This document shows, in pieces, positions 1-64,000 of a stretch of 64,000 bases of DNA (positions are counted from its first letter, which is position 1; every line of letters begins with the position of its first letter). The notes under the pieces are model-generated. The model was given only the letters and a program-made list of their open reading frames with translations. It made no database searches and had not been told where the DNA came from. The DNA lies in contig CM120641.1 in NCBI GenBank assembly GCA_051362555.1, positions 11,098,001-11,162,000 of the forward strand, in the 5' to 3' direction. Source of the DNA: Lingula anatina. Taxonomy: Eukaryota > Animalia > Brachiopoda. A program made the position numbers and the translations under genes.

Positions 1-152
1 TTTTCATAAAACCCTGTCACCCCGTCGTTATAACCTATGGTAGCAAACATGTGCCCGTTTTCCGGGTCTGAGTACATGGCACCCTGTCCGTAGTTAAAAA
101 TGGCGTAAGATTGGGTGCCGTTGGTGACCAGAACTAATTGATAGCTGTTATT
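1..152 (-). CDS. NIDO core exon (runs off window): NNSYQLVLVTNGTQSYAIFNYGQGAMYSDPENGHMFATIGYNDGVTGFYE…
   Basis: Acceptor ttttcatttccAG at 154-153, phase 0. Closely matches the NIDO core motif NTFQxVLxTDGxxSFAIFNY…AxxGFNxG. Confidence 0.92.
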
Positions 153-600
153 CTGGAAATGAAAATACAATATGGCACTATGAAATATGAGATCACTGTA
201 AAATGAGTTATGGCGCTTTTTGTGACCAAATGATTGAAGGCAAACCATGGATTTCCAGCATAAACTAACGTGTCCAATCTAAAAATACATGTATATCACA
301 GCATGCCGGGTGTATATTTCTTACTGTCTTGCATGAGTAGATCTACGTTTTAATGTGATTAGATGCCTTGTCTTAAGAACTTTCAAGGTCGGTCAAAACT
401 TTAAGATAAATATTAATGTACCAAGCTAAATTAGTTATATTCCATTTAAACAATTTAACTCATTAAAGAAAGACGATGTCTTATGTTATAGATCAAAAGT
501 TACTTTATTTTAGTAATTTAGTACATATTTATTATAAACTCAAGTAGACGTCGGTAAATATTGAAGAGTTAATAGTGCAGCTGGGCCTGAAGTTAGTCAC
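153..600 (-). other. Spliceosomal intron (448 bp, GT-AG, phase 0)
   Basis: GTGACT…ttttcatttccAG with a clear polypyrimidine tract. Confidence 0.88.
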
Positions 601-754
601 CTGGTTCTGGTACCAAGTCGCTGGATAAGGGACCACCTGGTACCATGTAGAGACAAACACAAACGTTGAGGTGAAGTTTTCACTAATGAAGGCACCAATC
701 TCATCGTCCGCTCGCTGGAACGTGCTGATTGCAGTGGTACCGGTGTCTTGTGCC
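601..754 (-). CDS. NIDO-region exon (154 bp): (R)AQDTGTTAISTFQRADDEIGAFISENFTSTFVFVSTWYQVVPYPATWYQNQ
   Basis: Acceptor tcatttacAG at 756-755, donor CAG|GTGACT at 601/600; phase 2 in, phase 0 out. RAxxxI…F…FVxTWxxV is the conserved NIDO helix/strand pattern. The frame differs from the track's 597..821 ORF. Confidence 0.9.
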
Positions 755-1154
755 CTGTAAATGACGTAAAACGTTCAGTCTTATAGAAAGTAATTATTGT
801 TTTACAGTTTCTGCCAAACAATTAAATATTATAAATAAAATAAACAAATAAACGGACAAGAAATAAGAATATAAAAACATGCTCAGGAATGTTGGAATGT
901 CTATATATATAGAACGCTCACACATACTTTCATAATCAAGAGTACAAAAACACGTAATGCGGATAGTTAAAAGTAATGAATGCAGGAATTAACAAATCAA
1001 AAATTTGAAAAAATATAATGAATAAATAAATAATTGAATAAATAATGAAAAAATAATAAAATCGTTTTTTATATAAATATAGTTCGTTAAATAAATATAA
1101 TTTGTGTGTCAAACTAATAAACATCACTATCCCAACTGTATCATGTAAACCAAC
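755..1154 (-). other. Spliceosomal intron (400 bp, GT-AG, phase 2)
   Basis: GTTGGT…tttacAG; very AT-rich centre (1000-1100); join gives codon AG|G (Arg). Confidence 0.82.
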
Positions 1155-1315
1155 CTGTAATAAGCGTGATAGTAAACACGTGAGGAGGAATTCTCTGAAG
1201 GGTCTTCTTGGTCCATGGAATATGGTGCAATTATGTCATCTCCAATAAGTGGAAATTGGAAAGGGACACGTCCAGTATAGGGATGGTTGAACGATACGTA
1301 ACCATCAGCAGAGAC
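1155..1315 (-). CDS. NIDO-region exon (161 bp): VSADGYVSFNHPYTGRVPFQFPLIGDDIIAPYSMDQEDPSENSSSRVYYHAYY(R)
   Basis: Acceptor ccttAG at 1317-1316, donor AG|GTTGGT at 1155/1154; phase 0 in, phase 2 out. Motifs YVSxxGxxSF, FP, IAPxxxD and VYY correspond to NIDO-family YVxxNGxISF…IAPFWAD…VYYR. Confidence 0.9.
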
Positions 1316-1590
1316 CTAAGGTTACAGTAAATTTAGAGGTTATTGTTGAAGGTATTTTGTACCGCTAAGTTTAAGACATCTTAATGGACAGTTTGTTTGG
1401 TGGATAATACGAGTGAACTTAAAATCTTTATTTCTCATAGCTTATGCAGTAGAATTCAAAGTAATCACAGTAAACTTATCACAAATTTTACGATAAAAAA
1501 AGCAGTGACGGTGTTAAGAGTATGACAACATAAATCGAAAATAAGAATCGTTTGACAAAGTGGGATTCCTTTGTCCCAGGATATACTCAC
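1316..1590 (-). other. Spliceosomal intron (275 bp, GT-AG, phase 0)
   Basis: GTGAGT…ccttAG; join gives SIY|VSADG, continuing the NIDO motif YVSxxG. Confidence 0.88.
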
Positions 1591-1658
1591 ATATATACTA
1601 TTAAGTAGACGCCCTTGAAATGGAAAAGGGGTATCGGAACCGATGCAGAGGCTGCCAC
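1591..1658 (-). CDS. NIDO-region exon (68 bp): (G)GSLCIGSDTPFPFQGRLLNSIY
   Basis: Acceptor tttgatacAG at 1660-1659, donor GTGAGT at 1590. Phase 1 in (matches the giant exon donor), phase 0 out. PFPFxGxxxxSIY is the typical N-terminal strand region of NIDO proteins (tectorin/SUSD2/nidogen PFPFFG…Y). Confidence 0.88.
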
Positions 1659-2871
1659 CTGTATCAAATTAAATGATGATATTTTACAGAATAATTTCAT
1701 AAAACCAAGGAAGTTGACATCTGCTTCCTTGATAAACGAGGACAAATCTAGATTGAAAGCAACAGCTATGGACGATGAAGGGAGATGGGGTGGGGTTACT
1801 CAGTAAGAATGTTATGAGTATTTTTGTTTTTGACTGTTCTTTCTCGGCATGTAAAAATATAAAAAACTATATACCTTCAGAAAAAGAGTGAATGTTTCCT
1901 GCCCCTGTCAAACTTTGGATCTGATTTTAAAACTTTGTTTTGACGTTAACACGATGATAATTTGACATTTAGAGCCTGCTTTTTAAAGGGGTTTAGATAA
2001 ACTCAATTTCTCACTGAAATGTAAAAATGAATAGCGACAGAAGCAGATACAACCTAAGCAGAAAACGGGTCATGATAAACAAAGGGTATGATAAGCCTTT
2101 ATTATCCTCCAGATACCTAAAATGAGGTTTTCCTGCATCTAATTATTCAATAATGCATTTATTTTTGTGCTGATTAAAAACTTAGTCGTCAATTTAACGC
2201 CTTTCTATTTTGAGGTGGGATAGCAATCGGTATGGCGCGTGACTTCATCCCTAATTAAGAATTTATCACGAATTTTGGCAGAGTTGACCACAAGTGTATG
2301 GGCTACAATCCCGTGCCGTCATTTTAGTTTAAATGTTTTTGTTATGGAGTTTGGATCCCTTAATTACAAATTTCCATTAAGCAAAGGCATTATTTTGCTT
2401 TATCAACGATAAAACCTGAACTAGAACTTTTTAAAAATCGCTGACAGGTTTTGGAGTATTAAATAGTGTCATTAAATCAACTTTAAGAGGTGTTCGTGGG
2501 TGCTCAGGTAAAGGAGAAATTTGAGAAACCGATTGTTCAGTTTTTACCCCAAAATTGCAATTATATCTTCACCGTATGATGATATATGTGTAAATGATAA
2601 TTTAGTCACTGAACAATGAGGATTTATCTATAACCCAAAAGAATGTATGTAAGGCAGTGAATAAGGAGCCATAAAAGCATATAAAACTGAAACCAGTAAG
2701 AACGGAATACCCATCACTAGCATTAGTCCTATTATCCCCTGCAATTCTCAGCACTCATGCCCGTTTTGCCAGCTTTGTATTTTGTATAAAAAACATATAT
2801 GTAAAAAAAAAACAATTTATAGAGAAAAGATAGGGTAAAAGGTAATTTGTAGACATTAAATGCTCAATAAA

Positions 2872-2974
<103 letters not shown>

Positions 2975-3067
2975 GGTGATTAAAGCTCCTATTAGATTAT
3001 AACAACAAGTCTATGTACACTTATAGTGATTTTGATCAATTTGATCAGCAACATATTAAAGACAAAG

Positions 3068-3128
3068 GCACACTTTATCACACAATGTGCAGCACACTTT
3101 ATCACACAATGTGCAGCACACTTTATCA
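3068..3128. repeat. 24-bp tandem repeat, 2.5 copies (gcacactttatcacacaatgtgca)
   Basis: Exact copies at 3068-3091 and 3092-3115, partial copy 3116-3128. Confidence 0.93.
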
Positions 3129-3161
3129 AAACATTTTGATTAGTTTGAACATGTAATTACA

Positions 3162-3274
3162 CCACACCAAACACAGAACATTATAATGATTTTGCTATGC
3201 GTTTATATAACGAAAAAAAAAAAACGCTATTGTAATGTTATTGTTATGTTAGAAAACGTTCTGTGTTTGCTGGG
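3162..3274. mobile_element. Short palindromic, MITE-like element (degenerate)
   Basis: Perfect 12-bp inverted repeat caaacacagaac (3168-3179) / gttctgtgtttg (3258-3269), with further inner pairs (aacattataat/attgtaatgtt, gcgttt/aaacgc). No clear target-site duplication. Confidence 0.45.
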
Positions 3275-3396
3275 AATGTGCGCTTTTTACTCCACTTCAC
3301 AAGTTTTCTTCCAACTGTTGTGAAAAATCCAAACATATCTTGTAAATTAGTCATGTGAAGCATAAGCTATCAATACAGTCAACCTCACTGCTCTAT

Positions 3397-3402
3397 TTTA
3401 TT
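3397..3402 (-). promoter_or_regulatory. Candidate intronic polyadenylation signal AATAAA
   Basis: Minus strand reads TGA(3409-3407)-aatt-AATAAA, right after the in-frame read-through stop. It could be chance in an AT-rich intron. Confidence 0.3.
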
Positions 3403-3432
3403 AATTTCAAGGACTGTTCCAATAACACGTAC

Positions 3433-6400
3433 CTGATCCAATAGGGATTCCAATAGACACAGGTGCTTCCAAAAAGTAATCCCCTGCTGTAATTCCAAAT
3501 GGAAACATATTAAAAAATTCAGAAGTTGCAACTTCAGTGGTTAAATTGGATAAAAATGCAACAGTTGTAGTCTCTTGTGCAGTCACACCAGAGGCTTGTG
3601 TTGTAACATCTGCAGCTGCTGTGGTGCTTGCATCAGTAACAGCAGCTGTCTGTGCCTGTGTGGTTACATCAGCAGCAGCAGTAGTCTGGGCTTGAGTTGT
3701 TGCTGCCTGTGAAGTTACATCACCTGCCACAGTTGTAGTCTCTTGTGCAGTCACTCCAGAGGCTTCTGTTGTAACATCTGCAGCTGATGTGGTGCTTGCA
3801 TCAGTAACAGCAGCTGTCTGTGCCTTTGTGGTCACATCGGCAGCAGTAGTAGTCTGGGCTTGAGTTGTTGCTGCCTGTGAAGTTACATCACCTGCGACAG
3901 TTGTAGTCTCTTGTGCAGTCACACCAGAGGCTTGTGTTGTAACATCTGCAGCTGCTGTGGTGATTGCATCAGTAACAGCAACTGACTGTGCCTGTGTGGT
4001 TACATCGGCAGCAGCAGTAGTATGGGCTTGAGATGTTGCTGCCTGTGAAGTTACATCACCTGCGACAGTTGTAGTCTCTTGTGCAGTCATACCAGAGGCT
4101 TGTGTTGTAACATCTGCAGCTGCTGTGGTGCTTGCATCAGTAACAGCAGCTGTCTGTGCCTGTGTGGTTACATCGGCCGCAGCAGTAGTCTGGGCTTGAG
4201 TTGTTGCTGCCTGTGAAGTTACATCACCTGCGACAGTTGAAGTCTCTTGTGCAGTCACACCAGAGGCTTGTGTTGTAACATCTGCAGCTGCTGTGGTGCT
4301 TGCATCAGTAACAGCAGCTGTCTGTGCCTGTGTGGTTACATCGGCAGCAGCAGTAGTCTGGGCTTGAGTTGTTGCTGCCTGTGAAGTTACATCACCTGCG
4401 ACAGTTGTAGTCTCTTGTGCAGTCACACCAGAGGCTTGTGTTGTAACATCTGCAGCTGCTGTGGTGATTACATCAGTAACAGCAGCTGTCTGTGCCTGTG
4501 TGGTTACATCGGCAGCAGCAGTAGTCTGGGCTTGAGTTGTTGCTGCCTGTGAAGTTACATCACCTGCGACAGTTGTAGTCTCTTGTGCAGTCACACCAGA
4601 GGCTTGTGTTGTAACATCTGCAGCTGCTGTGGAGCTAGTATCAGTAACAGCAGCTGTCTGTGCCTGTGTGGTTACATCGGCAGCAGCAGTAGTCTGGGCT
4701 TGAGTTGTTGCTGCCTGTAAAGTTACATCACCTGCGACAGTTGTAGTCTCTTGTGCAGTCACACCAGAGGCTTGTGTTGTAACATCTGCAGCTGCTGTGG
4801 TGCTTGCATCAGTAACAGCAGCTGTCTGTGCCTGTGTGGTTACATCGGCAGCAGCAGTTGTCTGGGCTTGAGTTGTTGCTGCCTGTGAAGTTACATCACC
4901 TGCGACAGTTGTAGTCTCTTGTGCAGTCACACCAGAGGCTTGTGTTGTAACATCTGCAGCTGCTGTGGTGCTTGCATCAGTAACAGCAGCTGTCTGTGCC
5001 TGTGTGGTTACATCAGCAGCAGCAGTAGTCTGGGCTTGAGTTGTTGCTGCCTCTGAAGTTACATCACCTACGACAGTTGTAGTCTCTTGTGCAGTCACAG
5101 CAGAGGCTTGTGTTGTAACATCTGCAGCTGCTGTGGAGCTAGCATCAGTAACAGCAGCTGTCTGTGCCTGTGTGGTTACATCGGCAGCAGCAGCAGTAGT
5201 CTGGGCTTGAGTTGTTGCTGCCTGTGAAGTTACATCACCTGCGACAGTTGTAGTCTCTTGTGCAGTCACACCAGAGGCTTGTGTTGTAACATCTGCAGCT
5301 GCTGTGGTGCTTGCATCAGTAACAGCAGCTGTCTGTGCCTGTGTGGTTACATCGGCAGCAGCAGTTGTCTGGGCTTGAGTTGTTGCTGCCTGTGAAGTTA
5401 CATCACCTGCGACAGTTGTAGTCTCTTGTGCAGTCACACCAGAGGCTTGTGTTGTAACATCTGCAGCTGCTGTGGTGATTACATCAGTAACAGCAGCTGT
5501 CTGTGCCTGTGTGGTTACATCGGCAGCAGCAGTAGTCTGGGCTTGAGTTGTTGCTGCCTGTGAAGTTACATCACCTGCGACAGTTGTAGTCTCTTGTGCA
5601 GTCACACGAGAGGCTTGTGTTGTAACATCTGCAGCTGCTGTGGTGCTTGCATCAGTAACAGCAGCTGTCTGTGCATGTGTGGTTACATCGGCAGCAGCAG
5701 TAGTCTGGGCTTGAGTTGTTGCTGCCTGTGAAGTTACATCACCTGCGACAGTTGTAGTCTCTTGTGCAGTCACACCAGAGGCTTGTGTTGTAAGATCTGC
5801 AGCTGCTGTGGTGCTTGCATCAGTAACAGCAGCTGTCTGTGCCTGTGTGGTTACATCAGCAGCAGCAGTAGTCTGGGCTTCATTTGTTGCTGCCTGTGAA
5901 GTTACATCACCTGCGACAGTTGTAGTCTCTTGTGCAGTCACACCAGAGGCTTGTGTTGTAACATCTGCAGCTGCTGTGGAGCTAGTATCAGTAACAGCAG
6001 CTGTCTGTGCCTGTGTGGTTACATCGGCAGCAGCAGTAGTCTGGGCTTGAGTTGTTGCTGCCTGTGAAGTTACATCACCTGCGACAGTTGTAGTCTCTTG
6101 TGCAGTCACAGCAGAGGCTTGTGTTGTAACATCTGCAGCTGCTGTGGGGCTAGCATCAGTAACAGCAGCTGTCTGTGCCTGTGTGGTTACATCGGCAGCA
6201 GCAGTTGTCTGGGCTTGAGTTGTTGCTGCCTGTGAAGTTACATCACCTGCGACAGTTGTAGTCTCTTGTGCAGTCACACCAGAGGCTTGTGTTGTAACAT
6301 CTGCAGCTGCTGTGGTGCTTGCATCAGTAACAGCAGCTGTCTGTGCATGTGTGGTTACATCGGCAGCAGCAGTAGTCTGGGCTTGAGTTGTTGCTGCCTG

Positions 6401-9400
6401 TGAAGTTACATCACCTGCGACAGTTGTAGTCTCTTGTGCAGTCACACCAGAGGCTTGTGTTGTAAGATCTGCAGCTGCTGTGGTGCTTGCATCAGTAACA
6501 GCAGCTGTCTGTGCCTGTGTGGTTACATCAGCAGCAGCAGTAGTCTGGGCTTCATTTGTTGCTGCCTGTGAAGTTACATCACCTGCGACAGTTGTAGTCT
6601 CTTGTGCAGTCACACCAGAGGCTTGTGTTGTAACATCTGCAGCTGCTGTGGAGCTAGTATCAGTAACAGCAGCTGTCTGTGCCTGTGTGGTTACATCGGC
6701 AGCAGCAGTAGTCTGGGCTTGAGTTGTTGTTGCCTGTGAAGTTACATCACCTGCGACAGTTGTAGTCTCTTGTGCAGTCACAGCAGAGGCTTGTGTTGTA
6801 ACATCTGCAGCTGCTGTGGGGCTAGCATCAGTAACAGCAGCTGTCTGTGCCTGTGTGGTTACATCGGCAGCAGCAGTTGTCTGGGCTTGAGTTGTTGCTG
6901 CCTGTGAAGTTACATCACCTGCGACAGTTGTAGTCTCTTGTGCAGTCACACCAGAGGCTTGTGTTGTAACATCTGCAGCTGCTGTGGTGCTTGCATCAGT
7001 AACAGCAGCTGTCTGTGCCTGTGTGGTTACATCGGCAGCAGCAGTAGTCTGGGCTTGAGTTGTTGCTGCCTGTGAAGTTACATCACCTGCGACAGTTGAA
7101 GTCTCTTGTGCAGTCACACCAGAGGCTTGTGTTGTAACATCTGCAGCTGCTGTGGTGCTTGCATCAGTAACAGCAGCTGTCTGTGCCTGTGTGGTTACAT
7201 CGGCAGCAGCAGTAGTCTGGGCTTGAGTTGTTGCTGCCTGTGAAGTTACATCACCTGTGACAGTTGTAGTCTCTTGTGCAGTCACACCAGAGGCTTGTGT
7301 TGTAACATCTGCAGCTGCTGTGGTGCTTGCATCAGTAACAGCAGCTGTCTGTGCCTGTGTGGTTACATCGGCAGCAGTAGACTGGGCTTGAGTTGTTGCT
7401 GCCTGTGAAGTTACATCACCTGCGACAGTTGAAGTCTCTTGTGCAGTCACACCAGAGGCTTGTGTTGTAACATCTGCAGCTGCTGTGGTGCTTGCATCAG
7501 TAACAGCAGCTGTCTGTGCCTGTGTGGTTACATCGGCAGCAGCAGTAGTCTGGGCTTGAGTTGTTGCTGCCTGTGAAGTTACATCACCTGCGACAGTTGT
7601 AGTCTCTTGTGAAGTCACACCAGAGGCTTGTGTTGTTACATCTGCAGCTGCTGTGGTGCTTGCATCAGTAACAGCAGCTGTCTGTGCCTGTGTGGTTACA
7701 TCGGCAGCAGCAGTAGTCTGGGCTTGAGTTGTTGCTGCCTGTGAAGTTACATCACCTGCGACAGTTGTAGTCTCTTGTGCAGTCACAGCAGAGGCTTGTG
7801 TTGTAACATCTGCAGCTGCTGTGGAGCTAGCATCAGTAACAGCAGCTGTCTGTGCCTGTGTGGTTACATCGGCAGCAGCAGTAGTCTGGGCTTGAGTTGT
7901 TGCTGCCTGTGAAGTTACATCACCTGCGACAGTTGTAGTCTCTTGTGCAGTCACACCAGAGGCTTGTGTTGTAACATCTGCAGCTGCTGTGGTGCTTGCA
8001 TCAGTAACAGCAGCTGTCTGTGCCTGTGTGGTTACATCGGCAGCAGCAGTTGTCTGGGCTTGAGTTGTTGCTGCCTGTGAAGTTACATCACCTGCGACAG
8101 TTGTAGTCTCTTGTGAAGTCACACCAGAGGCTTGTGTTGTTACATCTGCAGCTGCTGTGGTGCTTGCATCAGTAACAGCAGCTGTCTGTGCCTGTGTGGT
8201 TACATCGGCAGCAGCAGTAGTCTGGGCTTGAGTTGTTGCTGCCTGTGAAGTTACATCACCTGCGACAGTTGTAGTCTCTTGTGCAGTCACACGAGAGGCT
8301 TGTGTTGTAACATCTGCAGCTGCTGTGGTGCTTGCATCAGTAACAGCAGCTGTCTGTGCATGTGTGGTTACATCGGCAGCAGCAGTAGTCTGGGCTTGAG
8401 TTGTTGCTGCCTGTGAAGTTACATCACCTGCAACAGTTGTAGTCTCTTGTGCAGTCATACCAGAGGCTTGTGTTGTAACATCTGCAGCTGCTGTGGTGCT
8501 TGCATCAGTAACAGCAGCTGTCTGTGCCTGTGTGGTTACATCGGCCGCAGCAGTAGTCTGGGCTTGAGTTGTTGCTGCCTGTGAAGTTACATCACCTGCG
8601 ACAGTTGAAGTCTCTTGTGCAGTCACACCAGAGGCTTGTGTTGTAACATCTGCAGCTGCTGTGGTGCTTGCATCAGTAACAGCAGCTGTCTGTGCCTGTG
8701 TGGTTACATCGGCAGCAGCAGTAGTCTGGGCTTGAGTTGTTGCTGCCTGTGAAGTTACATCACCTGCGACAGTTGTAGTCTCTTGTGCAGTCACACCAGA
8801 GGCTTGTGTTGTAACATCTGCAGCTGCTGTGGTGATTGCATCAGTAACAGCAGCTGTCTGTGTCTGTGTGGTTACATCAGCAGCAGCAGTAGTCTGGGCT
8901 TGAGTTGTTGCTGCCTGTGAAGTTACATCACCTGCGACAGTTGTAGTCTCTTGTGCAGTCACACCAGAGGCTTGTGTTGTAACATCTGCAGCTGCTGTGG
9001 TGATTACATCAGTAACAGCAGCTGTCTGTGACTGTGTGGTTACATCGGCAGCAGCAGTAGTCTGGGCTTGAGTTGTTGCTGCCTGTGAAGTTACATCACC
9101 TGCGACAGTTGTAGTCTCTTGTGCAGTCACACCAGAGGCTTGTGTTGTAACATCTGCAGCTGCTGTGGTGCTTGCATCAGTAACAACAGCTGCCTTTGCC
9201 TGTGTGGTTACATCGGCTGCAGCAGTAGTCTGGGCTTGAGTTGTTGCTGCCTGTGAAGTTACATCACCTGCGACAGTTGTAGTCTCTTGTGCAGTCACAC
9301 CAGAGGCTTGTGTTGTAACATCTGCAGCTGCTGTGGTGCTTGCATCAGTAACAGCAGCTGTCTGTGCCTGTGTGGTTACATCGGCAGCAGCAGTAGTCTG

Positions 9401-12400
9401 GGCTTGAGTTGTTGCTGCCTGTGAAGTTACATCACCTGCGACAGTTGTAGTCTCTTGTGCAGTCACACGAGAGGCTTGTGTTGTAACATCTGCAGCTGCT
9501 GTGGTGCTTGCATCAGTAACAGCAGCTGTCTGTGCATGTGTGGTTACATCGGCAGCAGCAGTAGTCTGGGCTTGAGTTGTTGCTGCCTGTGAAGTTACAT
9601 CACCTGCGACAGTTGTAGTCTCTTGTGCAGTCACACCAGGGGCTTGTGTTGTAACAACTGCAGCTGCTGTGGTGCTTGCATCAGTAACAGCAGCTGTCTG
9701 TGCCTGTGTGGTTACATCGGCAGCAGCAGTAGTCTGGGCTTGAATTGTTGCTGCCTGTGAAGTTACATCACCTGCGACAGTTGTAGTCTCTTGTGCAGTC
9801 ACACCAGAGGCTTGTGTTGTAAGATCTGCAGCTGCTGTGGTGCTTGCATCAGTAACAGCAGCTGTCTGTGCCTGTGTGGTTACATCAGCAGCAGCAGTAG
9901 TCTGGGCTTCATTTGTTGCTGCCTGTGAAGTTACATCACCTGCGACAGTTGTAGTCTCTTGTGCAGTCACACCAGAGGCTTGTGTTGTAACATCTGCAGC
10001 TGCTGTGGAGCTAGCATCAGTAACAGCAGCTGTCTGTGCCTGTGTGGTTACATCGGCAGCAGCAGTTGTCTGGGCTTGAGTTGTTGCTGCCTGTGAAGTT
10101 ACATCACCTGCGACAGTTGTAGTCTCTTGTGCAGTCACACCAGAGGCTTGTGTTGTAACATCTGCAGCTGCTGTGGTGCTTGCATCAGTAACAGCAGCTG
10201 TCTGTGCCTGTGTGGTTACATCGGCAGCAGCAGTAGTCTGGGCTTGAGTTGTTGCTGCCTGTGAAGTTACATCACCTGCGACAGTTGTAGTCTCTTGTGC
10301 AGTCACACCAGAGGCTTGTGTTGTAACATCTGCAGCTGCTGTGGTGCTTGCATCAGTAACAACGGCTGTCTGTGCCTGTGTGGTTACATCGGCTGCAGCA
10401 GTAGTCTGGGCTTGAGTTGTTGCTGCCTGTGAAGTTACATCACCTGCGACAGTTGTAGTCTCTTGTGCAGTCACACCAGAGGCTTGTGTTGTAACATCTG
10501 CAGCTGCTGTTGTGCTTGCATCAGTAACAACGGCTGTCTGTGCCTGTGTGGTTACATCGGCTGCAGCATTAGTCTGAGCTTGAGTTGTTGCTGCCTGTGA
10601 AGTTACATCACCTGCGACAGTTGTAGTCTCTTGTGCAGTCACACCAGAGGCTTGTGTTGTAACATCTGCAGCTGCTGTGGTGCTTGCATCAGTAACAGCA
10701 GCTGTCTGTGCCTGTGTGGTTACATCGGCAGCAGTAGTCTGGGCTTGAGTTGTTGCTGCCTGTGAAGTTACATCACCTGCGACAGTTGTAGTCTCTTGTG
10801 CAGTTACACCAGAGGCTTGTGTTGTAACATCTGCAGCTGCTGTGGTGCTTGCATCAGTAACAGCAGCTGTCTGTGCCTGTGTGGTTACATCGGCAGCAGC
10901 AGTAGTCTGGGCTTGAGATGTTGGTGCCTGTGAAGTTACATCACCTGCGACAGTTGTAGTCTCTTGTGCAGTCACACCAGAGGCTTGTGTTGTAACATCT
11001 GCAGCTGCTGTGGTGCTTGCATCAGCAACAATGGCTGTCTGTGCCTGTGTGGTTACATCGGCTGCAACAGTAGTCTTGGCTTGAGTTGTTGCTGCCTGTG
11101 AAGTTACATCACCTGCGACAGTTGTAGTCTCTTGTGCAGTCACACCAGAGGCTTGTGTTGTAACATCTGCAGCTGCTGTGGTGCTTGCATCAGTAACAGC
11201 AGCTGTCTGTGCCTGTGTGGTTACATCGGCAGTAGCAGTAGTCTGGGCTTGAGTTGTTGCTGCCTGAGAAATTACATCACCTGCGACAGTTGAAGTCTCT
11301 TGTGCAGTCACACCAGAGGCTTGTGTTGTAACATCTGCAGCTGCTGTGGTGCTTGCATCAGTAACAGGAGCTGTCTGTGCCTGTGTGGTTACATCGGCAG
11401 CAGCAGTAGTCTGGGCTTGAGTTGTTGCTGCCTGTGAAGTTACATCACCTGCGACAGTTGTAGTTTCTTGTGCAGTTACACCAGAGGCTTGTGTTGTAAC
11501 ATCTGCAGCTGCTGTGGTGCTTGCATCAGTAACAGCAGCTGTCTGTGCCTGTGTGGTTACATCGGTAGCAGCAGTAGTCTGGGCTTGAGATGTTGGTGCC
11601 TGTGAAGTTACATCACCTGCGACAGTTGTAGTCTCTTGTGCAGTCACACCAGAGGCTTGTGTTGTAACATCTGCAGCTGCTGTGGTGCTTGCATCAGTAA
11701 CAACGGCTGTCTGTGCCTGTGTGGTTACATCGGCTGCAGCAGTAGTCTGGGCTTGAGTTGTTGCTGCCTGTGAAGTTACATCACCTGCGACAGTTGTAGT
11801 CTCTTGTGCAGTCACACCATAGGCTTGTGTTGTAACATCTGCAGCTGCTGTGGTGCTTGCATCAGTAACAGCAGCTGTCTGTGCCTGTGTGGTTACATCG
11901 GCAGCAGCAGTAGTCTGGGCTTGAGTTGTTGCTGCCTGTGAAGTTACATCACCTGCGACAGTTGTAGTCTCTTGTGCAGTCACACCAGAGGCTTGTGTTG
12001 TAACATCGGCAGCAGCAGTAGTCTGGGCTTGAGTTGTTGCTGCCTGTGAAGTTACATCACCTGCGACAGTTGTAGTCTCTTGTGCAGTCACACCAGAGGC
12101 TGGTGTTGTAACATCTGCAGCTGCTGTGGTGCTTGCATCAGTAACAGCAGCTGTCTGTGCCTGTGTGGTTACATCAGCAGCAGCAGTAGTCTGGGCTTCA
12201 TTTGTTGCTGCCTGTGAAGTAACATCACCTGCGACAGTTGTAGTCTCTTGTGCAGTCACACCAGAGGCTTGTGTTGTAACATCTGCAGCTGCTGTGGAGC
12301 TAGTATCAGTAACAGCAGCTGTCTGTGCCTGTGTGGTTACATCGGCAGCAGCAGTAGTCTGGGCTTGAGTTGTTGCTGCCTGTGAAGTTACATCACCTGC

Positions 12401-15400
12401 GACAGTTGTAGTCTCTTGTGCAGTCACACCAGAGGCTTGTGTTGTAACATCTGCAGCTGCTGTGGAGCTAGCATCAGTAACAGCAGCTGTCTGTGCCTGT
12501 GTGGTTACATCGGCAGCAGCAGTAGTATGGGCTTGAGTTGTTGCTGCCTGTGAAGTTACATCACCTGCGACAGTTGTAGTCTCTTGTGCAGTCACACCAG
12601 AGGCTTGTGTTGTAACATCTGCAGCTGCTGTGGTGCTTGCATCAGTAACAGCAGCTGTCTGTGCCTGTGTGGTTACATCGGCAGCAGCAGTAGTCTGGGC
12701 TTGAGTTGTTGCTGCCTGTGAAGTTACATCACCTGCGACAGTTGTAGTCTCTTGTGCAGTCACACCAGAGGCTTGTGTTGTAACATCTGCAGCTGCTGTG
12801 GTGCTTGCATCAGTAACAACGGCTGTCTGTGCCTGTGTGGTTACATCGGCTGCAGCAGTAGTCTGGGCTTGAGTTGTTGCTGCCTGTGAAGTTACATCAC
12901 CTGCGACAGTTGTAGTCTCTTGTGCAGTCACACCAGAGGCTTGTGTTGTAACATCTGCAGCTGCTGTTGTGCTTGCATCAGTAACAACGGTTGTCTGTGC
13001 CTGTGTGGTTACATCGGCTGCAGCATTAGTCTGGGCTTGAGTTGTTGCTGCCTGTGAAGTTACATCACCTGCGACAGTTGTAGTCTCTTGTGCAGTCACA
13101 CCAGAGGCTTGTGTTGTAACATCTGCAGCTGCTGTGGTGCTTGCATCAGTAACAGCAGCTGTCTGTGCCTTTTTGGTTACATCGGCAGCAGTAGTCTGGG
13201 CTTGAGTTGTTGCTGCCTGTGAAGTTACATCACCTGCGACAGTTGTAGTCTCTTGTGCAGTTACACCAGAGGCTTGTGTTGTAACATCTGCAGCTGCTGT
13301 GGTGCTTGCATCAGTAACAGCAGCTGTCTGTGCCTGTGTGGTTACATCGGCAGCAGCAGTAGTCTGGGCTTGAGATGTTGGTGCCTGTGAAGTTACATCA
13401 CCTGCGACAGTTGTAGTCTCTTGTGCAGTCACACCAGAGGCTTGTGTTGTAACATCTGCAGCTGCTGTGGTGCTTGCATCAGCAACAATGGCTGTCTGTG
13501 CCTGTGTGGTTACATCGGCTGCAACAGTAGTCTTGGCTTGAGTTGTTGCTGCCTGTGAAGTTACATCACCTGCGACAGTTGTAGTCTCTTGTGCAGTCAC
13601 ACCAGAGGCTTGTGTTGTAACATCTGCAGCTGCTGTGGTGCTTGCATCAGTAACAGCAGCTGTCTGTGCCTGTGTGGTTACATCGGCAGTAGCAGTAGTC
13701 TGGGCTTGAGTTGTTGCTGCCTGAGAAATTACATCACCTGCGACAGTTGAAGTCTCTTGTGCAGTCACACCAGAGGCTTGTGTTGTAACATCTGCAGCTG
13801 CTGTGGTGCTTGCATCAACAACAGGAGCTGTCTGTGCCTGTGTGGTTACATCGGCAGCAGCAGTAGTCTGGGCTTGAGTTGTTGCTGCCTGTGAAGTTAC
13901 ATCACCTGCGACAGTTGTAGTTTCTTGTGCAGTTACACCAGAGGCTTGTGTTGTAACATCTGCAGCTGCTGTGGTGCTTGCATCAGTAACAGCAGCTGTC
14001 TGTGCCTGTGTGGTTACATCGGTAGCAGCAGTAGTCTGGGCTTGAGATGTTGGTGCCTGTGAAGTTACATCACCTGCGACAGTTGTAGTCTCTTGTGCAG
14101 TCACACCAGAGGCTTGTGTTGTAACATCTGCAGCTGCTGTGGTGCTTGCATCAGTAACAACGGCTGTCTGTGCCTGTGTGGTTACATTGGCTGCAGCAGT
14201 AGTCTGGGCTTGAGTTGTTGCTGCCTGTGAAGTTACATCACCTGCGACAGTTGTAGTCTCTTGTGCAGTCACACCATAGGCTTGTGTTGTAACATCTGCA
14301 GCTGCTGTGGTGCTTGCATCAGTAACAGCAGCTGTCTGTGCCTGTGTGGTTACATCGGCAGCAGCAGTAGTCTGGGCTTGAGTTGTTGCTGCCTGTGAAG
14401 TTACATCACCTGCGACAGTTGTAGTCTCTTGTGCAGTCACACCAGAGGCTTGTGTTGTAACATCGGCAGCAGCAGTAGTCTGGGCTTGAGTTGTTGCTGC
14501 CTGTGAAGTTACATCACCTGCGACAGTTGTAGTCTCTTGTGCAGTCACACCAGAGGCTGGTGTTGTAACATCTGCAGCTGCTGTGGTGCTTGCATCAGTA
14601 ACAGCAGCTGTCTGTGCCTGTGTGGTTACATCGGCAGCAGCAGTAGTCTGGGCTTCATTTGTTGCTGCCTGTGAAGTTACATCACCTGCGACAGTTGAAG
14701 TCTCTTGTGCAGTCACACCAGAGGCTTGTGTTGTAACATCTACAGCTGCAGTGGTGCTTGCATCAGTAACTGCAGCTGTCTGTGCCTGTGTGGTTACATC
14801 GGCAGCAGCAGTAGTCTGGGCTTGAGTTGTTGCTGCCTGTGAAGTTACATCACCTGCGACAGTTGAAGTCTCTTGTGCAGTCACACCAGAGGCTTGTGTT
14901 GTAACATCTGCAGCTGCTGTGGTGCTTGCATCAGTAACAGGAGCTGTCTGTGCCTGTGTGGTTACATCGGCAGCAGCAGTAGTCTGGGCTTGAGTTGTTG
15001 CTGCCTGTGAAGTTACATCACCTGCGACAGTTGTAGTTTCTTGTGCAGTTACACCAGAGGCCTGTGTTGTAACATCTGCAGCTGCTGTGGTGCTTGCATC
15101 AGTAACAGCAGCTGTCTGTGCCTGTGTGGTTACATCGGTAGCAGCAGTAGTCTGGGCTTGAGATGTTGGTGCCTGTGAAGTTACATCACCTGCGACAGTT
15201 GTAGTCTCTTGTGCAGTCACACCAGAGGCTTGTGTTGTAACATCTGCAGCTGCTGTGGTGCTTGCATCAGTAACAACGGCTGTCTGTGCCTGTGTGGTTA
15301 CATCGGCTGCAGCAGTAGTCTGGGCTTGAGTTGTTGCTGCCTGTGAAGTTACATCACCTGCGACAGTTGTAGTCTCTTGTGCAGTCACACCAGAGGCTTG

Positions 15401-18400
15401 TGTTGTAACATCTGCAGCTGCTGTGGTGCTTGCATCAGTAACAGCAGCTGTCTGTGCCTGTGTGGTTACATCGGCAGCAGCAGTAGTCTGGGCTTGAGTT
15501 GTTGCTGCCTGTGAAGTTACATCACCTGCGACAGTTGTAGTCTCTTGTGCAGTCACACCAGAGGCTTGTGTTGTAACATCGGCAGCAGCAGTAGTCTGGG
15601 CTTGAGTTGTTGCTGCCTGTGAAGTTACATCACCTGCGACAGTTGTAGTCTCTTGTGCAGTCACACCAGAGGCTTGTGTTGTAACATCTACAGCTGCTGT
15701 GGTGCTTGCATCAGTAACTGCAGCTGTCTGTGCCTGTGTGGTTACATCGACAGCAGCAGTAGTCTGGGCTTGAGTTGTTGCTGCCTGTGAAGTTACATCA
15801 CCTGCGACAGTTGAAGTCTCTTGTGCAGTCACACCAGAGGCTTGTGTTGTAACATCTGCAGCTGCTGTGGTGCTTGCATCAGTAACAGCAGCTGTCTGTG
15901 CCTGTGTGGTTACATCGGCAGAAGCAGTAGTCTGGGCTTGAGTTGTTGCTGCCTGAGAAATTACATCACCTGCGACAGTTGAAGTCTCTTGTGCAGTCAC
16001 ACCAGAGGCTTGTGTTGTAACATCTGCAGCTGCTGTGGTGCTTGCATCAGTAACAGGAGCTGTCTGTGCCTGTGTGGTTACATCGGCAGCAGCAGTAGTC
16101 TGGGCTTGAGTTGTTGCTGCCTGTGAAGTTACATCACCTGCGACAGTTGTAGTTTCTTGTGCAGTTACACCAGAGGCTTGTGTTGTAACATCTGCAGCTG
16201 CTGTGGTGCTTGCATCAGTAACAGCAGCTGTCTGTGCCTGTGTGGTTACATCGGTAGCAGCAGTAGTCTGGGCTTGAGATGTTGGTGCCTGTGAAGTTAC
16301 ATCACCTGCGACAGTTGTAGTCTCTTGTGCAGTCACACCAGAGGCTTGTGTTGTAACATCTGCAGCTGCTGTGGTGCTTGCATCAGTAACAACGGCTGTC
16401 TGTGCCTGTGTGGTTACATCGGCTGCAGCAGTAGTCTGGGCTTGAGTTGTTGCTGCCTGTGAAGTTACATCACCTGCGACAGTTGTAGTCTCTTGTGCAG
16501 TCACACCAGAGGCTTGTGTTGTAACATCTGCAGCTGCTGTGGTGCTTGCATCAGTAACAGCAGCTGTCTGTGCCTGTGTGGTTACATCGGCAGCAGCAGT
16601 AGTCTGGGCTTGAGTTGTTGCTGCCTGTGAAGTTACATCACCTGCGACAGTTGTAGTCTCTTGTGCAGTCACACCAGAGGCTTGTGTTGTAACATCGGCA
16701 GCAGCAGTAGTCTGGGCTTGAGTTGTTGCTGCCTGTGAAGTTACATCACCTGTGACAGTTGTAGTCTCTTGTGCAGTCACACCAGAGGCTTGTGTTGTAA
16801 CATCTACAGCTGCTGTGGTGCTTGCATCAGTAACTGCAGCTGTCTGTGCCTGTGTGGTTACATCGGCAGCAGCAGTAGTCTGGGCTTGAGTTGTTGCTGC
16901 CTGTGAAGTTACATCACCTGCGACAGTTGAAGTCTCTTGTGCAGTCACACCAGAGGCTTGTGTTGTAACATCTGCAGCTGCTGTGGTGCTTGCATCAGTA
17001 ACAGCAGCTGTCTGTGCCTGTGTGGTTACATCGGCAGAAGCAGTAGTCTGGGCTTGAGTTGTTGCTGCCTGAGAAATTACATCACCTGCGACAGTTGAAG
17101 TCTCTTGTGCAGTCACACCAGAGGCTTGTGTTGTAACATCTGCAGCTGCTGTGGTGCTTGCATCAGTAACAGGAGCTGTCTGTGCCTGTGTGGTTACATC
17201 GGCAGCAGCAGTAGTCTGGGCTTGAGTTGTTGCTGCCTGTGAAGTTACATCACCTGCGACAGTTGTAGTTTCTTGTGCAGTTACACCAGAGGCTTGTGTT
17301 GTAACATCTGCAGCTGCTGTGGTGCTTGCATCAGTAACAGCAGCTGTCTGTGCCTGTGTGGTTACATCGGTAGCAGCAGTAGTCTGGGCTTGAGATGTTG
17401 GTGCCTGTGAAGTTACATCACCTGCGACAGTTGTAGTCTCTTGTGCAGTCACACCAGAGGCTTGTGTTGTAACATCTGCAGCTGCTGTGGTGCTTGCATC
17501 AGTAACAGCAGCTGTCTGTGCCTGTGTGGTTACATCGGCTGCAGCAGTAGTCTGGGCTTGAGTTGTTGCTGCCTGTGAAGTTACATCACCTGCGACAGTT
17601 GTAGTCTCTTGTGCAGTCACACCAGAGGCTTGTGTTGTAACATCTGCAGCTGCTGTGGTGCTTGCATCAGTAACAGCAGCTGTCTGTGCCTGTGTGGTTA
17701 CATCGGCAGCAGCAGTAGTCTGGGCTTGAGTTGTTGCTGCCTGGGAAGTTACATCACCTGCGACAGTTGTAGTCTCTTGTGCAGTCACACCAGTGGCTTG
17801 TGTTGTAACATCGGCAGCAGCAGTAGTCTGGGCTTGAGTTGTTGCTGCCTGTGAAGTTACATCACCTGCGACAGTTGTAGTCTCTTGTGCAGTCACACCA
17901 GAGGCTGGTGTTGTAACATCTGCAGCTGCTGTGGTGCTTGCATCAGTAACAGCAGCTGTCTGTGCCTGTGTGGTTACATCGGCAGCAGCAGTAGTCTGGG
18001 CTTCATTTGTTGCTGCCTGTGAAGTTACATCACCTGCGACAGTTGAAGTCTCTTGTGCAGTCACACCAGAGGCTTGTGTTGTAACATCTACAGCTGCTGT
18101 GGTGCTTGCATCAGTAACTGCAGCTGTCTGTGCCTGTGTGGTTACATCGGCAGCAGCAGTAGTCTGGGCTTGAGTTGTTGCTGCCTGTGAAGTTACATCA
18201 CCTGCGACAGTTGAAGTCTCTTGTGCAGTCACACCAGAGGCTGGTGTTGTAACATCTGCAGCTGCTGTGGTGCTTGCATCAGTAACAGCAGCTGTCTGTG
18301 CCTGTGTGGTTATATCGGCAGCAGCAGTAGTCTGGGCTTGAGTTGTTGCTGCCTGAGAAATTACATCACCTGCGACAGTTGAAGTCTCTTGTGCAGTCAC

Positions 18401-21400
18401 ACCAGAGGCTTGTGTTGTAACATCTGCAGCTGCTGTGGTGCTTGCATCAGTAACAGGAGCTGTCTGTGCCTGTGTGGTTACATCGGCAGCAGCAGTAGTC
18501 TGGGCTTGAGTTGTTGCTGCCTGTGAAGTTACATCACCTGCGACAGTTGTAGTCTCTTGTGCAGTCACACCAGAGGCTTGTGTTGTAACATCTGCAGCTG
18601 CTGTGGTGCTTGCATCAGTAACAGCAGCTGTCTGTGCCTGTGTGGTTACATCGGCAGCAGCAGTAGTCTGGGCTTCAGTTGTTGCTGCCTGTGAAGTTAC
18701 ATCACCTGCGACAGTTGTAGTCTCTTGTGCAGTCACACCAGAGGCTTGTGTTGTAACATCTGCAGCTGCTGTGGTGCTTGCATCAGTAACAACGGCTGTC
18801 TGTGCCTGTGTGGTAACATCGGCAGCAGCAGTAGTCTGGGCTTGAGTTGTTGCTGCCTGTGAAGTTACATCACCTGCGACAGTTGTAGTCTCTTGTGCAG
18901 TCACACCAGAGGCTTGTGTTGTAACATCTGCAGCTGCTGTGGTGCTTCCATCAGTAACAGCAGCTGTCTGTGCCTGTGTGGTTACATCGGCAGCAGCAGT
19001 AGTCTGGGCTTGAGTTGTTGCTGCCTGTGAAGTTACATCACCTGCAATAGTTGTAGTCTCTTGTGCAGTCACACCAGAGGCTTGTGTTGTAACATCGGCA
19101 GCAGCAGTAGTCTGGGCTTGAGTTGTTGCTGCCTGTGAAGTTACATCACCTGCGACAGTTGTAGTCTCTTGTGCAGTCACACCAGAGGCTGGTGTTGTAA
19201 CATCTGCAGCTGCTGTGGTGCTTGCATCAGTAACAGCAGCTGTCTGTGCCTGTGTGGTTACATCGGCAGCAGCAGTAGTCTGGGCGTCATTTGTTGCTGC
19301 CTGTGAAGTTACATCACCTGCGACAGTTGAAGTCTCTTGTGCAGTCACACCAGAGGCTAGTGTTGTAACATCTACAGCTGCTGTGGTGCTTGCATCAGTA
19401 ACTGCAGCTGTCTGTGCCTGTGTGGTTACATCGGCAGCAGCAGTAGTCTGGGCTTGAGTTGTTGCTGCCTGTGAAGTTACATCACCTGCGACAGTTGTAG
19501 TCTCTTGTGCAGTCACACCAGAGGCTTGTGTTGTAACATCGGCAGCAGCAGTAGTCTGGGCTTGAGTTGTTGCTGCCTGTGAAGTTACATCACCTGCGAC
19601 AGTTGAAGTCTCTTGTGCAGTCACACCAGAGGCTTGTGTTGTAACATCTGCAGCTGCTGTGGTGCTTGCATCAGTAACAGCAGCTGTCTGTGCCTGTGTG
19701 GTTACATCGGCAGAAGCAGTAGTCTGGGCTTGAGTTGTTGCTGCCTGAGAAATTACATCACCTGCGACAGTTGAAGTCTCTTGTGCAGTCACACCAGAGG
19801 CTTGTGTTGTAACATCTGCAGCTGCTGTGGTGCTTGCATCAGTAACAGGAGCTGTCTGTGCCTGTGTGGTTACATCGGCAGCAGCAGTAGTCTGGGCTTG
19901 AGTTGTTGCTGCCTGTGAAGTTACATCACCTGCGACAGTTGTAGTTTCTTGTGCAGTTACACCAGAGGCTTGTGTTATAACATCTGCAGCTGCTGTGGTG
20001 CTTGCATCAGTAACAGCAGCTGTCTGTGCCTGTGTGGTTACATCGGTAGCAGCAGTAGTCTGGGCTTGAGATGTTGGTGCCTGTGAAGTTACATCACCTG
20101 CGACAGTTGTAGTCTCTTGTGCAGTCACACCAGAGGCTTGTGTTGTAACATCTGCAGCTGCTGTGGTGCTTGCATCAGTAACAGCAGCTGTCTGTGCCTG
20201 TGTGGTTACATCGGCTGCAGCAGTAGTCTGGGCTTGAGTTGTTGCTGCCTGTGAAGTTACATCACCTGCGACAGTTGTAGTCTCTTGTGCAGTCACACCA
20301 GAGGCTTGTGTTGTAACATCTGCAGCTGCTGTGGTGCTTGCATCAGTAACAGCAGCTGTCTGTGCCTGTGTGGTTACATCGGCAGCAGCAGTAGTCTGGG
20401 CTTGAGTTGTTGCTGCCTGGGAAGTTACATCACCTGCGACAGTTGTAGTCTCTTGTGCAGTCACACCAGTGGCTTGTGTTGTAACATCGGCAGCAGCAGT
20501 AGTCTGGGCTTGAGTTGTTGCTGCCTGTGAAGTTACATCACCTGCGACAGTTGTAGTCTCTTGTGCAGTCACACCAGAGGCTGGTGTTGTAACATCTGCA
20601 GCTGCTGTGGTGCTTGCATCAGTAACAGCAGCTGTCTGTGCCTGTGTGGTTACATCGGCAGCAGCAGTAGTCTGGGCTTCATTTGTTGCTGCCTGTGAAG
20701 TTACATCACCTGCGACAGTTGAAGTCTCTTGTGCAGTCACACCAGAGGCTTGTGTTGTAACATCTACAGCTGCTGTGGTGCTTGCATCAGTAACTGCAGC
20801 TGTCTGTGCCTGTGTGGTTACATCGGCAGCAGCAGTAGTCTGGGCTTGAGTTGTTGCTGCCTGTGAAGTTACATCACCTGCGACAGTTGAAGTCTCTTGT
20901 GCAGTCACACCAGAGGCTTGTGTTGTAACATCTGCAGCTGCTGTGGTGCTTGCATCAGTAACAGCAGCTGTCTGTGCCTGTGTGGTTATATCGGCAGCAG
21001 CAGTAGTCTGGGCTTGAGTTGTTGCTGCCTGAGAAATTACATCACCTGCGACAGTTGAAGTCTCTTGTGCAGTCACACCAGAGGCTTGTGTTGTAACATC
21101 TGCAGCTGCTGTGGTGCTTGCATCAGTAACAGGAGCTGTCTGTGCCTGTGTGGTTACATCGGCAGCAGCAGTAGTCTGGGCTTGAGTTGTTGCTGCCTGT
21201 GAAGTTACATCACCTGCGACAGTTGTAGTCTCTTGTGCAGTCACACCAGAGGCTTGTGTTGTAACATCTGCAGCTGCTGTGGTGCTTGCATCAGTAACAG
21301 CAGCTGTCTGTGCCTGTGTGGTTACATCGGCAGCAGCAGTAGTCTGGGCTTGAGATGTTGGTGCCTGTGAAGTTACATCACCTGCGACAGTTGTAGTCTC

Positions 21401-24400
21401 TTGTGCAGTCACACCAGAGGCTTGTGTTGTAACATCTGCAGTTGCTGTGGTGCTTGCATCAGCAACAATGGCTGTCTGTGCCTGTGTGGTTACATCGGCT
21501 GCAACAGTAGTCTTGGCTTGAGTTGTTGCTGCCTGTGAAGTTACATCACCTGCGACAGTTGTAGTCTCTTGTGCAGTCACACCAGAGGCTTGTGTTGTAA
21601 CATCTGCAGCTGCTGTGGTGCTTGCATCAGTAACAGCAGCTGTCTGTGCCTGTGTGGTTACATCAGCAGCAGCAGTAGTCTGGGCTTGAGTTGTTGCTGC
21701 CTGTGAAGTTACATCACCTGCGACAGTTGTAGTCTCTTGTGCAGTCACACCAGAGGCTTGTGTTGTAACATCGGCAGCTGCTGTGGTGCTTGCATCAGTA
21801 ACAGCAGCTGTCTGTGCCTGTGTGGTTACATCGGAAGCAGCAGTAGTCTGGGCTTCAGTTGTTGCTGCCTGTGAAGTTACATCACCTGCGACAGTTGTAG
21901 TCTCTTGTGCAGTCACACCAGAGGCTTGTGTTGTAACATCTGTAGCTGCTGTGGTGCTTGCATCAGTAACAGTAGCTGTCTGTGCCTGTGTGGTTACATC
22001 GGCAGCAGCAGTAGTCTGGGCTTGAGTTGTTGCTGCCTGTGAAGTTACATCACCTGCGACAGTTGAAGTCTCTTGTGCAGTCACACCAGAGGCTTGTTTT
22101 GTAACATCTGCAGCTGCTGTGGTGCTTGCATCAGTAACAGCAGCTGTCTGTGAATGTGTGGTTACATCGGCAGCAGCAGTAGTCTGGGCTTGAGTTGTTG
22201 CTGCCTGTGAAGTTACATCACCTGCGACAGTTGTAGTCTCTTTTGCAGTTACACCAGAGGCTTGTGTTGTAACATCTGCAGCTGCTGTGGTGCTTGCATC
22301 AGTAACAGCAGCTGTCTGTGCCTGTGTGGTTACATCGGCAGCAGCAGTAGTCTGGGCTTGAGATGTTGGTGCCTGTGAAGTTACATCACCTGCCACAGTT
22401 GTAGTCTCTTGTGCAGTCACACCAGAGGCTTGTGTTGTAACATCTGCAGCTGCTGTGGTGCTTGCATCAGTAACAGCAGCTGTCTGTGCCTGTGTGGTTA
22501 CATCGGCAGCAGCAGTAGTCTGGGCTTGAGTTGTTGCTGCCTGTGAAGTTACATCACCTGCGACAGTTGTAGTCTCTTGTGCAGTTACACCAAAGGCTTG
22601 TGTTGTAACATCTGCAGCTGCTGTGGTGCTTGCATCAGTAACAGCAGCTGTCTGTGTCTGTGTGGTTACATCGGCAGCAGCAGTAGTCTGGGCTTGAGAT
22701 GTTGGTGCCTGTGAAGTTACATCACCTGCGACAGTTGTAGTCTCTTGTGCAGTCACACCAGAGGCTTGTGTTGTAACATCTGCAGTTGCTGTGGTGCTTG
22801 CATCAGCAACAATGGCTGTCTGTGCCTGTGTGGTTACATCGGCTGCAACAGTAGTCTTGGCTTGAGTTGTTGCTGCCCGTGAAGTTACATCACCTGCGAC
22901 AGTTGTAGTCTCTTGTGCAGTCACACCAGAGGCTTGTGTTGTAACATCTGTAGCTGCTGTGGTGCTTGCATCAGTAACAGTAGCTGTCTGTGCCTGTGTG
23001 GTTACATCGGCAGCAGCAGTAGTCTGGGCTTGAGTTGTTGCTGCCTGTGAAGTTACATCACCTGCGACAGTTGAAGTCTCTTGTGCAGTCACACCAGAGG
23101 CTTGTTTTGTAACATCTGCAGCTGCTGTGGTGCTTGCATCAGTAACAGCAGCTGTCTGTGAATGTGTGGTTACATCGGCAGCAGCAGTAGTCTGGGCTTG
23201 AGTTGTTGCTGCCTGTGAAGTTACATCACCTGCGACAGTTGTAGTCTCTTTTGCAGTTACACCAGAGGCTTGTGTTGTAACATCTGCAGCTGCTGTGGTG
23301 CTTGCATCAGTAACAGCAGCTGTCTGTGCCTGTGTGGTTACATCGGCAGCAGCAGTAGTCTGGGCTTGAGATGTTGGTGCCTGTGAAGTTACATCACCTG
23401 CCACAGTTGTAGTCTCTTGTGCAGTCACACCAGAGGCTTGTGTTGTAACATCTGCAGCTGCTGTGGTGCTTGCATCAGTAACAGCAGCTGTCTGTGCCTG
23501 TGTGGTTACATCGGCAGCAGCAGTAGTCTGGGCTTGAGTTGTTGCTGCCTGTGAAGTTACATCACCTGCGACAGTTGTAGTCTCTTGTGCAGTTACACCA
23601 AAGGCTTGTGTTGTAACATCTGCAGCTGCTGTGGTGCTTGCATCAGTAACAGCAGCTGTCTGTGTCTGTGTGGTTACATCGGCAGCAGCAGTAGTCTGGG
23701 CTTGAGATGTTGGTGCCTGTGAAGTTACATCACCTGCGACAGTTGTAGTCTCTTGTGCAGTCACACCAGAGGCTTGTGTTGTAACATCTGCAGTTGCTGT
23801 GGTGCTTGCATCAGCAACAATGGCTGTCTGTGCCTGTGTGGTTACATCGGCTGCAACAGTAGTCTTGGCTTGAGTTGTTGCTGCCCGTGAAGTTACATCA
23901 CCTGCGACAGTTGTAGTCTCTTGTGCAGTCACACCAGAGGCTTGTGTTGTAACATCTGCAGCTGCTGTGGTGCTTGCATCAGTAACAGCAGCTGTCTGTG
24001 CCTGTGTGGTTACATCGGCAGTAGCAGTAGTCTGGGCTTGAGTTGTTGCTGCCTGAGAAATTACATCACCTGCGACAGTTGAAGTCTCTTGTGCAGTCAC
24101 ACCAGAGGCTTGTGTTGTAACATCTGCAGCTGCTGTGGTGCTTGCATCAGTAACAGGAGCTGTCTGTGCCTGTGTGGTTACATCGGCAGCAGCAGTAGTC
24201 TGGGCTTGAGTTGTTGCTGCCTGTGAAGTTACATCACCTGCGACAGTTGTAGTTTCTTGTGCAGTTACACCAGAGGCTTGTGTTGTAACATCTGCAGCTG
24301 CTGTGGTGCTTGCATCAGTAACAGCAGCTGTCTGTGCCTGTGTGGTTACATCGGTAGCAGCAGTAGTCTGGGCTTGAGATGTTGGTGCCTGTGAAGTTAC

Positions 24401-27400
24401 ATCACCTGCGACAGTTGTAGTCTCTTGTGCAGTCACACCAGAGGCTTGTGTTGTAACATCTGCAGCTGCTGTGGTGCTTGCATCAGTAACAACGGCTGTC
24501 TGTGCCTGTGTGGTTACATCGGCTGCAGCAGTAGTCTGGGCTTCAGTTGTTGCTGCCTGTGAAGTTACATCACCTGCGACAGTTGTAGTCTCTTGTGCAG
24601 TCACACCAGAGGCTTGTGTTGTAACATCTGCAGCTGCTGTGGTGCTTGCATCAGTAACAGCAGCTGTCTGTGCCAGTGTGGTTACATCGGCAGCAGCAGT
24701 AGTCTGGGCTTGAGTTGTTGCTGCCTGTGAAGTTACATCACCTGCGACAGTTGTAGTCTCTTGTGCAGTCACACCAGAGGCTTGTGTTGTAACATCGGCA
24801 GCAGCAGTAGTCTGGGCTTGAGTTGTTGCTGCCTGTGAAGTTACATCACCTGCGACAGTTGTAGTCTCTTGTGCAGTCACACCAGAGGCTGGTGTTGTAA
24901 CATCTGCAGCTGCTGTGGTGCTTGCATCAGTAACAGCAGCTGTCTGTGCCTGTGTGGTTACATCGGCAGCAGCAGTAGTCTGGGCTTCATTTGTTGCTGC
25001 CTGTGAAGTTACATCACCTGCGACAGTTGAAGTCTCTTGTGCAGTCACACCAGAGGCTTGTGTTGTAACATCTACAGCTGCTGTGGTGCTTGCATCAGTA
25101 ACTGCAGCTGTCTGTGCCTGTGTGGTTACATCGGCAGCAGCAGTAGTCTGGGCTTGAGTTGTTGCTGCCTGTGAAGTTACATCACCTGCGACAGTTGAAG
25201 TCTCTTGTGCAGTCACACCAGAGGCTTGTGTTGTAACATCTGCAGCTGCTGTGGTGCTTGCATCAGTAACAGGAGCTGTCTGTGCCTGTGTGGTTACATC
25301 GGCAGCAGCAGTAGTCTGGGCTTGAGTTGTTGCTGCCTGTGAAGTTACATCACCTGCGACAGTTGTAGTCTCTTGTGCAGTCACACCAGAGGCTTGTGTT
25401 GTAACATCTGCAGCTGCTGTGGTGCTTGCATCAGTAACAGCAGCTGTCTGTGCCTGTGTGGTTACATCGGCAGCAGCAGTAGTCTGGGCTTCAGTTGTTG
25501 CTGCCTGTGAAGTTACATCACCTGCGACAGTTGTAGTCTCTTGTGCAGTCACACCAGAGGCTTGTGTTGTAACATCTGCAGCTGCTGTGGTGCTTGCATC
25601 AGTAACAACGGCTGTCTGTACCTGTGTGGTAACATCGGCAGCAGCAGTAGTCTGGGCTTGAGTTGTTGCTGCCTGTGAAGTTACATCACCTGCGACAGTT
25701 GTAGTCTCTTGTGCAGTCACACCAGAGGCTTGTGTTGTAACATCTGCAGCTGCTGTGGTGCTTGCATCAGTAACAGCAGCTGTCTGTGCCTGTGTGGTTA
25801 CATCGGCAGCAGCAGTAGTCTGGGCTTGAGTTGTTGCTGCCTGTGAAGTTACATCACCTGCGACAGTTGTAGTCTCTTGTGCAGTCACACCAGAGGCTTG
25901 TGTTGTAACATCGGCAGCAGCAGTAGTCTGGGCTTGAGTTGTTGCTGCCTGTGAAGTTACATCACCTGCGACAGTTGTAGTCTCTTTTGCAGTTACACCA
26001 GAGGCTTGTGTTGTAACATCTGCAGCTGCTGTGGTGCTTGCATCAGTAACAGCAGCTGTCTGTGCCTGTGTGGTTACATCGGCAGCAGCAGTAGTCTGGG
26101 CTTGAGATGTTGGTGCCTGTGAAGTTACATCACCTGCCACAGTTGTAGTCTCTTGTGCAGTCACACCAGAGGATTGTGTTGTAACATCTGCAGCTGCTGT
26201 GGTGCTTGCATCAGTAACAGCAGCTGTCTGTGCCTGTGTGGTTACATCGGCAGCAGCAGTAGTCTGGGCTTGAGTTGTTGCTGCCTGTGAAGTTACATCA
26301 CCTGCGACAGTTGTAGTCTCTTGTGCAGTTACACCAGAGGCTTGTGTTGTAACATCTGCAGCTGCTGTGGTGCTTGCATCAGTAAGAGCAGCTGTCTGTG
26401 CCTGTGTGGTTACATCGGCAGCAGCAGTAGTCTGGGCTTGAGATGTTGGTGCCTGTGAAGTTACATCACCTGCGACAGTTGTAGTCTCTTGTGCAGTCAC
26501 ACCAGAGGCTTGTGTTGTAACATCTGCAGCTGCTGTGGTGCTTGCATCAGCAACAATGGCTGTCTGTGCCTGTGTGGTTACATCGGCTGCAACAGTAGTC
26601 TTGGCTTGAGTTGTTGCTGCCTGTGAAGTTACATCACCTGCGACAGTTGTAGTCTCTTGTGCAGTCACACCAGAGGCTTGTGTTGTAACATCTGCAGCTG
26701 CTGTGGTGCTTGCATCAGTAACAGCAGCTGTCTGTGCCTGTGTGGTTACATCGGCAGTAGCAGTAGTCTGGGCTTGAGTTGTTGCTGCCTGAGAAATTAC
26801 ATCACCTGCGACAGTTGAAGTCTCTTGTGCAGTCACACCAGAGGCTTGTGTTGTAACATCTGCAGCTGCTGTGGTGCTTGCATCAGTAACAGGAGCTGTC
26901 TGTGCCTGTGTGGTTACATCGGCAGCAGCAGTAGTCTGGGCTTGAGTTGTTGCTGCCTGTGAAGTTACATCACCTGCGACAGTTGTAGTCTCTTGTGCAG
27001 TCACACCAGAGGCTTGTGTTGTAACATCTGCAGCTGCTGTGGTGCTTGCATCAGTAACAGCAGCTGTCTGTGCCTGTGTGGTTACATCGGCAGCAGCAGT
27101 AGTCTGGGCTTCAGTTGTTGCTGCCTGTGAAGTTACATCACCTGCGACAGTTGTAGTCTCTTGTGCAGTCACACCAGAGGCTTGTGTTGTAACATCTGCA
27201 GCTGCTGTGGTGCTTGCATCAGTAACAACGGCTGTCTGTGCCTGTGTGGTAACATCGGCAGCAGCAGTAGGCTGGGCTTGAGTTGTTGCTGCCTGTGAAG
27301 TTACATCACCTGCGACAGTTGTAGTCTCTTGTGCAGTCACACCAGAGGCTTGTGTTGTAACATCTGCAGCTGCTGTGGTGCTTGCATCAGTAACAGCAGC

Positions 27401-30400
27401 TGTCTGTGCCTGTGTGGTTACATCGGCAGCAGCAGTAGTCTGGGCTTGAGTTGTTGCTGCCTGTGAAGTTACATCACCTGCGACAGTTGTAGTCTCTTGT
27501 GCAGTCACACCAGAGGCTTGTGTTGTAACATCGGCAGCAGCAGTAGTCTGGGCTTGAGTTGTTGCTGCCTGTGAAGTTACATCACCTGCGACAGTTGTAG
27601 TCTCTTGTGCAGTCACACCAGAGGCTGGTGTTGTAACATCTGCAGCTGCTGTGGTGCTTGCATCAGTAACAGCAGCTGTCTGTGCCTGTGTGGTTACATC
27701 GGCAGCAGCAGTAGTCTGGGCTTGAGTTGTTGCTGCCTGTAAAGTTACATCACCTGCGACAGTTGAAGTCTCTTGTGCAGTCACACCAGAGGCTTGTGTT
27801 GTAACATCTGCAGCTGCTGTGGTGCTTGCATCAGTAACAGCAGCTGTCTGTGCCTGTGTGGTTACATCGGCAGCAGCAGTAGTCTGGGCTTGAGTTGTTG
27901 CTGCCTGTGAAGTTACATCACCTGCGACAGTTGTAGTCTCTTGTGCAGTCACACCAGAGGCTGGTGTTGTAACATCTGCAGCTGCTGTGGTGCTTGCATC
28001 AGTAACAGCAGCTGTCTGTGCCTGTGTGGTTACATCGGCAGCAGCAGTAGTCTGGGCGTCATTTGTTGCTGCCTGTGAAGTTACATCACCTGCGACAGTT
28101 GAAGTCTCTTGTGCAGTCACACCAGAGGCTTGTGTTGTAACATCTACAGCTGCTGTGGTGCTTGCATCAGTAACTGCAGCTGTCTGTGCCTGTGTGGTTA
28201 CATCGGCAGCAGCAGTAGTCTGGGCTTGAGTTGTTGCTGCCTGTGAAGTTACATCACCTGCGACAGTTGAAGTCTCTTGTGCAGTCACACCAGAGGCTTG
28301 TGTTGTAACATCTGCAGCTGCTGTGGTGCTTGCATCAGTAACAGCAGCTGTCTGTGCCTGTGTGGTTACATCAGCAGCAGCAGTAGTCTGGGCTTCAGTT
28401 GTTGCTGCCTGTGAAGTTACATCACCTGCGACAGTTGTAGTCTCTTGTGCAGTCACACCAGAGGCTTGTGTTGTAACATCTGCAGCTGCTGTGGTGCTTG
28501 CATCAGTAACAGCAGCTGTCTGTGCCTGTGTGGTTACATCGGCAGCAGCAGTAGTCTGGGCTTGAGTTGTTGCTGCCTGTAAAGTTACATCACCTGCGAC
28601 AGTTGAAGTCTCTTGTGCAGTCACACCAGAGGCTTGTGTTGTAACTTCTGCAGCTGCTGTGGTGCTTGCATCAGTAACAGCAGCTGTCTGTGCCTGTGTG
28701 GTTACATCGGCAGCAGCAGTAGTCTGGGCTTCAGTTGTTGCTGCCTGTGAAGTTACATCACCTGCGACAGTTGTAGTCTCTTGTGCAGTCACACCAGAGG
28801 CTTGTGTTGTAACATCTGCAACTGCTGTGGTGCTTGCATCAGTAACAGCAGCTGTCTGTGCCTGTGTGGTTACATCAGCAGCAGCAGTAGTCTGGGCTTG
28901 AGTTGTTGCTGCCTGTGAAGTTACATCACCTGCGACAGTTGTAGTCTCTTGTGCAGTCACACCAGAGGCTTGTGTTGTAACATCTGCAGCTGCTGTGGTG
29001 CTTGCATCAGTAACAGCAGCTGTCTGTGCCTGTGTGGTTACATCGGCAGCAACAGTAGTCTGGGCTTGAGTTGTTGCTGCCTGTGAAGTTACATCACCTG
29101 CGACAGTTGTAGTCTCTTGTGCAGTCACACCAGAGGCTTGTGTTGTAACATCTGCAGCTGCTGTGGTGCTTGCATCAGTAACAGCAGCTGTCTGTGCCTG
29201 TGTGGTTACATCGGCAGCAGCAGTAGTCTGGGCTTGAGTTGTTGCTGCCTGTGAAGTAACATCACCTGCGACAGTTGTAGTCTCTTGTGCAGTCACACCA
29301 GAGGCTTGTGTTGTAACATCTGCAGCTGCTGTGGTGCTTGCATCAGTAACAGCAGCTGTCTGTGCCTGTGTTGTTACATTAGCAGCAGCAGTAGTCTGGG
29401 CTTCAGTTGTTGCTGCCTGTGAAGTTACATCACCTGCGACAGTTGTAGTCTCTTGTGCAGTCACACCAGAGGCTTGTGTTGTAACATCTGCAGCTGCTGT
29501 GGTGCTTGCATCAGTAACAACGGCTGTCTGTGCCTGTGTGGTAACATCGGCAGCAGCAGTAGTCTGGGCTTGAGTTGTTGCTGCCTGTGAAGTTACATCA
29601 CCTGCGACAGTTGTAGTCTCTTGTGCAGTCACACCAGAGGCTTGTGTTGTAACATCTGCAGCTGCTGTGGTGCTTGCATCAGTAACAGCAGCTGTCTGTG
29701 CCTGTGTGGTTACATCGGCAGCAGCAGTAGTCTGGGCTTGAGTTGTTGCTGCCTGTGAAGTAACATCACCTGCGACAGTTGTAGTCTCTTGTGCAGTCAC
29801 ACCAGAGGCTTGTGTTGTAACATCGGCAGCAGCAGTAGTCTGGGCTTGAGTTGTTGCTGCCTGTGAAGTTACATCACCTGCGACAGTTGTAGTCTCTTGT
29901 GCAGTCACACCAGAGGCTGGTGTTGTAACATCTGCAGCTGCTGTGGTGCTTGCATCAGTAACAGCAGCTGTCTGTGCCTGTGTGGTTACATCGGCAGCAG
30001 CAGTAGTCTGGGCGTCATTTGTTGCTGCCTGTGAAGTTACATCACCTGCGACAGTTGAAGTCTCTTGTGCAGTCACACCAGAGGCTTGTGTTGTAACATC
30101 TACAGCTGCTGTGGTGCTTGCATCAGTAACTGCAGCTGTCTGTGCCTGTGTGGTTACATCGGCAGCAGCAGTAGTCTGGGCTTGAGTTGTTGCTGCCTGT
30201 GAAGTTACATCACCTGCGACAGTTGAAGTCTCTTGTGCAGTCACACCAGAGGCTTGTGTTGTAACATCTGCAGCTGCTGTGGTGCTTGCATCAGTAACAG
30301 CAGCTGTCTGTGCCTGTGTGGTTACATCAGCAGCAGCAGTAGTCTGGGCTTCAGTTGTTGCTGCCTGTGAAGTTACATCACCTGCGACAGTTGTAGTCTC

Positions 30401-33400
30401 TTGTGCAGTCACACCAGAGGCTTGTGTTGTAACATCTGCAGCTGCTGTGGTGCTTGCATCAGTAACAGCAGCTGTCTGTGCCTGTGTGGTTACATCGGCA
30501 GCAGCAGTAGTCTGGGCTTGAGTTGTTGCTGCCTGTAAAGTTACATCACCTGCGACAGTTGAAGTCTCTTGTGCAGTCACACCAGAGGCTTGTGTTGTAA
30601 CATCTGCAGCTGCTGTGGTGCTTGCATCAGTAACAGCAGCTGTCTGTGCCTGTGTGGTTACATCGGCAGCAGCAGTAGTCTGGGCTTCAGTTGTTGCTGC
30701 CTGTGAAGTTACATCACCTGCGACAGTTGTAGTCTCTTGTGCAGTCACACCAGAGGCTTGTGTTGTAACATCTGCAACTGCTGTGGTGCTTGCATCAGTA
30801 ACAGCAGCTGTCTGTGCCTGTGTGGTTACATCAGCAGCAGCAGTAGTCTGGGCTTGAGTTGTTGCTGCCTGTGAAGTTACATCACCTGCGACAGTTGTAG
30901 TCTCTTGTGCAGTCACACCAGAGGCTTGTGTTGTAACATCTGCAGCTGCTGTGGTGCTTGCATCAGTAACAGCAGCTGTCTGTGCCTGTGTGGTTACATC
31001 GGCAGCAACAGTAGTCTGGGCTTGAGTTGTTGCTGCCTGTGAAGTTACATCACCTGCGACAGTTGTAGTCTCTTGTGCAGTCACACCAGAGGCTTGTGTT
31101 GTAACATCTGCAGCTGCTGTGGTGCTTGCATCAGTAACAGCAGCTGTCTGTGCCAGTGTGGTTACATCGGCAGCAGCAGTAGTCTGGGCTTGAGTTGTTG
31201 CTGCCTGTGAAGTTACATCACCTGCGACAGTTGTAGTCTCTTGTGCAGTCACACCAGAGGCTTGTGTTGTAACATCGGCAGCAGCAGTAGTCTGGGCTTG
31301 AGTTGTTGCTGCCTGTGAAGTTACATCACCTGCGACAGTTGTAGTCTCTTGTGCAGTCACACCAGAGGCTGGTGTTGTAACATCTGCAGCTGCTGTGGTG
31401 CTTGCATCAGTAACAGCAGCTGTCTGTGCCTGTGTGGTTACATCGGCAGCAGCAGTAGTCTGGGCTTCATTTGTTGCTGCCTGTGAAGTTACATCACCTG
31501 CGACAGTTGAAGTCTCTTGTGCAGTCACACCAGAGGCTTGTGTTGTAACATCTACAGCTGCTGTGGTGCTTGCATCAGTAACTGCAGCTGTCTGTGCCTG
31601 TGTGGTTACATCGGCAGCAGCAGTAGTCTGGGCTTGAGTTGTTGCTGCCTGTGAAGTTACATCACCTGCGACAGTTGAAGTCTCTTGTGCAGTCACACCA
31701 GAGGCTTGTGTTGTAACATCTGCAGCTGCTGTGGTGCTTGCATCAGTAACAGCAGCTGTCTGTGCCTGTGTGGTTATATCGGCAGCAGCAGTAGTCTGGG
31801 CTTGAGTTGTTGCTGCCTGAGAAATTACATCACCTGCGACAGTTGAAGTCTCTTGTGCAGTCACACCAGAGGCTTGTGTTGTAACATCTGCAGCTGCTGT
31901 GGTGCTTGCATCAGTAACAGGAGCTGTCTGTGCCTGTGTGGTTACATCGGCAGCAGCAGTAGTCTGGGCTTGAGTTGTTGCTGCCTGTGAAGTTACATCA
32001 CCTGCGACAGTTGTAGTCTCTTGTGCAGTCACACCAGAGGCTTGTGTTGTAACATCTGCAGCTGCTGTGGTGCTTGCATCAGTAACAGCAGCTGTCTGTG
32101 CCTGTGTGGTTACATCGGCAGCAGCAGTAGTCTGGGCTTCAGTTGTTGCTGCCTGTGAAGTTACATCACCTGCGACAGTTGTAGTCTCTTGTGCAGTCAC
32201 ACCAGAGGCTTGTGTTGTAACATCTGCAGCTGCTGTGGTGCTTGCATCAGTAACAACGGCTGTCTGTACCTGTGTGGTAACATCGGCAGCAGCAGTAGTG
32301 TGGGCTTGAGTTGTTGCTGCCTGTGAAGTTACATCACCTGCGACAGTTGTAGTCTCTTGTGCAGTCACACCAGAGGCTTGTGTTGTAACATCTGCAGCTG
32401 CTGTGGTGCTTGCATCAGTAACAGCAGCTGTCTGTGCCTGTGTGGTTACATCGGCAGCAGCAGTAGTCTGGGCTTGAGTTGTTGCTGCCTGTGAAGTTAC
32501 ATCACCTGCGACAGTTGTAGTCTCTTGTGCAGTCACACCAGAGGCTTGTGTTGTAACATCGGCAGCAGCAGTAGTCTGGGCTTGAGTTGTTGCTGCCTGT
32601 GAAGTTACATCACCTGCGACAGTTGTAGTCTCTTTTGCAGTTACACCAGAGGCTTGTGTTGTAACATCTGCAGCTGCTGTGGTGCTTGCATCAGTAACAG
32701 CAGCTGTCTGTGCCTGTGTGGTTACATCGGCAGCAGCAGTAGTCTGGGCTTGAGATGTTGGTGCCTGTGAAGTTACATCACCTGCCACAGTTGTAGTCTC
32801 TTGTGCAGTCACACCAGAGGATTGTGTTGTAACATCTGCAGCTGCTGTGGTGCTTGCATCAGTAACAGCAGCTGTCTGTGCCTGTGTGGTTACATCGGCA
32901 GCAGCAGTAGTCTGGGCTTGAGTTGTTGCTGCCTGTGAAGTTACATCACCTGCGACAGTTGTAGTCTCTTGTGCAGTTACACCAGAGGCTTGTGTTGTAA
33001 CATCTGCAGCTGCTGTGGTGCTTGCATCAGTAAGAGCAGCTGTCTGTGCCTGTGTGGTTACATCGGCAGCAGCAGTAGTCTGGGCTTGAGATGTTGGTGC
33101 CTGTGAAGTTACATCACCTGCGACAGTTGTAGTCTCTTGTGCAGTCACACCAGAGGCTTGTGTTGTAACATCTGCAGCTGCTGTGGTGCTTGCATCAGCA
33201 ACAATGGCTGTCTGTGCCTGTGTGGTTACATCGGCTGCAACAGTAGTCTTGGCTTGAGTTGTTGCTGCCTGTGAAGTTACATCACCTGCGACAGTTGTAG
33301 TCTCTTGTGCAGTCACACCAGAGGCTTGTGTTGTAACATCTGCAGCTGCTGTGGTGCTTGCATCAGTAACAGCAGCTGTCTGTGCCTGTGTGGTTACATC

Positions 33401-36400
33401 GGCAGTAGCAGTAGTCTGGGCTTGAGTTGTTGCTGCCTGAGAAATTACATCACCTGCGACAGTTGAAGTCTCTTGTGCAGTCACACCAGAGGCTTGTGTT
33501 GTAACATCTGCAGCTGCTGTGGTGCTTGCATCAGTAACAGGAGCTGTCTGTGCCTGTGTGGTTACATCGGCAGCAGCAGTAGTCTGGGCTTGAGTTGTTG
33601 CTGCCTGTGAAGTTACATCACCTGCGACAGTTGTAGTCTCTTGTGCAGTCACACCAGAGGCTTGTGTTGTAACATCTGCAGCTGCTGTGGTGCTTGCATC
33701 AGTAACAGCAGCTGTCTGTGCCTGTGTGGTTACATCGGCAGCAGCAGTAGTCTGGGCTTCAGTTGTTGCTGCCTGTGAAGTTACATCACCTGCGACAGTT
33801 GTAGTCTCTTGTGCAGTCACACCAGAGGCTTGTGTTGTAACATCTGCAGCTGCTGTAGTGCTTGCATCAGTAACAACGGCTGTCTGTGCCTGTGTGGTAA
33901 CATCGGCAGCAGCAGTAGGCTGGGCTTGAGTTGTTGCTGCCTGTGAAGTTACATCACCTGCGACAGTTGTAGTCTCTTGTGCAGTCACACCAGAGGCTTG
34001 TGTTGTAACATCTGCAGCTGCTGTGGTGCTTGCATCAGTAACAGCAGCTGTCTGTGCCTGTGTGGTTACATCGGCAGCAGCAGTAGTCTGGGCTTGAGTT
34101 GTTGCTGCCTGTGAAGTTACATCACCTGCGACAGTTGTAGTCTCTTGTGCAGTCACACCAGAGGCTTGTGTTGTAACATCGGCAGCAGCAGTAGTCTGGG
34201 CTTGAGTTGTTGCTGCCTGTGAAGTTACATCACCTGCGACAGTTGTAGTCTCTTGTGCAGTCACACCAGAGGCTGGTGTTGTAACATCTGCAGCTGCTGT
34301 GGTGCTTGCATCAGTAACAGCAGCTGTCTGTGCCTGTGTGGTTACATCGGCAGCAGCAGTAGTCTGGGCTTGAGTTGTTGCTGCCTGTAAAGTTACATCA
34401 CCTGCGACAGTTGAAGTCTCTTGTGCAGTCACACCAGAGGCTTGTGTTGTAACATCTGCAGCTGCTGTGGTGCTTGCATCAGTAACAGCAGCTGTCTGTG
34501 CCTGTGTGGTTACATCGGCAGCAGCAGTAGTCTGGGCTTGAGTTGTTGCTGCCTGTGAAGTTACATCACCTGCGACAGTTGTAGTCTCTTGTGCAGTCAC
34601 ACCAGAGGCTGGTGTTGTAACATCTGCAGCTGCTGTGGTGCTTGCATCAGTAACAGCAGCTGTCTGTGCCTGTGTGGTTACATCGGCAGCAGCAGTAGTC
34701 TGGGCGTCATTTGTTGCTGCCTGTGAAGTTACATCACCTGCGACAGTTGAAGTCTCTTGTGCAGTCACACCAGAGGCTTGTGTTGTAACATCTACAGCTG
34801 CTGTGGTGCTTGCATCAGTAACTGCAGCTGTCTGTGCCTGTGTGGTTACATCGGCAGCAGCAGTAGTCTGGGCTTGAGTTGTTGCTGCCTGTGAAGTTAC
34901 ATCACCTGCGACAGTTGAAGTCTCTTGTGCAGTCACACCAGAGGCTTGTGTTGTAACATCTGCAGCTGCTGTGGTGCTTGCATCAGTAACAGCAGCTGTC
35001 TGTGCCTGTGTGGTTACATCAGCAGCAGCAGTAGTCTGGGCTTCAGTTGTTGCTGCCTGTGAAGTTACATCACCTGCGACAGTTGTAGTCTCTTGTGCAG
35101 TCACACCAGAGGCTTGTATTGTAACATCTGCAGCTGCTGTGGTGCTTGCATCAGTAACAGCAGCTGTCTGTGCCTGTGTGGTTACATCGGCAGCAGCAGT
35201 AGTCTGGGCTTGAGTTGTTGCTGCCTGTAAAGTTACATCACCTGCGACAGTTGAAGTCTCTTGTGCAGTCACACCAGAGGCTTGTGTTGTAACTTCTGCA
35301 GCTGCTGTGGTGCTTGCATCAGTAACAGCAGCTGTCTGTGCCTGTGTGGTTACATCGGCAGCAGCAGTAGTCTGGGCTTCAGTTGTTGCTGCCTGTGAAG
35401 TTACATCACCTGCGACAGTTGTAGTCTCTTGTGCAGTCACACCAGAGGCTTGTGTTGTAACATCTGCAACTGCTGTGGTGCTTGCATCAGTAACAGCAGC
35501 TGTCTGTGCCTGTGTGGTTACATCAGCAGCAGCAGTAGTCTGGGCTTGAGTTGTTGCTGCCTGTGAAGTTACATCACCTGCGACAGTTGTAGTCTCTTGT
35601 GCAGTCACACCAGAGGCTTGTGTTGTAACATCTGCAGCTGCTGTGGTGCTTGCATCAGTAACAGCAGCTGTCTGTGCCTGTGTGGTTACATCGGCAGCAA
35701 CAGTAGTCTGGGCTTGAGTTGTTGCTGCCTGTGAAGTTACATCACCTGCGACAGTTGTAGTCTCTTGTGCAGTCACACCAGAGGCTTGTGTTGTAACATC
35801 TGCAGCTGCTGTGGTGCTTGCATCAGTAACAGCAGCTGTCTGTGCCTGTGTGGTTACATCGGCAGCAGCAGTAGTCTGGGCTTGAGTTGTTGCTGCCTGT
35901 GAAGTAACATCACCTGCGACAGTTGTAGTCTCTTGTGCAGTCACACCAGAGGCTTGTGTTGTAACATCTGCAGCTGCTGTGGTGCTTGCATCAGTAACAG
36001 CAGCTGTCTGTGCCTGTGTTGTTACATTAGCAGCAGCAGTAGTCTGGGCTTCAGTTGTTGCTGCCTGTGAAGTTACATCACCTGCGACAGTTGTAGTCTC
36101 TTGTGCAGTCACACCAGAGGCTTGTGTTGTAACATCTGCAGCTGCTGTGGTGCTTGCATCAGTAACAACGGCTGTCTGTGCCTGTGTGGTAACATCGGCA
36201 GCAGCAGTAGTCTGGGCTTGAGTTGTTGCTGCCTGTGAAGTTACATCACCTGCGACAGTTGTAGTCTCTTGTGCAGTCACACCAGAGGCTTGTGTTGTAA
36301 CATCTGCAGCTGCTGTGGTGCTTGCATCAGTAACAGCAGCTGTCTGTGCCTGTGTGGTTACATCGGCAGCAGCAGTAGTCTGGGCTTGAGTTGTTGCTGC

Positions 36401-39400
36401 CTGTGAAGTAACATCACCTGCGACAGTTGTAGTCTCTTGTGCAGTCACACCAGAGGCTTGTGTTGTAACATCGGCAGCAGCAGTAGTCTGGGCTTGAGTT
36501 GTTGCTGCCTGTGAAGTTACATCACCTGCGACAGTTGTAGTCTCTTGTGCAGTCACACCAGAGGCTGGTGTTGTAACATCTGCAGCTGCTGTGGTGCTTG
36601 CATCAGTAACAGCAGCTGTCTGTGCCTGTGTGGTTACATCGGCAGCAGCAGTAGTCTGGGCGTCATTTGTTGCTGCCTGTGAAGTTACATCACCTGCGAC
36701 AGTTGAAGTCTCTTGTGCAGTCACACCAGAGGCTTGTGTTGTAACATCTACAGCTGCTGTGGTGCTTGCATCAGTAACTGCAGCTGTCTGTGCCTGTGTG
36801 GTTACATCGGCAGCAGCAGTAGTCTGGGCTTGAGTTGTTGCTGCCTGTGAAGTTACATCACCTGCGACAGTTGAAGTCTCTTGTGCAGTCACACCAGAGG
36901 CTTGTGTTGTAACATCTGCAGCTGCTGTGGTGCTTGCATCAGTAACAGCAGCTGTCTGTGCCTGTGTGGTTACATCAGCAGCAGCAGTAGTCTGGGCTTC
37001 AGTTGTTGCTGCCTGTGAAGTTACATCACCTGCGACAGTTGTAGTCTCTTGTGCAGTCACACCAGAGGCTTGTGTTGTAACATCTGCAGCTGCTGTGGTG
37101 CTTGCATCAGTAACAGCAGCTGTCTGTGCCTGTGTGGTTACATCGGCAGCAGCAGTAGTCTGGGCTTGAGTTGTTGCTGCCTGTAAAGTTACATCACCTG
37201 CGACAGTTGAAGTCTCTTGTGCAGTCACACCAGAGGCTTGTGTTGTAACATCTGCAGCTGCTGTGGTGCTTGCATCAGTAACAGCAGCTGTCTGTGCCTG
37301 TGTGGTTACATCGGCAGCAGCAGTAGTCTGGGCTTCAGTTGTTGCTGCCTGTGAAGTTACATCACCTGCGACAGTTGTAGTCTCTTGTGCAGTCACACCA
37401 GAGGCTTGTGTTGTAACATCTGCAACTGCTGTGGTGCTTGCATCAGTAACAGCAGCTGTCTGTGCCTGTGTGGTTACATCAGCAGCAGCAGTAGTCTGGG
37501 CTTGAGTTGTTGCTGCCTGTGAAGTTACATCACCTGCGACAGTTGTAGTCTCTTGTGCAGTCACACCAGAGGCTTGTGTTGTAACATCTGCAGCTGCTGT
37601 GGTGCTTGCATCAGTAACAGCAGCTGTCTGTGCCTGTGTGGTTACATCGGCAGCAACAGTAGTCTGGGCTTGAGTTGTTGCTGCCTGTGAAGTTACATCA
37701 CCTGCGACAGTTGTAGTCTCTTGTGCAGTCACACCAGAGGCTTGTGTTGTAACATCTGCAGCTGCTGTGGTGCTTGCATCAGTAACAGCAGCTGTCTGTG
37801 CCTGTGTGGTTACATCGGCAGCAGCAGTAGTCTGGGCTTGAGTTGTTGCTGCCTGTGAAGTAACATCACCTGCGACAGTTGTAGTCTCTTGTGCAGTCAC
37901 ACCAGAGGCTTGTGTTGTAACATCTGCAGCTGCTGTGGTGCTTGCATCAGTAACAGCAGCTGTCTGTGCCTGTGTTGTTACATTAGCAGCAGCAGTAGTC
38001 TGGGCTTCAGTTGTTGCTGCCTGTGAAGTTACATCACCTGCGACAGTTGTAGTCTCTTGTGCAGTCACACCAGAGGCTTGTGTTGTAACATCTGCAGCTG
38101 CTGTGGTGCTTGCATCAGTAACAGCAGCTGTCTGTGCCTGTGTGGTTACATCGGCAGCAGCAGTAGTCTGGGCTTGAGTTGTTGCTGCCTGTGAAGTTAC
38201 ATCACCTGCGACGGTTGAAGTCTCTTGTGCAGTCACACCAGAGACTTGTGTTGTAACATCTGCAGCTGCTGTGGTGCTTGCATCAGTAACAGCAGCTGTC
38301 TGTGCCTGTGTGGTTACATCAGCAGCAGCAGTAGTCTGGGCTTGAGTTGTTGCTGGCTGTGAAGTTACATCACCTGCGACAGTTGTAGTCTCTTGTGCAG
38401 TCACACCAGAGGCTTGTGTTGTAACATCTGCAGCTGCTGTGGTGCTTGCATCAGTAACAGCAGCTGTCTGTGCCTGTGTGGTTACATCGGCAGCAACAGT
38501 AGTCTGGGCTTGAGTTGTTGCTGCCTGTGAAGTTACATCACCTGCGACAGTTGTAGTCTCTTGTGCAGTCACACCAGAGGCTTGTGTTGTAACATCTGCA
38601 GCTGCTGTGGTGCTTGCATCAGTAACAGCAGCTGTCTGTGCCTGTGTGGTTACAACGGCAGCAGCAGTAGTCTGGGCTTGAGTTGTTGCTGCCTGTGAAG
38701 TTACATCACCTGCGACAGTTGTAGTCTCTTGTGCAGTCACACCAGAGGCTTGTGTTGTAACATCTGCAGCTGCTGTGGTGCTTGCATCAGTAACAGCAGC
38801 TGGCTGTGCCTGTGTGGTTACATCGGCAGCAGCAGTAGTCTGGGCTTGAGTTGTTGCTACCTGTGAAGTTACATCACCTGCGACAGTTGTAGTCTCTTGT
38901 GCAGTCACACCAGAGGCTTGTGTTGTAACATCTGCAGCTGCTGTGGTGCTTGCATCAGTAACAGCAGCTGTCTGTGCCTGTGTTGTTACATCAGCAGCAG
39001 CAGTAGTCTGGGCTTCAGTTGTTGCTGCCTGTGAAGTTACATCACCTGCGACAGTTGTAGTCTCTTGTGCAGTCACACCAGAGGCTGGTGTTGTAACATC
39101 TGCAGCTGCTGTGGTGCTTGCATCAGTAACAGCAGCTGTCTGTGCCTGTGTGGTAACATCGGCAGCAGCAGTAGTCTGGGCTTGAGTTGTTGCTGCCTGT
39201 GAAGTTACATCACCTGCGACAGTTGAAGTCTCTTGTGCAGTCACACCAGAGACTTGTGTTGTAACATCTGCAGCTGCTGTGGTGCTTGCATCAGTAACAG
39301 CAGCTGTCTGTGCCTGTGTGGTTACATCGGCAGCAGCAGTAGTCTGGGCTTGAGTTGTTGCTGCCTGTGAAGTTACATCACCTGCGACAGTTGAAGTCTC

Positions 39401-42400
39401 TTGTGCAGTCACACCAGAGACTTGTGTTGTAACATCTGCAGCTGCTGTGGTGCTTGCATCAGTAACAGCAGCTGTCTGTGCCTGTGTGGTTACATCGGCA
39501 GCAACAGTAGTCTGGGCTTGAGTTGTTGCTGCCTGTGAAATTACATCACCTGCGACAGTTGTAGTCTCTTGTGCAGTCACACCAGAGGCTTGTGTTGTAA
39601 CATCTGCAGCTGCTGTGGTGCTTGCATCAGTAACAGCAGCTGTCTGTGCCTGTGTGGTTACATCGGCAGCAACAGTAGTCTGGGCTTGAGTTGTTGCTGC
39701 CTGTGAAGTTACATCACCTGCGACAGTTGTAGTCTCTTGTGCAGTTACACCAGAGGCTTGTGTTGTAACATCTGCAGCTGCTTTGGTGCTTGCATCAGTA
39801 ACAGTAGCTGTCTGTGCCTGTGTGGTTACAACGGCAGCAGCAGTAGTCTGGGCTTGAGTTGTTGCTGCCTGTGAAGTTACATCACCTGCGACAGTTGTAG
39901 TCTCTTGTGCAGTCACACCAGAGGCTTGTGTTGTAACATCTGCAGCTGCTGTGGTGCTTGCATCAGTAACAGCAGCTGGCTGTGCCTGTGTGGTTACATC
40001 GGCAGCAGCAGTAGTCTGGGCTTGAGTTGTTGCTACCTGTGAAGTTACATCACCTGCGACAGTTGTAGTCTCTTGTGCAGTCACACCAGAGGCTTGTGTT
40101 GTAACATCTGCAGCTGCTGTGGTGCTTGCATCAGTAACAGCAGCTGTCTGTGCCTGTGTGGTTACATCGGCAGCAGCAGTAGTCTGGGCTTGAGTTGTTG
40201 CTGCCTGTGAAGTTACATCACCTGCGACAGTTGTAGTCTCTTGTGCAGTCACACCAGAGGCTTGTGTTGTAACATCTGCAGCTGCTGTGGTGCTTGCATC
40301 AGTAACAGCAGCTGTCTGTGCCTGTGTGGTTACATCGGCAGCAGCAGTAGTCTGGGCTTGAGTTGTTGCTGCCTGTGAAGTTACATCACCTGCGACAGTT
40401 GTAGTCTCTTGTGCAGTCACACCAGAGGCTGGTGTTGTAACATCTGCAGCTGCTGTGGTGCTTGCATCAGTAACAGCAGCTGTCTGTGCCTGTGTGGTTA
40501 CATCGGCAGCAGCAGTAGTCTGGGCGTCATTTGTTGCTGCCTGTGAAGTTACATCACCTGCGACAGTTGTAGTCTCTTGTGCAGTCACACCAGAGGCTTG
40601 TGTTGTAACATCTGCAGCTGCTGTGGTGCTTGCATCAGTAACAACGGCTGTCTGTGCCTGTGTGGTTACATCGGCTGCAGCAGTAGTCTGGGCTTGAGTT
40701 GTTGCTGCCTGTGAAGTTACATCACCTGCGACAGTTGTAGTCTCTTGTGCAGTCACACCAGAGGCTTGTGTTGTAACATCTGCAGCTGCTGTGGTGCTTG
40801 CATCAGTAACAGCAGCTGTCTGTGCCTGTGTGGTTACATCGGCTGCATCAGTAGTCTGGGCTTGAGTTGTTGCTGCCTGTGAAGTTACATCACCTGCGAC
40901 AGTTGTAGTCTCTTGTGCAGTCACACCAGAGGCTTGTGTTGTAACATCTGCAGCTGCTGTGGTGCTTGCATCAGTAACAACGGCTGTCTGTGCCTGTGTG
41001 GTTACATCGGCTGCAGCATTAGTCTGGGCTTGAGTTGTTGCTGCCTGTGAAGTTACATCACCTGCGACAGTTGTAGTCTCTTGTGCAGTCACACCAGAGG
41101 CTTGTGTTGTAACATCTGCAGCTGCTGTGGTGCTTGCATCAGTAACAGCAGCTGTCTGTGCCTGTGTGGTTACATCAGCAGCAGCAGTAGTCTGGGCTTG
41201 AGTTGTTGCTGCCTGTGAAGTTACATCACCTGCGACAGTTGTAGTCTCTTGTGCAGTCACACCAGAGGCTTGTGTTGTAACATCGGCAGCTGCTGTGGTG
41301 CTTGCATCAGTAACAGCAGCTGTCTGTGCCTGTGTGGTTACATCGGAAGCAGCAGTAGTCTGGGCTTCAGTTGTTGCTGCCTGTGAAGTTACATCACCTG
41401 CGACAGTTGTAGTCTCTTGTGCAGTCACACCAGAGGCTTGTGTTGTAACATCTGTAGCTGCTGTGGTGCTTGCATCAGTAACAGTAGCTGTCTGTGCCTG
41501 TGTGGTTACATCGGCAGCAGCAGTAGTCTGGGCTTGAGTTGTTGCTGCCTGTGAAGTTACATCACCTGCGACAGTTGTAGTCTCTTTTGCAGTTACACCA
41601 GAGGCTTGTGTTGTAACATCTGCAGCTGCTGTGGTGCTTGCATCAGTAACAGCAGCTGTCTGTGCCTGTGTGGTTACATCGGCAGCAGCAGTAGTCTGGG
41701 CTTGAGATGTTGGTGTCTGTGAAGTTACATCACCTGCCACAGTTGTAGTCTCTTGTGCAGTCACACCAGAGGATTGTGTTGTAACATCTGCAGCTGCTGT
41801 GGTGCTTGCATCAGTAACAGCAGCTGTCTGTGCCTGTGTGGTTACATCGGCAGCAGCAGTAGTCTGGGCTTGAGTTGTTGCTGCCTGTGAAGTTACATCA
41901 CCTGCGACAGTTGTAGTCTCTTGTGCAGTTACACCAGAGGCTTGTGTTGTAACATCTGCAGCTGCTGTGGTGCTTGCATCAGTAAGAGCAGCTGTCTGTG
42001 CCTGTGTGGTTACATCGGCAGCAGCAGTAGTCTGGGCTTGAGATGTTGGTGCCTGTGAAGTTACATCACCTGCGACAGTTGTAGTCTCTTGTGCAGTCAC
42101 ACCAGAGGCTTGTGTTGTAACATCTGCAGCTGCTGTGGTGCTTGCATCAGCAACAATGGCTGTCTGTGCCTGTGTGGTTACATCGGCTGCAACAGTAGTC
42201 TTGGCTTGAGTTGTTGCTGCCTGTGAAGTTACATCACCTGCGACAGTTGTAGTCTCTTGTGCAGTCACACCAGAGGCTTGTGTTGTAACATCTGCAGCTG
42301 CTGTGGTGCTTGCATCAGTAACAGCAGCTGTCTGTGCCTGTGTGGTTACATCGGCAGTAGCAGTAGTCTGGGCTTGAGTTGTTGCTGCCTGAGAAATTAC

Positions 42401-45400
42401 ATCACCTGCGACAGTTGAAGTCTCTTGTGCAGTCACACCAGAGGCTTGTGTTGTAACATCTGCAGCTGCTGTGGTGCTTGCATCAGTAACAGGAGCTGTC
42501 TGTGCCTGTGTGGTTACATCGGCAGCAGCAGTAGTCTGGGCTTGAGTTGTTGCTGCCTGTGAAGTTACATCACCTGCGACAGTTGTAGTCTCTTGTGCAG
42601 TCACACCAGAGGCTTGTGTTGTAACATCTGCAGCTGCTGTGGTGCTTGCATCAGTAACAGCAGCTGTCTGTGCCTGTGTGGTTACATCGGCAGCAGCAGT
42701 AGTCTGGGCTTGAGTTGTTGCTGCCTGTGAAGTAACATCACCTGCGACAGTTGTAGTCTCTTGTGCAGTCACACCAGAGGCTTGTGTTGTAACATCTGCA
42801 GCTGCTGTGGTGCTTGCATCAGTAACAACGGCTGTCTGTGCCTGTGTGGTAACATCGGCAGCAGCAGTAGGCTGGGCTTGAGTTGTTGCTGCCTGTGAAG
42901 TTACATCACCTGCGACAGTTGTAGTCTCTTGTGCAGTCACACCAGAGGCTTGTGTTGTAACATCTGCAGCTGCTGTGGTGCTTGCATCAGTAACAGCAGC
43001 TGTCTGTGCCTGTGTGGTTACATCGGCAGCAGCAGTAGTCTGGGCTTGAGTTGTTGCTGCCTGTGAAGTTACATCACCTGCGACAGTTGTAGTCTCTTGT
43101 GCAGTCACACCAGAGGCTTGTGTTGTAACATCGGCAGCAGCAGTAGTCTGGGCTTGAGTTGTTGCTGCCTGTGAAGTTACATCACCTGCGACAGTTGTAG
43201 TCTCTTGTGCAGTCACACCAGAGGCTGGTGTTGTAACATCTGCAGCTGCTGTGGTGCTTGCATCAGTAACAGCAGCTGTCTGTGCCTGTGTGGTTACATC
43301 GGCAGCAGCAGTAGTCTGGGCTTGAGTTGTTGCTGCCTGTAAAGTTACATCACCTGCGACAGTTGAAGTCTCTTGTGCAGTCACACCAGAGGCTTGTGTT
43401 GTAACATCTGCAGCTGCTGTGGTGCTTGCATCAGTAACAGCAGCTGTCTGTGCCTGTGTGGTTACATCGGCAGCAGCAGTAGTCTGGGCTTGAGTTGTTG
43501 CTGCCTGTGAAGTTACATCACCTGCGACAGTTGTAGTCTCTTGTGCAGTCACACCAGAGGCTGGTGTTGTAACATCTGCAGCTGCTGTGGTGCTTGCATC
43601 AGTAACAGCAGCTGTCTGTGCCTGTGTGGTTACATCGGCAGCAGCAGTAGTCTGGGCGTCATTTGTTGCTGCCTGTGAAGTTACATCACCTGCGACAGTT
43701 GAAGTCTCTTGTGCAGTCACACCAGAGGCTTGTGTTGTAACATCTACAGCTGCTGTGGTGCTTGCATCAGTAACTGCAGCTGTCTGTGCCTGTGTGGTTA
43801 CATCGGCAGCAGCAGTAGTCTGGGCTTGAGTTGTTGCTGCCTGTGAAGTTACATCACCTGCGACAGTTGAAGTCTCTTGTGCAGTCACACCAGAGGCTTG
43901 TGTTGTAACATCTGCAGCTGCTGTGGTGCTTGCATCAGTAACAGCAGCTGTCTGTGCCTGTGTGGTTACATCAGCAGCAGCAGTAGTCTGGGCTTCAGTT
44001 GTTGCTGCCTGTGAAGTTACATCACCTGCGACAGTTGTAGTCTCTTGTGCAGTCACACCAGAGGCTTGTGTTGTAACATCTGCAGCTGCTGTGGTGCTTG
44101 CATCAGTAACAGCAGCTGTCTGTGCCTGTGTGGTTACATCGGCAGCAGCAGTAGTCTGGGCTTGAGTTGTTGCTGCCTGTAAAGTTACATCACCTGCGAC
44201 AGTTGAAGTCTCTTGTGCAGTCACACCAGAGGCTTGTGTTGTAACTTCTGCAGCTGCTGTGGTGCTTGCATCAGTAACAGCAGCTGTCTGTGCCTGTGTG
44301 GTTACATCGGCAGCAGCAGTAGTCTGGGCTTCAGTTGTTGCTGCCTGTGAAGTTACATCACCTGCGACAGTTGTAGTCTCTTGTGCAGTCACACCAGAGG
44401 CTTGTGTTGTAACATCTGCAACTGCTGTGGTGCTTGCATCAGTAACAGCAGCTGTCTGTGCCTGTGTGGTTACATCAGCAGCAGCAGTAGTCTGGGCTTG
44501 AGTTGTTGCTGCCTGTGAAGTTACATCACCTGCGACAGTTGTAGTCTCTTGTGCAGTCACACCAGAGGCTTGTGTTGTAACATCTGCAGCTGCTGTGGTG
44601 CTTGCATCAGTAACAACGGCTGTCTGTGCCTGTGTGGTAACATCGGCAGCAGCAGTAGGCTGGGCTTGAGTTGTTGCTGCCTGTGAAGTTACATCACCTG
44701 CGACAGTTGTAGTCTCTTGTGCAGTCACACCAGAGGCTTGTGTTGTAACATCTGCAGCTGCTGTGGTGCTTGCATCAGTAACAGCAGCTGTCTGTGCCTG
44801 TGTGGTTACATCGGCAGCAGCAGTAGTCTGGGCTTGAGTTGTTGCTGCCTGTGAAGTTACATCACCTGCGACAGTTGTAGTCTCTTGTGCAGTCACACCA
44901 GAGGCTTGTGTTGTAACATCGGCAGCAGCAGTAGTCTGGGCTTGAGTTGTTGCTGCCTGTGAAGTTACATCACCTGCGACAGTTGTAGTCTCTTGTGCAG
45001 TCACACCAGAGGCTGGTGTTGTAACATCTGCAGCTGCTGTGGTGCTTGCATCAGTAACAGCAGCTGTCTGTGCCTGTGTGGTTACATCGGCAGCAGCAGT
45101 AGTCTGGGCTTGAGTTGTTGCTGCCTGTAAAGTTACATCACCTGCGACAGTTGAAGTCTCTTGTGCAGTCACACCAGAGGCTTGTGTTGTAACATCTGCA
45201 GCTGCTGTGGTGCTTGCATCAGTAACAGCAGCTGTCTGTGCCTGTGTGGTTACATCGGCAGCAGCAGTAGTCTGGGCTTGAGTTGTTGCTGCCTGTGAAG
45301 TTACATCACCTGCGACAGTTGTAGTCTCTTGTGCAGTCACACCAGAGGCTGGTGTTGTAACATCTGCAGCTGCTGTGGTGCTTGCATCAGTAACAGCAGC

Positions 45401-48400
45401 TGTCTGTGCCTGTGTGGTTACATCGGCAGCAGCAGTAGTCTGGGCGTCATTTGTTGCTGCCTGTGAAGTTACATCACCTGCGACAGTTGAAGTCTCTTGT
45501 GCAGTCACACCAGAGGCTTGTGTTGTAACATCTACAGCTGCTGTGGTGCTTGCATCAGTAACTGCAGCTGTCTGTGCCTGTGTGGTTACATCGGCAGCAG
45601 CAGTAGTCTGGGCTTGAGTTGTTGCTGCCTGTGAAGTTACATCACCTGCGACAGTTGAAGTCTCTTGTGCAGTCACACCAGAGGCTTGTGTTGTAACATC
45701 TGCAGCTGCTGTGGTGCTTGCATCAGTAACAGCAGCTGTCTGTGCCTGTGTGGTTACATCAGCAGCAGCAGTAGTCTGGGCTTCAGTTGTTGCTGCCTGT
45801 GAAGTTACATCACCTGCGACAGTTGTAGTCTCTTGTGCAGTCACACCAGAGGCTTGTGTTGTAACATCTGCAGCTGCTGTGGTGCTTGCATCAGTAACAG
45901 CAGCTGTCTGTGCCTGTGTGGTTACATCGGCAGCAGCAGTAGTCTGGGCTTGAGTTGTTGCTGCCTGTAAAGTTACATCACCTGCGACAGTTGAAGTCTC
46001 TTGTGCAGTCACACCAGAGGCTTGTGTTGTAACTTCTGCAGCTGCTGTGGTGCTTGCATCAGTAACAGCAGCTGTCTGTGCCTGTGTGGTTACATCGGCA
46101 GCAGCAGTAGTCTGGGCTTCAGTTGTTGCTGCCTGTGAAGTTACATCACCTGCGACAGTTGTAGTCTCTTGTGCAGTCACACCAGAGGCTTGTGTTGTAA
46201 CATCTGCAACTGCTGTGGTGCTTGCATCAGTAACAGCAGCTGTCTGTGCCTGTGTGGTTACATCAGCAGCAGCAGTAGTCTGGGCTTGAGTTGTTGCTGC
46301 CTGTGAAGTTACATCACCTGCGACAGTTGTAGTCTCTTGTGCAGTCACACCAGAGGCTTGTGTTGTAACATCTGCAGCTGCTGTGGTGCTTGCATCAGTA
46401 ACAGCAGCTGTCTGTGCCTGTGTGGTTACATCGGCAGCAACAGTAGTCTGGGCTTGAGTTGTTGCTGCCTGTGAAGTTACATCACCTGCGACAGTTGTAG
46501 TCTCTTGTGCAGTCACACCAGAGGCTTGTGTTGTAACATCTGCAGCTGCTGTGGTGCTTGCATCAGTAACAGCAGCTGTCTGTGCCTGTGTGGTTACATC
46601 GGCAGCAGCAGTAGTCTGGGCTTGAGTTGTTGCTGCCTGTGAAGTAACATCACCTGCGACAGTTGTAGTCTCTTGTGCAGTCACACCAGAGGCTTGTGTT
46701 GTAACATCTGCAGCTGCTGTGGTGCTTGCATCAGTAACAGCAGCTGTCTGTGCCTGTGTTGTTACATTAGCAGCAGCAGTAGTCTGGGCTTCAGTTGTTG
46801 CTGCCTGTGAAGTTACATCACCTGCGACAGTTGTAGTCTCTTGTGCAGTCACACCAGAGGCTTGTGTTGTAACATCTGCAGCTGCTGTGGTGCTTGCATC
46901 AGTAACAACGGCTGTCTGTGCCTGTGTGGTAACATCGGCAGCAGCAGTAGTCTGGGCTTGAGTTGTTGCTGCCTGTGAAGTTACATCACCTGCGACAGTT
47001 GTAGTCTCTTGTGCAGTCACACCAGAGGCTTGTGTTGTAACATCTGCAGCTGCTGTGGTGCTTGCATCAGTAACAGCAGCTGTCTGTGCCTGTGTGGTTA
47101 CATCGGCAGCAGCAGTAGTCTGGGCTTGAGTTGTTGCTGCCTGTGAAGTAACATCACCTGCGACAGTTGTAGTCTCTTGTGCAGTCACACCAGAGGCTTG
47201 TGTTGTAACATCGGCAGCAGCAGTAGTCTGGGCTTGAGTTGTTGCTGCCTGTGAAGTTACATCACCTGCGACAGTTGTAGTCTCTTGTGCAGTCACACCA
47301 GAGGCTGGTGTTGTAACATCTGCAGCTGCTGTGGTGCTTGCATCAGTAACAGCAGCTGTCTGTGCCTGTGTGGTTACATCGGCAGCAGCAGTAGTCTGGG
47401 CGTCATTTGTTGCTGCCTGTGAAGTTACATCACCTGCGACAGTTGAAGTCTCTTGTGCAGTCACACCAGAGGCTTGTGTTGTAACATCTACAGCTGCTGT
47501 GGTGCTTGCATCAGTAACTGCAGCTGTCTGTGCCTGTGTGGTTACATCGGCAGCAGCAGTAGTCTGGGCTTGAGTTGTTGCTGCCTGTGAAGTTACATCA
47601 CCTGCGACAGTTGAAGTCTCTTGTGCAGTCACACCAGAGGCTTGTGTTGTAACATCTGCAGCTGCTGTGGTGCTTGCATCAGTAACAGCAGCTGTCTGTG
47701 CCTGTGTGGTTACATCAGCAGCAGCAGTAGTCTGGGCTTCAGTTGTTGCTGCCTGTGAAGTTACATCACCTGCGACAGTTGTAGTCTCTTGTGCAGTCAC
47801 ACCAGAGGCTTGTGTTGTAACATCTGCAGCTGCTGTGGTGCTTGCATCAGTAACAGCAGCTGTCTGTGCCTGTGTGGTTACATCGGCAGCAGCAGTAGTC
47901 TGGGCTTGAGTTGTTGCTGCCTGTAAAGTTACATCACCTGCGACAGTTGAAGTCTTTTGTGCAGTCACACCAGAGGCTTGTGTTGTAACATCTGCAGCTG
48001 CTGTGGTGCTTGCATCAGTAACAGCAGCTGTCTGTGCCTGTGTGGTTACATCGGCAGCAGCAGTAGTCTGGGCTTCAGTTGTTGCTGCCTGTGAAGTTAC
48101 ATCACCTGCGACAGTTGTAGTCTCTTGTGCAGTCACACCAGAGGCTTGTGTTGTAACATCTGCAACTGCTGTGGTGCTTGCATCAGTAACAGCAGCTGTC
48201 TGTGCCTGTGTGGTTACATCAGCAGCAGCAGTAGTCTGGGCTTGAGTTGTTGCTGCCTGTGAAGTTACATCACCTGCGACAGTTGTAGTCTCTTGTGCAG
48301 TAACACCAGAGGCTTGTGTTGTAACATCTGCAGCTGCTGTGGTGCTTGCATCAGTAACAGCAGCTGTCTGTGCCTGTGTGGTTACATCGGCAGCAACAGT

Positions 48401-51400
48401 AGTCTGGGCTTGAGTTGTTGCTGCCTGTGAAGTTACATCACCTGCGACAGTTGTAGTCTCTTGTGCAGTCACACCAGAGGCTTGTGTTGTAACATCTGCA
48501 GCTGCTGTGGTGCTTGCATCAGTAACAGCAGCTGTCTGTGCCTGTGTGGTTACATCGGCAGCAGCAGTAGTCTGGGCTTGAGTTGTTGCTGCCTGTGAAG
48601 TAACATCACCTGCGACAGTTGTAGTCTCTTGTGCAGTCACACTAGAGGCTTGTGTTGTAACATCTGCAGCTGCTGTGGTGCTTGCATCAGTAACAGCAGC
48701 TGTCTGTGCCTGTGTTGTTACATTAGCAGCAGCAGTAGTCTGGGCTTCAGTTGTTGCTGCCTGTGAAGTTACATCACCTGCGACAGTTGTAGTCTCTTGT
48801 GCAGTCACACCAGAGGCTTGTGTTGTAACATCTGCAGCTGCTGTGGTGCTTGCATCAGTAACAGCAGCTGTCTGTGCCTGTGTGGTTACATCGGCAGCAG
48901 CAGTAGTCTGGGCTTGAGTTGTTGCTGCCTGTGAAGTTACATCACCTGCGACGGTTGAAGTCTCTTGTGCAGTCACACCAGAGACTTGTGTTGTAACATC
49001 TGCAGCTGCTGTGGTGCTTGCATCAGTAACAGCAGCTGTCTGTGCCTGTGTGGTTACATCAGCAGCAGCAGTAGTCTGGGCTTGAGTTGTTGCTGGCTGT
49101 GAAGTTACATCACCTGCGACAGTTGTAGTCTCTTGTGCAGTCACACCAGAGGCTTGTGTTGTAACATCTGCAGCTGCTGTGGTGCTTGCATCAGTAACAG
49201 CAGCTGTCTGTGCCTGTGTGGTTACATCGGCAGCAACAGTAGTCTGGGCTTGAGTTGTTGCTGCCTGTGAAGTTACATCACCTGCGACAGTTGTAGTCTC
49301 TTGTGCAGTCACACCAGAGGCTTGTGTTGTAACATCTGCAGCTGCTGTGGTGCTTGCATCAGTAACAGCAGCTGTCTGTGCCTGTGTGGTTACAACGGCA
49401 GCAGCAGTAGTCTGGGCTTCAGTTGTTGCTGCCTGTGAAGTTACATCACCTGCGACAGTTGTAGTCTCTTGTGCAGTCACACCAGAGGCTTGTGTTGTAA
49501 CATCTGCAGCTGCTGTGGTGCTTGCATCAGTAACAGCAGCTGGCTGTGCCTGTGTGGTTACATCGGCAGCAGCAGTAGTCTGGGCTTGAGTTGTTGCTAC
49601 CTGTGAAGTTACATCACCTGCGACAGTTGTAGTCTCTTGTGCAGTCACACCAGAGGCTTGTGTTGTAACATCTGCAGCTGCTGTGGTGCTTGCATCAGTA
49701 ACAGCAGCTGTCTGTGCCTGTGTTGTTACATCAGCAGCAGCAGTAGTCTGGGCTTCAGTTGTTGCTGCCTGTGAAGTTACATCACCTGCGACAGTTGTAG
49801 TCTCTTGTGCAGTCACACCAGAGGCTGGTGTTGTAACATCTGCAGCTGCTGTGGTGCTTGCATCAGTAACAGCAGCTGTCTGTGCCTGTGTGGTAACATC
49901 GGCAGCAGCAGTAGTCTGGGCTTGAGTTGTTGCTGCCTGTGAAGTTACATCACCTGCGACAGTTGAAGTCTCTTGTGCAGTCACACCAGAGACTTGTGTT
50001 GTAACATCTGCAGCTGCTGTGGTGCTTGCATCAGTAACAGCAGCTGTCTGTGCCTGTGTGGTTACATCGGCAGCAGCAGTAGTCTGGGCTTGAGTTGTTG
50101 CTGCCTGTGAAGTTACATCACCTGCGACAGTTGAAGTCTCTTGTGCAGTCACACCAGAGACTTGTGTTGTAACATCTGCAGCTGCTGTGGTGCTTGCATC
50201 AGTAACAGCAGCTGTCTGTGCCTGTGTGGTTACATCGGCAGCAACAGTAGTCTGGGCTTGAGTTGTTGCTGCCTGTGAAATTACATCACCTGCGACAGTT
50301 GTAGTCTCTTGTGCAGTCACACCAGAGGCTTGTGTTGTAACATCTGCAGCTGCTGTGGTGCTTGCATCAGTAACAGCAGCTGTCTGTGCCTGTGTGGTTA
50401 CATCGGCAGCAACAGTAGTCTGGGCTTGAGTTGTTGCTGCCTGTGAAGTTACATCACCTGCGACAGTTGTAGTCTCTTGTGCAGTTACACCAGAGGCTTG
50501 TGTTGTAACATCTGCAGCTGCTTTGGTGCTTGCATCAGTAACAGTAGCTGTCTGTGCCTGTGTGGTTACAACGGCAGCAGCAGTAGTCTGGGCTTGAGTT
50601 GTTGCTGCCTGTGAAGTTACATCACCTGCGACAGTTGTAGTCTCTTGTGCAGTCACACCAGAGGCTTGTGTTGTAACATCTGCAGCTGCTGTGGTGCTTG
50701 CATCAGTAACAGCAGCTGGCTGTGCCTGTGTGGTTACATCGGCAGCAGCAGTAGTCTGGGCTTGAGTTGTTGCTACCTGTGAAGTTACATCACCTGCGAC
50801 AGTTGTAGTCTCTTGTGCAGTCACACCAGAGGCTTGTGTTGTAACATCTGCAGCTGCTGTGGTGCTTGCATCAGTAACAGCAGCTGTCTGTGCCTGTGTG
50901 GTTACATCGGCAGCAGCAGTAGTCTGGGCTTGAGTTGTTGCTGCCTGTGAATTTACATCACCTGCGACAGTTGTAGTCTCTTGTGCAGTCACACCAGAGG
51001 CTTGTGTTGTAACATCTGCAGCTGCTGTGGTGCTTGCATCAGTAACAGCAGCTGTCTGTGCCTGTGTGGTTACATCGGCAGCAGCAGTAGTCTGGGCTTG
51101 AGTTGTTGCTGCCTGTGAAGTTACATCACCTGCGACAGTTGTAGTCTCTTGTGCAGTCACACCAGAGGCTGGTGTTGTAACATCTGCAGCTGCTGTGGTG
51201 CTTGCATCAGTAACAGCAGCTGTCTGTGCCTGTGTGGTTACATCGGCAGCAGCAGTAGTCTGGGCGTCATTTGTTGCTGCCTGTGAAGTTACATCACCTG
51301 CGACAGTTGAAGTCTCTTGTGCAGTCACACCAGAGGCTTGTGTTGTAACATCTACAGCTGCTGTGGTGCTTGCATCAGTAACTGCAGCTGTCTGTGCCTG

Positions 51401-54400
51401 TGTGGTTACATCGGCAGCAGCAGTAGTCTGGGCTTGAGTTGTTGCTGCCTGTGAAGTTACATCACCTGCGACAGTTGAAGTCTCTTGTGCAGTCACACCA
51501 GAGGCTTGTGTTGTAACATCTGCAGCTGCTGTGGTGCTTGCATCAGTAACAGGAGCTGTCTGTGCCTGTGTGGTTACATCGGCAGCAGCAGTAGTCTGGG
51601 CTTGAGTTGTTGCTGCCTGTGAAGTTACATCACCTGCGACAGTTGTAGTTTCTTGTGCAGTTACACCAGAGGCTTGTGTTGTAACATCTGCAGCTGCTGT
51701 GGTGCTTGCATCAGTAACAGCAGCTGTCTGTGCCTGTGTGGTTACATCGGTAGCAGCAGTAGTCTGGGCTTGAGATGTTGGTGCCTGTGAAGTTACATCA
51801 CCTGCGACAGTTGTAGTCTCTTGTGCAGTCACACCAGAGGCTTGTGTTGTAACATCTGCAGCTGCTGTGGTGCTTGCATCAGTAACAACGGCTGTCTGTG
51901 CCTGTGTGGTTACATCGGCTGCAGCAGTAGTCTGGGCTTGAGTTGTTGCTGCCTGTGAAGTTACATCACCTGCGACAGTTGTAGTCTCTTGTGCAGTCAC
52001 ACCAGAGGCTTGTGTTGTAACATCTGCAGCTGCTGTGGTGCTTGCATCAGTAACAGCAGCTGTCTGTGCCTGTGTGGTTACATCGGCAGCAGCAGTAGTC
52101 TGGGCTTGAGTTGTTGCTGCCTGTGAAGTTACATCACCTGCGACAGTTGTAGTCTCTTGTGCAGTCACACCAGAGGCTTGTGTTGTAACATCTGCAGCTG
52201 CTGTGGTGCTTGCATCAGTAACAGCAGCTGTCTGTGCCTGTGTGGTTACATCGGCAGCAGCAGTAGTCTGGGCTTGAGTTGTTGCTGCCTGTGAAGTTAC
52301 ATCACCTGCGACAGTTGAAGTCTCTTGTGCAGTCACACCAGAGACTTGTGTTGTAACATCTGCAGCTGCTGTGGTGCTTGCATCAGTAACAGCAGCTGTC
52401 TGTGCCTGTGTGGTTACATCGGCAGCAGCAGTAGTCTGGGCTTGAGTTGTTGCTGCCTGTGAAGTTACATCACCTGCGACAGTTGAAGTCTCTTGTGCAG
52501 TCACACCAGAGACTTGTGTTGTAACATCTGCAGCTGCTGTGGTGCTTGCATCAGTAACAGCAGCTGTCTGTGCCTGTGTGGTTACATCGGCAGCAACAGT
52601 AGTCTGGGCTTGAGTTGTTGCTGCCTGTGAAATTACATCACCTGCGACAGTTGTAGTCTCTTGTGCAGTCACACCAGAGGCTTGTGTTGTAACATCTGCA
52701 GCTGCTGTGGTGCTTGCATCAGTAACAGCAGCTGTCTGTGCCTGTGTGGTTACATCGGCAGCAACAGTAGTCTGGGCTTGAGTTGTTGCTGCCTGTGAAG
52801 TTACATCACCTGCGACAGTTGTAGTCTCTTGTGCAGTTACACCAGAGGCTTGTGTTGTAACATCTGCAGCTGCTTTGGTGCTTGCATCAGTAACAGTAGC
52901 TGTCTGTGCCTGTGTGGTTACAACGGCAGCAGCAGTAGTCTGGGCTTGAGTTGTTGCTGCCTGTGAAGTTACATCACCTGCGACAGTTGTAGTCTCTTGT
53001 GCAGTCACACCAGAGGCTTGTGTTGTAACATCTGCAGCTGCTGTGGTGCTTGCATCAGTAACAGCAGCTGGCTGTGCCTGTGTGGTTACATCGGCAGCAG
53101 CAGTAGTCTGGGCTTGAGTTGTTGCTACCTGTGAAGTTACATCACCTGCGACAGTTGTAGTCTCTTGTGCAGTCACACCAGAGGCTTGTGTTGTAACATC
53201 TGCAGCTGCTGTGGTGCTTGCATCAGTAACAGCAGCTGTCTGTGCCTGTGTGGTTACATCGGCAGCAGCAGTAGTCTGGGCTTGAGTTGTTGCTGCCTGT
53301 GAAGTTACATCACCTGCGACAGTTGTAGTCTCTTGTGCAGTCACACCAGAGGCTTGTGTTGTAACATCTGCAGCTGCTGTGGTGCTTGCATCAGTAACAG
53401 CAGCTGTCTGTGCCTGTGTGGTTACATCGGCAGCAGCAGTAGTCTGGGCTTGAGTTGTTGCTGCCTGTGAAGTTACATCACCTGCGACAGTTGTAGTCTC
53501 TTGTGCAGTCACACCAGAGGCTTGTGTTGTAACATCGGCAGCAGCAGTAGTCTGGGCTTGAGTTGTTGCTGCCTGTGAAGTTACATCACCTGCGACAGTT
53601 GTAGTCTCTTGTGCAGTCACACCAGAGGCTGGTGTTGTAACATCTGCAGCTGCTGTGGTGCTTGCATCAGTAACAGCAGCTGTCTGTGCCTGTGTGGTTA
53701 CATCGGCAGCAGCAGTAGTCTGGGCTTCATTTGTTGCTGCCTGTGAAGTTACATCACCTGCGACAGTTGAAGTCTCTTGTGCAGTCACACCAGAGGCTTG
53801 TGTTGTAACATCTACAGCTGCTGTGGTGCTTGCATCAGTAACTGCAGCTGTCTGTGCCTGTGTGGTTACATCGGCAGCAGCAGTAGTCTGGGCTTGAGTT
53901 GTTGCTGCCTGTGAAGTTACATCACCTGCGACAGTTGAAGTCTCTTGTGCAGTCACACCAGAGGCTTGTGTTGTAACATCTGCAGCTGCTGTGGTGCTTG
54001 CATCAGTAACAGCAGCTGTCTGTGCCTGTGTGGTTATATCGGCAGCAGCAGTAGTCTGGGCTTGAGTTGTTGCTGCCTGAGAAATTGCATCACCTGCGAC
54101 AGTTGAAGTCTCTTGTGCAGTCACATCAGAGGCTTGTGTTGTAACATCTGCAGCTGCTGTGGTGCTTGCATCAGTAACAGGAGCTGTCTGTGCCTGTGTG
54201 GTTACATCGGCAGCAGCAGTAGTCTGGGCTTGAGTTGTTGCTGCCTGTGAAGTTACATCACCTGCGACAGTTGTAGTCTCTTGTGCAGTCACACCAGAGG
54301 CTTGTGTTGTAACATCTGCAGCTGCTGTGGTGCTTGCATCAGTAACAGCAGCTGTCTGTGCCTGTGTGGTTACATCGGCAGCAGCAGTAGTCTGGGCTTG

Positions 54401-57400
54401 AGTTGTTGCTGCCTGTGAAGTTACATCACCTGCAGTCACACCAGAGGCTTGTGTTGTAACATCTGCAGCTGCTGTGGTGCTTGCATCAGTAACAGCAGCT
54501 GTCTGTGCCTGTGTGGTTACATCGGCAGCAGCAGTAGTCTGGGCTTCAGTTGTTGCTGCCTGTGAAGTTACATCACCTGCGACAGTTGTAGTCTCTTGTG
54601 CAGTCACACCAGAGGCTTGTGTTGTAACATCTGCAGCTGCTGTGGTGCTTGCATCAGTAACAACGGCTGTCTGTGCCTGTGTGGTAACATCGGCAGCAGC
54701 AGTAGGCTGGGCTTGAGTTGTTGCTGCCTGTGAAGTTACATCACCTGCGACAGTTGTAGTCTCTTGTGCAGTCACACCAGAGGCTTGTGTTGTAACATCT
54801 GCAGCTGCTGTGGTGCTTGCATCAGTAACAGCAGCTGTCTGTGCCTGTGTGGTTACATCGGCAGCAGCAGTAGTCTGGGCTTGAGTTGTTGCTGCCTGTG
54901 AAGTTACATCACCTGCGACAGTTGTAGTCTCTTGTGCAGTCACACCAGAGGCTTGTGTTGTAACATCGGCAGCAGCAGTAGTCTGGGCTTGAGTTGTTGC
55001 TGCCTGTGAAGTTACATCACCTGCGACAGTTGTAGTCTCTTGTGCAGTCACACCAGAGGCTGGTGTTGTAACATCTGCAGCTGCTGTGGTGCTTGCATCA
55101 GTAACAGCAGCTGTCTGTGCCTGTGTGGTTACATCGGCAGCAGCAGTAGTCTGGGCGTCATTTGTTGCTGCCTGTGAAGTTACATCACCTGCGACAGTTG
55201 AAGTCTCTTGTGCAGTCACACCAGAGGCTTGTGTTGTAACATCTGCAGCTGCTGTGGTGCTTGCATCAGTAACAGCAGCTGTCTGTGCCTGTGTGGTTAC
55301 ATCGGCAGCAGCAGTAGTCTGGGCTTGAGTTGTTGCTGCCTGTGAAGTTACATCACCTGCGACAGTTGAAGTCTCTTGTGCAGTCACACCAGAGGCTTGT
55401 GTTGTAACATCTGCAGCTGCTGTGGTGCTTGCATCAGTAACAGCAGCTGTCTGTGCCTGTGTGGTTACATCAGCAGCAGCAGTAGTCTGGGCTTCAGTTG
55501 TTGCTGCCTGTGAAGTTACATCACCTGCGACAGTTGTAGTCTCTTGTGCAGTCACACCAGAGGCTTGTGTTGTAACATCTGCAGCTGCTGTGGTGCTTGC
55601 ATCAGTAACAGCAGCTGTCTGTGCCTGTGTGGTTACATCGGCAGCAGCAGTAGTCTGGGCTTGAGTTGTTGCTGCCTGTAAAGTTACATCACCTGCGACA
55701 GTTGAAGTCTCTTGTGCAGTCACACCAGAGGCTTGTGTTGTAACATCTGCAGCTGCTGTGGTGCTTGCATCAGTAACAGCAGCTGTCTGTGCCTGTGTGG
55801 TTACATCGGCAGCAGCAGTAGTCTGGGCTTGAGTTGTTGCTGCCTGTGAAGTTACATCACCAGCGACAGTTGTAGTCTCTTGTGCAATCACACCAGAGGC
55901 TTGTGTTGTAACATCTGCAGCTGCTGTGGTGCTTGCATCAGTAACAGCAGATGTCTGTGCCTGTGTGGTTACATCGGCAGCAGCAGTAGTCTGGGCTTGA
56001 GTTGCTGCTGCCTGTGAAGTTACATCACCTGCGACAGTTGTAGTCTCTTGTGCAGTCACACCAGAGGCTTGTGTTGTAACATCTGCAGCTGCTGTGGTGC
56101 TTGCATCAGTAACAGCAGCTGTCTGTGCCTGTGTGGTTACATCGGCAGCAGCAGTAGTCTGGGCTTCAGTTGTTGCTGCCTGTGAAGTTACATCACCTGC
56201 GACAGTTGTAGTCTCTTGTGCAGTCACACCAGAGGCTTGTGTTGTAACATCTGCAACTGCTGTGGTGCTTGCATCAGTAACAGCAGCTGTCTGTGCCTGT
56301 GTGGTTACATCAGCAGCAGCAGTAGTCTGGGCTTGAGTTGTTGCTGCCTGTGAAGTTACATCACCTGCGACAGTTGTAGTCTCTTGTGCAGTCACACCAG
56401 AGGCTTGTGTTGTAACATCTGCAGCTGCTGTGGTGCTTGCATCAGTAACAGCAGCTGTCTGTGCCTGTGTGGTTACATCGGCAGCAACAGTAGTCTGGGC
56501 TTGAGTTGTTGCTGCCTGTGAAGTTACATCACCTGCGACAGTTGTAGTCTCTTGTGCAGTCACACCAGAGGCTTGTGTTGTAACATCTGCAGCTGCTGTG
56601 GTGCTTGCATCAGTAACAGCAGCTGTCTGTGCCTGTGTGGTTACATTGGCAGCAGCAGTAGTCTGGGCTTGAGTTGTTGCTGCCTGTGAAGTTACATCAC
56701 CTGCGACAGTTGTAGTCTCTTGTGCAGTCACACCAGAGGCTTGTGTTGTAACATCTGCAGCTGCTGTGGTGCTTGCATCAGTAACAGCAGCTGTCTGTGC
56801 CTGTGTGGTAACATCGGCAGCAACAGTAGTCTGGGCTTGAGTTGTTGCTGCCTGTGAAGTTACATCACCTGCGACAGTTGTAGTCTCTTGTGCAGTCACA
56901 CCAGAGGCTTGTGTTGTAACATCTGCAGCTGCTGTGGTGCTTGCATCAGTAACAGCAGCTGTCTGTGCCTGTGTGGTTACATCAGCAGCAGCAGTAGTCT
57001 GGGCTTGAGTTGTTGCTGCCTGTGAAGTAACATCACCTGCGACAGTTGTAGTCTCTTGTGCAGTCACACCAGAGGCTTGTGTTGTAACATCTGCAGCTGC
57101 TGTGGTGCTTGCATCAGTAACAGCAGCTGTCTGTGCCTGTGTGGTTACATCGGCAGCAACAGTAGTCTGGGCTTGAGTTGTTGCTGCCTGTGAAGTTACA
57201 TCACCTGCGACAGTTGTAGTCTCTTGTGCAGTCACACCAGAGGCTTGTGTTGTAACATCTGCAGCTGCTGTGGTGCTTGCATCAGTAACAGCAGCTGTCT
57301 GTGCCTGTGTGGTTACATCGGCAGCAGCAGTAGTCTGGGCTTGAGTTGTTGCTGCCTGTGAAGTTACATCACCTGCGACAGTTGTAGTCTCTTGTGCAGT

Positions 57401-60400
57401 CACACCAGAGGCTTGTGTTGTAACATCTGCAGCTGCTGTGGTGCTTGCATCAGTAACAGCAGCTGTCTGTGCCTGTGTTGTTACATTAGCAGCAGCAGTA
57501 GTCTGCGCTTCAGTTGTTGCTGCCTGTGAAGTTACATCACCTGCGACAGTTGTAGTCTCTTGTGCAGTCACACCAGAGGCTTGTGTTGTAACATCTGCAG
57601 CTGCTGTGGTGCTTGCATCAGTAACAGCAGCTGTCTGTGCCTGTGTGGTTACATCGGCAGCAGCAGTAGTCTGGGCTTGAGTTGTTGCTGCCTGTGAAGT
57701 TACATCACCTGCAACGGTTGAAGTCTCTTGTGCAGTCACACCAGAGACTTGTGTTGTAACATCTGCAGCTGCTGTGGTGCTTGCATCAGTAACAGCAGCT
57801 GTCTGTGCCTGTGTGGTTACATCAGCAGCAGCAGTAGTCTGGGCTTGAGTTGTTGCTGGCTGTGAAGTTACATCACCTGCGACAGTTGTAGTCTCTTGTG
57901 CAGTCACACCAGAGGCTTGTGTTGTAACATCTGCAGCTGCTGTGGTGCTTGCATCAGTAACAGCAGCTGTCTGTGCCTGTGTGGTTACATCGGCAGCAGC
58001 ATTAGTCTGGGCTTGAGTTGTTGCTGCCTGTGAAGTTACATCACCTGCGACAGTTGTAGTCTCTTGTGCAGTCACACCAGAGGCTTGTGTTGTAACATCT
58101 GCAGCTGCTGTGGTGCTTGCATCAGTAACAGCAGCTGTCTGTGCCTGTGTGGTTACATCGGCAGCAGCATTAGTCTGGGCTTGAGTTGTTGCTGCCTGTG
58201 AAGTTACATCACCTGCGACAGTTGTAGTCTCTTGTGCAGTCACACCAGAGGCTTGTGTTGTAACATCTGCAGCTGCTGTGGTGCTTGCATCAGTAACAGC
58301 AGCTGTCTGTGCCTGTGTGGTTACATCGGCAGCAGCAGTAGTCTGGGCTTGAGTTGTTGCTGCCTGTGAAGTTACATCACCTGCGACAGTTGTAGTCTCT
58401 TGTACAGTCACACCAGAGGCTTGTGTTGTAACATCTGCAGCTGCTGTGGTGCTTGCATCAGTAACAACGGCTGTCTGTGCCTGTGTGGTAACATAGGCAG
58501 CAGCAGTAGTCTGGGCTTGAGTTGTTGCTGCCTGTGAAGTTACATCACCTGCGACAGTTGTAGTCTCTTGTGCAGTCACACCAGAGGCTTGTGTTGTAAC
58601 ATCTGCAGCTGCTGTGGTGCTTGCATCAGTAACAGCAGCTGTCTGTGCCTGTGTGGTTACATCGGCAGCAGCAGTAGTCTGGGCTTGAGTTGTTGCTGCC
58701 TGTGAAGTAACATCACCTGCGACAGTTGTAGTCTCTTGTGCAGTCACACCAGAGGCTTGTGTTGTAACATCGGCAGCAGCAGTAGTCTGGGCTTGAGTTG
58801 TTGCTGCCTGTGAAGTTACATCACCTGCGACAGTTGTAGTCTCTTGTGCAGTCACACCAGAGGCTGGTGTTGTAACATCTGCAGCTGCTGTGGTGCTTGC
58901 ATCAGTAACAGCAGCTGTCTGTGCCTGTGTGGTTACATCGGCAGCAGCAGTAGTCTGGGCGTCATTTGTTGCTGCCTGTGAAGTTACATCACCTGCGACA
59001 GTTGAAGTCTCTTGTGCAGTCACACCAGAGGCTTGTGTTGTAACATCTACAGCTGCTGTGGTGCTTGCATCAGTAACTGCAGCTGTCTGTGCCTGTGTGG
59101 TTACATCGGCAGCAGCAGTAGTCTGGGCTTGAGTTGTTGCTGCCTGTGAAGTTACATCACCTGCGACAGTTGAAGTCTCTTGTGCAGTCACACCAGAGGC
59201 TTGTGTTGTAACATCTGCAGCTGCTGTGGTGCTTGCATCAGTAACAGCAGCTGTCTGTGCCTGTGTGGTTACATCAGCAGCAGCAGTAGTCTGGGCTTCA
59301 GTTGTTGCTGCCTGTGAAGTTACATCACCTGCGACAGTTGTAGTCTCTTGTGCAGTCACACCAGAGGCTTGTGTTGTAACATCTGCAGCTGCTGTGGTGC
59401 TTGCATCAGTAACAGCAGCTGTCTGTGCCTGTGTGGTTACATCGGCAGCAGCAGTAGTCTGGGCTTGAGTTGTTGCTGCCTGTAAAGTTACATCACCTGC
59501 GACAGTTGAAGTCTCTTGTGCAGTCACACCAGAGGCTTGTGTTGTAACATCTGCAGCTGCTGTGGTGCTTGCATCAGTAACAGCAGCTGTCTGTGCCTGT
59601 GTGGTTACATCGGCAGCAGCAGTAGTCTGGGCTTCAGTTGTTGCTGCCTGTGAAGTTACATCACCTGCGACAGTTGTAGTCTCTTGTGCAGTCACACCAG
59701 AGGCTTGTGTTGTAACATCTGCAACTGCTGTGGTGCTTGCATCAGTAACAGCAGCTGTCTGTGCCTGTGTGGTTACATCAACAGCAGCAGTAGTCTGGGC
59801 TTCAGTTGTTGCTGCCTGTGAAGTTACATCACCTGCGACAGTTGTAGTCTCTTGTGCAGTCACACCAGAGGCTTGTGTTGTAACATCTGCAGCTGCTGTG
59901 GTGCTTGCATCAGTAACAGCAGCTGTCTGTGCCTGTGTGGTTACATCGGCAGCAGCAGTAGTCTGGGCTTGAGTTGTTGCTGCCTGTGAAGTTACATCAC
60001 CTGCGACAGTTGTAGTCTCTTGTGCAGTCACACCAGAGGCTTGTGTTGTAACATCTGCAGCTGCTGTGGTGCTTGCATCAGTAACAGCAGCTGTCTGTGC
60101 CTGTGTGGTTACATCGGCAGCAACAGTAGTCTGGGCTTGAGTTGTTGCTGCCTGTGAAGTTACATCACCTGCGACAGTTGTAGTCTCTTGTGCAGTCACA
60201 CCAGAGGCTTGTGTTGTAACATCTGCAGCTGCTGTGGTGCTTGCATCAGTAACAGCAGCTGTCTGTGCCTGTGTGGTTACATCGGCAGCAGCAGTAGTCT
60301 GGGCTTGAGTTGTTGCTGCCTGTGAAGTAACATCACCTGCGACAGTTGTAGTCTCTTGTGCAGTCACACCAGAGGCTTGTGTTGTAACATCTGCAGCTGC

Positions 60401-63400
60401 TGTGGTGCTTGCATCAGTAACAGCAGCTGTCTGTGCCTGTGTTGTTACATTAGCAGCAGCAGTAGTCTGGGCTTCAGTTGTTGCTGCCTGTGAAGTTACA
60501 TCACCTGCGACAGTTGTAGTCTCTTGTGCAGTCACACCAGAGGCTTGTGTTGTAACATCTGCAGCTGCTGTGGTGCTTGCATCAGTAACAGCAGCTGTCT
60601 GTGCCTGTGTGGTTACATCGGCAGCAGCAGTAGTCTGGGCTTGAGTTGTTGCTGCCTGTGAAGTTACATCACCTGCGACAGTTGTAGTCTCTTGTGCAGT
60701 CACACCAGAGACTTGTGTTGTAACATCTGCAGCTGCTGTGGTGCTTGCATCAGTAACAGCAGCTGTCTGTGCCTGTGTGGTTACATCAGCAGCAGCAGTA
60801 GTCTGGGCTTGAGTTGTTGCTGGCTGTGAAGTTACATCACCTGCGACAGTTGTAGTCTCTTGTGCAGTCACACCAGAGGCTTGTGTTGTAACATCTGCAG
60901 CTGCTGTGGTGCTTGCATCAGTAACAGCAGCTGTCTGTGCCTGTGTGGTTACATCGGCAGCAACAGTAGTCTGGGTTTGAGTTGTTGCTGCCTGTGAAGT
61001 TACATCACCTGCGACAGTTGTAGTCTCTTGTGCAGTCACACCAGAGGCTTGTGTTGTAACATCTGCAGCTGCTGTGGTGCTTGCATCAGTAACAGCAGCT
61101 GTCTGTGCCTGTGTGGTTACAACAGCAGCAGCAGTAGTCTGGGCTCGAGTTGTTGCTGCCTGTGAAGTTACATCACCTGCGACAGTTGTAGTCTCTTGTG
61201 CAGTCACACCAGAGGCTTGTGTTGTAACATCTGCAGCTGCTGTGGTGCTTGCATCAGTAACAGCAACTGGCTGTGCCTGTGTGATTACATCGGCAGCAGC
61301 AGTAGTCTGGGCTTGAGTTGTTGCTACCTGTGAAGTTACATCACCTGCGACAGTTGTAGTCTCTTGTGCAGTCACACCAGAGACTTGTGTTGTAACATCT
61401 GCAGCTGCTGTGGTGCTTGCATCAGTAACAGCAGCTGTCTGTGCCTGTGTGGTTACATCGGCAGCAACAGTAATCTGGGCTTGAGTTGTTGCTGCCTGTG
61501 AAATTACATCACCTGCGACAGTTGTAGTCTCTTGTGCAGTCACACCAGAGGCTTGTGTTGTAACATCTGCAGCTGCTGTGGTGCTTGCATCAGTAACAGC
61601 AGCTGTCTGTGCCTGTGTGGTTACATCGGCAGCAACAGTAGTCTGGGCTTGAGTTGTTGCTGCCTGTGAAGTTACATCACCTGCGACAGTTGTAGTCTCT
61701 TGTGCAGTTACACCAGAGGCTTGTGTTGTAACATCTGCAGCTGCTTTGGTGCTTGCATCAGTAACAGTAGCTGTCTGTGCCTGTGTGGTTACAACGGCAG
61801 CAGCAGTAGTCTGGGCTTGAGTTGTTGCTGCCTGTGAAGTTACATCACCTGCGACAGTTGTAGTCTCTTGTGCAGTCACACCAGAGGCTTGTGTTGTAAC
61901 ATCTGCAGCTGCTGTGGTGCTTGCATCAGTAACAGCAGCTGGCTGTGCCTGTGTGGTTACATCGGCAGCAGCAGTAGTCTGGGCTTGAGTTGTTGCTACC
62001 TGTGAAGTTACATCACCTGCGACAGTTGTAGTCTCTTGTGCAGTCACACCAGAGGCTTGTGTTGTAACATCTGCAGCTGCTGTGGTGCTTGCATCAGTAA
62101 CAGCAGCTGTCTGTGCCTGTGTGGTTACATCGGCAGCAGCAGTAGTCTGGGCTTGAGTTGTTGCTGCCTGTGAAGTTACATCACCTGCGACAGTTGTAGT
62201 CTCTTGTGCAGTCACACCAGAGGCTTGTGTTGTAACATCTGCAGCTGCTGTGGTGCTTGCATCAGTAACAGCAGCTGTCTGTGCCTGTGTGGTTACATCG
62301 GCAGCAGCAGTAGTCTGGGCTTGAGTTGTTGGTGCCTGTGAAGTTACATCACCTGCGACAGTTGTAGTCTCTTGTGCAGTCACACCAGAGGCTGGTGTTG
62401 TAACATCTGCAGCTGCTGTGGTGCTTGCATCAGTAACAGCAGCTGTCTGTGCCTGTGTGGTTACATCGGCAGCAGCAGTAGTCTGGGCGTCATTTGTTGC
62501 TGCCTGTGAAGTTACATCACCTGCGACAGTTGAAGTCTCTTGTGCAGTCACACCAGAGGCTTGTGTTGTAACATCTACAGCTGCTGTGGTGCTTGCATCA
62601 GTAACTGCAGCTGTCTGTGCCTGTGTGGTTACATCGGCAGCAGCAGTAGTCTGGGCTTGAGTTGTTGCTGCCTGTGAAGTTACATCACCTGCGACAGTTG
62701 AAGTCTCTTGTGCAGTCACACCAGAGGCTTGTGTTGTAACATCTGCAGCTGCTGTGGTGCTTGCATCAGTAACAGCAGCTGTCTGTGCCTGTGTGGTTAC
62801 ATCGGCAGCAGCAGTAGTCTGGGCTTGAGTTGCTGCTGCCTGTAAAGTTACATCACCTGCGACAGTTGAAGTCTCTTGTGCAGTCACACCAGAGGCTTGT
62901 GTTGTAACATCTGCAGCTGCTGTGGTGCTTGCATCAGTAACAGCAGCTGTCTGTGCCTGTGTGGTTACATCGGCAGCAGCAGTAGTCTGGGCTTGAGTTG
63001 TTGCTGCCTGTGAAGTTACATCACCTGCGACAGTTGTAGTCTCTTGTGCAGTCACACCAGAGGCTTGTGTTGTAACATCGGCAGCAGCAGTAGTCTGGGC
63101 TTGAGTTGTTGCTGCCTGTGAAGTTACATCACCTGCGACAGTTGTAGTCTCTTGTGCAGTCACACCAGAGGCTGGTGTTGTAACATCTGCAGCTGCTGTG
63201 GTGCTTGCATCAGTAACAGCAGCTGTTTGTGCCTGTGTGGTTACATCGGCAGCAGCAGTAGTCTGGGCTTGAGTTGTTGCTGCCTGTGAAGTTACATCAC
63301 CTGCGACAGTTGAAGTCTCTTGTGCAGTCACACCAGAGGCTTGTGTTGTAACATCTGCAGCTGCTGTGGAGCTTGCATCAGTAACAGCAGCTGTCTGTGC

Positions 63401-64000
63401 CTGTGTGGTTATATCGGCAGCAGCAGTAGTCTGGGCTTGAGTTGTTGCTGCCTGAGAAATTACATCACCTGTGACAGTTGAAGTCTCTTGTGCAGTCACA
63501 CCAGAGGCTTGTGTTGTAACATCTGCAGCTGCTGTGGTGCTTGCATCAGTAACAGGAGCTGTCTGTGCCTGTGTGGTTACATCGGCAGCAGCAGTAGTCT
63601 GGGCTTGAGTTGTTGCTGCCTGTGAAGTTACATCACCTGCGACAGTTGTAGTTTCTTGTGCAGTTACACCAGAGGCTTGTGTTGTAACATCTGCAGCTGC
63701 TGTGGTGCTTGCATCAGTAACAGCAGCTGTCTGTGCCTGTGTGGTTACATCGGCAGCAGCAGTAGTCTGGGCTTCAGTTGTTGCTGCCTGTGAAGTTACA
63801 TCACCTGCGACAGTTGTAGTCTCTTGTGCAGTCACACCAGAGGCTTGTGTTGTAACATCTGCAGCTGCTGTGGTGCTTGCATCAGTAACAACGGCTGTCT
63901 GTGCCTGTGTGGTAACATCGGCAGCAGCAGTAGTCTGGGCTTGAGTTGTTGCTGCCTGTGAAGTTACATCACCTGTGACAGTTGTAGTCTCTTGTGCAGT
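3433..64000 (-). CDS. Giant coding exon (5' end outside window): mucin-like Thr/Ala-rich tandem-repeat domain (>=20,189 codons) plus linker and start of the NIDO region of a MUC4-like mucin
   Basis: One reading frame is open from the window edge (64000) to 3410; the track's start at 63835 is just an internal GTG (Val). Consensus unit QETTTVAGDVTSQAATTQAQTTAAADVTTQAQTAAVTDASTTAAADVTTQASGVTA. Unique tail FLSNLTTEVATSEFFNMFPFGITAGDYFLEAPVSIGIPIGSG ends at a strong donor CAG|GTACGT (3433/3432, phase 1). FPFG-x3-GD-x2-L matches the segment preceding NIDO in nidogen (LFPFG..GD..L) and MUC4 (LFPYG..GD). Confidence 0.88.
3557..64000 (-). repeat. Coding tandem array of 168-bp units (~368 units including ~23 shortened 108-bp units)
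   Basis: Periodicity is directly visible (e.g. gaagttacatcacctgcgacagttgtagtctcttgtgcagtcacaccagaggc recurs every 168 bp). Units usually differ by 0-4 substitutions. Unit count estimated from array length corrected for the deletions seen. Confidence 0.97.

Follow-up and report, generated by a model that had tools for sequence, protein, structure and literature searches.

A transcribed giant Thr-rich repeat exon predicted to splice to NIDO-domain exons in Lingula anatina

The stretch of Lingula anatina DNA analyzed here, 64,000 nucleotides in length and hereafter the window, carries on its minus strand a single open reading frame (3407..64000) of 20,197 amino acids. The frame is open from position 64000 and has no start codon within the window, and over the array the other five frames each contain between 323 and 1,435 stops. 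Up to a splice donor at 3433 the exon holds ~368 units of 56 amino acids, amounting to 20,189 residues and 1.92 MDa. The repeat ORF of at least 20,000 residues described in the initial annotation is thus borne out by a frame open from 64000 to the donor, and its size figures were right (1.92 MDa in total, 5.31 kDa per unit, 7,156 Ser+Thr). The features of the locus are as follows.

3433..64000, minus strand: giant coding exon, 60,568 nt or longer; phase-1 GT donor with last exon base 3433; 5' end open
3557..64000, minus strand: tandem array of 367 intervals, transcribed in RNA run X17
3433..3556, minus strand: unique end of the giant exon, a short linker with an N-glycosylation sequon and then the first NIDO motif, FPFG (3505-3494)
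3397..3409, minus strand: unspliced read-through stop (3409-3407) and then AATAAA (3402-3397), read from the sequence; no RNA reads
1659..3432, minus strand: intron 1, 1,774 nt, GT-AG, with a dispersed high-copy repeat (~2100-2700) and TA/TG microsatellites
1591..1658, minus strand: NIDO exon 2, 68 nt, encoding an N-terminal portion of the domain that precedes the Pfam profile; aligns to NIDO homologs
1155..1315, minus strand: NIDO exon 3, 161 nt, PF06119 positions 5-51 (E 2.4e-3); 2 X17 reads
601..754, minus strand: NIDO exon 4, 154 nt, PF06119 positions 56-97 (E 1.7e-3); no RNA reads
1..152, minus strand: NIDO exon 5, PF06119 positions 100-153 (E 2.9e-7); 2 X17 reads

Most intervals of the array are 56 amino acids long (339 of 367), the others measuring 36 (23), 55 (three), 57 (one) and 105 (one), and frame is kept by all 28 length variants. 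The commonest unit is AQETTTVAGDVTSQAATTQAQTTAAADVTTQAQTAAVTDASTTAAADVTTQASGVT, which is built of three internal sub-repeats of 17-20 residues, each starting with DVT(S/T)QA. The array comprises 135 distinct units, of which 77 occur once, with a mean pairwise difference of 2.9% and no frameshifts, and they are arranged in nested duplications of many sizes; growth of the array would proceed by unequal exchange in frame-keeping steps. The giant exon contains 89 Pro (0.44%), 7,156 Ser+Thr (35.4%) and 30 Lys+Arg, so that the description "proline-free" applies to the consensus unit and the exon as a whole is proline-poor. These values place the array outside the usual PTS rule for classical mucins, stated in the cited section of PMC4948705 as Ser+Thr of at least 40% and Pro often above 5%. 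Human mucin repeats range over ~25-52% Ser+Thr in the cited portion of PMC13345508; the Ser/Thr level of the array is therefore in range and its Pro content is the outlier. Features of a mucin VNTR exon are present, namely a frame-keeping array, its transcription, and variant frequencies that are unlike between the window and X17. Trypsin would miss the repeat, as had been anticipated, yielding only two pieces of 7-40 residues.

The length of such an array could be inflated by assembly error while the array itself is real, an explanation to which we assign little likelihood. Identical units form blocks, up to 20 units in size, that are repeated at lags of 17,388 and 6,648 nt, with ~4 kb at 99.8-100% identity at the former, and no independent record spans the array. 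A DNA data set from a different haplotype (X2, from a 2018 study) contains the locus, and its contig entering the array reaches only 30 letters inside, 1 short of the bridging threshold, with 2047-3099 also unbridged. Inflation is nevertheless difficult to reconcile with the many distinct and singleton units, the nested duplications, the 2.9% difference and the intact frame. Summed contig depth in X2 also argues against it, at 759,256 for the unit and 96 for unique DNA; this is not a copy number, and dividing the ratio by 31, the ceiling for k-mer overlap, still leaves ~250. The small-share DNA runs X8-X10 do not enter into these figures.

Downstream of the donor, the giant ORF is predicted to be joined to four NIDO exons with matching phases, as first proposed in the initial annotation. 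The four junctions (3433>1658, 1591>1315, 1155>754 and 601>152) are all GT..AG, and the joined frame is stop-free over 20,367 codons. Scored crudely against the consensus, with ties, the donors take ranks 1, 4, 5 and 2 of the 193 GT sites, and the acceptors ranks 20, 21, 10 and 4 of the 150 AG sites; GC content is 0.44-0.51 in exons versus 0.24-0.32 in introns. A candidate acceptor at 3486 (rank 13 of 150) was rejected, as it would remove the conserved first NIDO motif, FPFG. No Rfam match was found in positions 1-4000. The expected NIDO domain was recovered by Pfam, with three consecutive exons (3, 4 and 5) matching the 186-position PF06119 profile in order and exon 5 alone passing the gathering score (31.1 bits versus a cut-off of 25); the other three of the six pieces scanned, exon 2 among these, gave no match. 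In blastp against a 55-protein set, residues 18-218 of the joined 219-residue tail, which carries five N-glycosylation sequons, align to NIDO proteins at E 1e-16, and the homology starts within the giant exon at FPFG and continues across intron 1. NIDO is found in extracellular proteins according to the cited part of 10.1101/2020.07.27.223107. Exon 5 is cut by the left end of the window, leaving the domain incomplete. The window therefore ends inside NIDO, and the positions at which AMOP, VWD, EGF, transmembrane and signal peptide sequences would be sought lie outside it.

Transcription was assessed in six of nine listed RNA runs (X13, X14 and X20 left out), each sampled to 6-26%, with X17 at 6%. 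Minus-strand transcript coverage over the array, on which the initial annotation depended, is present in one of these six: in X17 repeat RNA is strand-specific, with a depth of 113 versus 0 by orientation, 80 reads span the unit-to-unit joint, and four exon reads have the same orientation. Repeat reads are absent from three of the six runs, and X19 has few (depth 2), in the opposite orientation. Across the six runs there are no reads on exon 2, exon 4 or the linker at 3433-3556, no coverage of unique intron sequence, and none of the predicted junction reads at 3433>1658, 1591>1315, 1155>754 or 601>152, with unique-exon coverage of ~2 fragments. Of 12 variant rows in the RNA, 11 match variants of the window and none makes a stop; two of the RNA variants are found in the window only at 38.9-62.0 kb. 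The ratio of array to exon depth, ~150-170 (95% range 42-1,415), is compatible with at least 368 units per transcript.

These data bear on whether the gene, though real, has a main product shorter than 20,000 residues or one without NIDO, which we hold to be improbable. A donor-like site in phase 1 is present in every unit, from which in-frame splicing to 1658 would be possible; CAG|GTGATG scores 7/9 in 3 of the 4 units scored. The donor at 3433 is better, at 8/9, and a transcript spliced from an internal donor would lack the first NIDO motif. Unspliced read-through would meet the stop at 3409-3407 and the AATAAA at 3402, a possible end of a NIDO-less isoform judging from sequence, but the AT-rich intron has three copies of AATAAA, and the stop has no reads in its vicinity. 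A shorter product would also fit the lack of RNA reads linking the array to the NIDO exons and a depth-ratio point estimate below 368. Against it, stops have been purged from the array, and the RNA carries variants known only from far upstream in the window.

The purging of stops is taken as a mark of selection on the frame. None of 10 possible stop-making changes is seen in the array where 5.05 are expected by mutation class (P ~5e-4), a test to be read with the caveat that the window was picked for its open frame. C>T changes occur at 26 of 42 non-stop C sites versus 0 of 7 Gln-codon stop sites (Fisher p 0.003), and within the CpA context at 10 of 19 versus 0 of 7 (p 0.023), while all seven Gln-codon stop sites have been changed by transversion. 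With recurrent variants only, the C>T comparison is not significant (15/42 versus 0/7, p 0.084). Amino-acid changes are not depleted (97/352 versus 30/142 for synonymous changes, p 0.17), as is expected of a compositional domain. The results support selection on the giant ORF to stay open. Such selection would act on the open frame and bulk composition and not on individual residues, and would favor the open frame since a stop would deprive the product of its NIDO end.

The apparent neutrality of amino-acid changes would also suit a non-coding satellite, intronic or located upstream of a NIDO gene, whose frame is open through recent amplification of a stop-free unit, and the candidate acceptor at 3486 could be read in the same direction. 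This explanation has a very slight likelihood: an exon starting at 3486 would lose the conserved FPFG motif, stop-making changes are missing against 127 other variant types, and array RNA is strand-specific with unique intron sequence uncovered. We regard as supported the conclusion that the giant ORF represents the repeat exon of a gene that is spliced, encodes a NIDO domain and is transcribed from the expected strand.

The conformation of the repeat is a separate matter. The initial annotation, which read the repeat as mucin-like, had left a folded beta-solenoid out of its interpretation. In that model, which we consider unlikely, each unit would form three parallel beta-solenoid coils of 17-20 residues, giving a stiff, NIDO-capped rod of ~1,077 coils and ~0.5 micrometre with Thr and Asp ladders instead of a disordered bottlebrush. 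An AF2 single-sequence model of four units is all-beta with a 56-residue period (pLDDT 70, pTM 0.66) and resembles solved beta-helices, including EtpA (Z 18.8, rmsd 2.6, 222 aligned), HMW1 (Z 18.6) and the bacterial antifreeze protein 3p4g (Z 17.9). A Pro-containing, mucin-like fish repeat (P0009) used as a control was not folded (pLDDT 41, pTM 0.25), but it is a single case, unlike the array in composition and periodicity. AF2 is known to be biased for repeats: in the cited part of PMC11795689 it predicts solenoids with confidence for 32 of 78 random repeats and also for permuted human mucin 22. The AF2 solenoid was accordingly not accepted as evidence of fold. The five AF2 models range in confidence from 70 to 42, Foldseek gave no match at E<=0.001, and the VIA matches merely restate the shape of the model. 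Variation within the array points both ways. The consensus unit is without Pro, the common 20-residue deletion equals the loss of one sub-repeat, and one-residue indels fall in predicted turns. Predicted strands are slightly poorer in changes, not significantly so for Pro (3/25 versus 5/17, p 0.23) or for non-Pro changes (45/180 versus 44/130 elsewhere, p 0.10). Pro-making changes, on the other hand, are no rarer than others of the same base classes (8/42 versus 11/77, p 0.60), 28 units carry Pro in a predicted strand, and a solenoid would be disfavored by dense O-glycosylation that precedes or accompanies folding. A bolder and doubtful version of the model combines a single coding exon possibly exceeding the largest known with a proline-poor repeat folded as one continuous, NIDO-capped beta-solenoid of more than 1,000 coils (at least 0.5 micrometre); such a protein could belong to a broader group of giant Thr/Ala/Asp/Val repeat proteins missed by annotation.

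Relatives of the NIDO domain were sought in several collections. The homolog search returned 14 matches, of which 13 were Pfam-scanned (P0014 was too long), 9 with NIDO and 4 without; the top two of the 14 are bacterial Ig-repeat proteins and were treated as chance. Word-index searches over proteins of up to 2,000 residues gave nothing at E<=0.001 for exon 5 (6 candidates) or for repeat plus linker (7,991 candidates), in both cases weak evidence. One metagenome scan had no exact match to a repeat pattern and a second had 210 pattern matches, none confirmed. PDB sequence searches gave no NIDO entry, the ESM Atlas gave scores of at most 0.85 for exon 3 and no usable match for the repeat, and a topic-based search of literature outside subscription found no paper on the gene or on a proline-poor giant repeat with NIDO. 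The window NIDO is divergent, with a best identity of 36%, and in a quick tree (66 rows, no protein named MUC4) forms a long, unplaced branch. Its best scores are with tectorin-like and multi-NIDO proteins (~72 bits), AMOP-bearing proteins reaching at most 52 bits in a set without true MUC4.

Human MUC4 and cnidarian mucin4-like proteins share with the window gene a giant repeat exon upstream of NIDO. Exon 2 of MUC4 consists of 48-bp repeats (cited portion of PMC2360313) and NIDO lies mid-protein (cited part of 10.1101/2020.07.27.223107), whereas in the window gene the unit measures 168 bp and has almost no Pro, with AMOP, VWD and transmembrane regions outside view. The longest MUC4 allele in 296 human assemblies is 27,843 bp, compared to at least 60.4 kb for the window array (cited portion of PMC13345508). 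Muc4-like proteins reach no deeper than Xenopus in the cited section of an earlier survey (PMC4948705), and sea anemone and coral papers, in the parts cited, call NIDO-AMOP-VWD proteins mucin4-like (PMC9080433, PMC4890752). The MUC4 label is not supported as stated. A Thr-rich repeat beside NIDO also occurs with AMOP/VWD absent, in 3 of 44 NIDO proteins retrieved, and the AMOP-bearing proteins retrieved score lower, though no true MUC4 is among them. In Hoplias malabaricus "mucin-22-like" (XP_066520069.1, P0009) and a Rana protein (XP_040182910.1, P0010), NIDO follows close behind a Thr/Ser-rich repeat. Their scores against the window NIDO, 72 and 64 bits, are among the best, and Pfam finds neither AMOP nor VWD in them; these fish and frog proteins fit as well as MUC4. 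At only ~31% identity they are not orthologs by this evidence, and they differ in having 5-15 NIDO copies and, in P0009, a repeat of ~700 residues with 7.6% Pro. Alpha-tectorin-like proteins, Mesh and sea-star NIDO-HYR-GPS-7TM adhesion GPCRs (P0016, P0053, P0044) have NIDO in common with the window gene at 25-36% identity, the echinoderm adhesion GPCRs also being headed by NIDO. They show possible tails after NIDO, but unlike the window gene have no long Thr-rich repeat before it, and the quick tree groups the window NIDO with none of them. Human MUC12, with its giant VNTR exon, has a longest allele similar in size to the window exon and is a SEA-type tethered mucin without NIDO as described in the cited part of PMC9080433; because the window exon encodes at least 20,189 residues and its true length extends beyond the window, a size record against MUC12, whose longest protein would be passed above roughly 69 kb of coding sequence, is not claimed.

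Taken together, the locus is probably a transcribed animal gene in which a repeat exon of 60.5 kb or more has predicted splicing to the four NIDO exons. Its product is likely an extracellular protein in which a huge, acidic and probably O-glycosylated Thr/Ala stalk comes before NIDO. We infer the full-length product of 20,000 residues, and the protein is likely among the largest sugar-coated, mucus-type proteins known. A signal peptide would lie upstream of the array, and with O-GalNAc glycans on many of the Ser/Thr residues the chain would become a stiff bottlebrush, up to ~5-7 micrometres long. The NIDO end would tether the protein to the cell surface or matrix via further domains beyond the window. 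If the protein is such a stalk on NIDO, a full MUC4-type tail (AMOP-VWD-EGF-TM) is the lesser expectation, with multi-NIDO or other tails accounting for the rest. The protein would likely act as a spacer in a thick glycocalyx, in mucus or in the apical matrix, confined to a particular tissue or stage.

At 60.5 kb or more, this expressed coding exon is over double the length of the longest MUC4 repeat allele in humans and of the same class as the longest allele of MUC12; the gene it belongs to has no close relative among the protein collections searched. Genes of this kind are probably masked by annotation and escape proteomics that relies on trypsin. Because Pro is nearly absent, the array makes it testable whether "mucin" repeats poor in proline form glycosylated brushes or fold as solenoids. 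The array is its own mutation-accumulation experiment, in which stops are purged and amino acids drift, and it points to what selection keeps in a giant repeat exon.

The minus-strand frame carrying the array is open from the right edge of the window (64000) to a stop at 3409-3407, a run of 20,197 codons, with 323-1,435 stops in each of the other five frames across the array. The initial annotation had joined this frame to four downstream exons, and the sequence is consistent with that proposal: the joined chain (64000-3433, 1658-1591, 1315-1155, 754-601 and 152-1) contains 20,367 codons, no stops, and GT..AG at all four junctions. The features are as follows.

3433..64000, minus strand: giant exon, open at its 5' end
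3557..64000, minus strand: tandem array within the giant exon, unit 56 aa (168 bp)
3433..3556, minus strand: linker closing the giant exon
1659..3432, minus strand: intron 1
1591..1658, minus strand: exon 2
1155..1315, minus strand: exon 3
601..754, minus strand: exon 4
1..152, minus strand: exon 5

When 193 GT sites and 150 AG sites are ordered by a crude consensus score, the four donors come 1, 4, 5 and 2 and the four acceptors 20, 21, 10 and 4; GC content is 0.44-0.51 in exons versus 0.24-0.32 in introns. Splicing of the giant exon to the NIDO exons is predicted with good support from the sequence. The anticipated NIDO domain was recovered by HMMER/Pfam, where exons 3, 4 and 5 match the profile in order (5-51, 56-97 and 100-153 of 186 positions); only exon 5 passes the curated cut-off alone, and Pfam has no match for the repeat, linker or exon 2. 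The joined 219-aa tail (linker plus exons 2-5) aligns with NIDO proteins over residues 18-218 (E about 1e-16, set of 55 proteins). Because this alignment starts at an FPFG motif inside the giant exon (3505-3494) and runs on across intron 1, the array exon is tied to the NIDO exons independently of how the repeat-filled intron was assembled. NIDO is described in one source as found in matrix and cell-surface proteins, with no clearly assigned function (10.1101/2020.07.27.223107). Intron 1 holds a (TA)30(TG)19 microsatellite (2873-2971), 2.5 copies of a 24-bp minisatellite (3068-3128) and a high-copy dispersed repeat (2100-2700), probably a transposon fragment and without a match in Rfam; summed contig depth on the latter in X2, a DNA run from a different haplotype, is 8,000-29,000 versus 96 on unique DNA, and RNA reads from its other copies are present in all six RNA runs. 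The unspliced frame ends at a stop 24-26 nt beyond the donor, with an AATAAA within the next 5 nt (3397-3409, minus strand), which could possibly yield a secreted, NIDO-less isoform. AATAAA occurs three times in intron 1, and no reads cover the stop/AATAAA.

The giant exon encodes 20,189 aa (1.92 MDa), including 7,156 Ser+Thr, 1,845 Asp+Glu, 30 Lys+Arg and no Cys, in agreement with the earlier estimates of at least 20,000 aa, about 1.9 MDa and about 7,000 Ser/Thr. The repeat domain had also been called proline-free; since 89 Pro are encoded, the exon is proline-poor instead. Among 367 array intervals, 339 are of 56 aa, 23 of 36, three of 55, one of 57 and one of 105, the last being two units fused through a 7-aa loss. 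All length changes keep the frame, and because they follow internal sub-repeats and triplet runs they are no independent sign of selection. The 135 distinct DNA units (77 singletons) differ by 2.9% on average and are arranged in nested duplications, with higher-order lags of 1,788, 6,648, 10,740, 15,600 and 17,388 nt, which record growth of the array across 3557-64000. The plus strand is free of stops for 167 aa at 59469-59972, probably because neighbouring units have lost their single plus-frame stop; this is taken as chance.

Relative to the consensus, the units show 97 of the 352 amino-acid changes that could occur and 30 of 142 synonymous ones, versus none of 10 stop-making changes, for which base class predicts about 5 (P about 5e-4). 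Substitutions are biased to C>T (26 of 49 possible) and G>A (23 of 38 possible). C>T, the commonest class, affects 26 of 42 other C sites but none of the seven stop-making Gln-codon sites (p 0.003; in CpA context only, 10 of 19 other sites, p 0.023), and each of these seven did mutate by transversion. Restricted to variants seen at least twice, the stop-depletion test is not significant (p 0.084), and it is to be read with the window having been flagged for its open frame. Set beside these counts, the alternative that the array is a non-coding satellite is highly improbable. Amino-acid changes are not depleted in the array (p 0.17), and we read the pattern as selection that holds the frame open while indifferent to most single residues. 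Stop-making changes may be purged because a stop would cut off the NIDO end.

The run index named no RNA run as carrying the sequence; of nine RNA runs available by species label, six were examined, 6-26% of each being read. Depth on the last repeat unit in run X17 is 113 with the first mate on the plus strand and 0 with it on the minus strand; in most stranded libraries, the former orientation denotes minus-strand RNA, and the expected minus-strand coverage over the array was thus found. Eighty X17 reads span the unit-to-unit joint, and exons 3 and 5 each have two reads in the same orientation, with none on unique intron sequence. Run X18 has low repeat depth in both orientations, X19 has a depth of 2 in the opposite orientation to X17, and X12, X15 and X16 gave no repeat reads in the portions read. 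Those portions of the six runs contained no splice-junction rows (3-read minimum) and no reads on exon 2, exon 4 or the linker. We regard a shorter or NIDO-less main product as unlikely. The array-to-exon RNA depth ratio of about 150-170 (95% range 42-1,415) is compatible with at least 368 units per transcript. Eleven of 12 RNA variant rows on the unit match window-unit variants, and none makes a stop; because two RNA variants sit in the window only at 38.9-62.0 kb, transcription of far-upstream units is suggested, provided the array of the X17 animal is arranged alike. The gene is real and transcribed, and selection acts to keep its frame free of stops.

In the X2 DNA (2018, study P2), one contig spans 1-2047, with introns at depth 96, and differs from the window by two substitutions and by intronic indels only; a second spans 3099-3586, reaching 30 letters into the array, 1 below the bridging threshold. 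The X2 indels in unique DNA (902, 1494 and 3213) are all intronic, and X17 RNA and X2 DNA share two exon variants relative to the window, Tyr>His at 74 and a synonymous change at 1250. Summed X2 contig depth on the unit, 759,256, is not a copy number; division of unit depth by 31, taken as the overlap ceiling, gives about 250 copies. With this estimate in view, inflation of the array length by assembly seems quite improbable.

The repeat might fold as a beta-solenoid rod instead of a brush. Its unit comprises three 17-20-aa sub-repeats (1,077 in the array), and AlphaFold2 modelled four units, as a single sequence, as a regular beta-solenoid (pLDDT 70, pTM 0.66) that aligns with solved beta-helices (Z up to 18.8), although the remaining models reached pLDDT 64, 57, 55 and 42 and a Foldseek search yielded nothing at E 0.001. 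If each of the 1,077 coils is assumed to add 0.48 nm, such a rod would be about 0.5 micrometre long. As a control, a mucin-like repeat from a fish was modelled and reached pLDDT 41, which speaks for the rod; however, AlphaFold2 is reported to yield confident solenoids for 32 of 78 random repeats and for permuted mucin 22 (PMC11795689). Furthermore, Pro changes enter the array as often as other changes (p 0.60), 28 units have Pro at a site modelled as strand, and the lower number of changes in predicted strands is a non-significant trend. A rod is a doubtful model for the repeat.

Protein-collection and metagenome searches found no close relative. When exon 5 was used for a full HMMER scan, 14 matches came back, 13 of which were scanned with Pfam (NIDO in nine, AMOP in none), and a profile search returned 32 proteins, five with AMOP and three with GPS plus 7TM. 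Against the joined tail, a ray tectorin-like protein and Hoplias 'mucin-22-like' (P0009, a Thr-rich multi-NIDO fish protein) scored 72 bits each and a sea-star adhesion GPCR 64, compared with 52, 48 and 35 for AMOP-bearing proteins, two more of which fell under threshold; the set compared held no named MUC4. The window NIDO reaches 36% identity at best and forms a long unplaced branch in a quick tree. Ser/Thr-rich stretches occur in three of 44 retrieved NIDO proteins, all three without AMOP, so NIDO placed after a repeat does not by itself identify a MUC4, and the MUC4 label of the initial annotation is premature for this Lingula anatina gene. Asterias proteins (entries P0044, P0047 and P0054) combine NIDO, HYR, GPS and 7TM, cyprinid proteins carry several NIDO domains and a trypsin domain, and Hydractinia P0037 has six NIDO domains and a tyrosine kinase. 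The variety of NIDO architectures goes beyond what the five human proteins would lead one to expect.

We consider it reasonably probable that this transcribed array and NIDO gene encodes an acidic, likely O-glycosylated stalk ahead of NIDO. With 35% Ser+Thr, a chain in the secretory pathway would be open to mucin-type O-glycosylation, a modification that renders PTS domains stiff and extended (PMC4948705). The NIDO end may hold the stalk at the cell surface or in the matrix, and production may be limited to a certain tissue or stage, with strong signal in one of six RNA runs. Taking 0.25-0.36 nm per residue, the part in view would be 5-7 micrometres long. By analogy, it may work in the manner of a mucin that is tethered or part of a matrix. 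In human MUC4, exon 2 carries repeats of 48 bp (PMC2360313), and the window exon is more than twice the longest reported MUC4 allele of 27,843 bp (PMC13345508). Human MUC12, at up to 23,080 aa and termed the largest human coding exon (PMC13345508), is in the same size class, and since the full exon extends past the window we do not present it as a record; titin, at 3.7 MDa, has the greater mass (PMC3166861). Mucin function is reported to evolve repeatedly through gained exonic repeats (PMC9417175), and NIDO-AMOP-VWD proteins are described from sea anemones and corals (PMC9080433, PMC4890752). Our literature search found no description of this gene, which stands out for its extreme exon size and its unusual near absence of proline.

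Follow-up and report, generated by a model that had tools for sequence, protein, structure and literature searches.

A tandem array that can be read without interruption as protein for at least 60.4 kb was found in the genome of the brachiopod Lingula anatina. The array is real and is maintained by selection as coding sequence of a NIDO-bearing mucin-type gene, in which it likely forms one exon. The window, which is the whole stretch of DNA analysed, comprises 64,000 bp (assembly GCA_051362555.1, contig CM120641.1, positions 11,098,001 to 11,162,000 of the forward strand), and all coordinates below are window positions. The reading that we consider probable is that all the repeats of a MUC4-style mucin gene are carried by this one exon, which is kept whole in the main isoform. 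Membership of a NIDO-bearing mucin gene would account for the form of the exon.

Open reading frame and predicted gene model

Six-frame translation of the window demonstrated that frame 0 of the minus strand is free of stop codons from position 64000 down to 3410 (20,197 codons). A TGA at 3409-3407 closes this frame, and its upstream side is still open at the window edge. No other frame is open across the array, the remaining five being stop-free for at most 504 bp. The G + C content is 51% and flat across 2-kb bins from 4001 to 64000, compared with 34-36% in positions 1-4000. A preliminary description of this DNA had reported 60,568 bp with no stop, frameshift or intron-like sequence, and both the translation and the flat composition agree with it. 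Its span of 3433-64000 was also correct, as position 3433 is the final exon base ahead of a CAG|GTACGT donor. The stretch is predicted from the DNA to form one exon in the mRNA, and the size given for this exon is a lower bound, because its 5' end lies beyond the 64-kb window. The components of the gene model are as follows.

3433..64000, minus strand, predicted giant coding exon of at least 60,568 bp, based on the open frame and the donor at 3433
3433..3556, minus strand, unique 124-bp tail of the giant exon with the first NIDO motif FPFG..GD, based on blastp of the spliced model
1659..3432, minus strand, predicted GT-AG intron of 1,774 bp, phase 1, 32% GC
1591..1658, minus strand, predicted exon of 68 bp with a PFPFQG motif, N-terminal part of NIDO, based on frame and NIDO alignment
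1155..1315, minus strand, predicted exon of 161 bp, NIDO profile positions 5-51 (PF06119, E value 0.0024, under the curated cut-off)
601..754, minus strand, predicted exon of 154 bp, NIDO profile positions 56-97 (PF06119, E value 0.0017, under the curated cut-off)
1..152, minus strand, predicted exon, 152 bp or more, covering NIDO profile positions 100-153 (PF06119, E value 2.9e-7, 31.1 bits)

The four predicted introns (1,774, 275, 400, and 448 bp; 24-32% GC) are all of the GT-AG type, and the 68-bp exon bridges the phase-1 donor to a phase-0 acceptor, by which the frame is restored. Read through all five exons, the model encodes 20,367 aa with no stop. The NIDO domain lies directly C-terminal of the repeat, as indicated by PF06119 on three consecutive exons and by blastp of the spliced model. 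The curated cut-off of 25 bits was passed by one of these three exons, 1..152, which is cut by the window edge at position 1 before the domain is complete. The 124-bp tail and the 68-bp exon gave no Pfam match when each was scanned alone; the FPFG..GD motif of the tail lines up with the beginning of the NIDO domain in proteins of fish and ray.

The spliced C-terminal 219 aa showed 31-35% identity to NIDO proteins of fish, frog, and ray in blastp. When the last exon was used as the query, a HMMER search returned 14 matches, and a Pfam scan of 13 of them found NIDO in nine; the other four (Ig-like, ankyrin, and DUF) were discarded as chance matches. MUC4 was absent from the 14 matches, ten of which were looked up by name. 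A word-seed homologue search retrieved nothing for two of the NIDO exons, nor for the last repeats with the tail, which is weak evidence, and there was no match in an Atlas search or in a PDB sequence search. These searches yielded no close relative, a result that was counted against the MUC4-style reading. The architecture of alpha-tectorin or nidogen does not fit, with at least 20,000 aa of repeat ahead of the NIDO domain. In tectorin, NIDO is located at the N-terminus. It is followed there by VWD and ZP domains, and no giant repeat is part of the arrangement described (PMC4948705).

Within the window, the predicted giant exon comprises 20,189 codons, corresponding to 1.92 MDa before glycosylation. 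Its composition is dominated by Thr (30%), Ala (27%), Gln (12%), and Val (11%), with Ser and Thr together accounting for 35.4% of the 20,189 aa, and it is acidic (1,845 Asp and Glu vs 30 Lys and Arg). Proline makes up 0.4% (89 residues) and does not occur in the consensus unit; this near absence, unlike a classical PTS domain, was counted against the MUC4-style reading. The product is predicted to be a bottle-brush glycoprotein with a polypeptide of at least 1.9 MDa, capped by NIDO and followed by further domains that would lie beyond the window.

Repeat structure, selection on readability and copy number

The coding exon consists almost entirely of tandem repeats, and self-comparison of the array revealed a higher-order organization.

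3557..64000, minus strand, tandem array, 368 units in all and most of them 168 bp (56 aa) long, from a complete split into units
25129..51382, no strand assigned, three near-identical higher-order blocks, from self-comparison of the array

The split leaves no remainder beyond a 27-bp part-unit at the window edge. The units measure 168 bp (340 units), 108 bp (23), 165 bp (3), 147 bp (1), or 171 bp (1), so that every length is a multiple of three and none of the four indel classes in the window breaks the frame. The 368 units represent 128 distinct sequences, and the mean distance from the majority sequence is 2.6 bases in the 339 full-length units scored. The block at 31777-37930 differs at 8 of 6,153 bp from a copy located 6,648 bp lower, and that at 44421-51382 differs at 11 of 6,961 bp from a copy 10,740 bp lower. 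Overall, the array is pieced together from blocks nested within one another, of which those of 4.3-7.0 kb are just 6-11 bases apart, and exact repeats reach 3,455 bp at most. The 108-bp unit was also present in the DNA runs X1 and X2, and unit types of 54, 111, and 150 bp, all in frame and none among the 368 units of the window, were present in X2/X3. Repeat unit types vary between individuals. Growth of the array by unequal crossing-over would account for both the nested blocks and the unit variants between individuals.

Of 2,000 shuffled versions of the unit, 43% had at least one frame free of stops, so that openness of the unit by itself is unsurprising. What goes beyond chance is the lack of new stops among the variants together with the in-frame link to the NIDO exons. 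Scoring counted distinct variants relative to the majority codon and took no account of how often each had arisen, and the expectation for stops was obtained by permutation within substitution classes. The 130 single-base changes that occur, out of 504 possible in the unit, include 100 nonsynonymous, 30 synonymous, and no stop-creating changes. None of the ten possible stop-creating changes in the coding frame was observed, where 4.4 were expected (P = 0.0012). C>T, the commonest change, was found at 26 of 42 other sites and at none of seven Gln codons (P = 0.003). The other five frames contained 39 new stops vs 40.3 expected. By thirds of the array, the deficit gave P = 0.04, 0.09, and 0.03, the thirds not being independent because they share variants. 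Amino-acid changes were not depleted, with 95 nonsynonymous changes vs 93.4 expected in the 339 full-length units. Since stops are purged in the coding frame only and residues are not conserved beyond expectation, selection appears to act on readability and little on residues. Near-neutral residue changes in a frame that is kept readable would fit an O-glycosylated spacer. The earlier claim that the stretch is coding is thus upheld by the stop deficit and the link to the NIDO exons.

To examine the array independently of the assembly, three of the 11 listed DNA runs (X1, X2, and X3) were compared over positions 3130-3730, which contain unique flank and one unit. Because summed contig depth is itself no copy number, lower bounds were calculated by dividing the summed depth by 31, the maximum number of words covering any base, and by the single-copy depth. 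The bounds by bin were 261-335 copies in X2, 23-91 in X1, and 23-48 in X3. X2 and X3 belong to other studies and, with different bases at positions 3213 and 3321, represent other individuals than the window; X1 is identical to the window in the flank and may be the source of the assembly. The X2 bound corresponds to approximately 55 kb of repeat and does not depend on the assembly, subject to GC bias and to copies at other loci, as depth cannot separate a single array from several loci.

In X1, a 69-bp contig reads exactly 25,000 compared with 98.2 for the flank. Abundances in this resource are capped and halved (Logan paper, 10.1101/2024.07.30.605881), and 25,000 is apparently a ceiling, i.e., 255 copies. 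The 31-mers of that contig occur 228-277 times in the window. The ceiling of 255 exceeds the 228 window copies of the rarest 31-mer, which points to a true number of units above that in the window rather than below it, and would scale to some 410 units, if not more, provided that the remainder of the array is similar. The summed depth of X3 was 1,188 times single copy (62 contigs) vs 1,198-1,770 times in simulations of the window array (38-71 unitigs), a crude estimate that is good to an order of magnitude only.

Gross over-expansion by the assembler does not explain the array. Read depth had been proposed in the preliminary description as a check on over-expansion, and the X2 depth, which needs at least about 335 copies, bears the array out. 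A milder form of this explanation is that a real array was lengthened during assembly, for example by placing 6-7 kb blocks of two haplotypes in tandem, so that the exon would measure about 47-55 kb within the window. The close similarity of the 4.3-7.0 kb blocks is what such an error would leave, the removal of two of them giving about 47 kb, and the X3 depth lies at the low end of the simulations. Against this stand the X2 bound, the hint from the X1 ceiling of units in excess of the window, and the length of the longest exact repeat, which is spanned by long accurate reads. Long accurate reads exceed 3,455 bp. Over-assembly is therefore considered improbable.

The joints between units were also in frame in the DNA runs: all seven joint rows of X2 and three traced loose-end skips (X1, X2, and X3) were in-frame units. 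Single-base indels occurred in X1, in three of the seven array contigs listed and in both joint rows, at 0.6-1.9 times single-copy depth. This amounts to 0.2-0.7% of the depth of the unit, and the two indels with letters listed double the neighbouring base, which is also the pattern of recurrent long-read errors. No gaps were found in the 14 array contigs among those listed for X2 and X3 (of 1,165 and 62, respectively). The X1 indels, which would be frameshifts if real, are probably errors of this kind.

These data also bear on whether the array could be satellite DNA without coding function, or a dead pseudogene array, standing in frame beside the NIDO exons by chance. A period of 168 bp is typical of satellites, and the frequent opening of shuffled units, the undepleted amino-acid changes, and the X1 indels could all be expected of such DNA. 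However, the stop deficit is confined to the frame that runs into NIDO, the four window indel classes are in frame, the X1 indels are a minute fraction of the depth, and the listed X2 and X3 contigs are gap-free. We regard a chance satellite or pseudogene as very improbable, the least credible of the explanations considered.

Splicing of the giant exon and RNA reads

GTRAG does not occur on the coding strand of the exon, no AG on it is preceded by a run of eight pyrimidines, and the poly-A signals AATAAA and ATTAAA are likewise absent from it, so that no part of the exon looks like an intron. The sequence CAG|GTGATG, which lacks the +5 G, occurs 366 times in the array in phase 1, like the donor at 3433, and the unit also contains several AG sites in this phase. 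The invariance of this donor-like site at seven positions is not significant (P = 0.15) and was set down to chance. A splice joining a unit to position 1658 would keep the frame and delete the first NIDO motif. With no pyrimidine-tract acceptor and only a weak donor in the array, retention of the complete exon is probable, and the first strong donor would be that at 3433.

Alternatively, the array may be real and coding, with most transcripts dropping much of it and forming a ladder of shorter isoforms, either through the weak in-phase donor of nearly every unit or through exon skipping as in MUC4/Y. The 366 donor-like sites and the phase-1 AGs would provide the means for this. MUC4/Y, which lacks exon 2 (PMC4902942), offers a precedent, and ultra-long exons are known to be prone to cryptic splicing (PMC11446547). 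In mammals, such cryptic sites in ultra-long exons are repressed by RBMX-family proteins (PMC11446547), and giant exons are controlled by SAFB (PMC10901741). On the other hand, the donor-like site has no +5 G, the AGs of the array have no pyrimidine tract, and a splice to 1658 would cost the first NIDO motif. New stops are absent from all three thirds of the array, and the invariance of the donor-like site is compatible with chance. An isoform ladder is thus judged unlikely, as regards either route.

Six of the nine raw-read RNA runs were compared over positions 3130-3730, covering 6-30% of each run. Ten reads of X18 and three of X19 matched this interval, all of them in the repeat unit, with X18 reads in both orientations; X12, X15, and X20 gave none and are too sparse for a test. 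A genomic carry-over of 1% predicts 7-17 such reads for an assumed genome of 0.4-1 Gb, and the X18 and X19 reads are therefore neutral on expression. Six X18 reads cross the donor-like site unspliced, which also counts against an isoform ladder, these reads possibly being genomic. No read of the sparse RNA runs fell on the unique tail or the 3433 junction, and the junctions of the gene model are predicted ones.

The reading of the array as an exon kept whole can be taken further in a tentative way: the exon may extend well past the window, exceed the MUC12 allele of approximately 68 kb discussed below, and be retained whole in an mRNA of more than 70 kb despite the in-phase donor-like sites. 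We consider this extension doubtful, with the odds against it. If it is true, the exon would be longer than any animal coding exon found in the literature searched. It would also be a natural test of how approximately 400 identical cryptic donors are silenced, or of how they are used to tune mucin length. Identical units that carry a weak in-phase donor would in either case be a tractable system for studying the definition of ultra-long exons. The stop-codon test further suggests that readability, not amino-acid sequence, is under selection over 60 kb.

Comparison with known mucins and giant exons

The order of elements in MUC4 is a tandem-repeat exon 2 followed by NIDO, AMOP, vWD, EGF, and a transmembrane segment (PMC4902942, PMC13345508). 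The L. anatina gene resembles it in that a huge Ser/Thr-rich VNTR exon is predicted directly upstream of small NIDO exons, and in that length and unit variants vary between individuals in MUC4, as unit types do here. They differ in the size of the giant exon, which is at least 60.6 kb here, whereas the MUC4 VNTR measures 19.9 kb in CHM13 and 27,843 bp in its longest allele (PMC13345508). The unit is also different, being 168 bp, rich in Ala and Gln, and poor in proline, and the NIDO domain here begins inside the giant exon. The following exons do not match in size, with 153, 134, 165, 156, and 131 bp given for MUC4 (PMC13345508) and 68, 161, and 154 bp here. The layout is MUC4-like; the gene is not classed as MUC4, given its low proline and mismatched exon sizes, and AMOP, vWD, EGF, transmembrane segment, and signal peptide would all fall beyond the window. 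According to Lang et al. (2016; PMC4948705), Xenopus is the deepest-branching animal in which a Muc4-like protein was identified.

Proteins with repeated NIDO domains in a fish, a frog, and a ray (XP_066520069.1; LOC120916156, XP_040182910.1; and the 'alpha-tectorin-like' XP_059833768.1) show 31-35% identity in NIDO, which is too low for orthology. Two of the three contain Pro/Thr/Ser-rich blocks between NIDO domains; for example, XP_066520069.1, annotated as 'mucin-22-like', combines five NIDO domains with a PTS block set among them. These blocks are at most approximately 750 aa long as annotated. The L. anatina gene is a further indication that mucin exons several times the size of textbook records lie hidden in long-read assemblies, and it suggests that genes with a repeat followed by NIDO attain the size class of titin.

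PKZILLA-1, an algal polyketide synthase unrelated in sequence, has a 136-kb mRNA of 17 exons that is made and translated (10.1101/2024.01.29.577497), and 'large exons' are mentioned for PKZILLA genes (10.1101/2024.03.27.587007). Poly-A libraries miss the PKZILLA-1 mRNA beyond approximately 10 kb from its 3' end (10.1101/2024.01.29.577497).

With regard to exon size, the preliminary description had used human exons of 17-22 kb as its yardstick, which is outdated, as exon 2 of MUC12 measures 32,382 bp in CHM13 (PMC13345508). For the longest allele of human MUC12 a product of 23,080 aa is given (PMC13345508, a medRxiv preprint of 2026), and subtraction of the other exons from this figure gives an exon of approximately 68 kb. 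The L. anatina exon is in the same size class and is likewise predicted to be a single VNTR coding exon. MUC12 is a tethered mucin of the SEA/EGF type, not a NIDO mucin, and the two are likened by exon size only. A literature search on exon-size records, mostly open-access, found no exon longer than that of MUC12. The description of the L. anatina exon as being among the largest coding exons described is therefore justified. Nothing is overturned, since a human exon of equal size class had already been presented in the 2026 preprint (PMC13345508). The size of the L. anatina exon is extreme without being a record, and its true length may exceed the 68 kb of the longest MUC12 allele.

Donor-like sites and the 108-bp unit of the array

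The sequence CAG|GTGATG, which resembles a splice donor, occurs 366 times among the 368 units of the array (3557-64000), in the same phase as the real donor. A variant-free run at this site covered 7 adjacent unit positions (P = 0.15 for a run of such length). The array also contains a shorter unit:

11550-63529 (range): 108-bp unit, 23 copies

This unit lacks 60 bp between two internal sub-repeats of the AAADVTTQA type, a loss that is a mark of slippage or unequal exchange inside the unit. It was also found in DNA read runs X1, whose flank is identical to the window, and X2, from another study.

The predicted first intron and possible read-through at its donor

The following features lie in the predicted first intron:

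2873-2971: compound microsatellite, (TA)30.5 followed by (TG)19.5
3068-3128: perfect 24-bp tandem repeat, 2.5 copies
3240-3275: short stretch that recurs on additional contigs of X1, X2, and X3 (X3 also from another study); probably a dispersed repeat

When the donor at 3433 is left unused, the frame stays open for 8 further codons and ends at TGA 3409-3407 (3397-3432 inspected, minus strand), and AATAAA follows 4 bases later (3402-3397, minus strand). Read-through with this hexamer could form the end of a short, repeat-only isoform without the full nidogen-like (NIDO) domain, or the hexamer may have arisen by chance, given the 32% GC content of the intron.

A NIDO-like protein in a bacterial record

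The homologue look-up for the last predicted NIDO exon returned KAB1717265.1, a 182-aa protein labeled Klebsiella pneumoniae from a 549-bp contig. Cyprinid NIDO proteins and this record formed one cluster at 90%, and the record is probably fish contamination of bacterial data.
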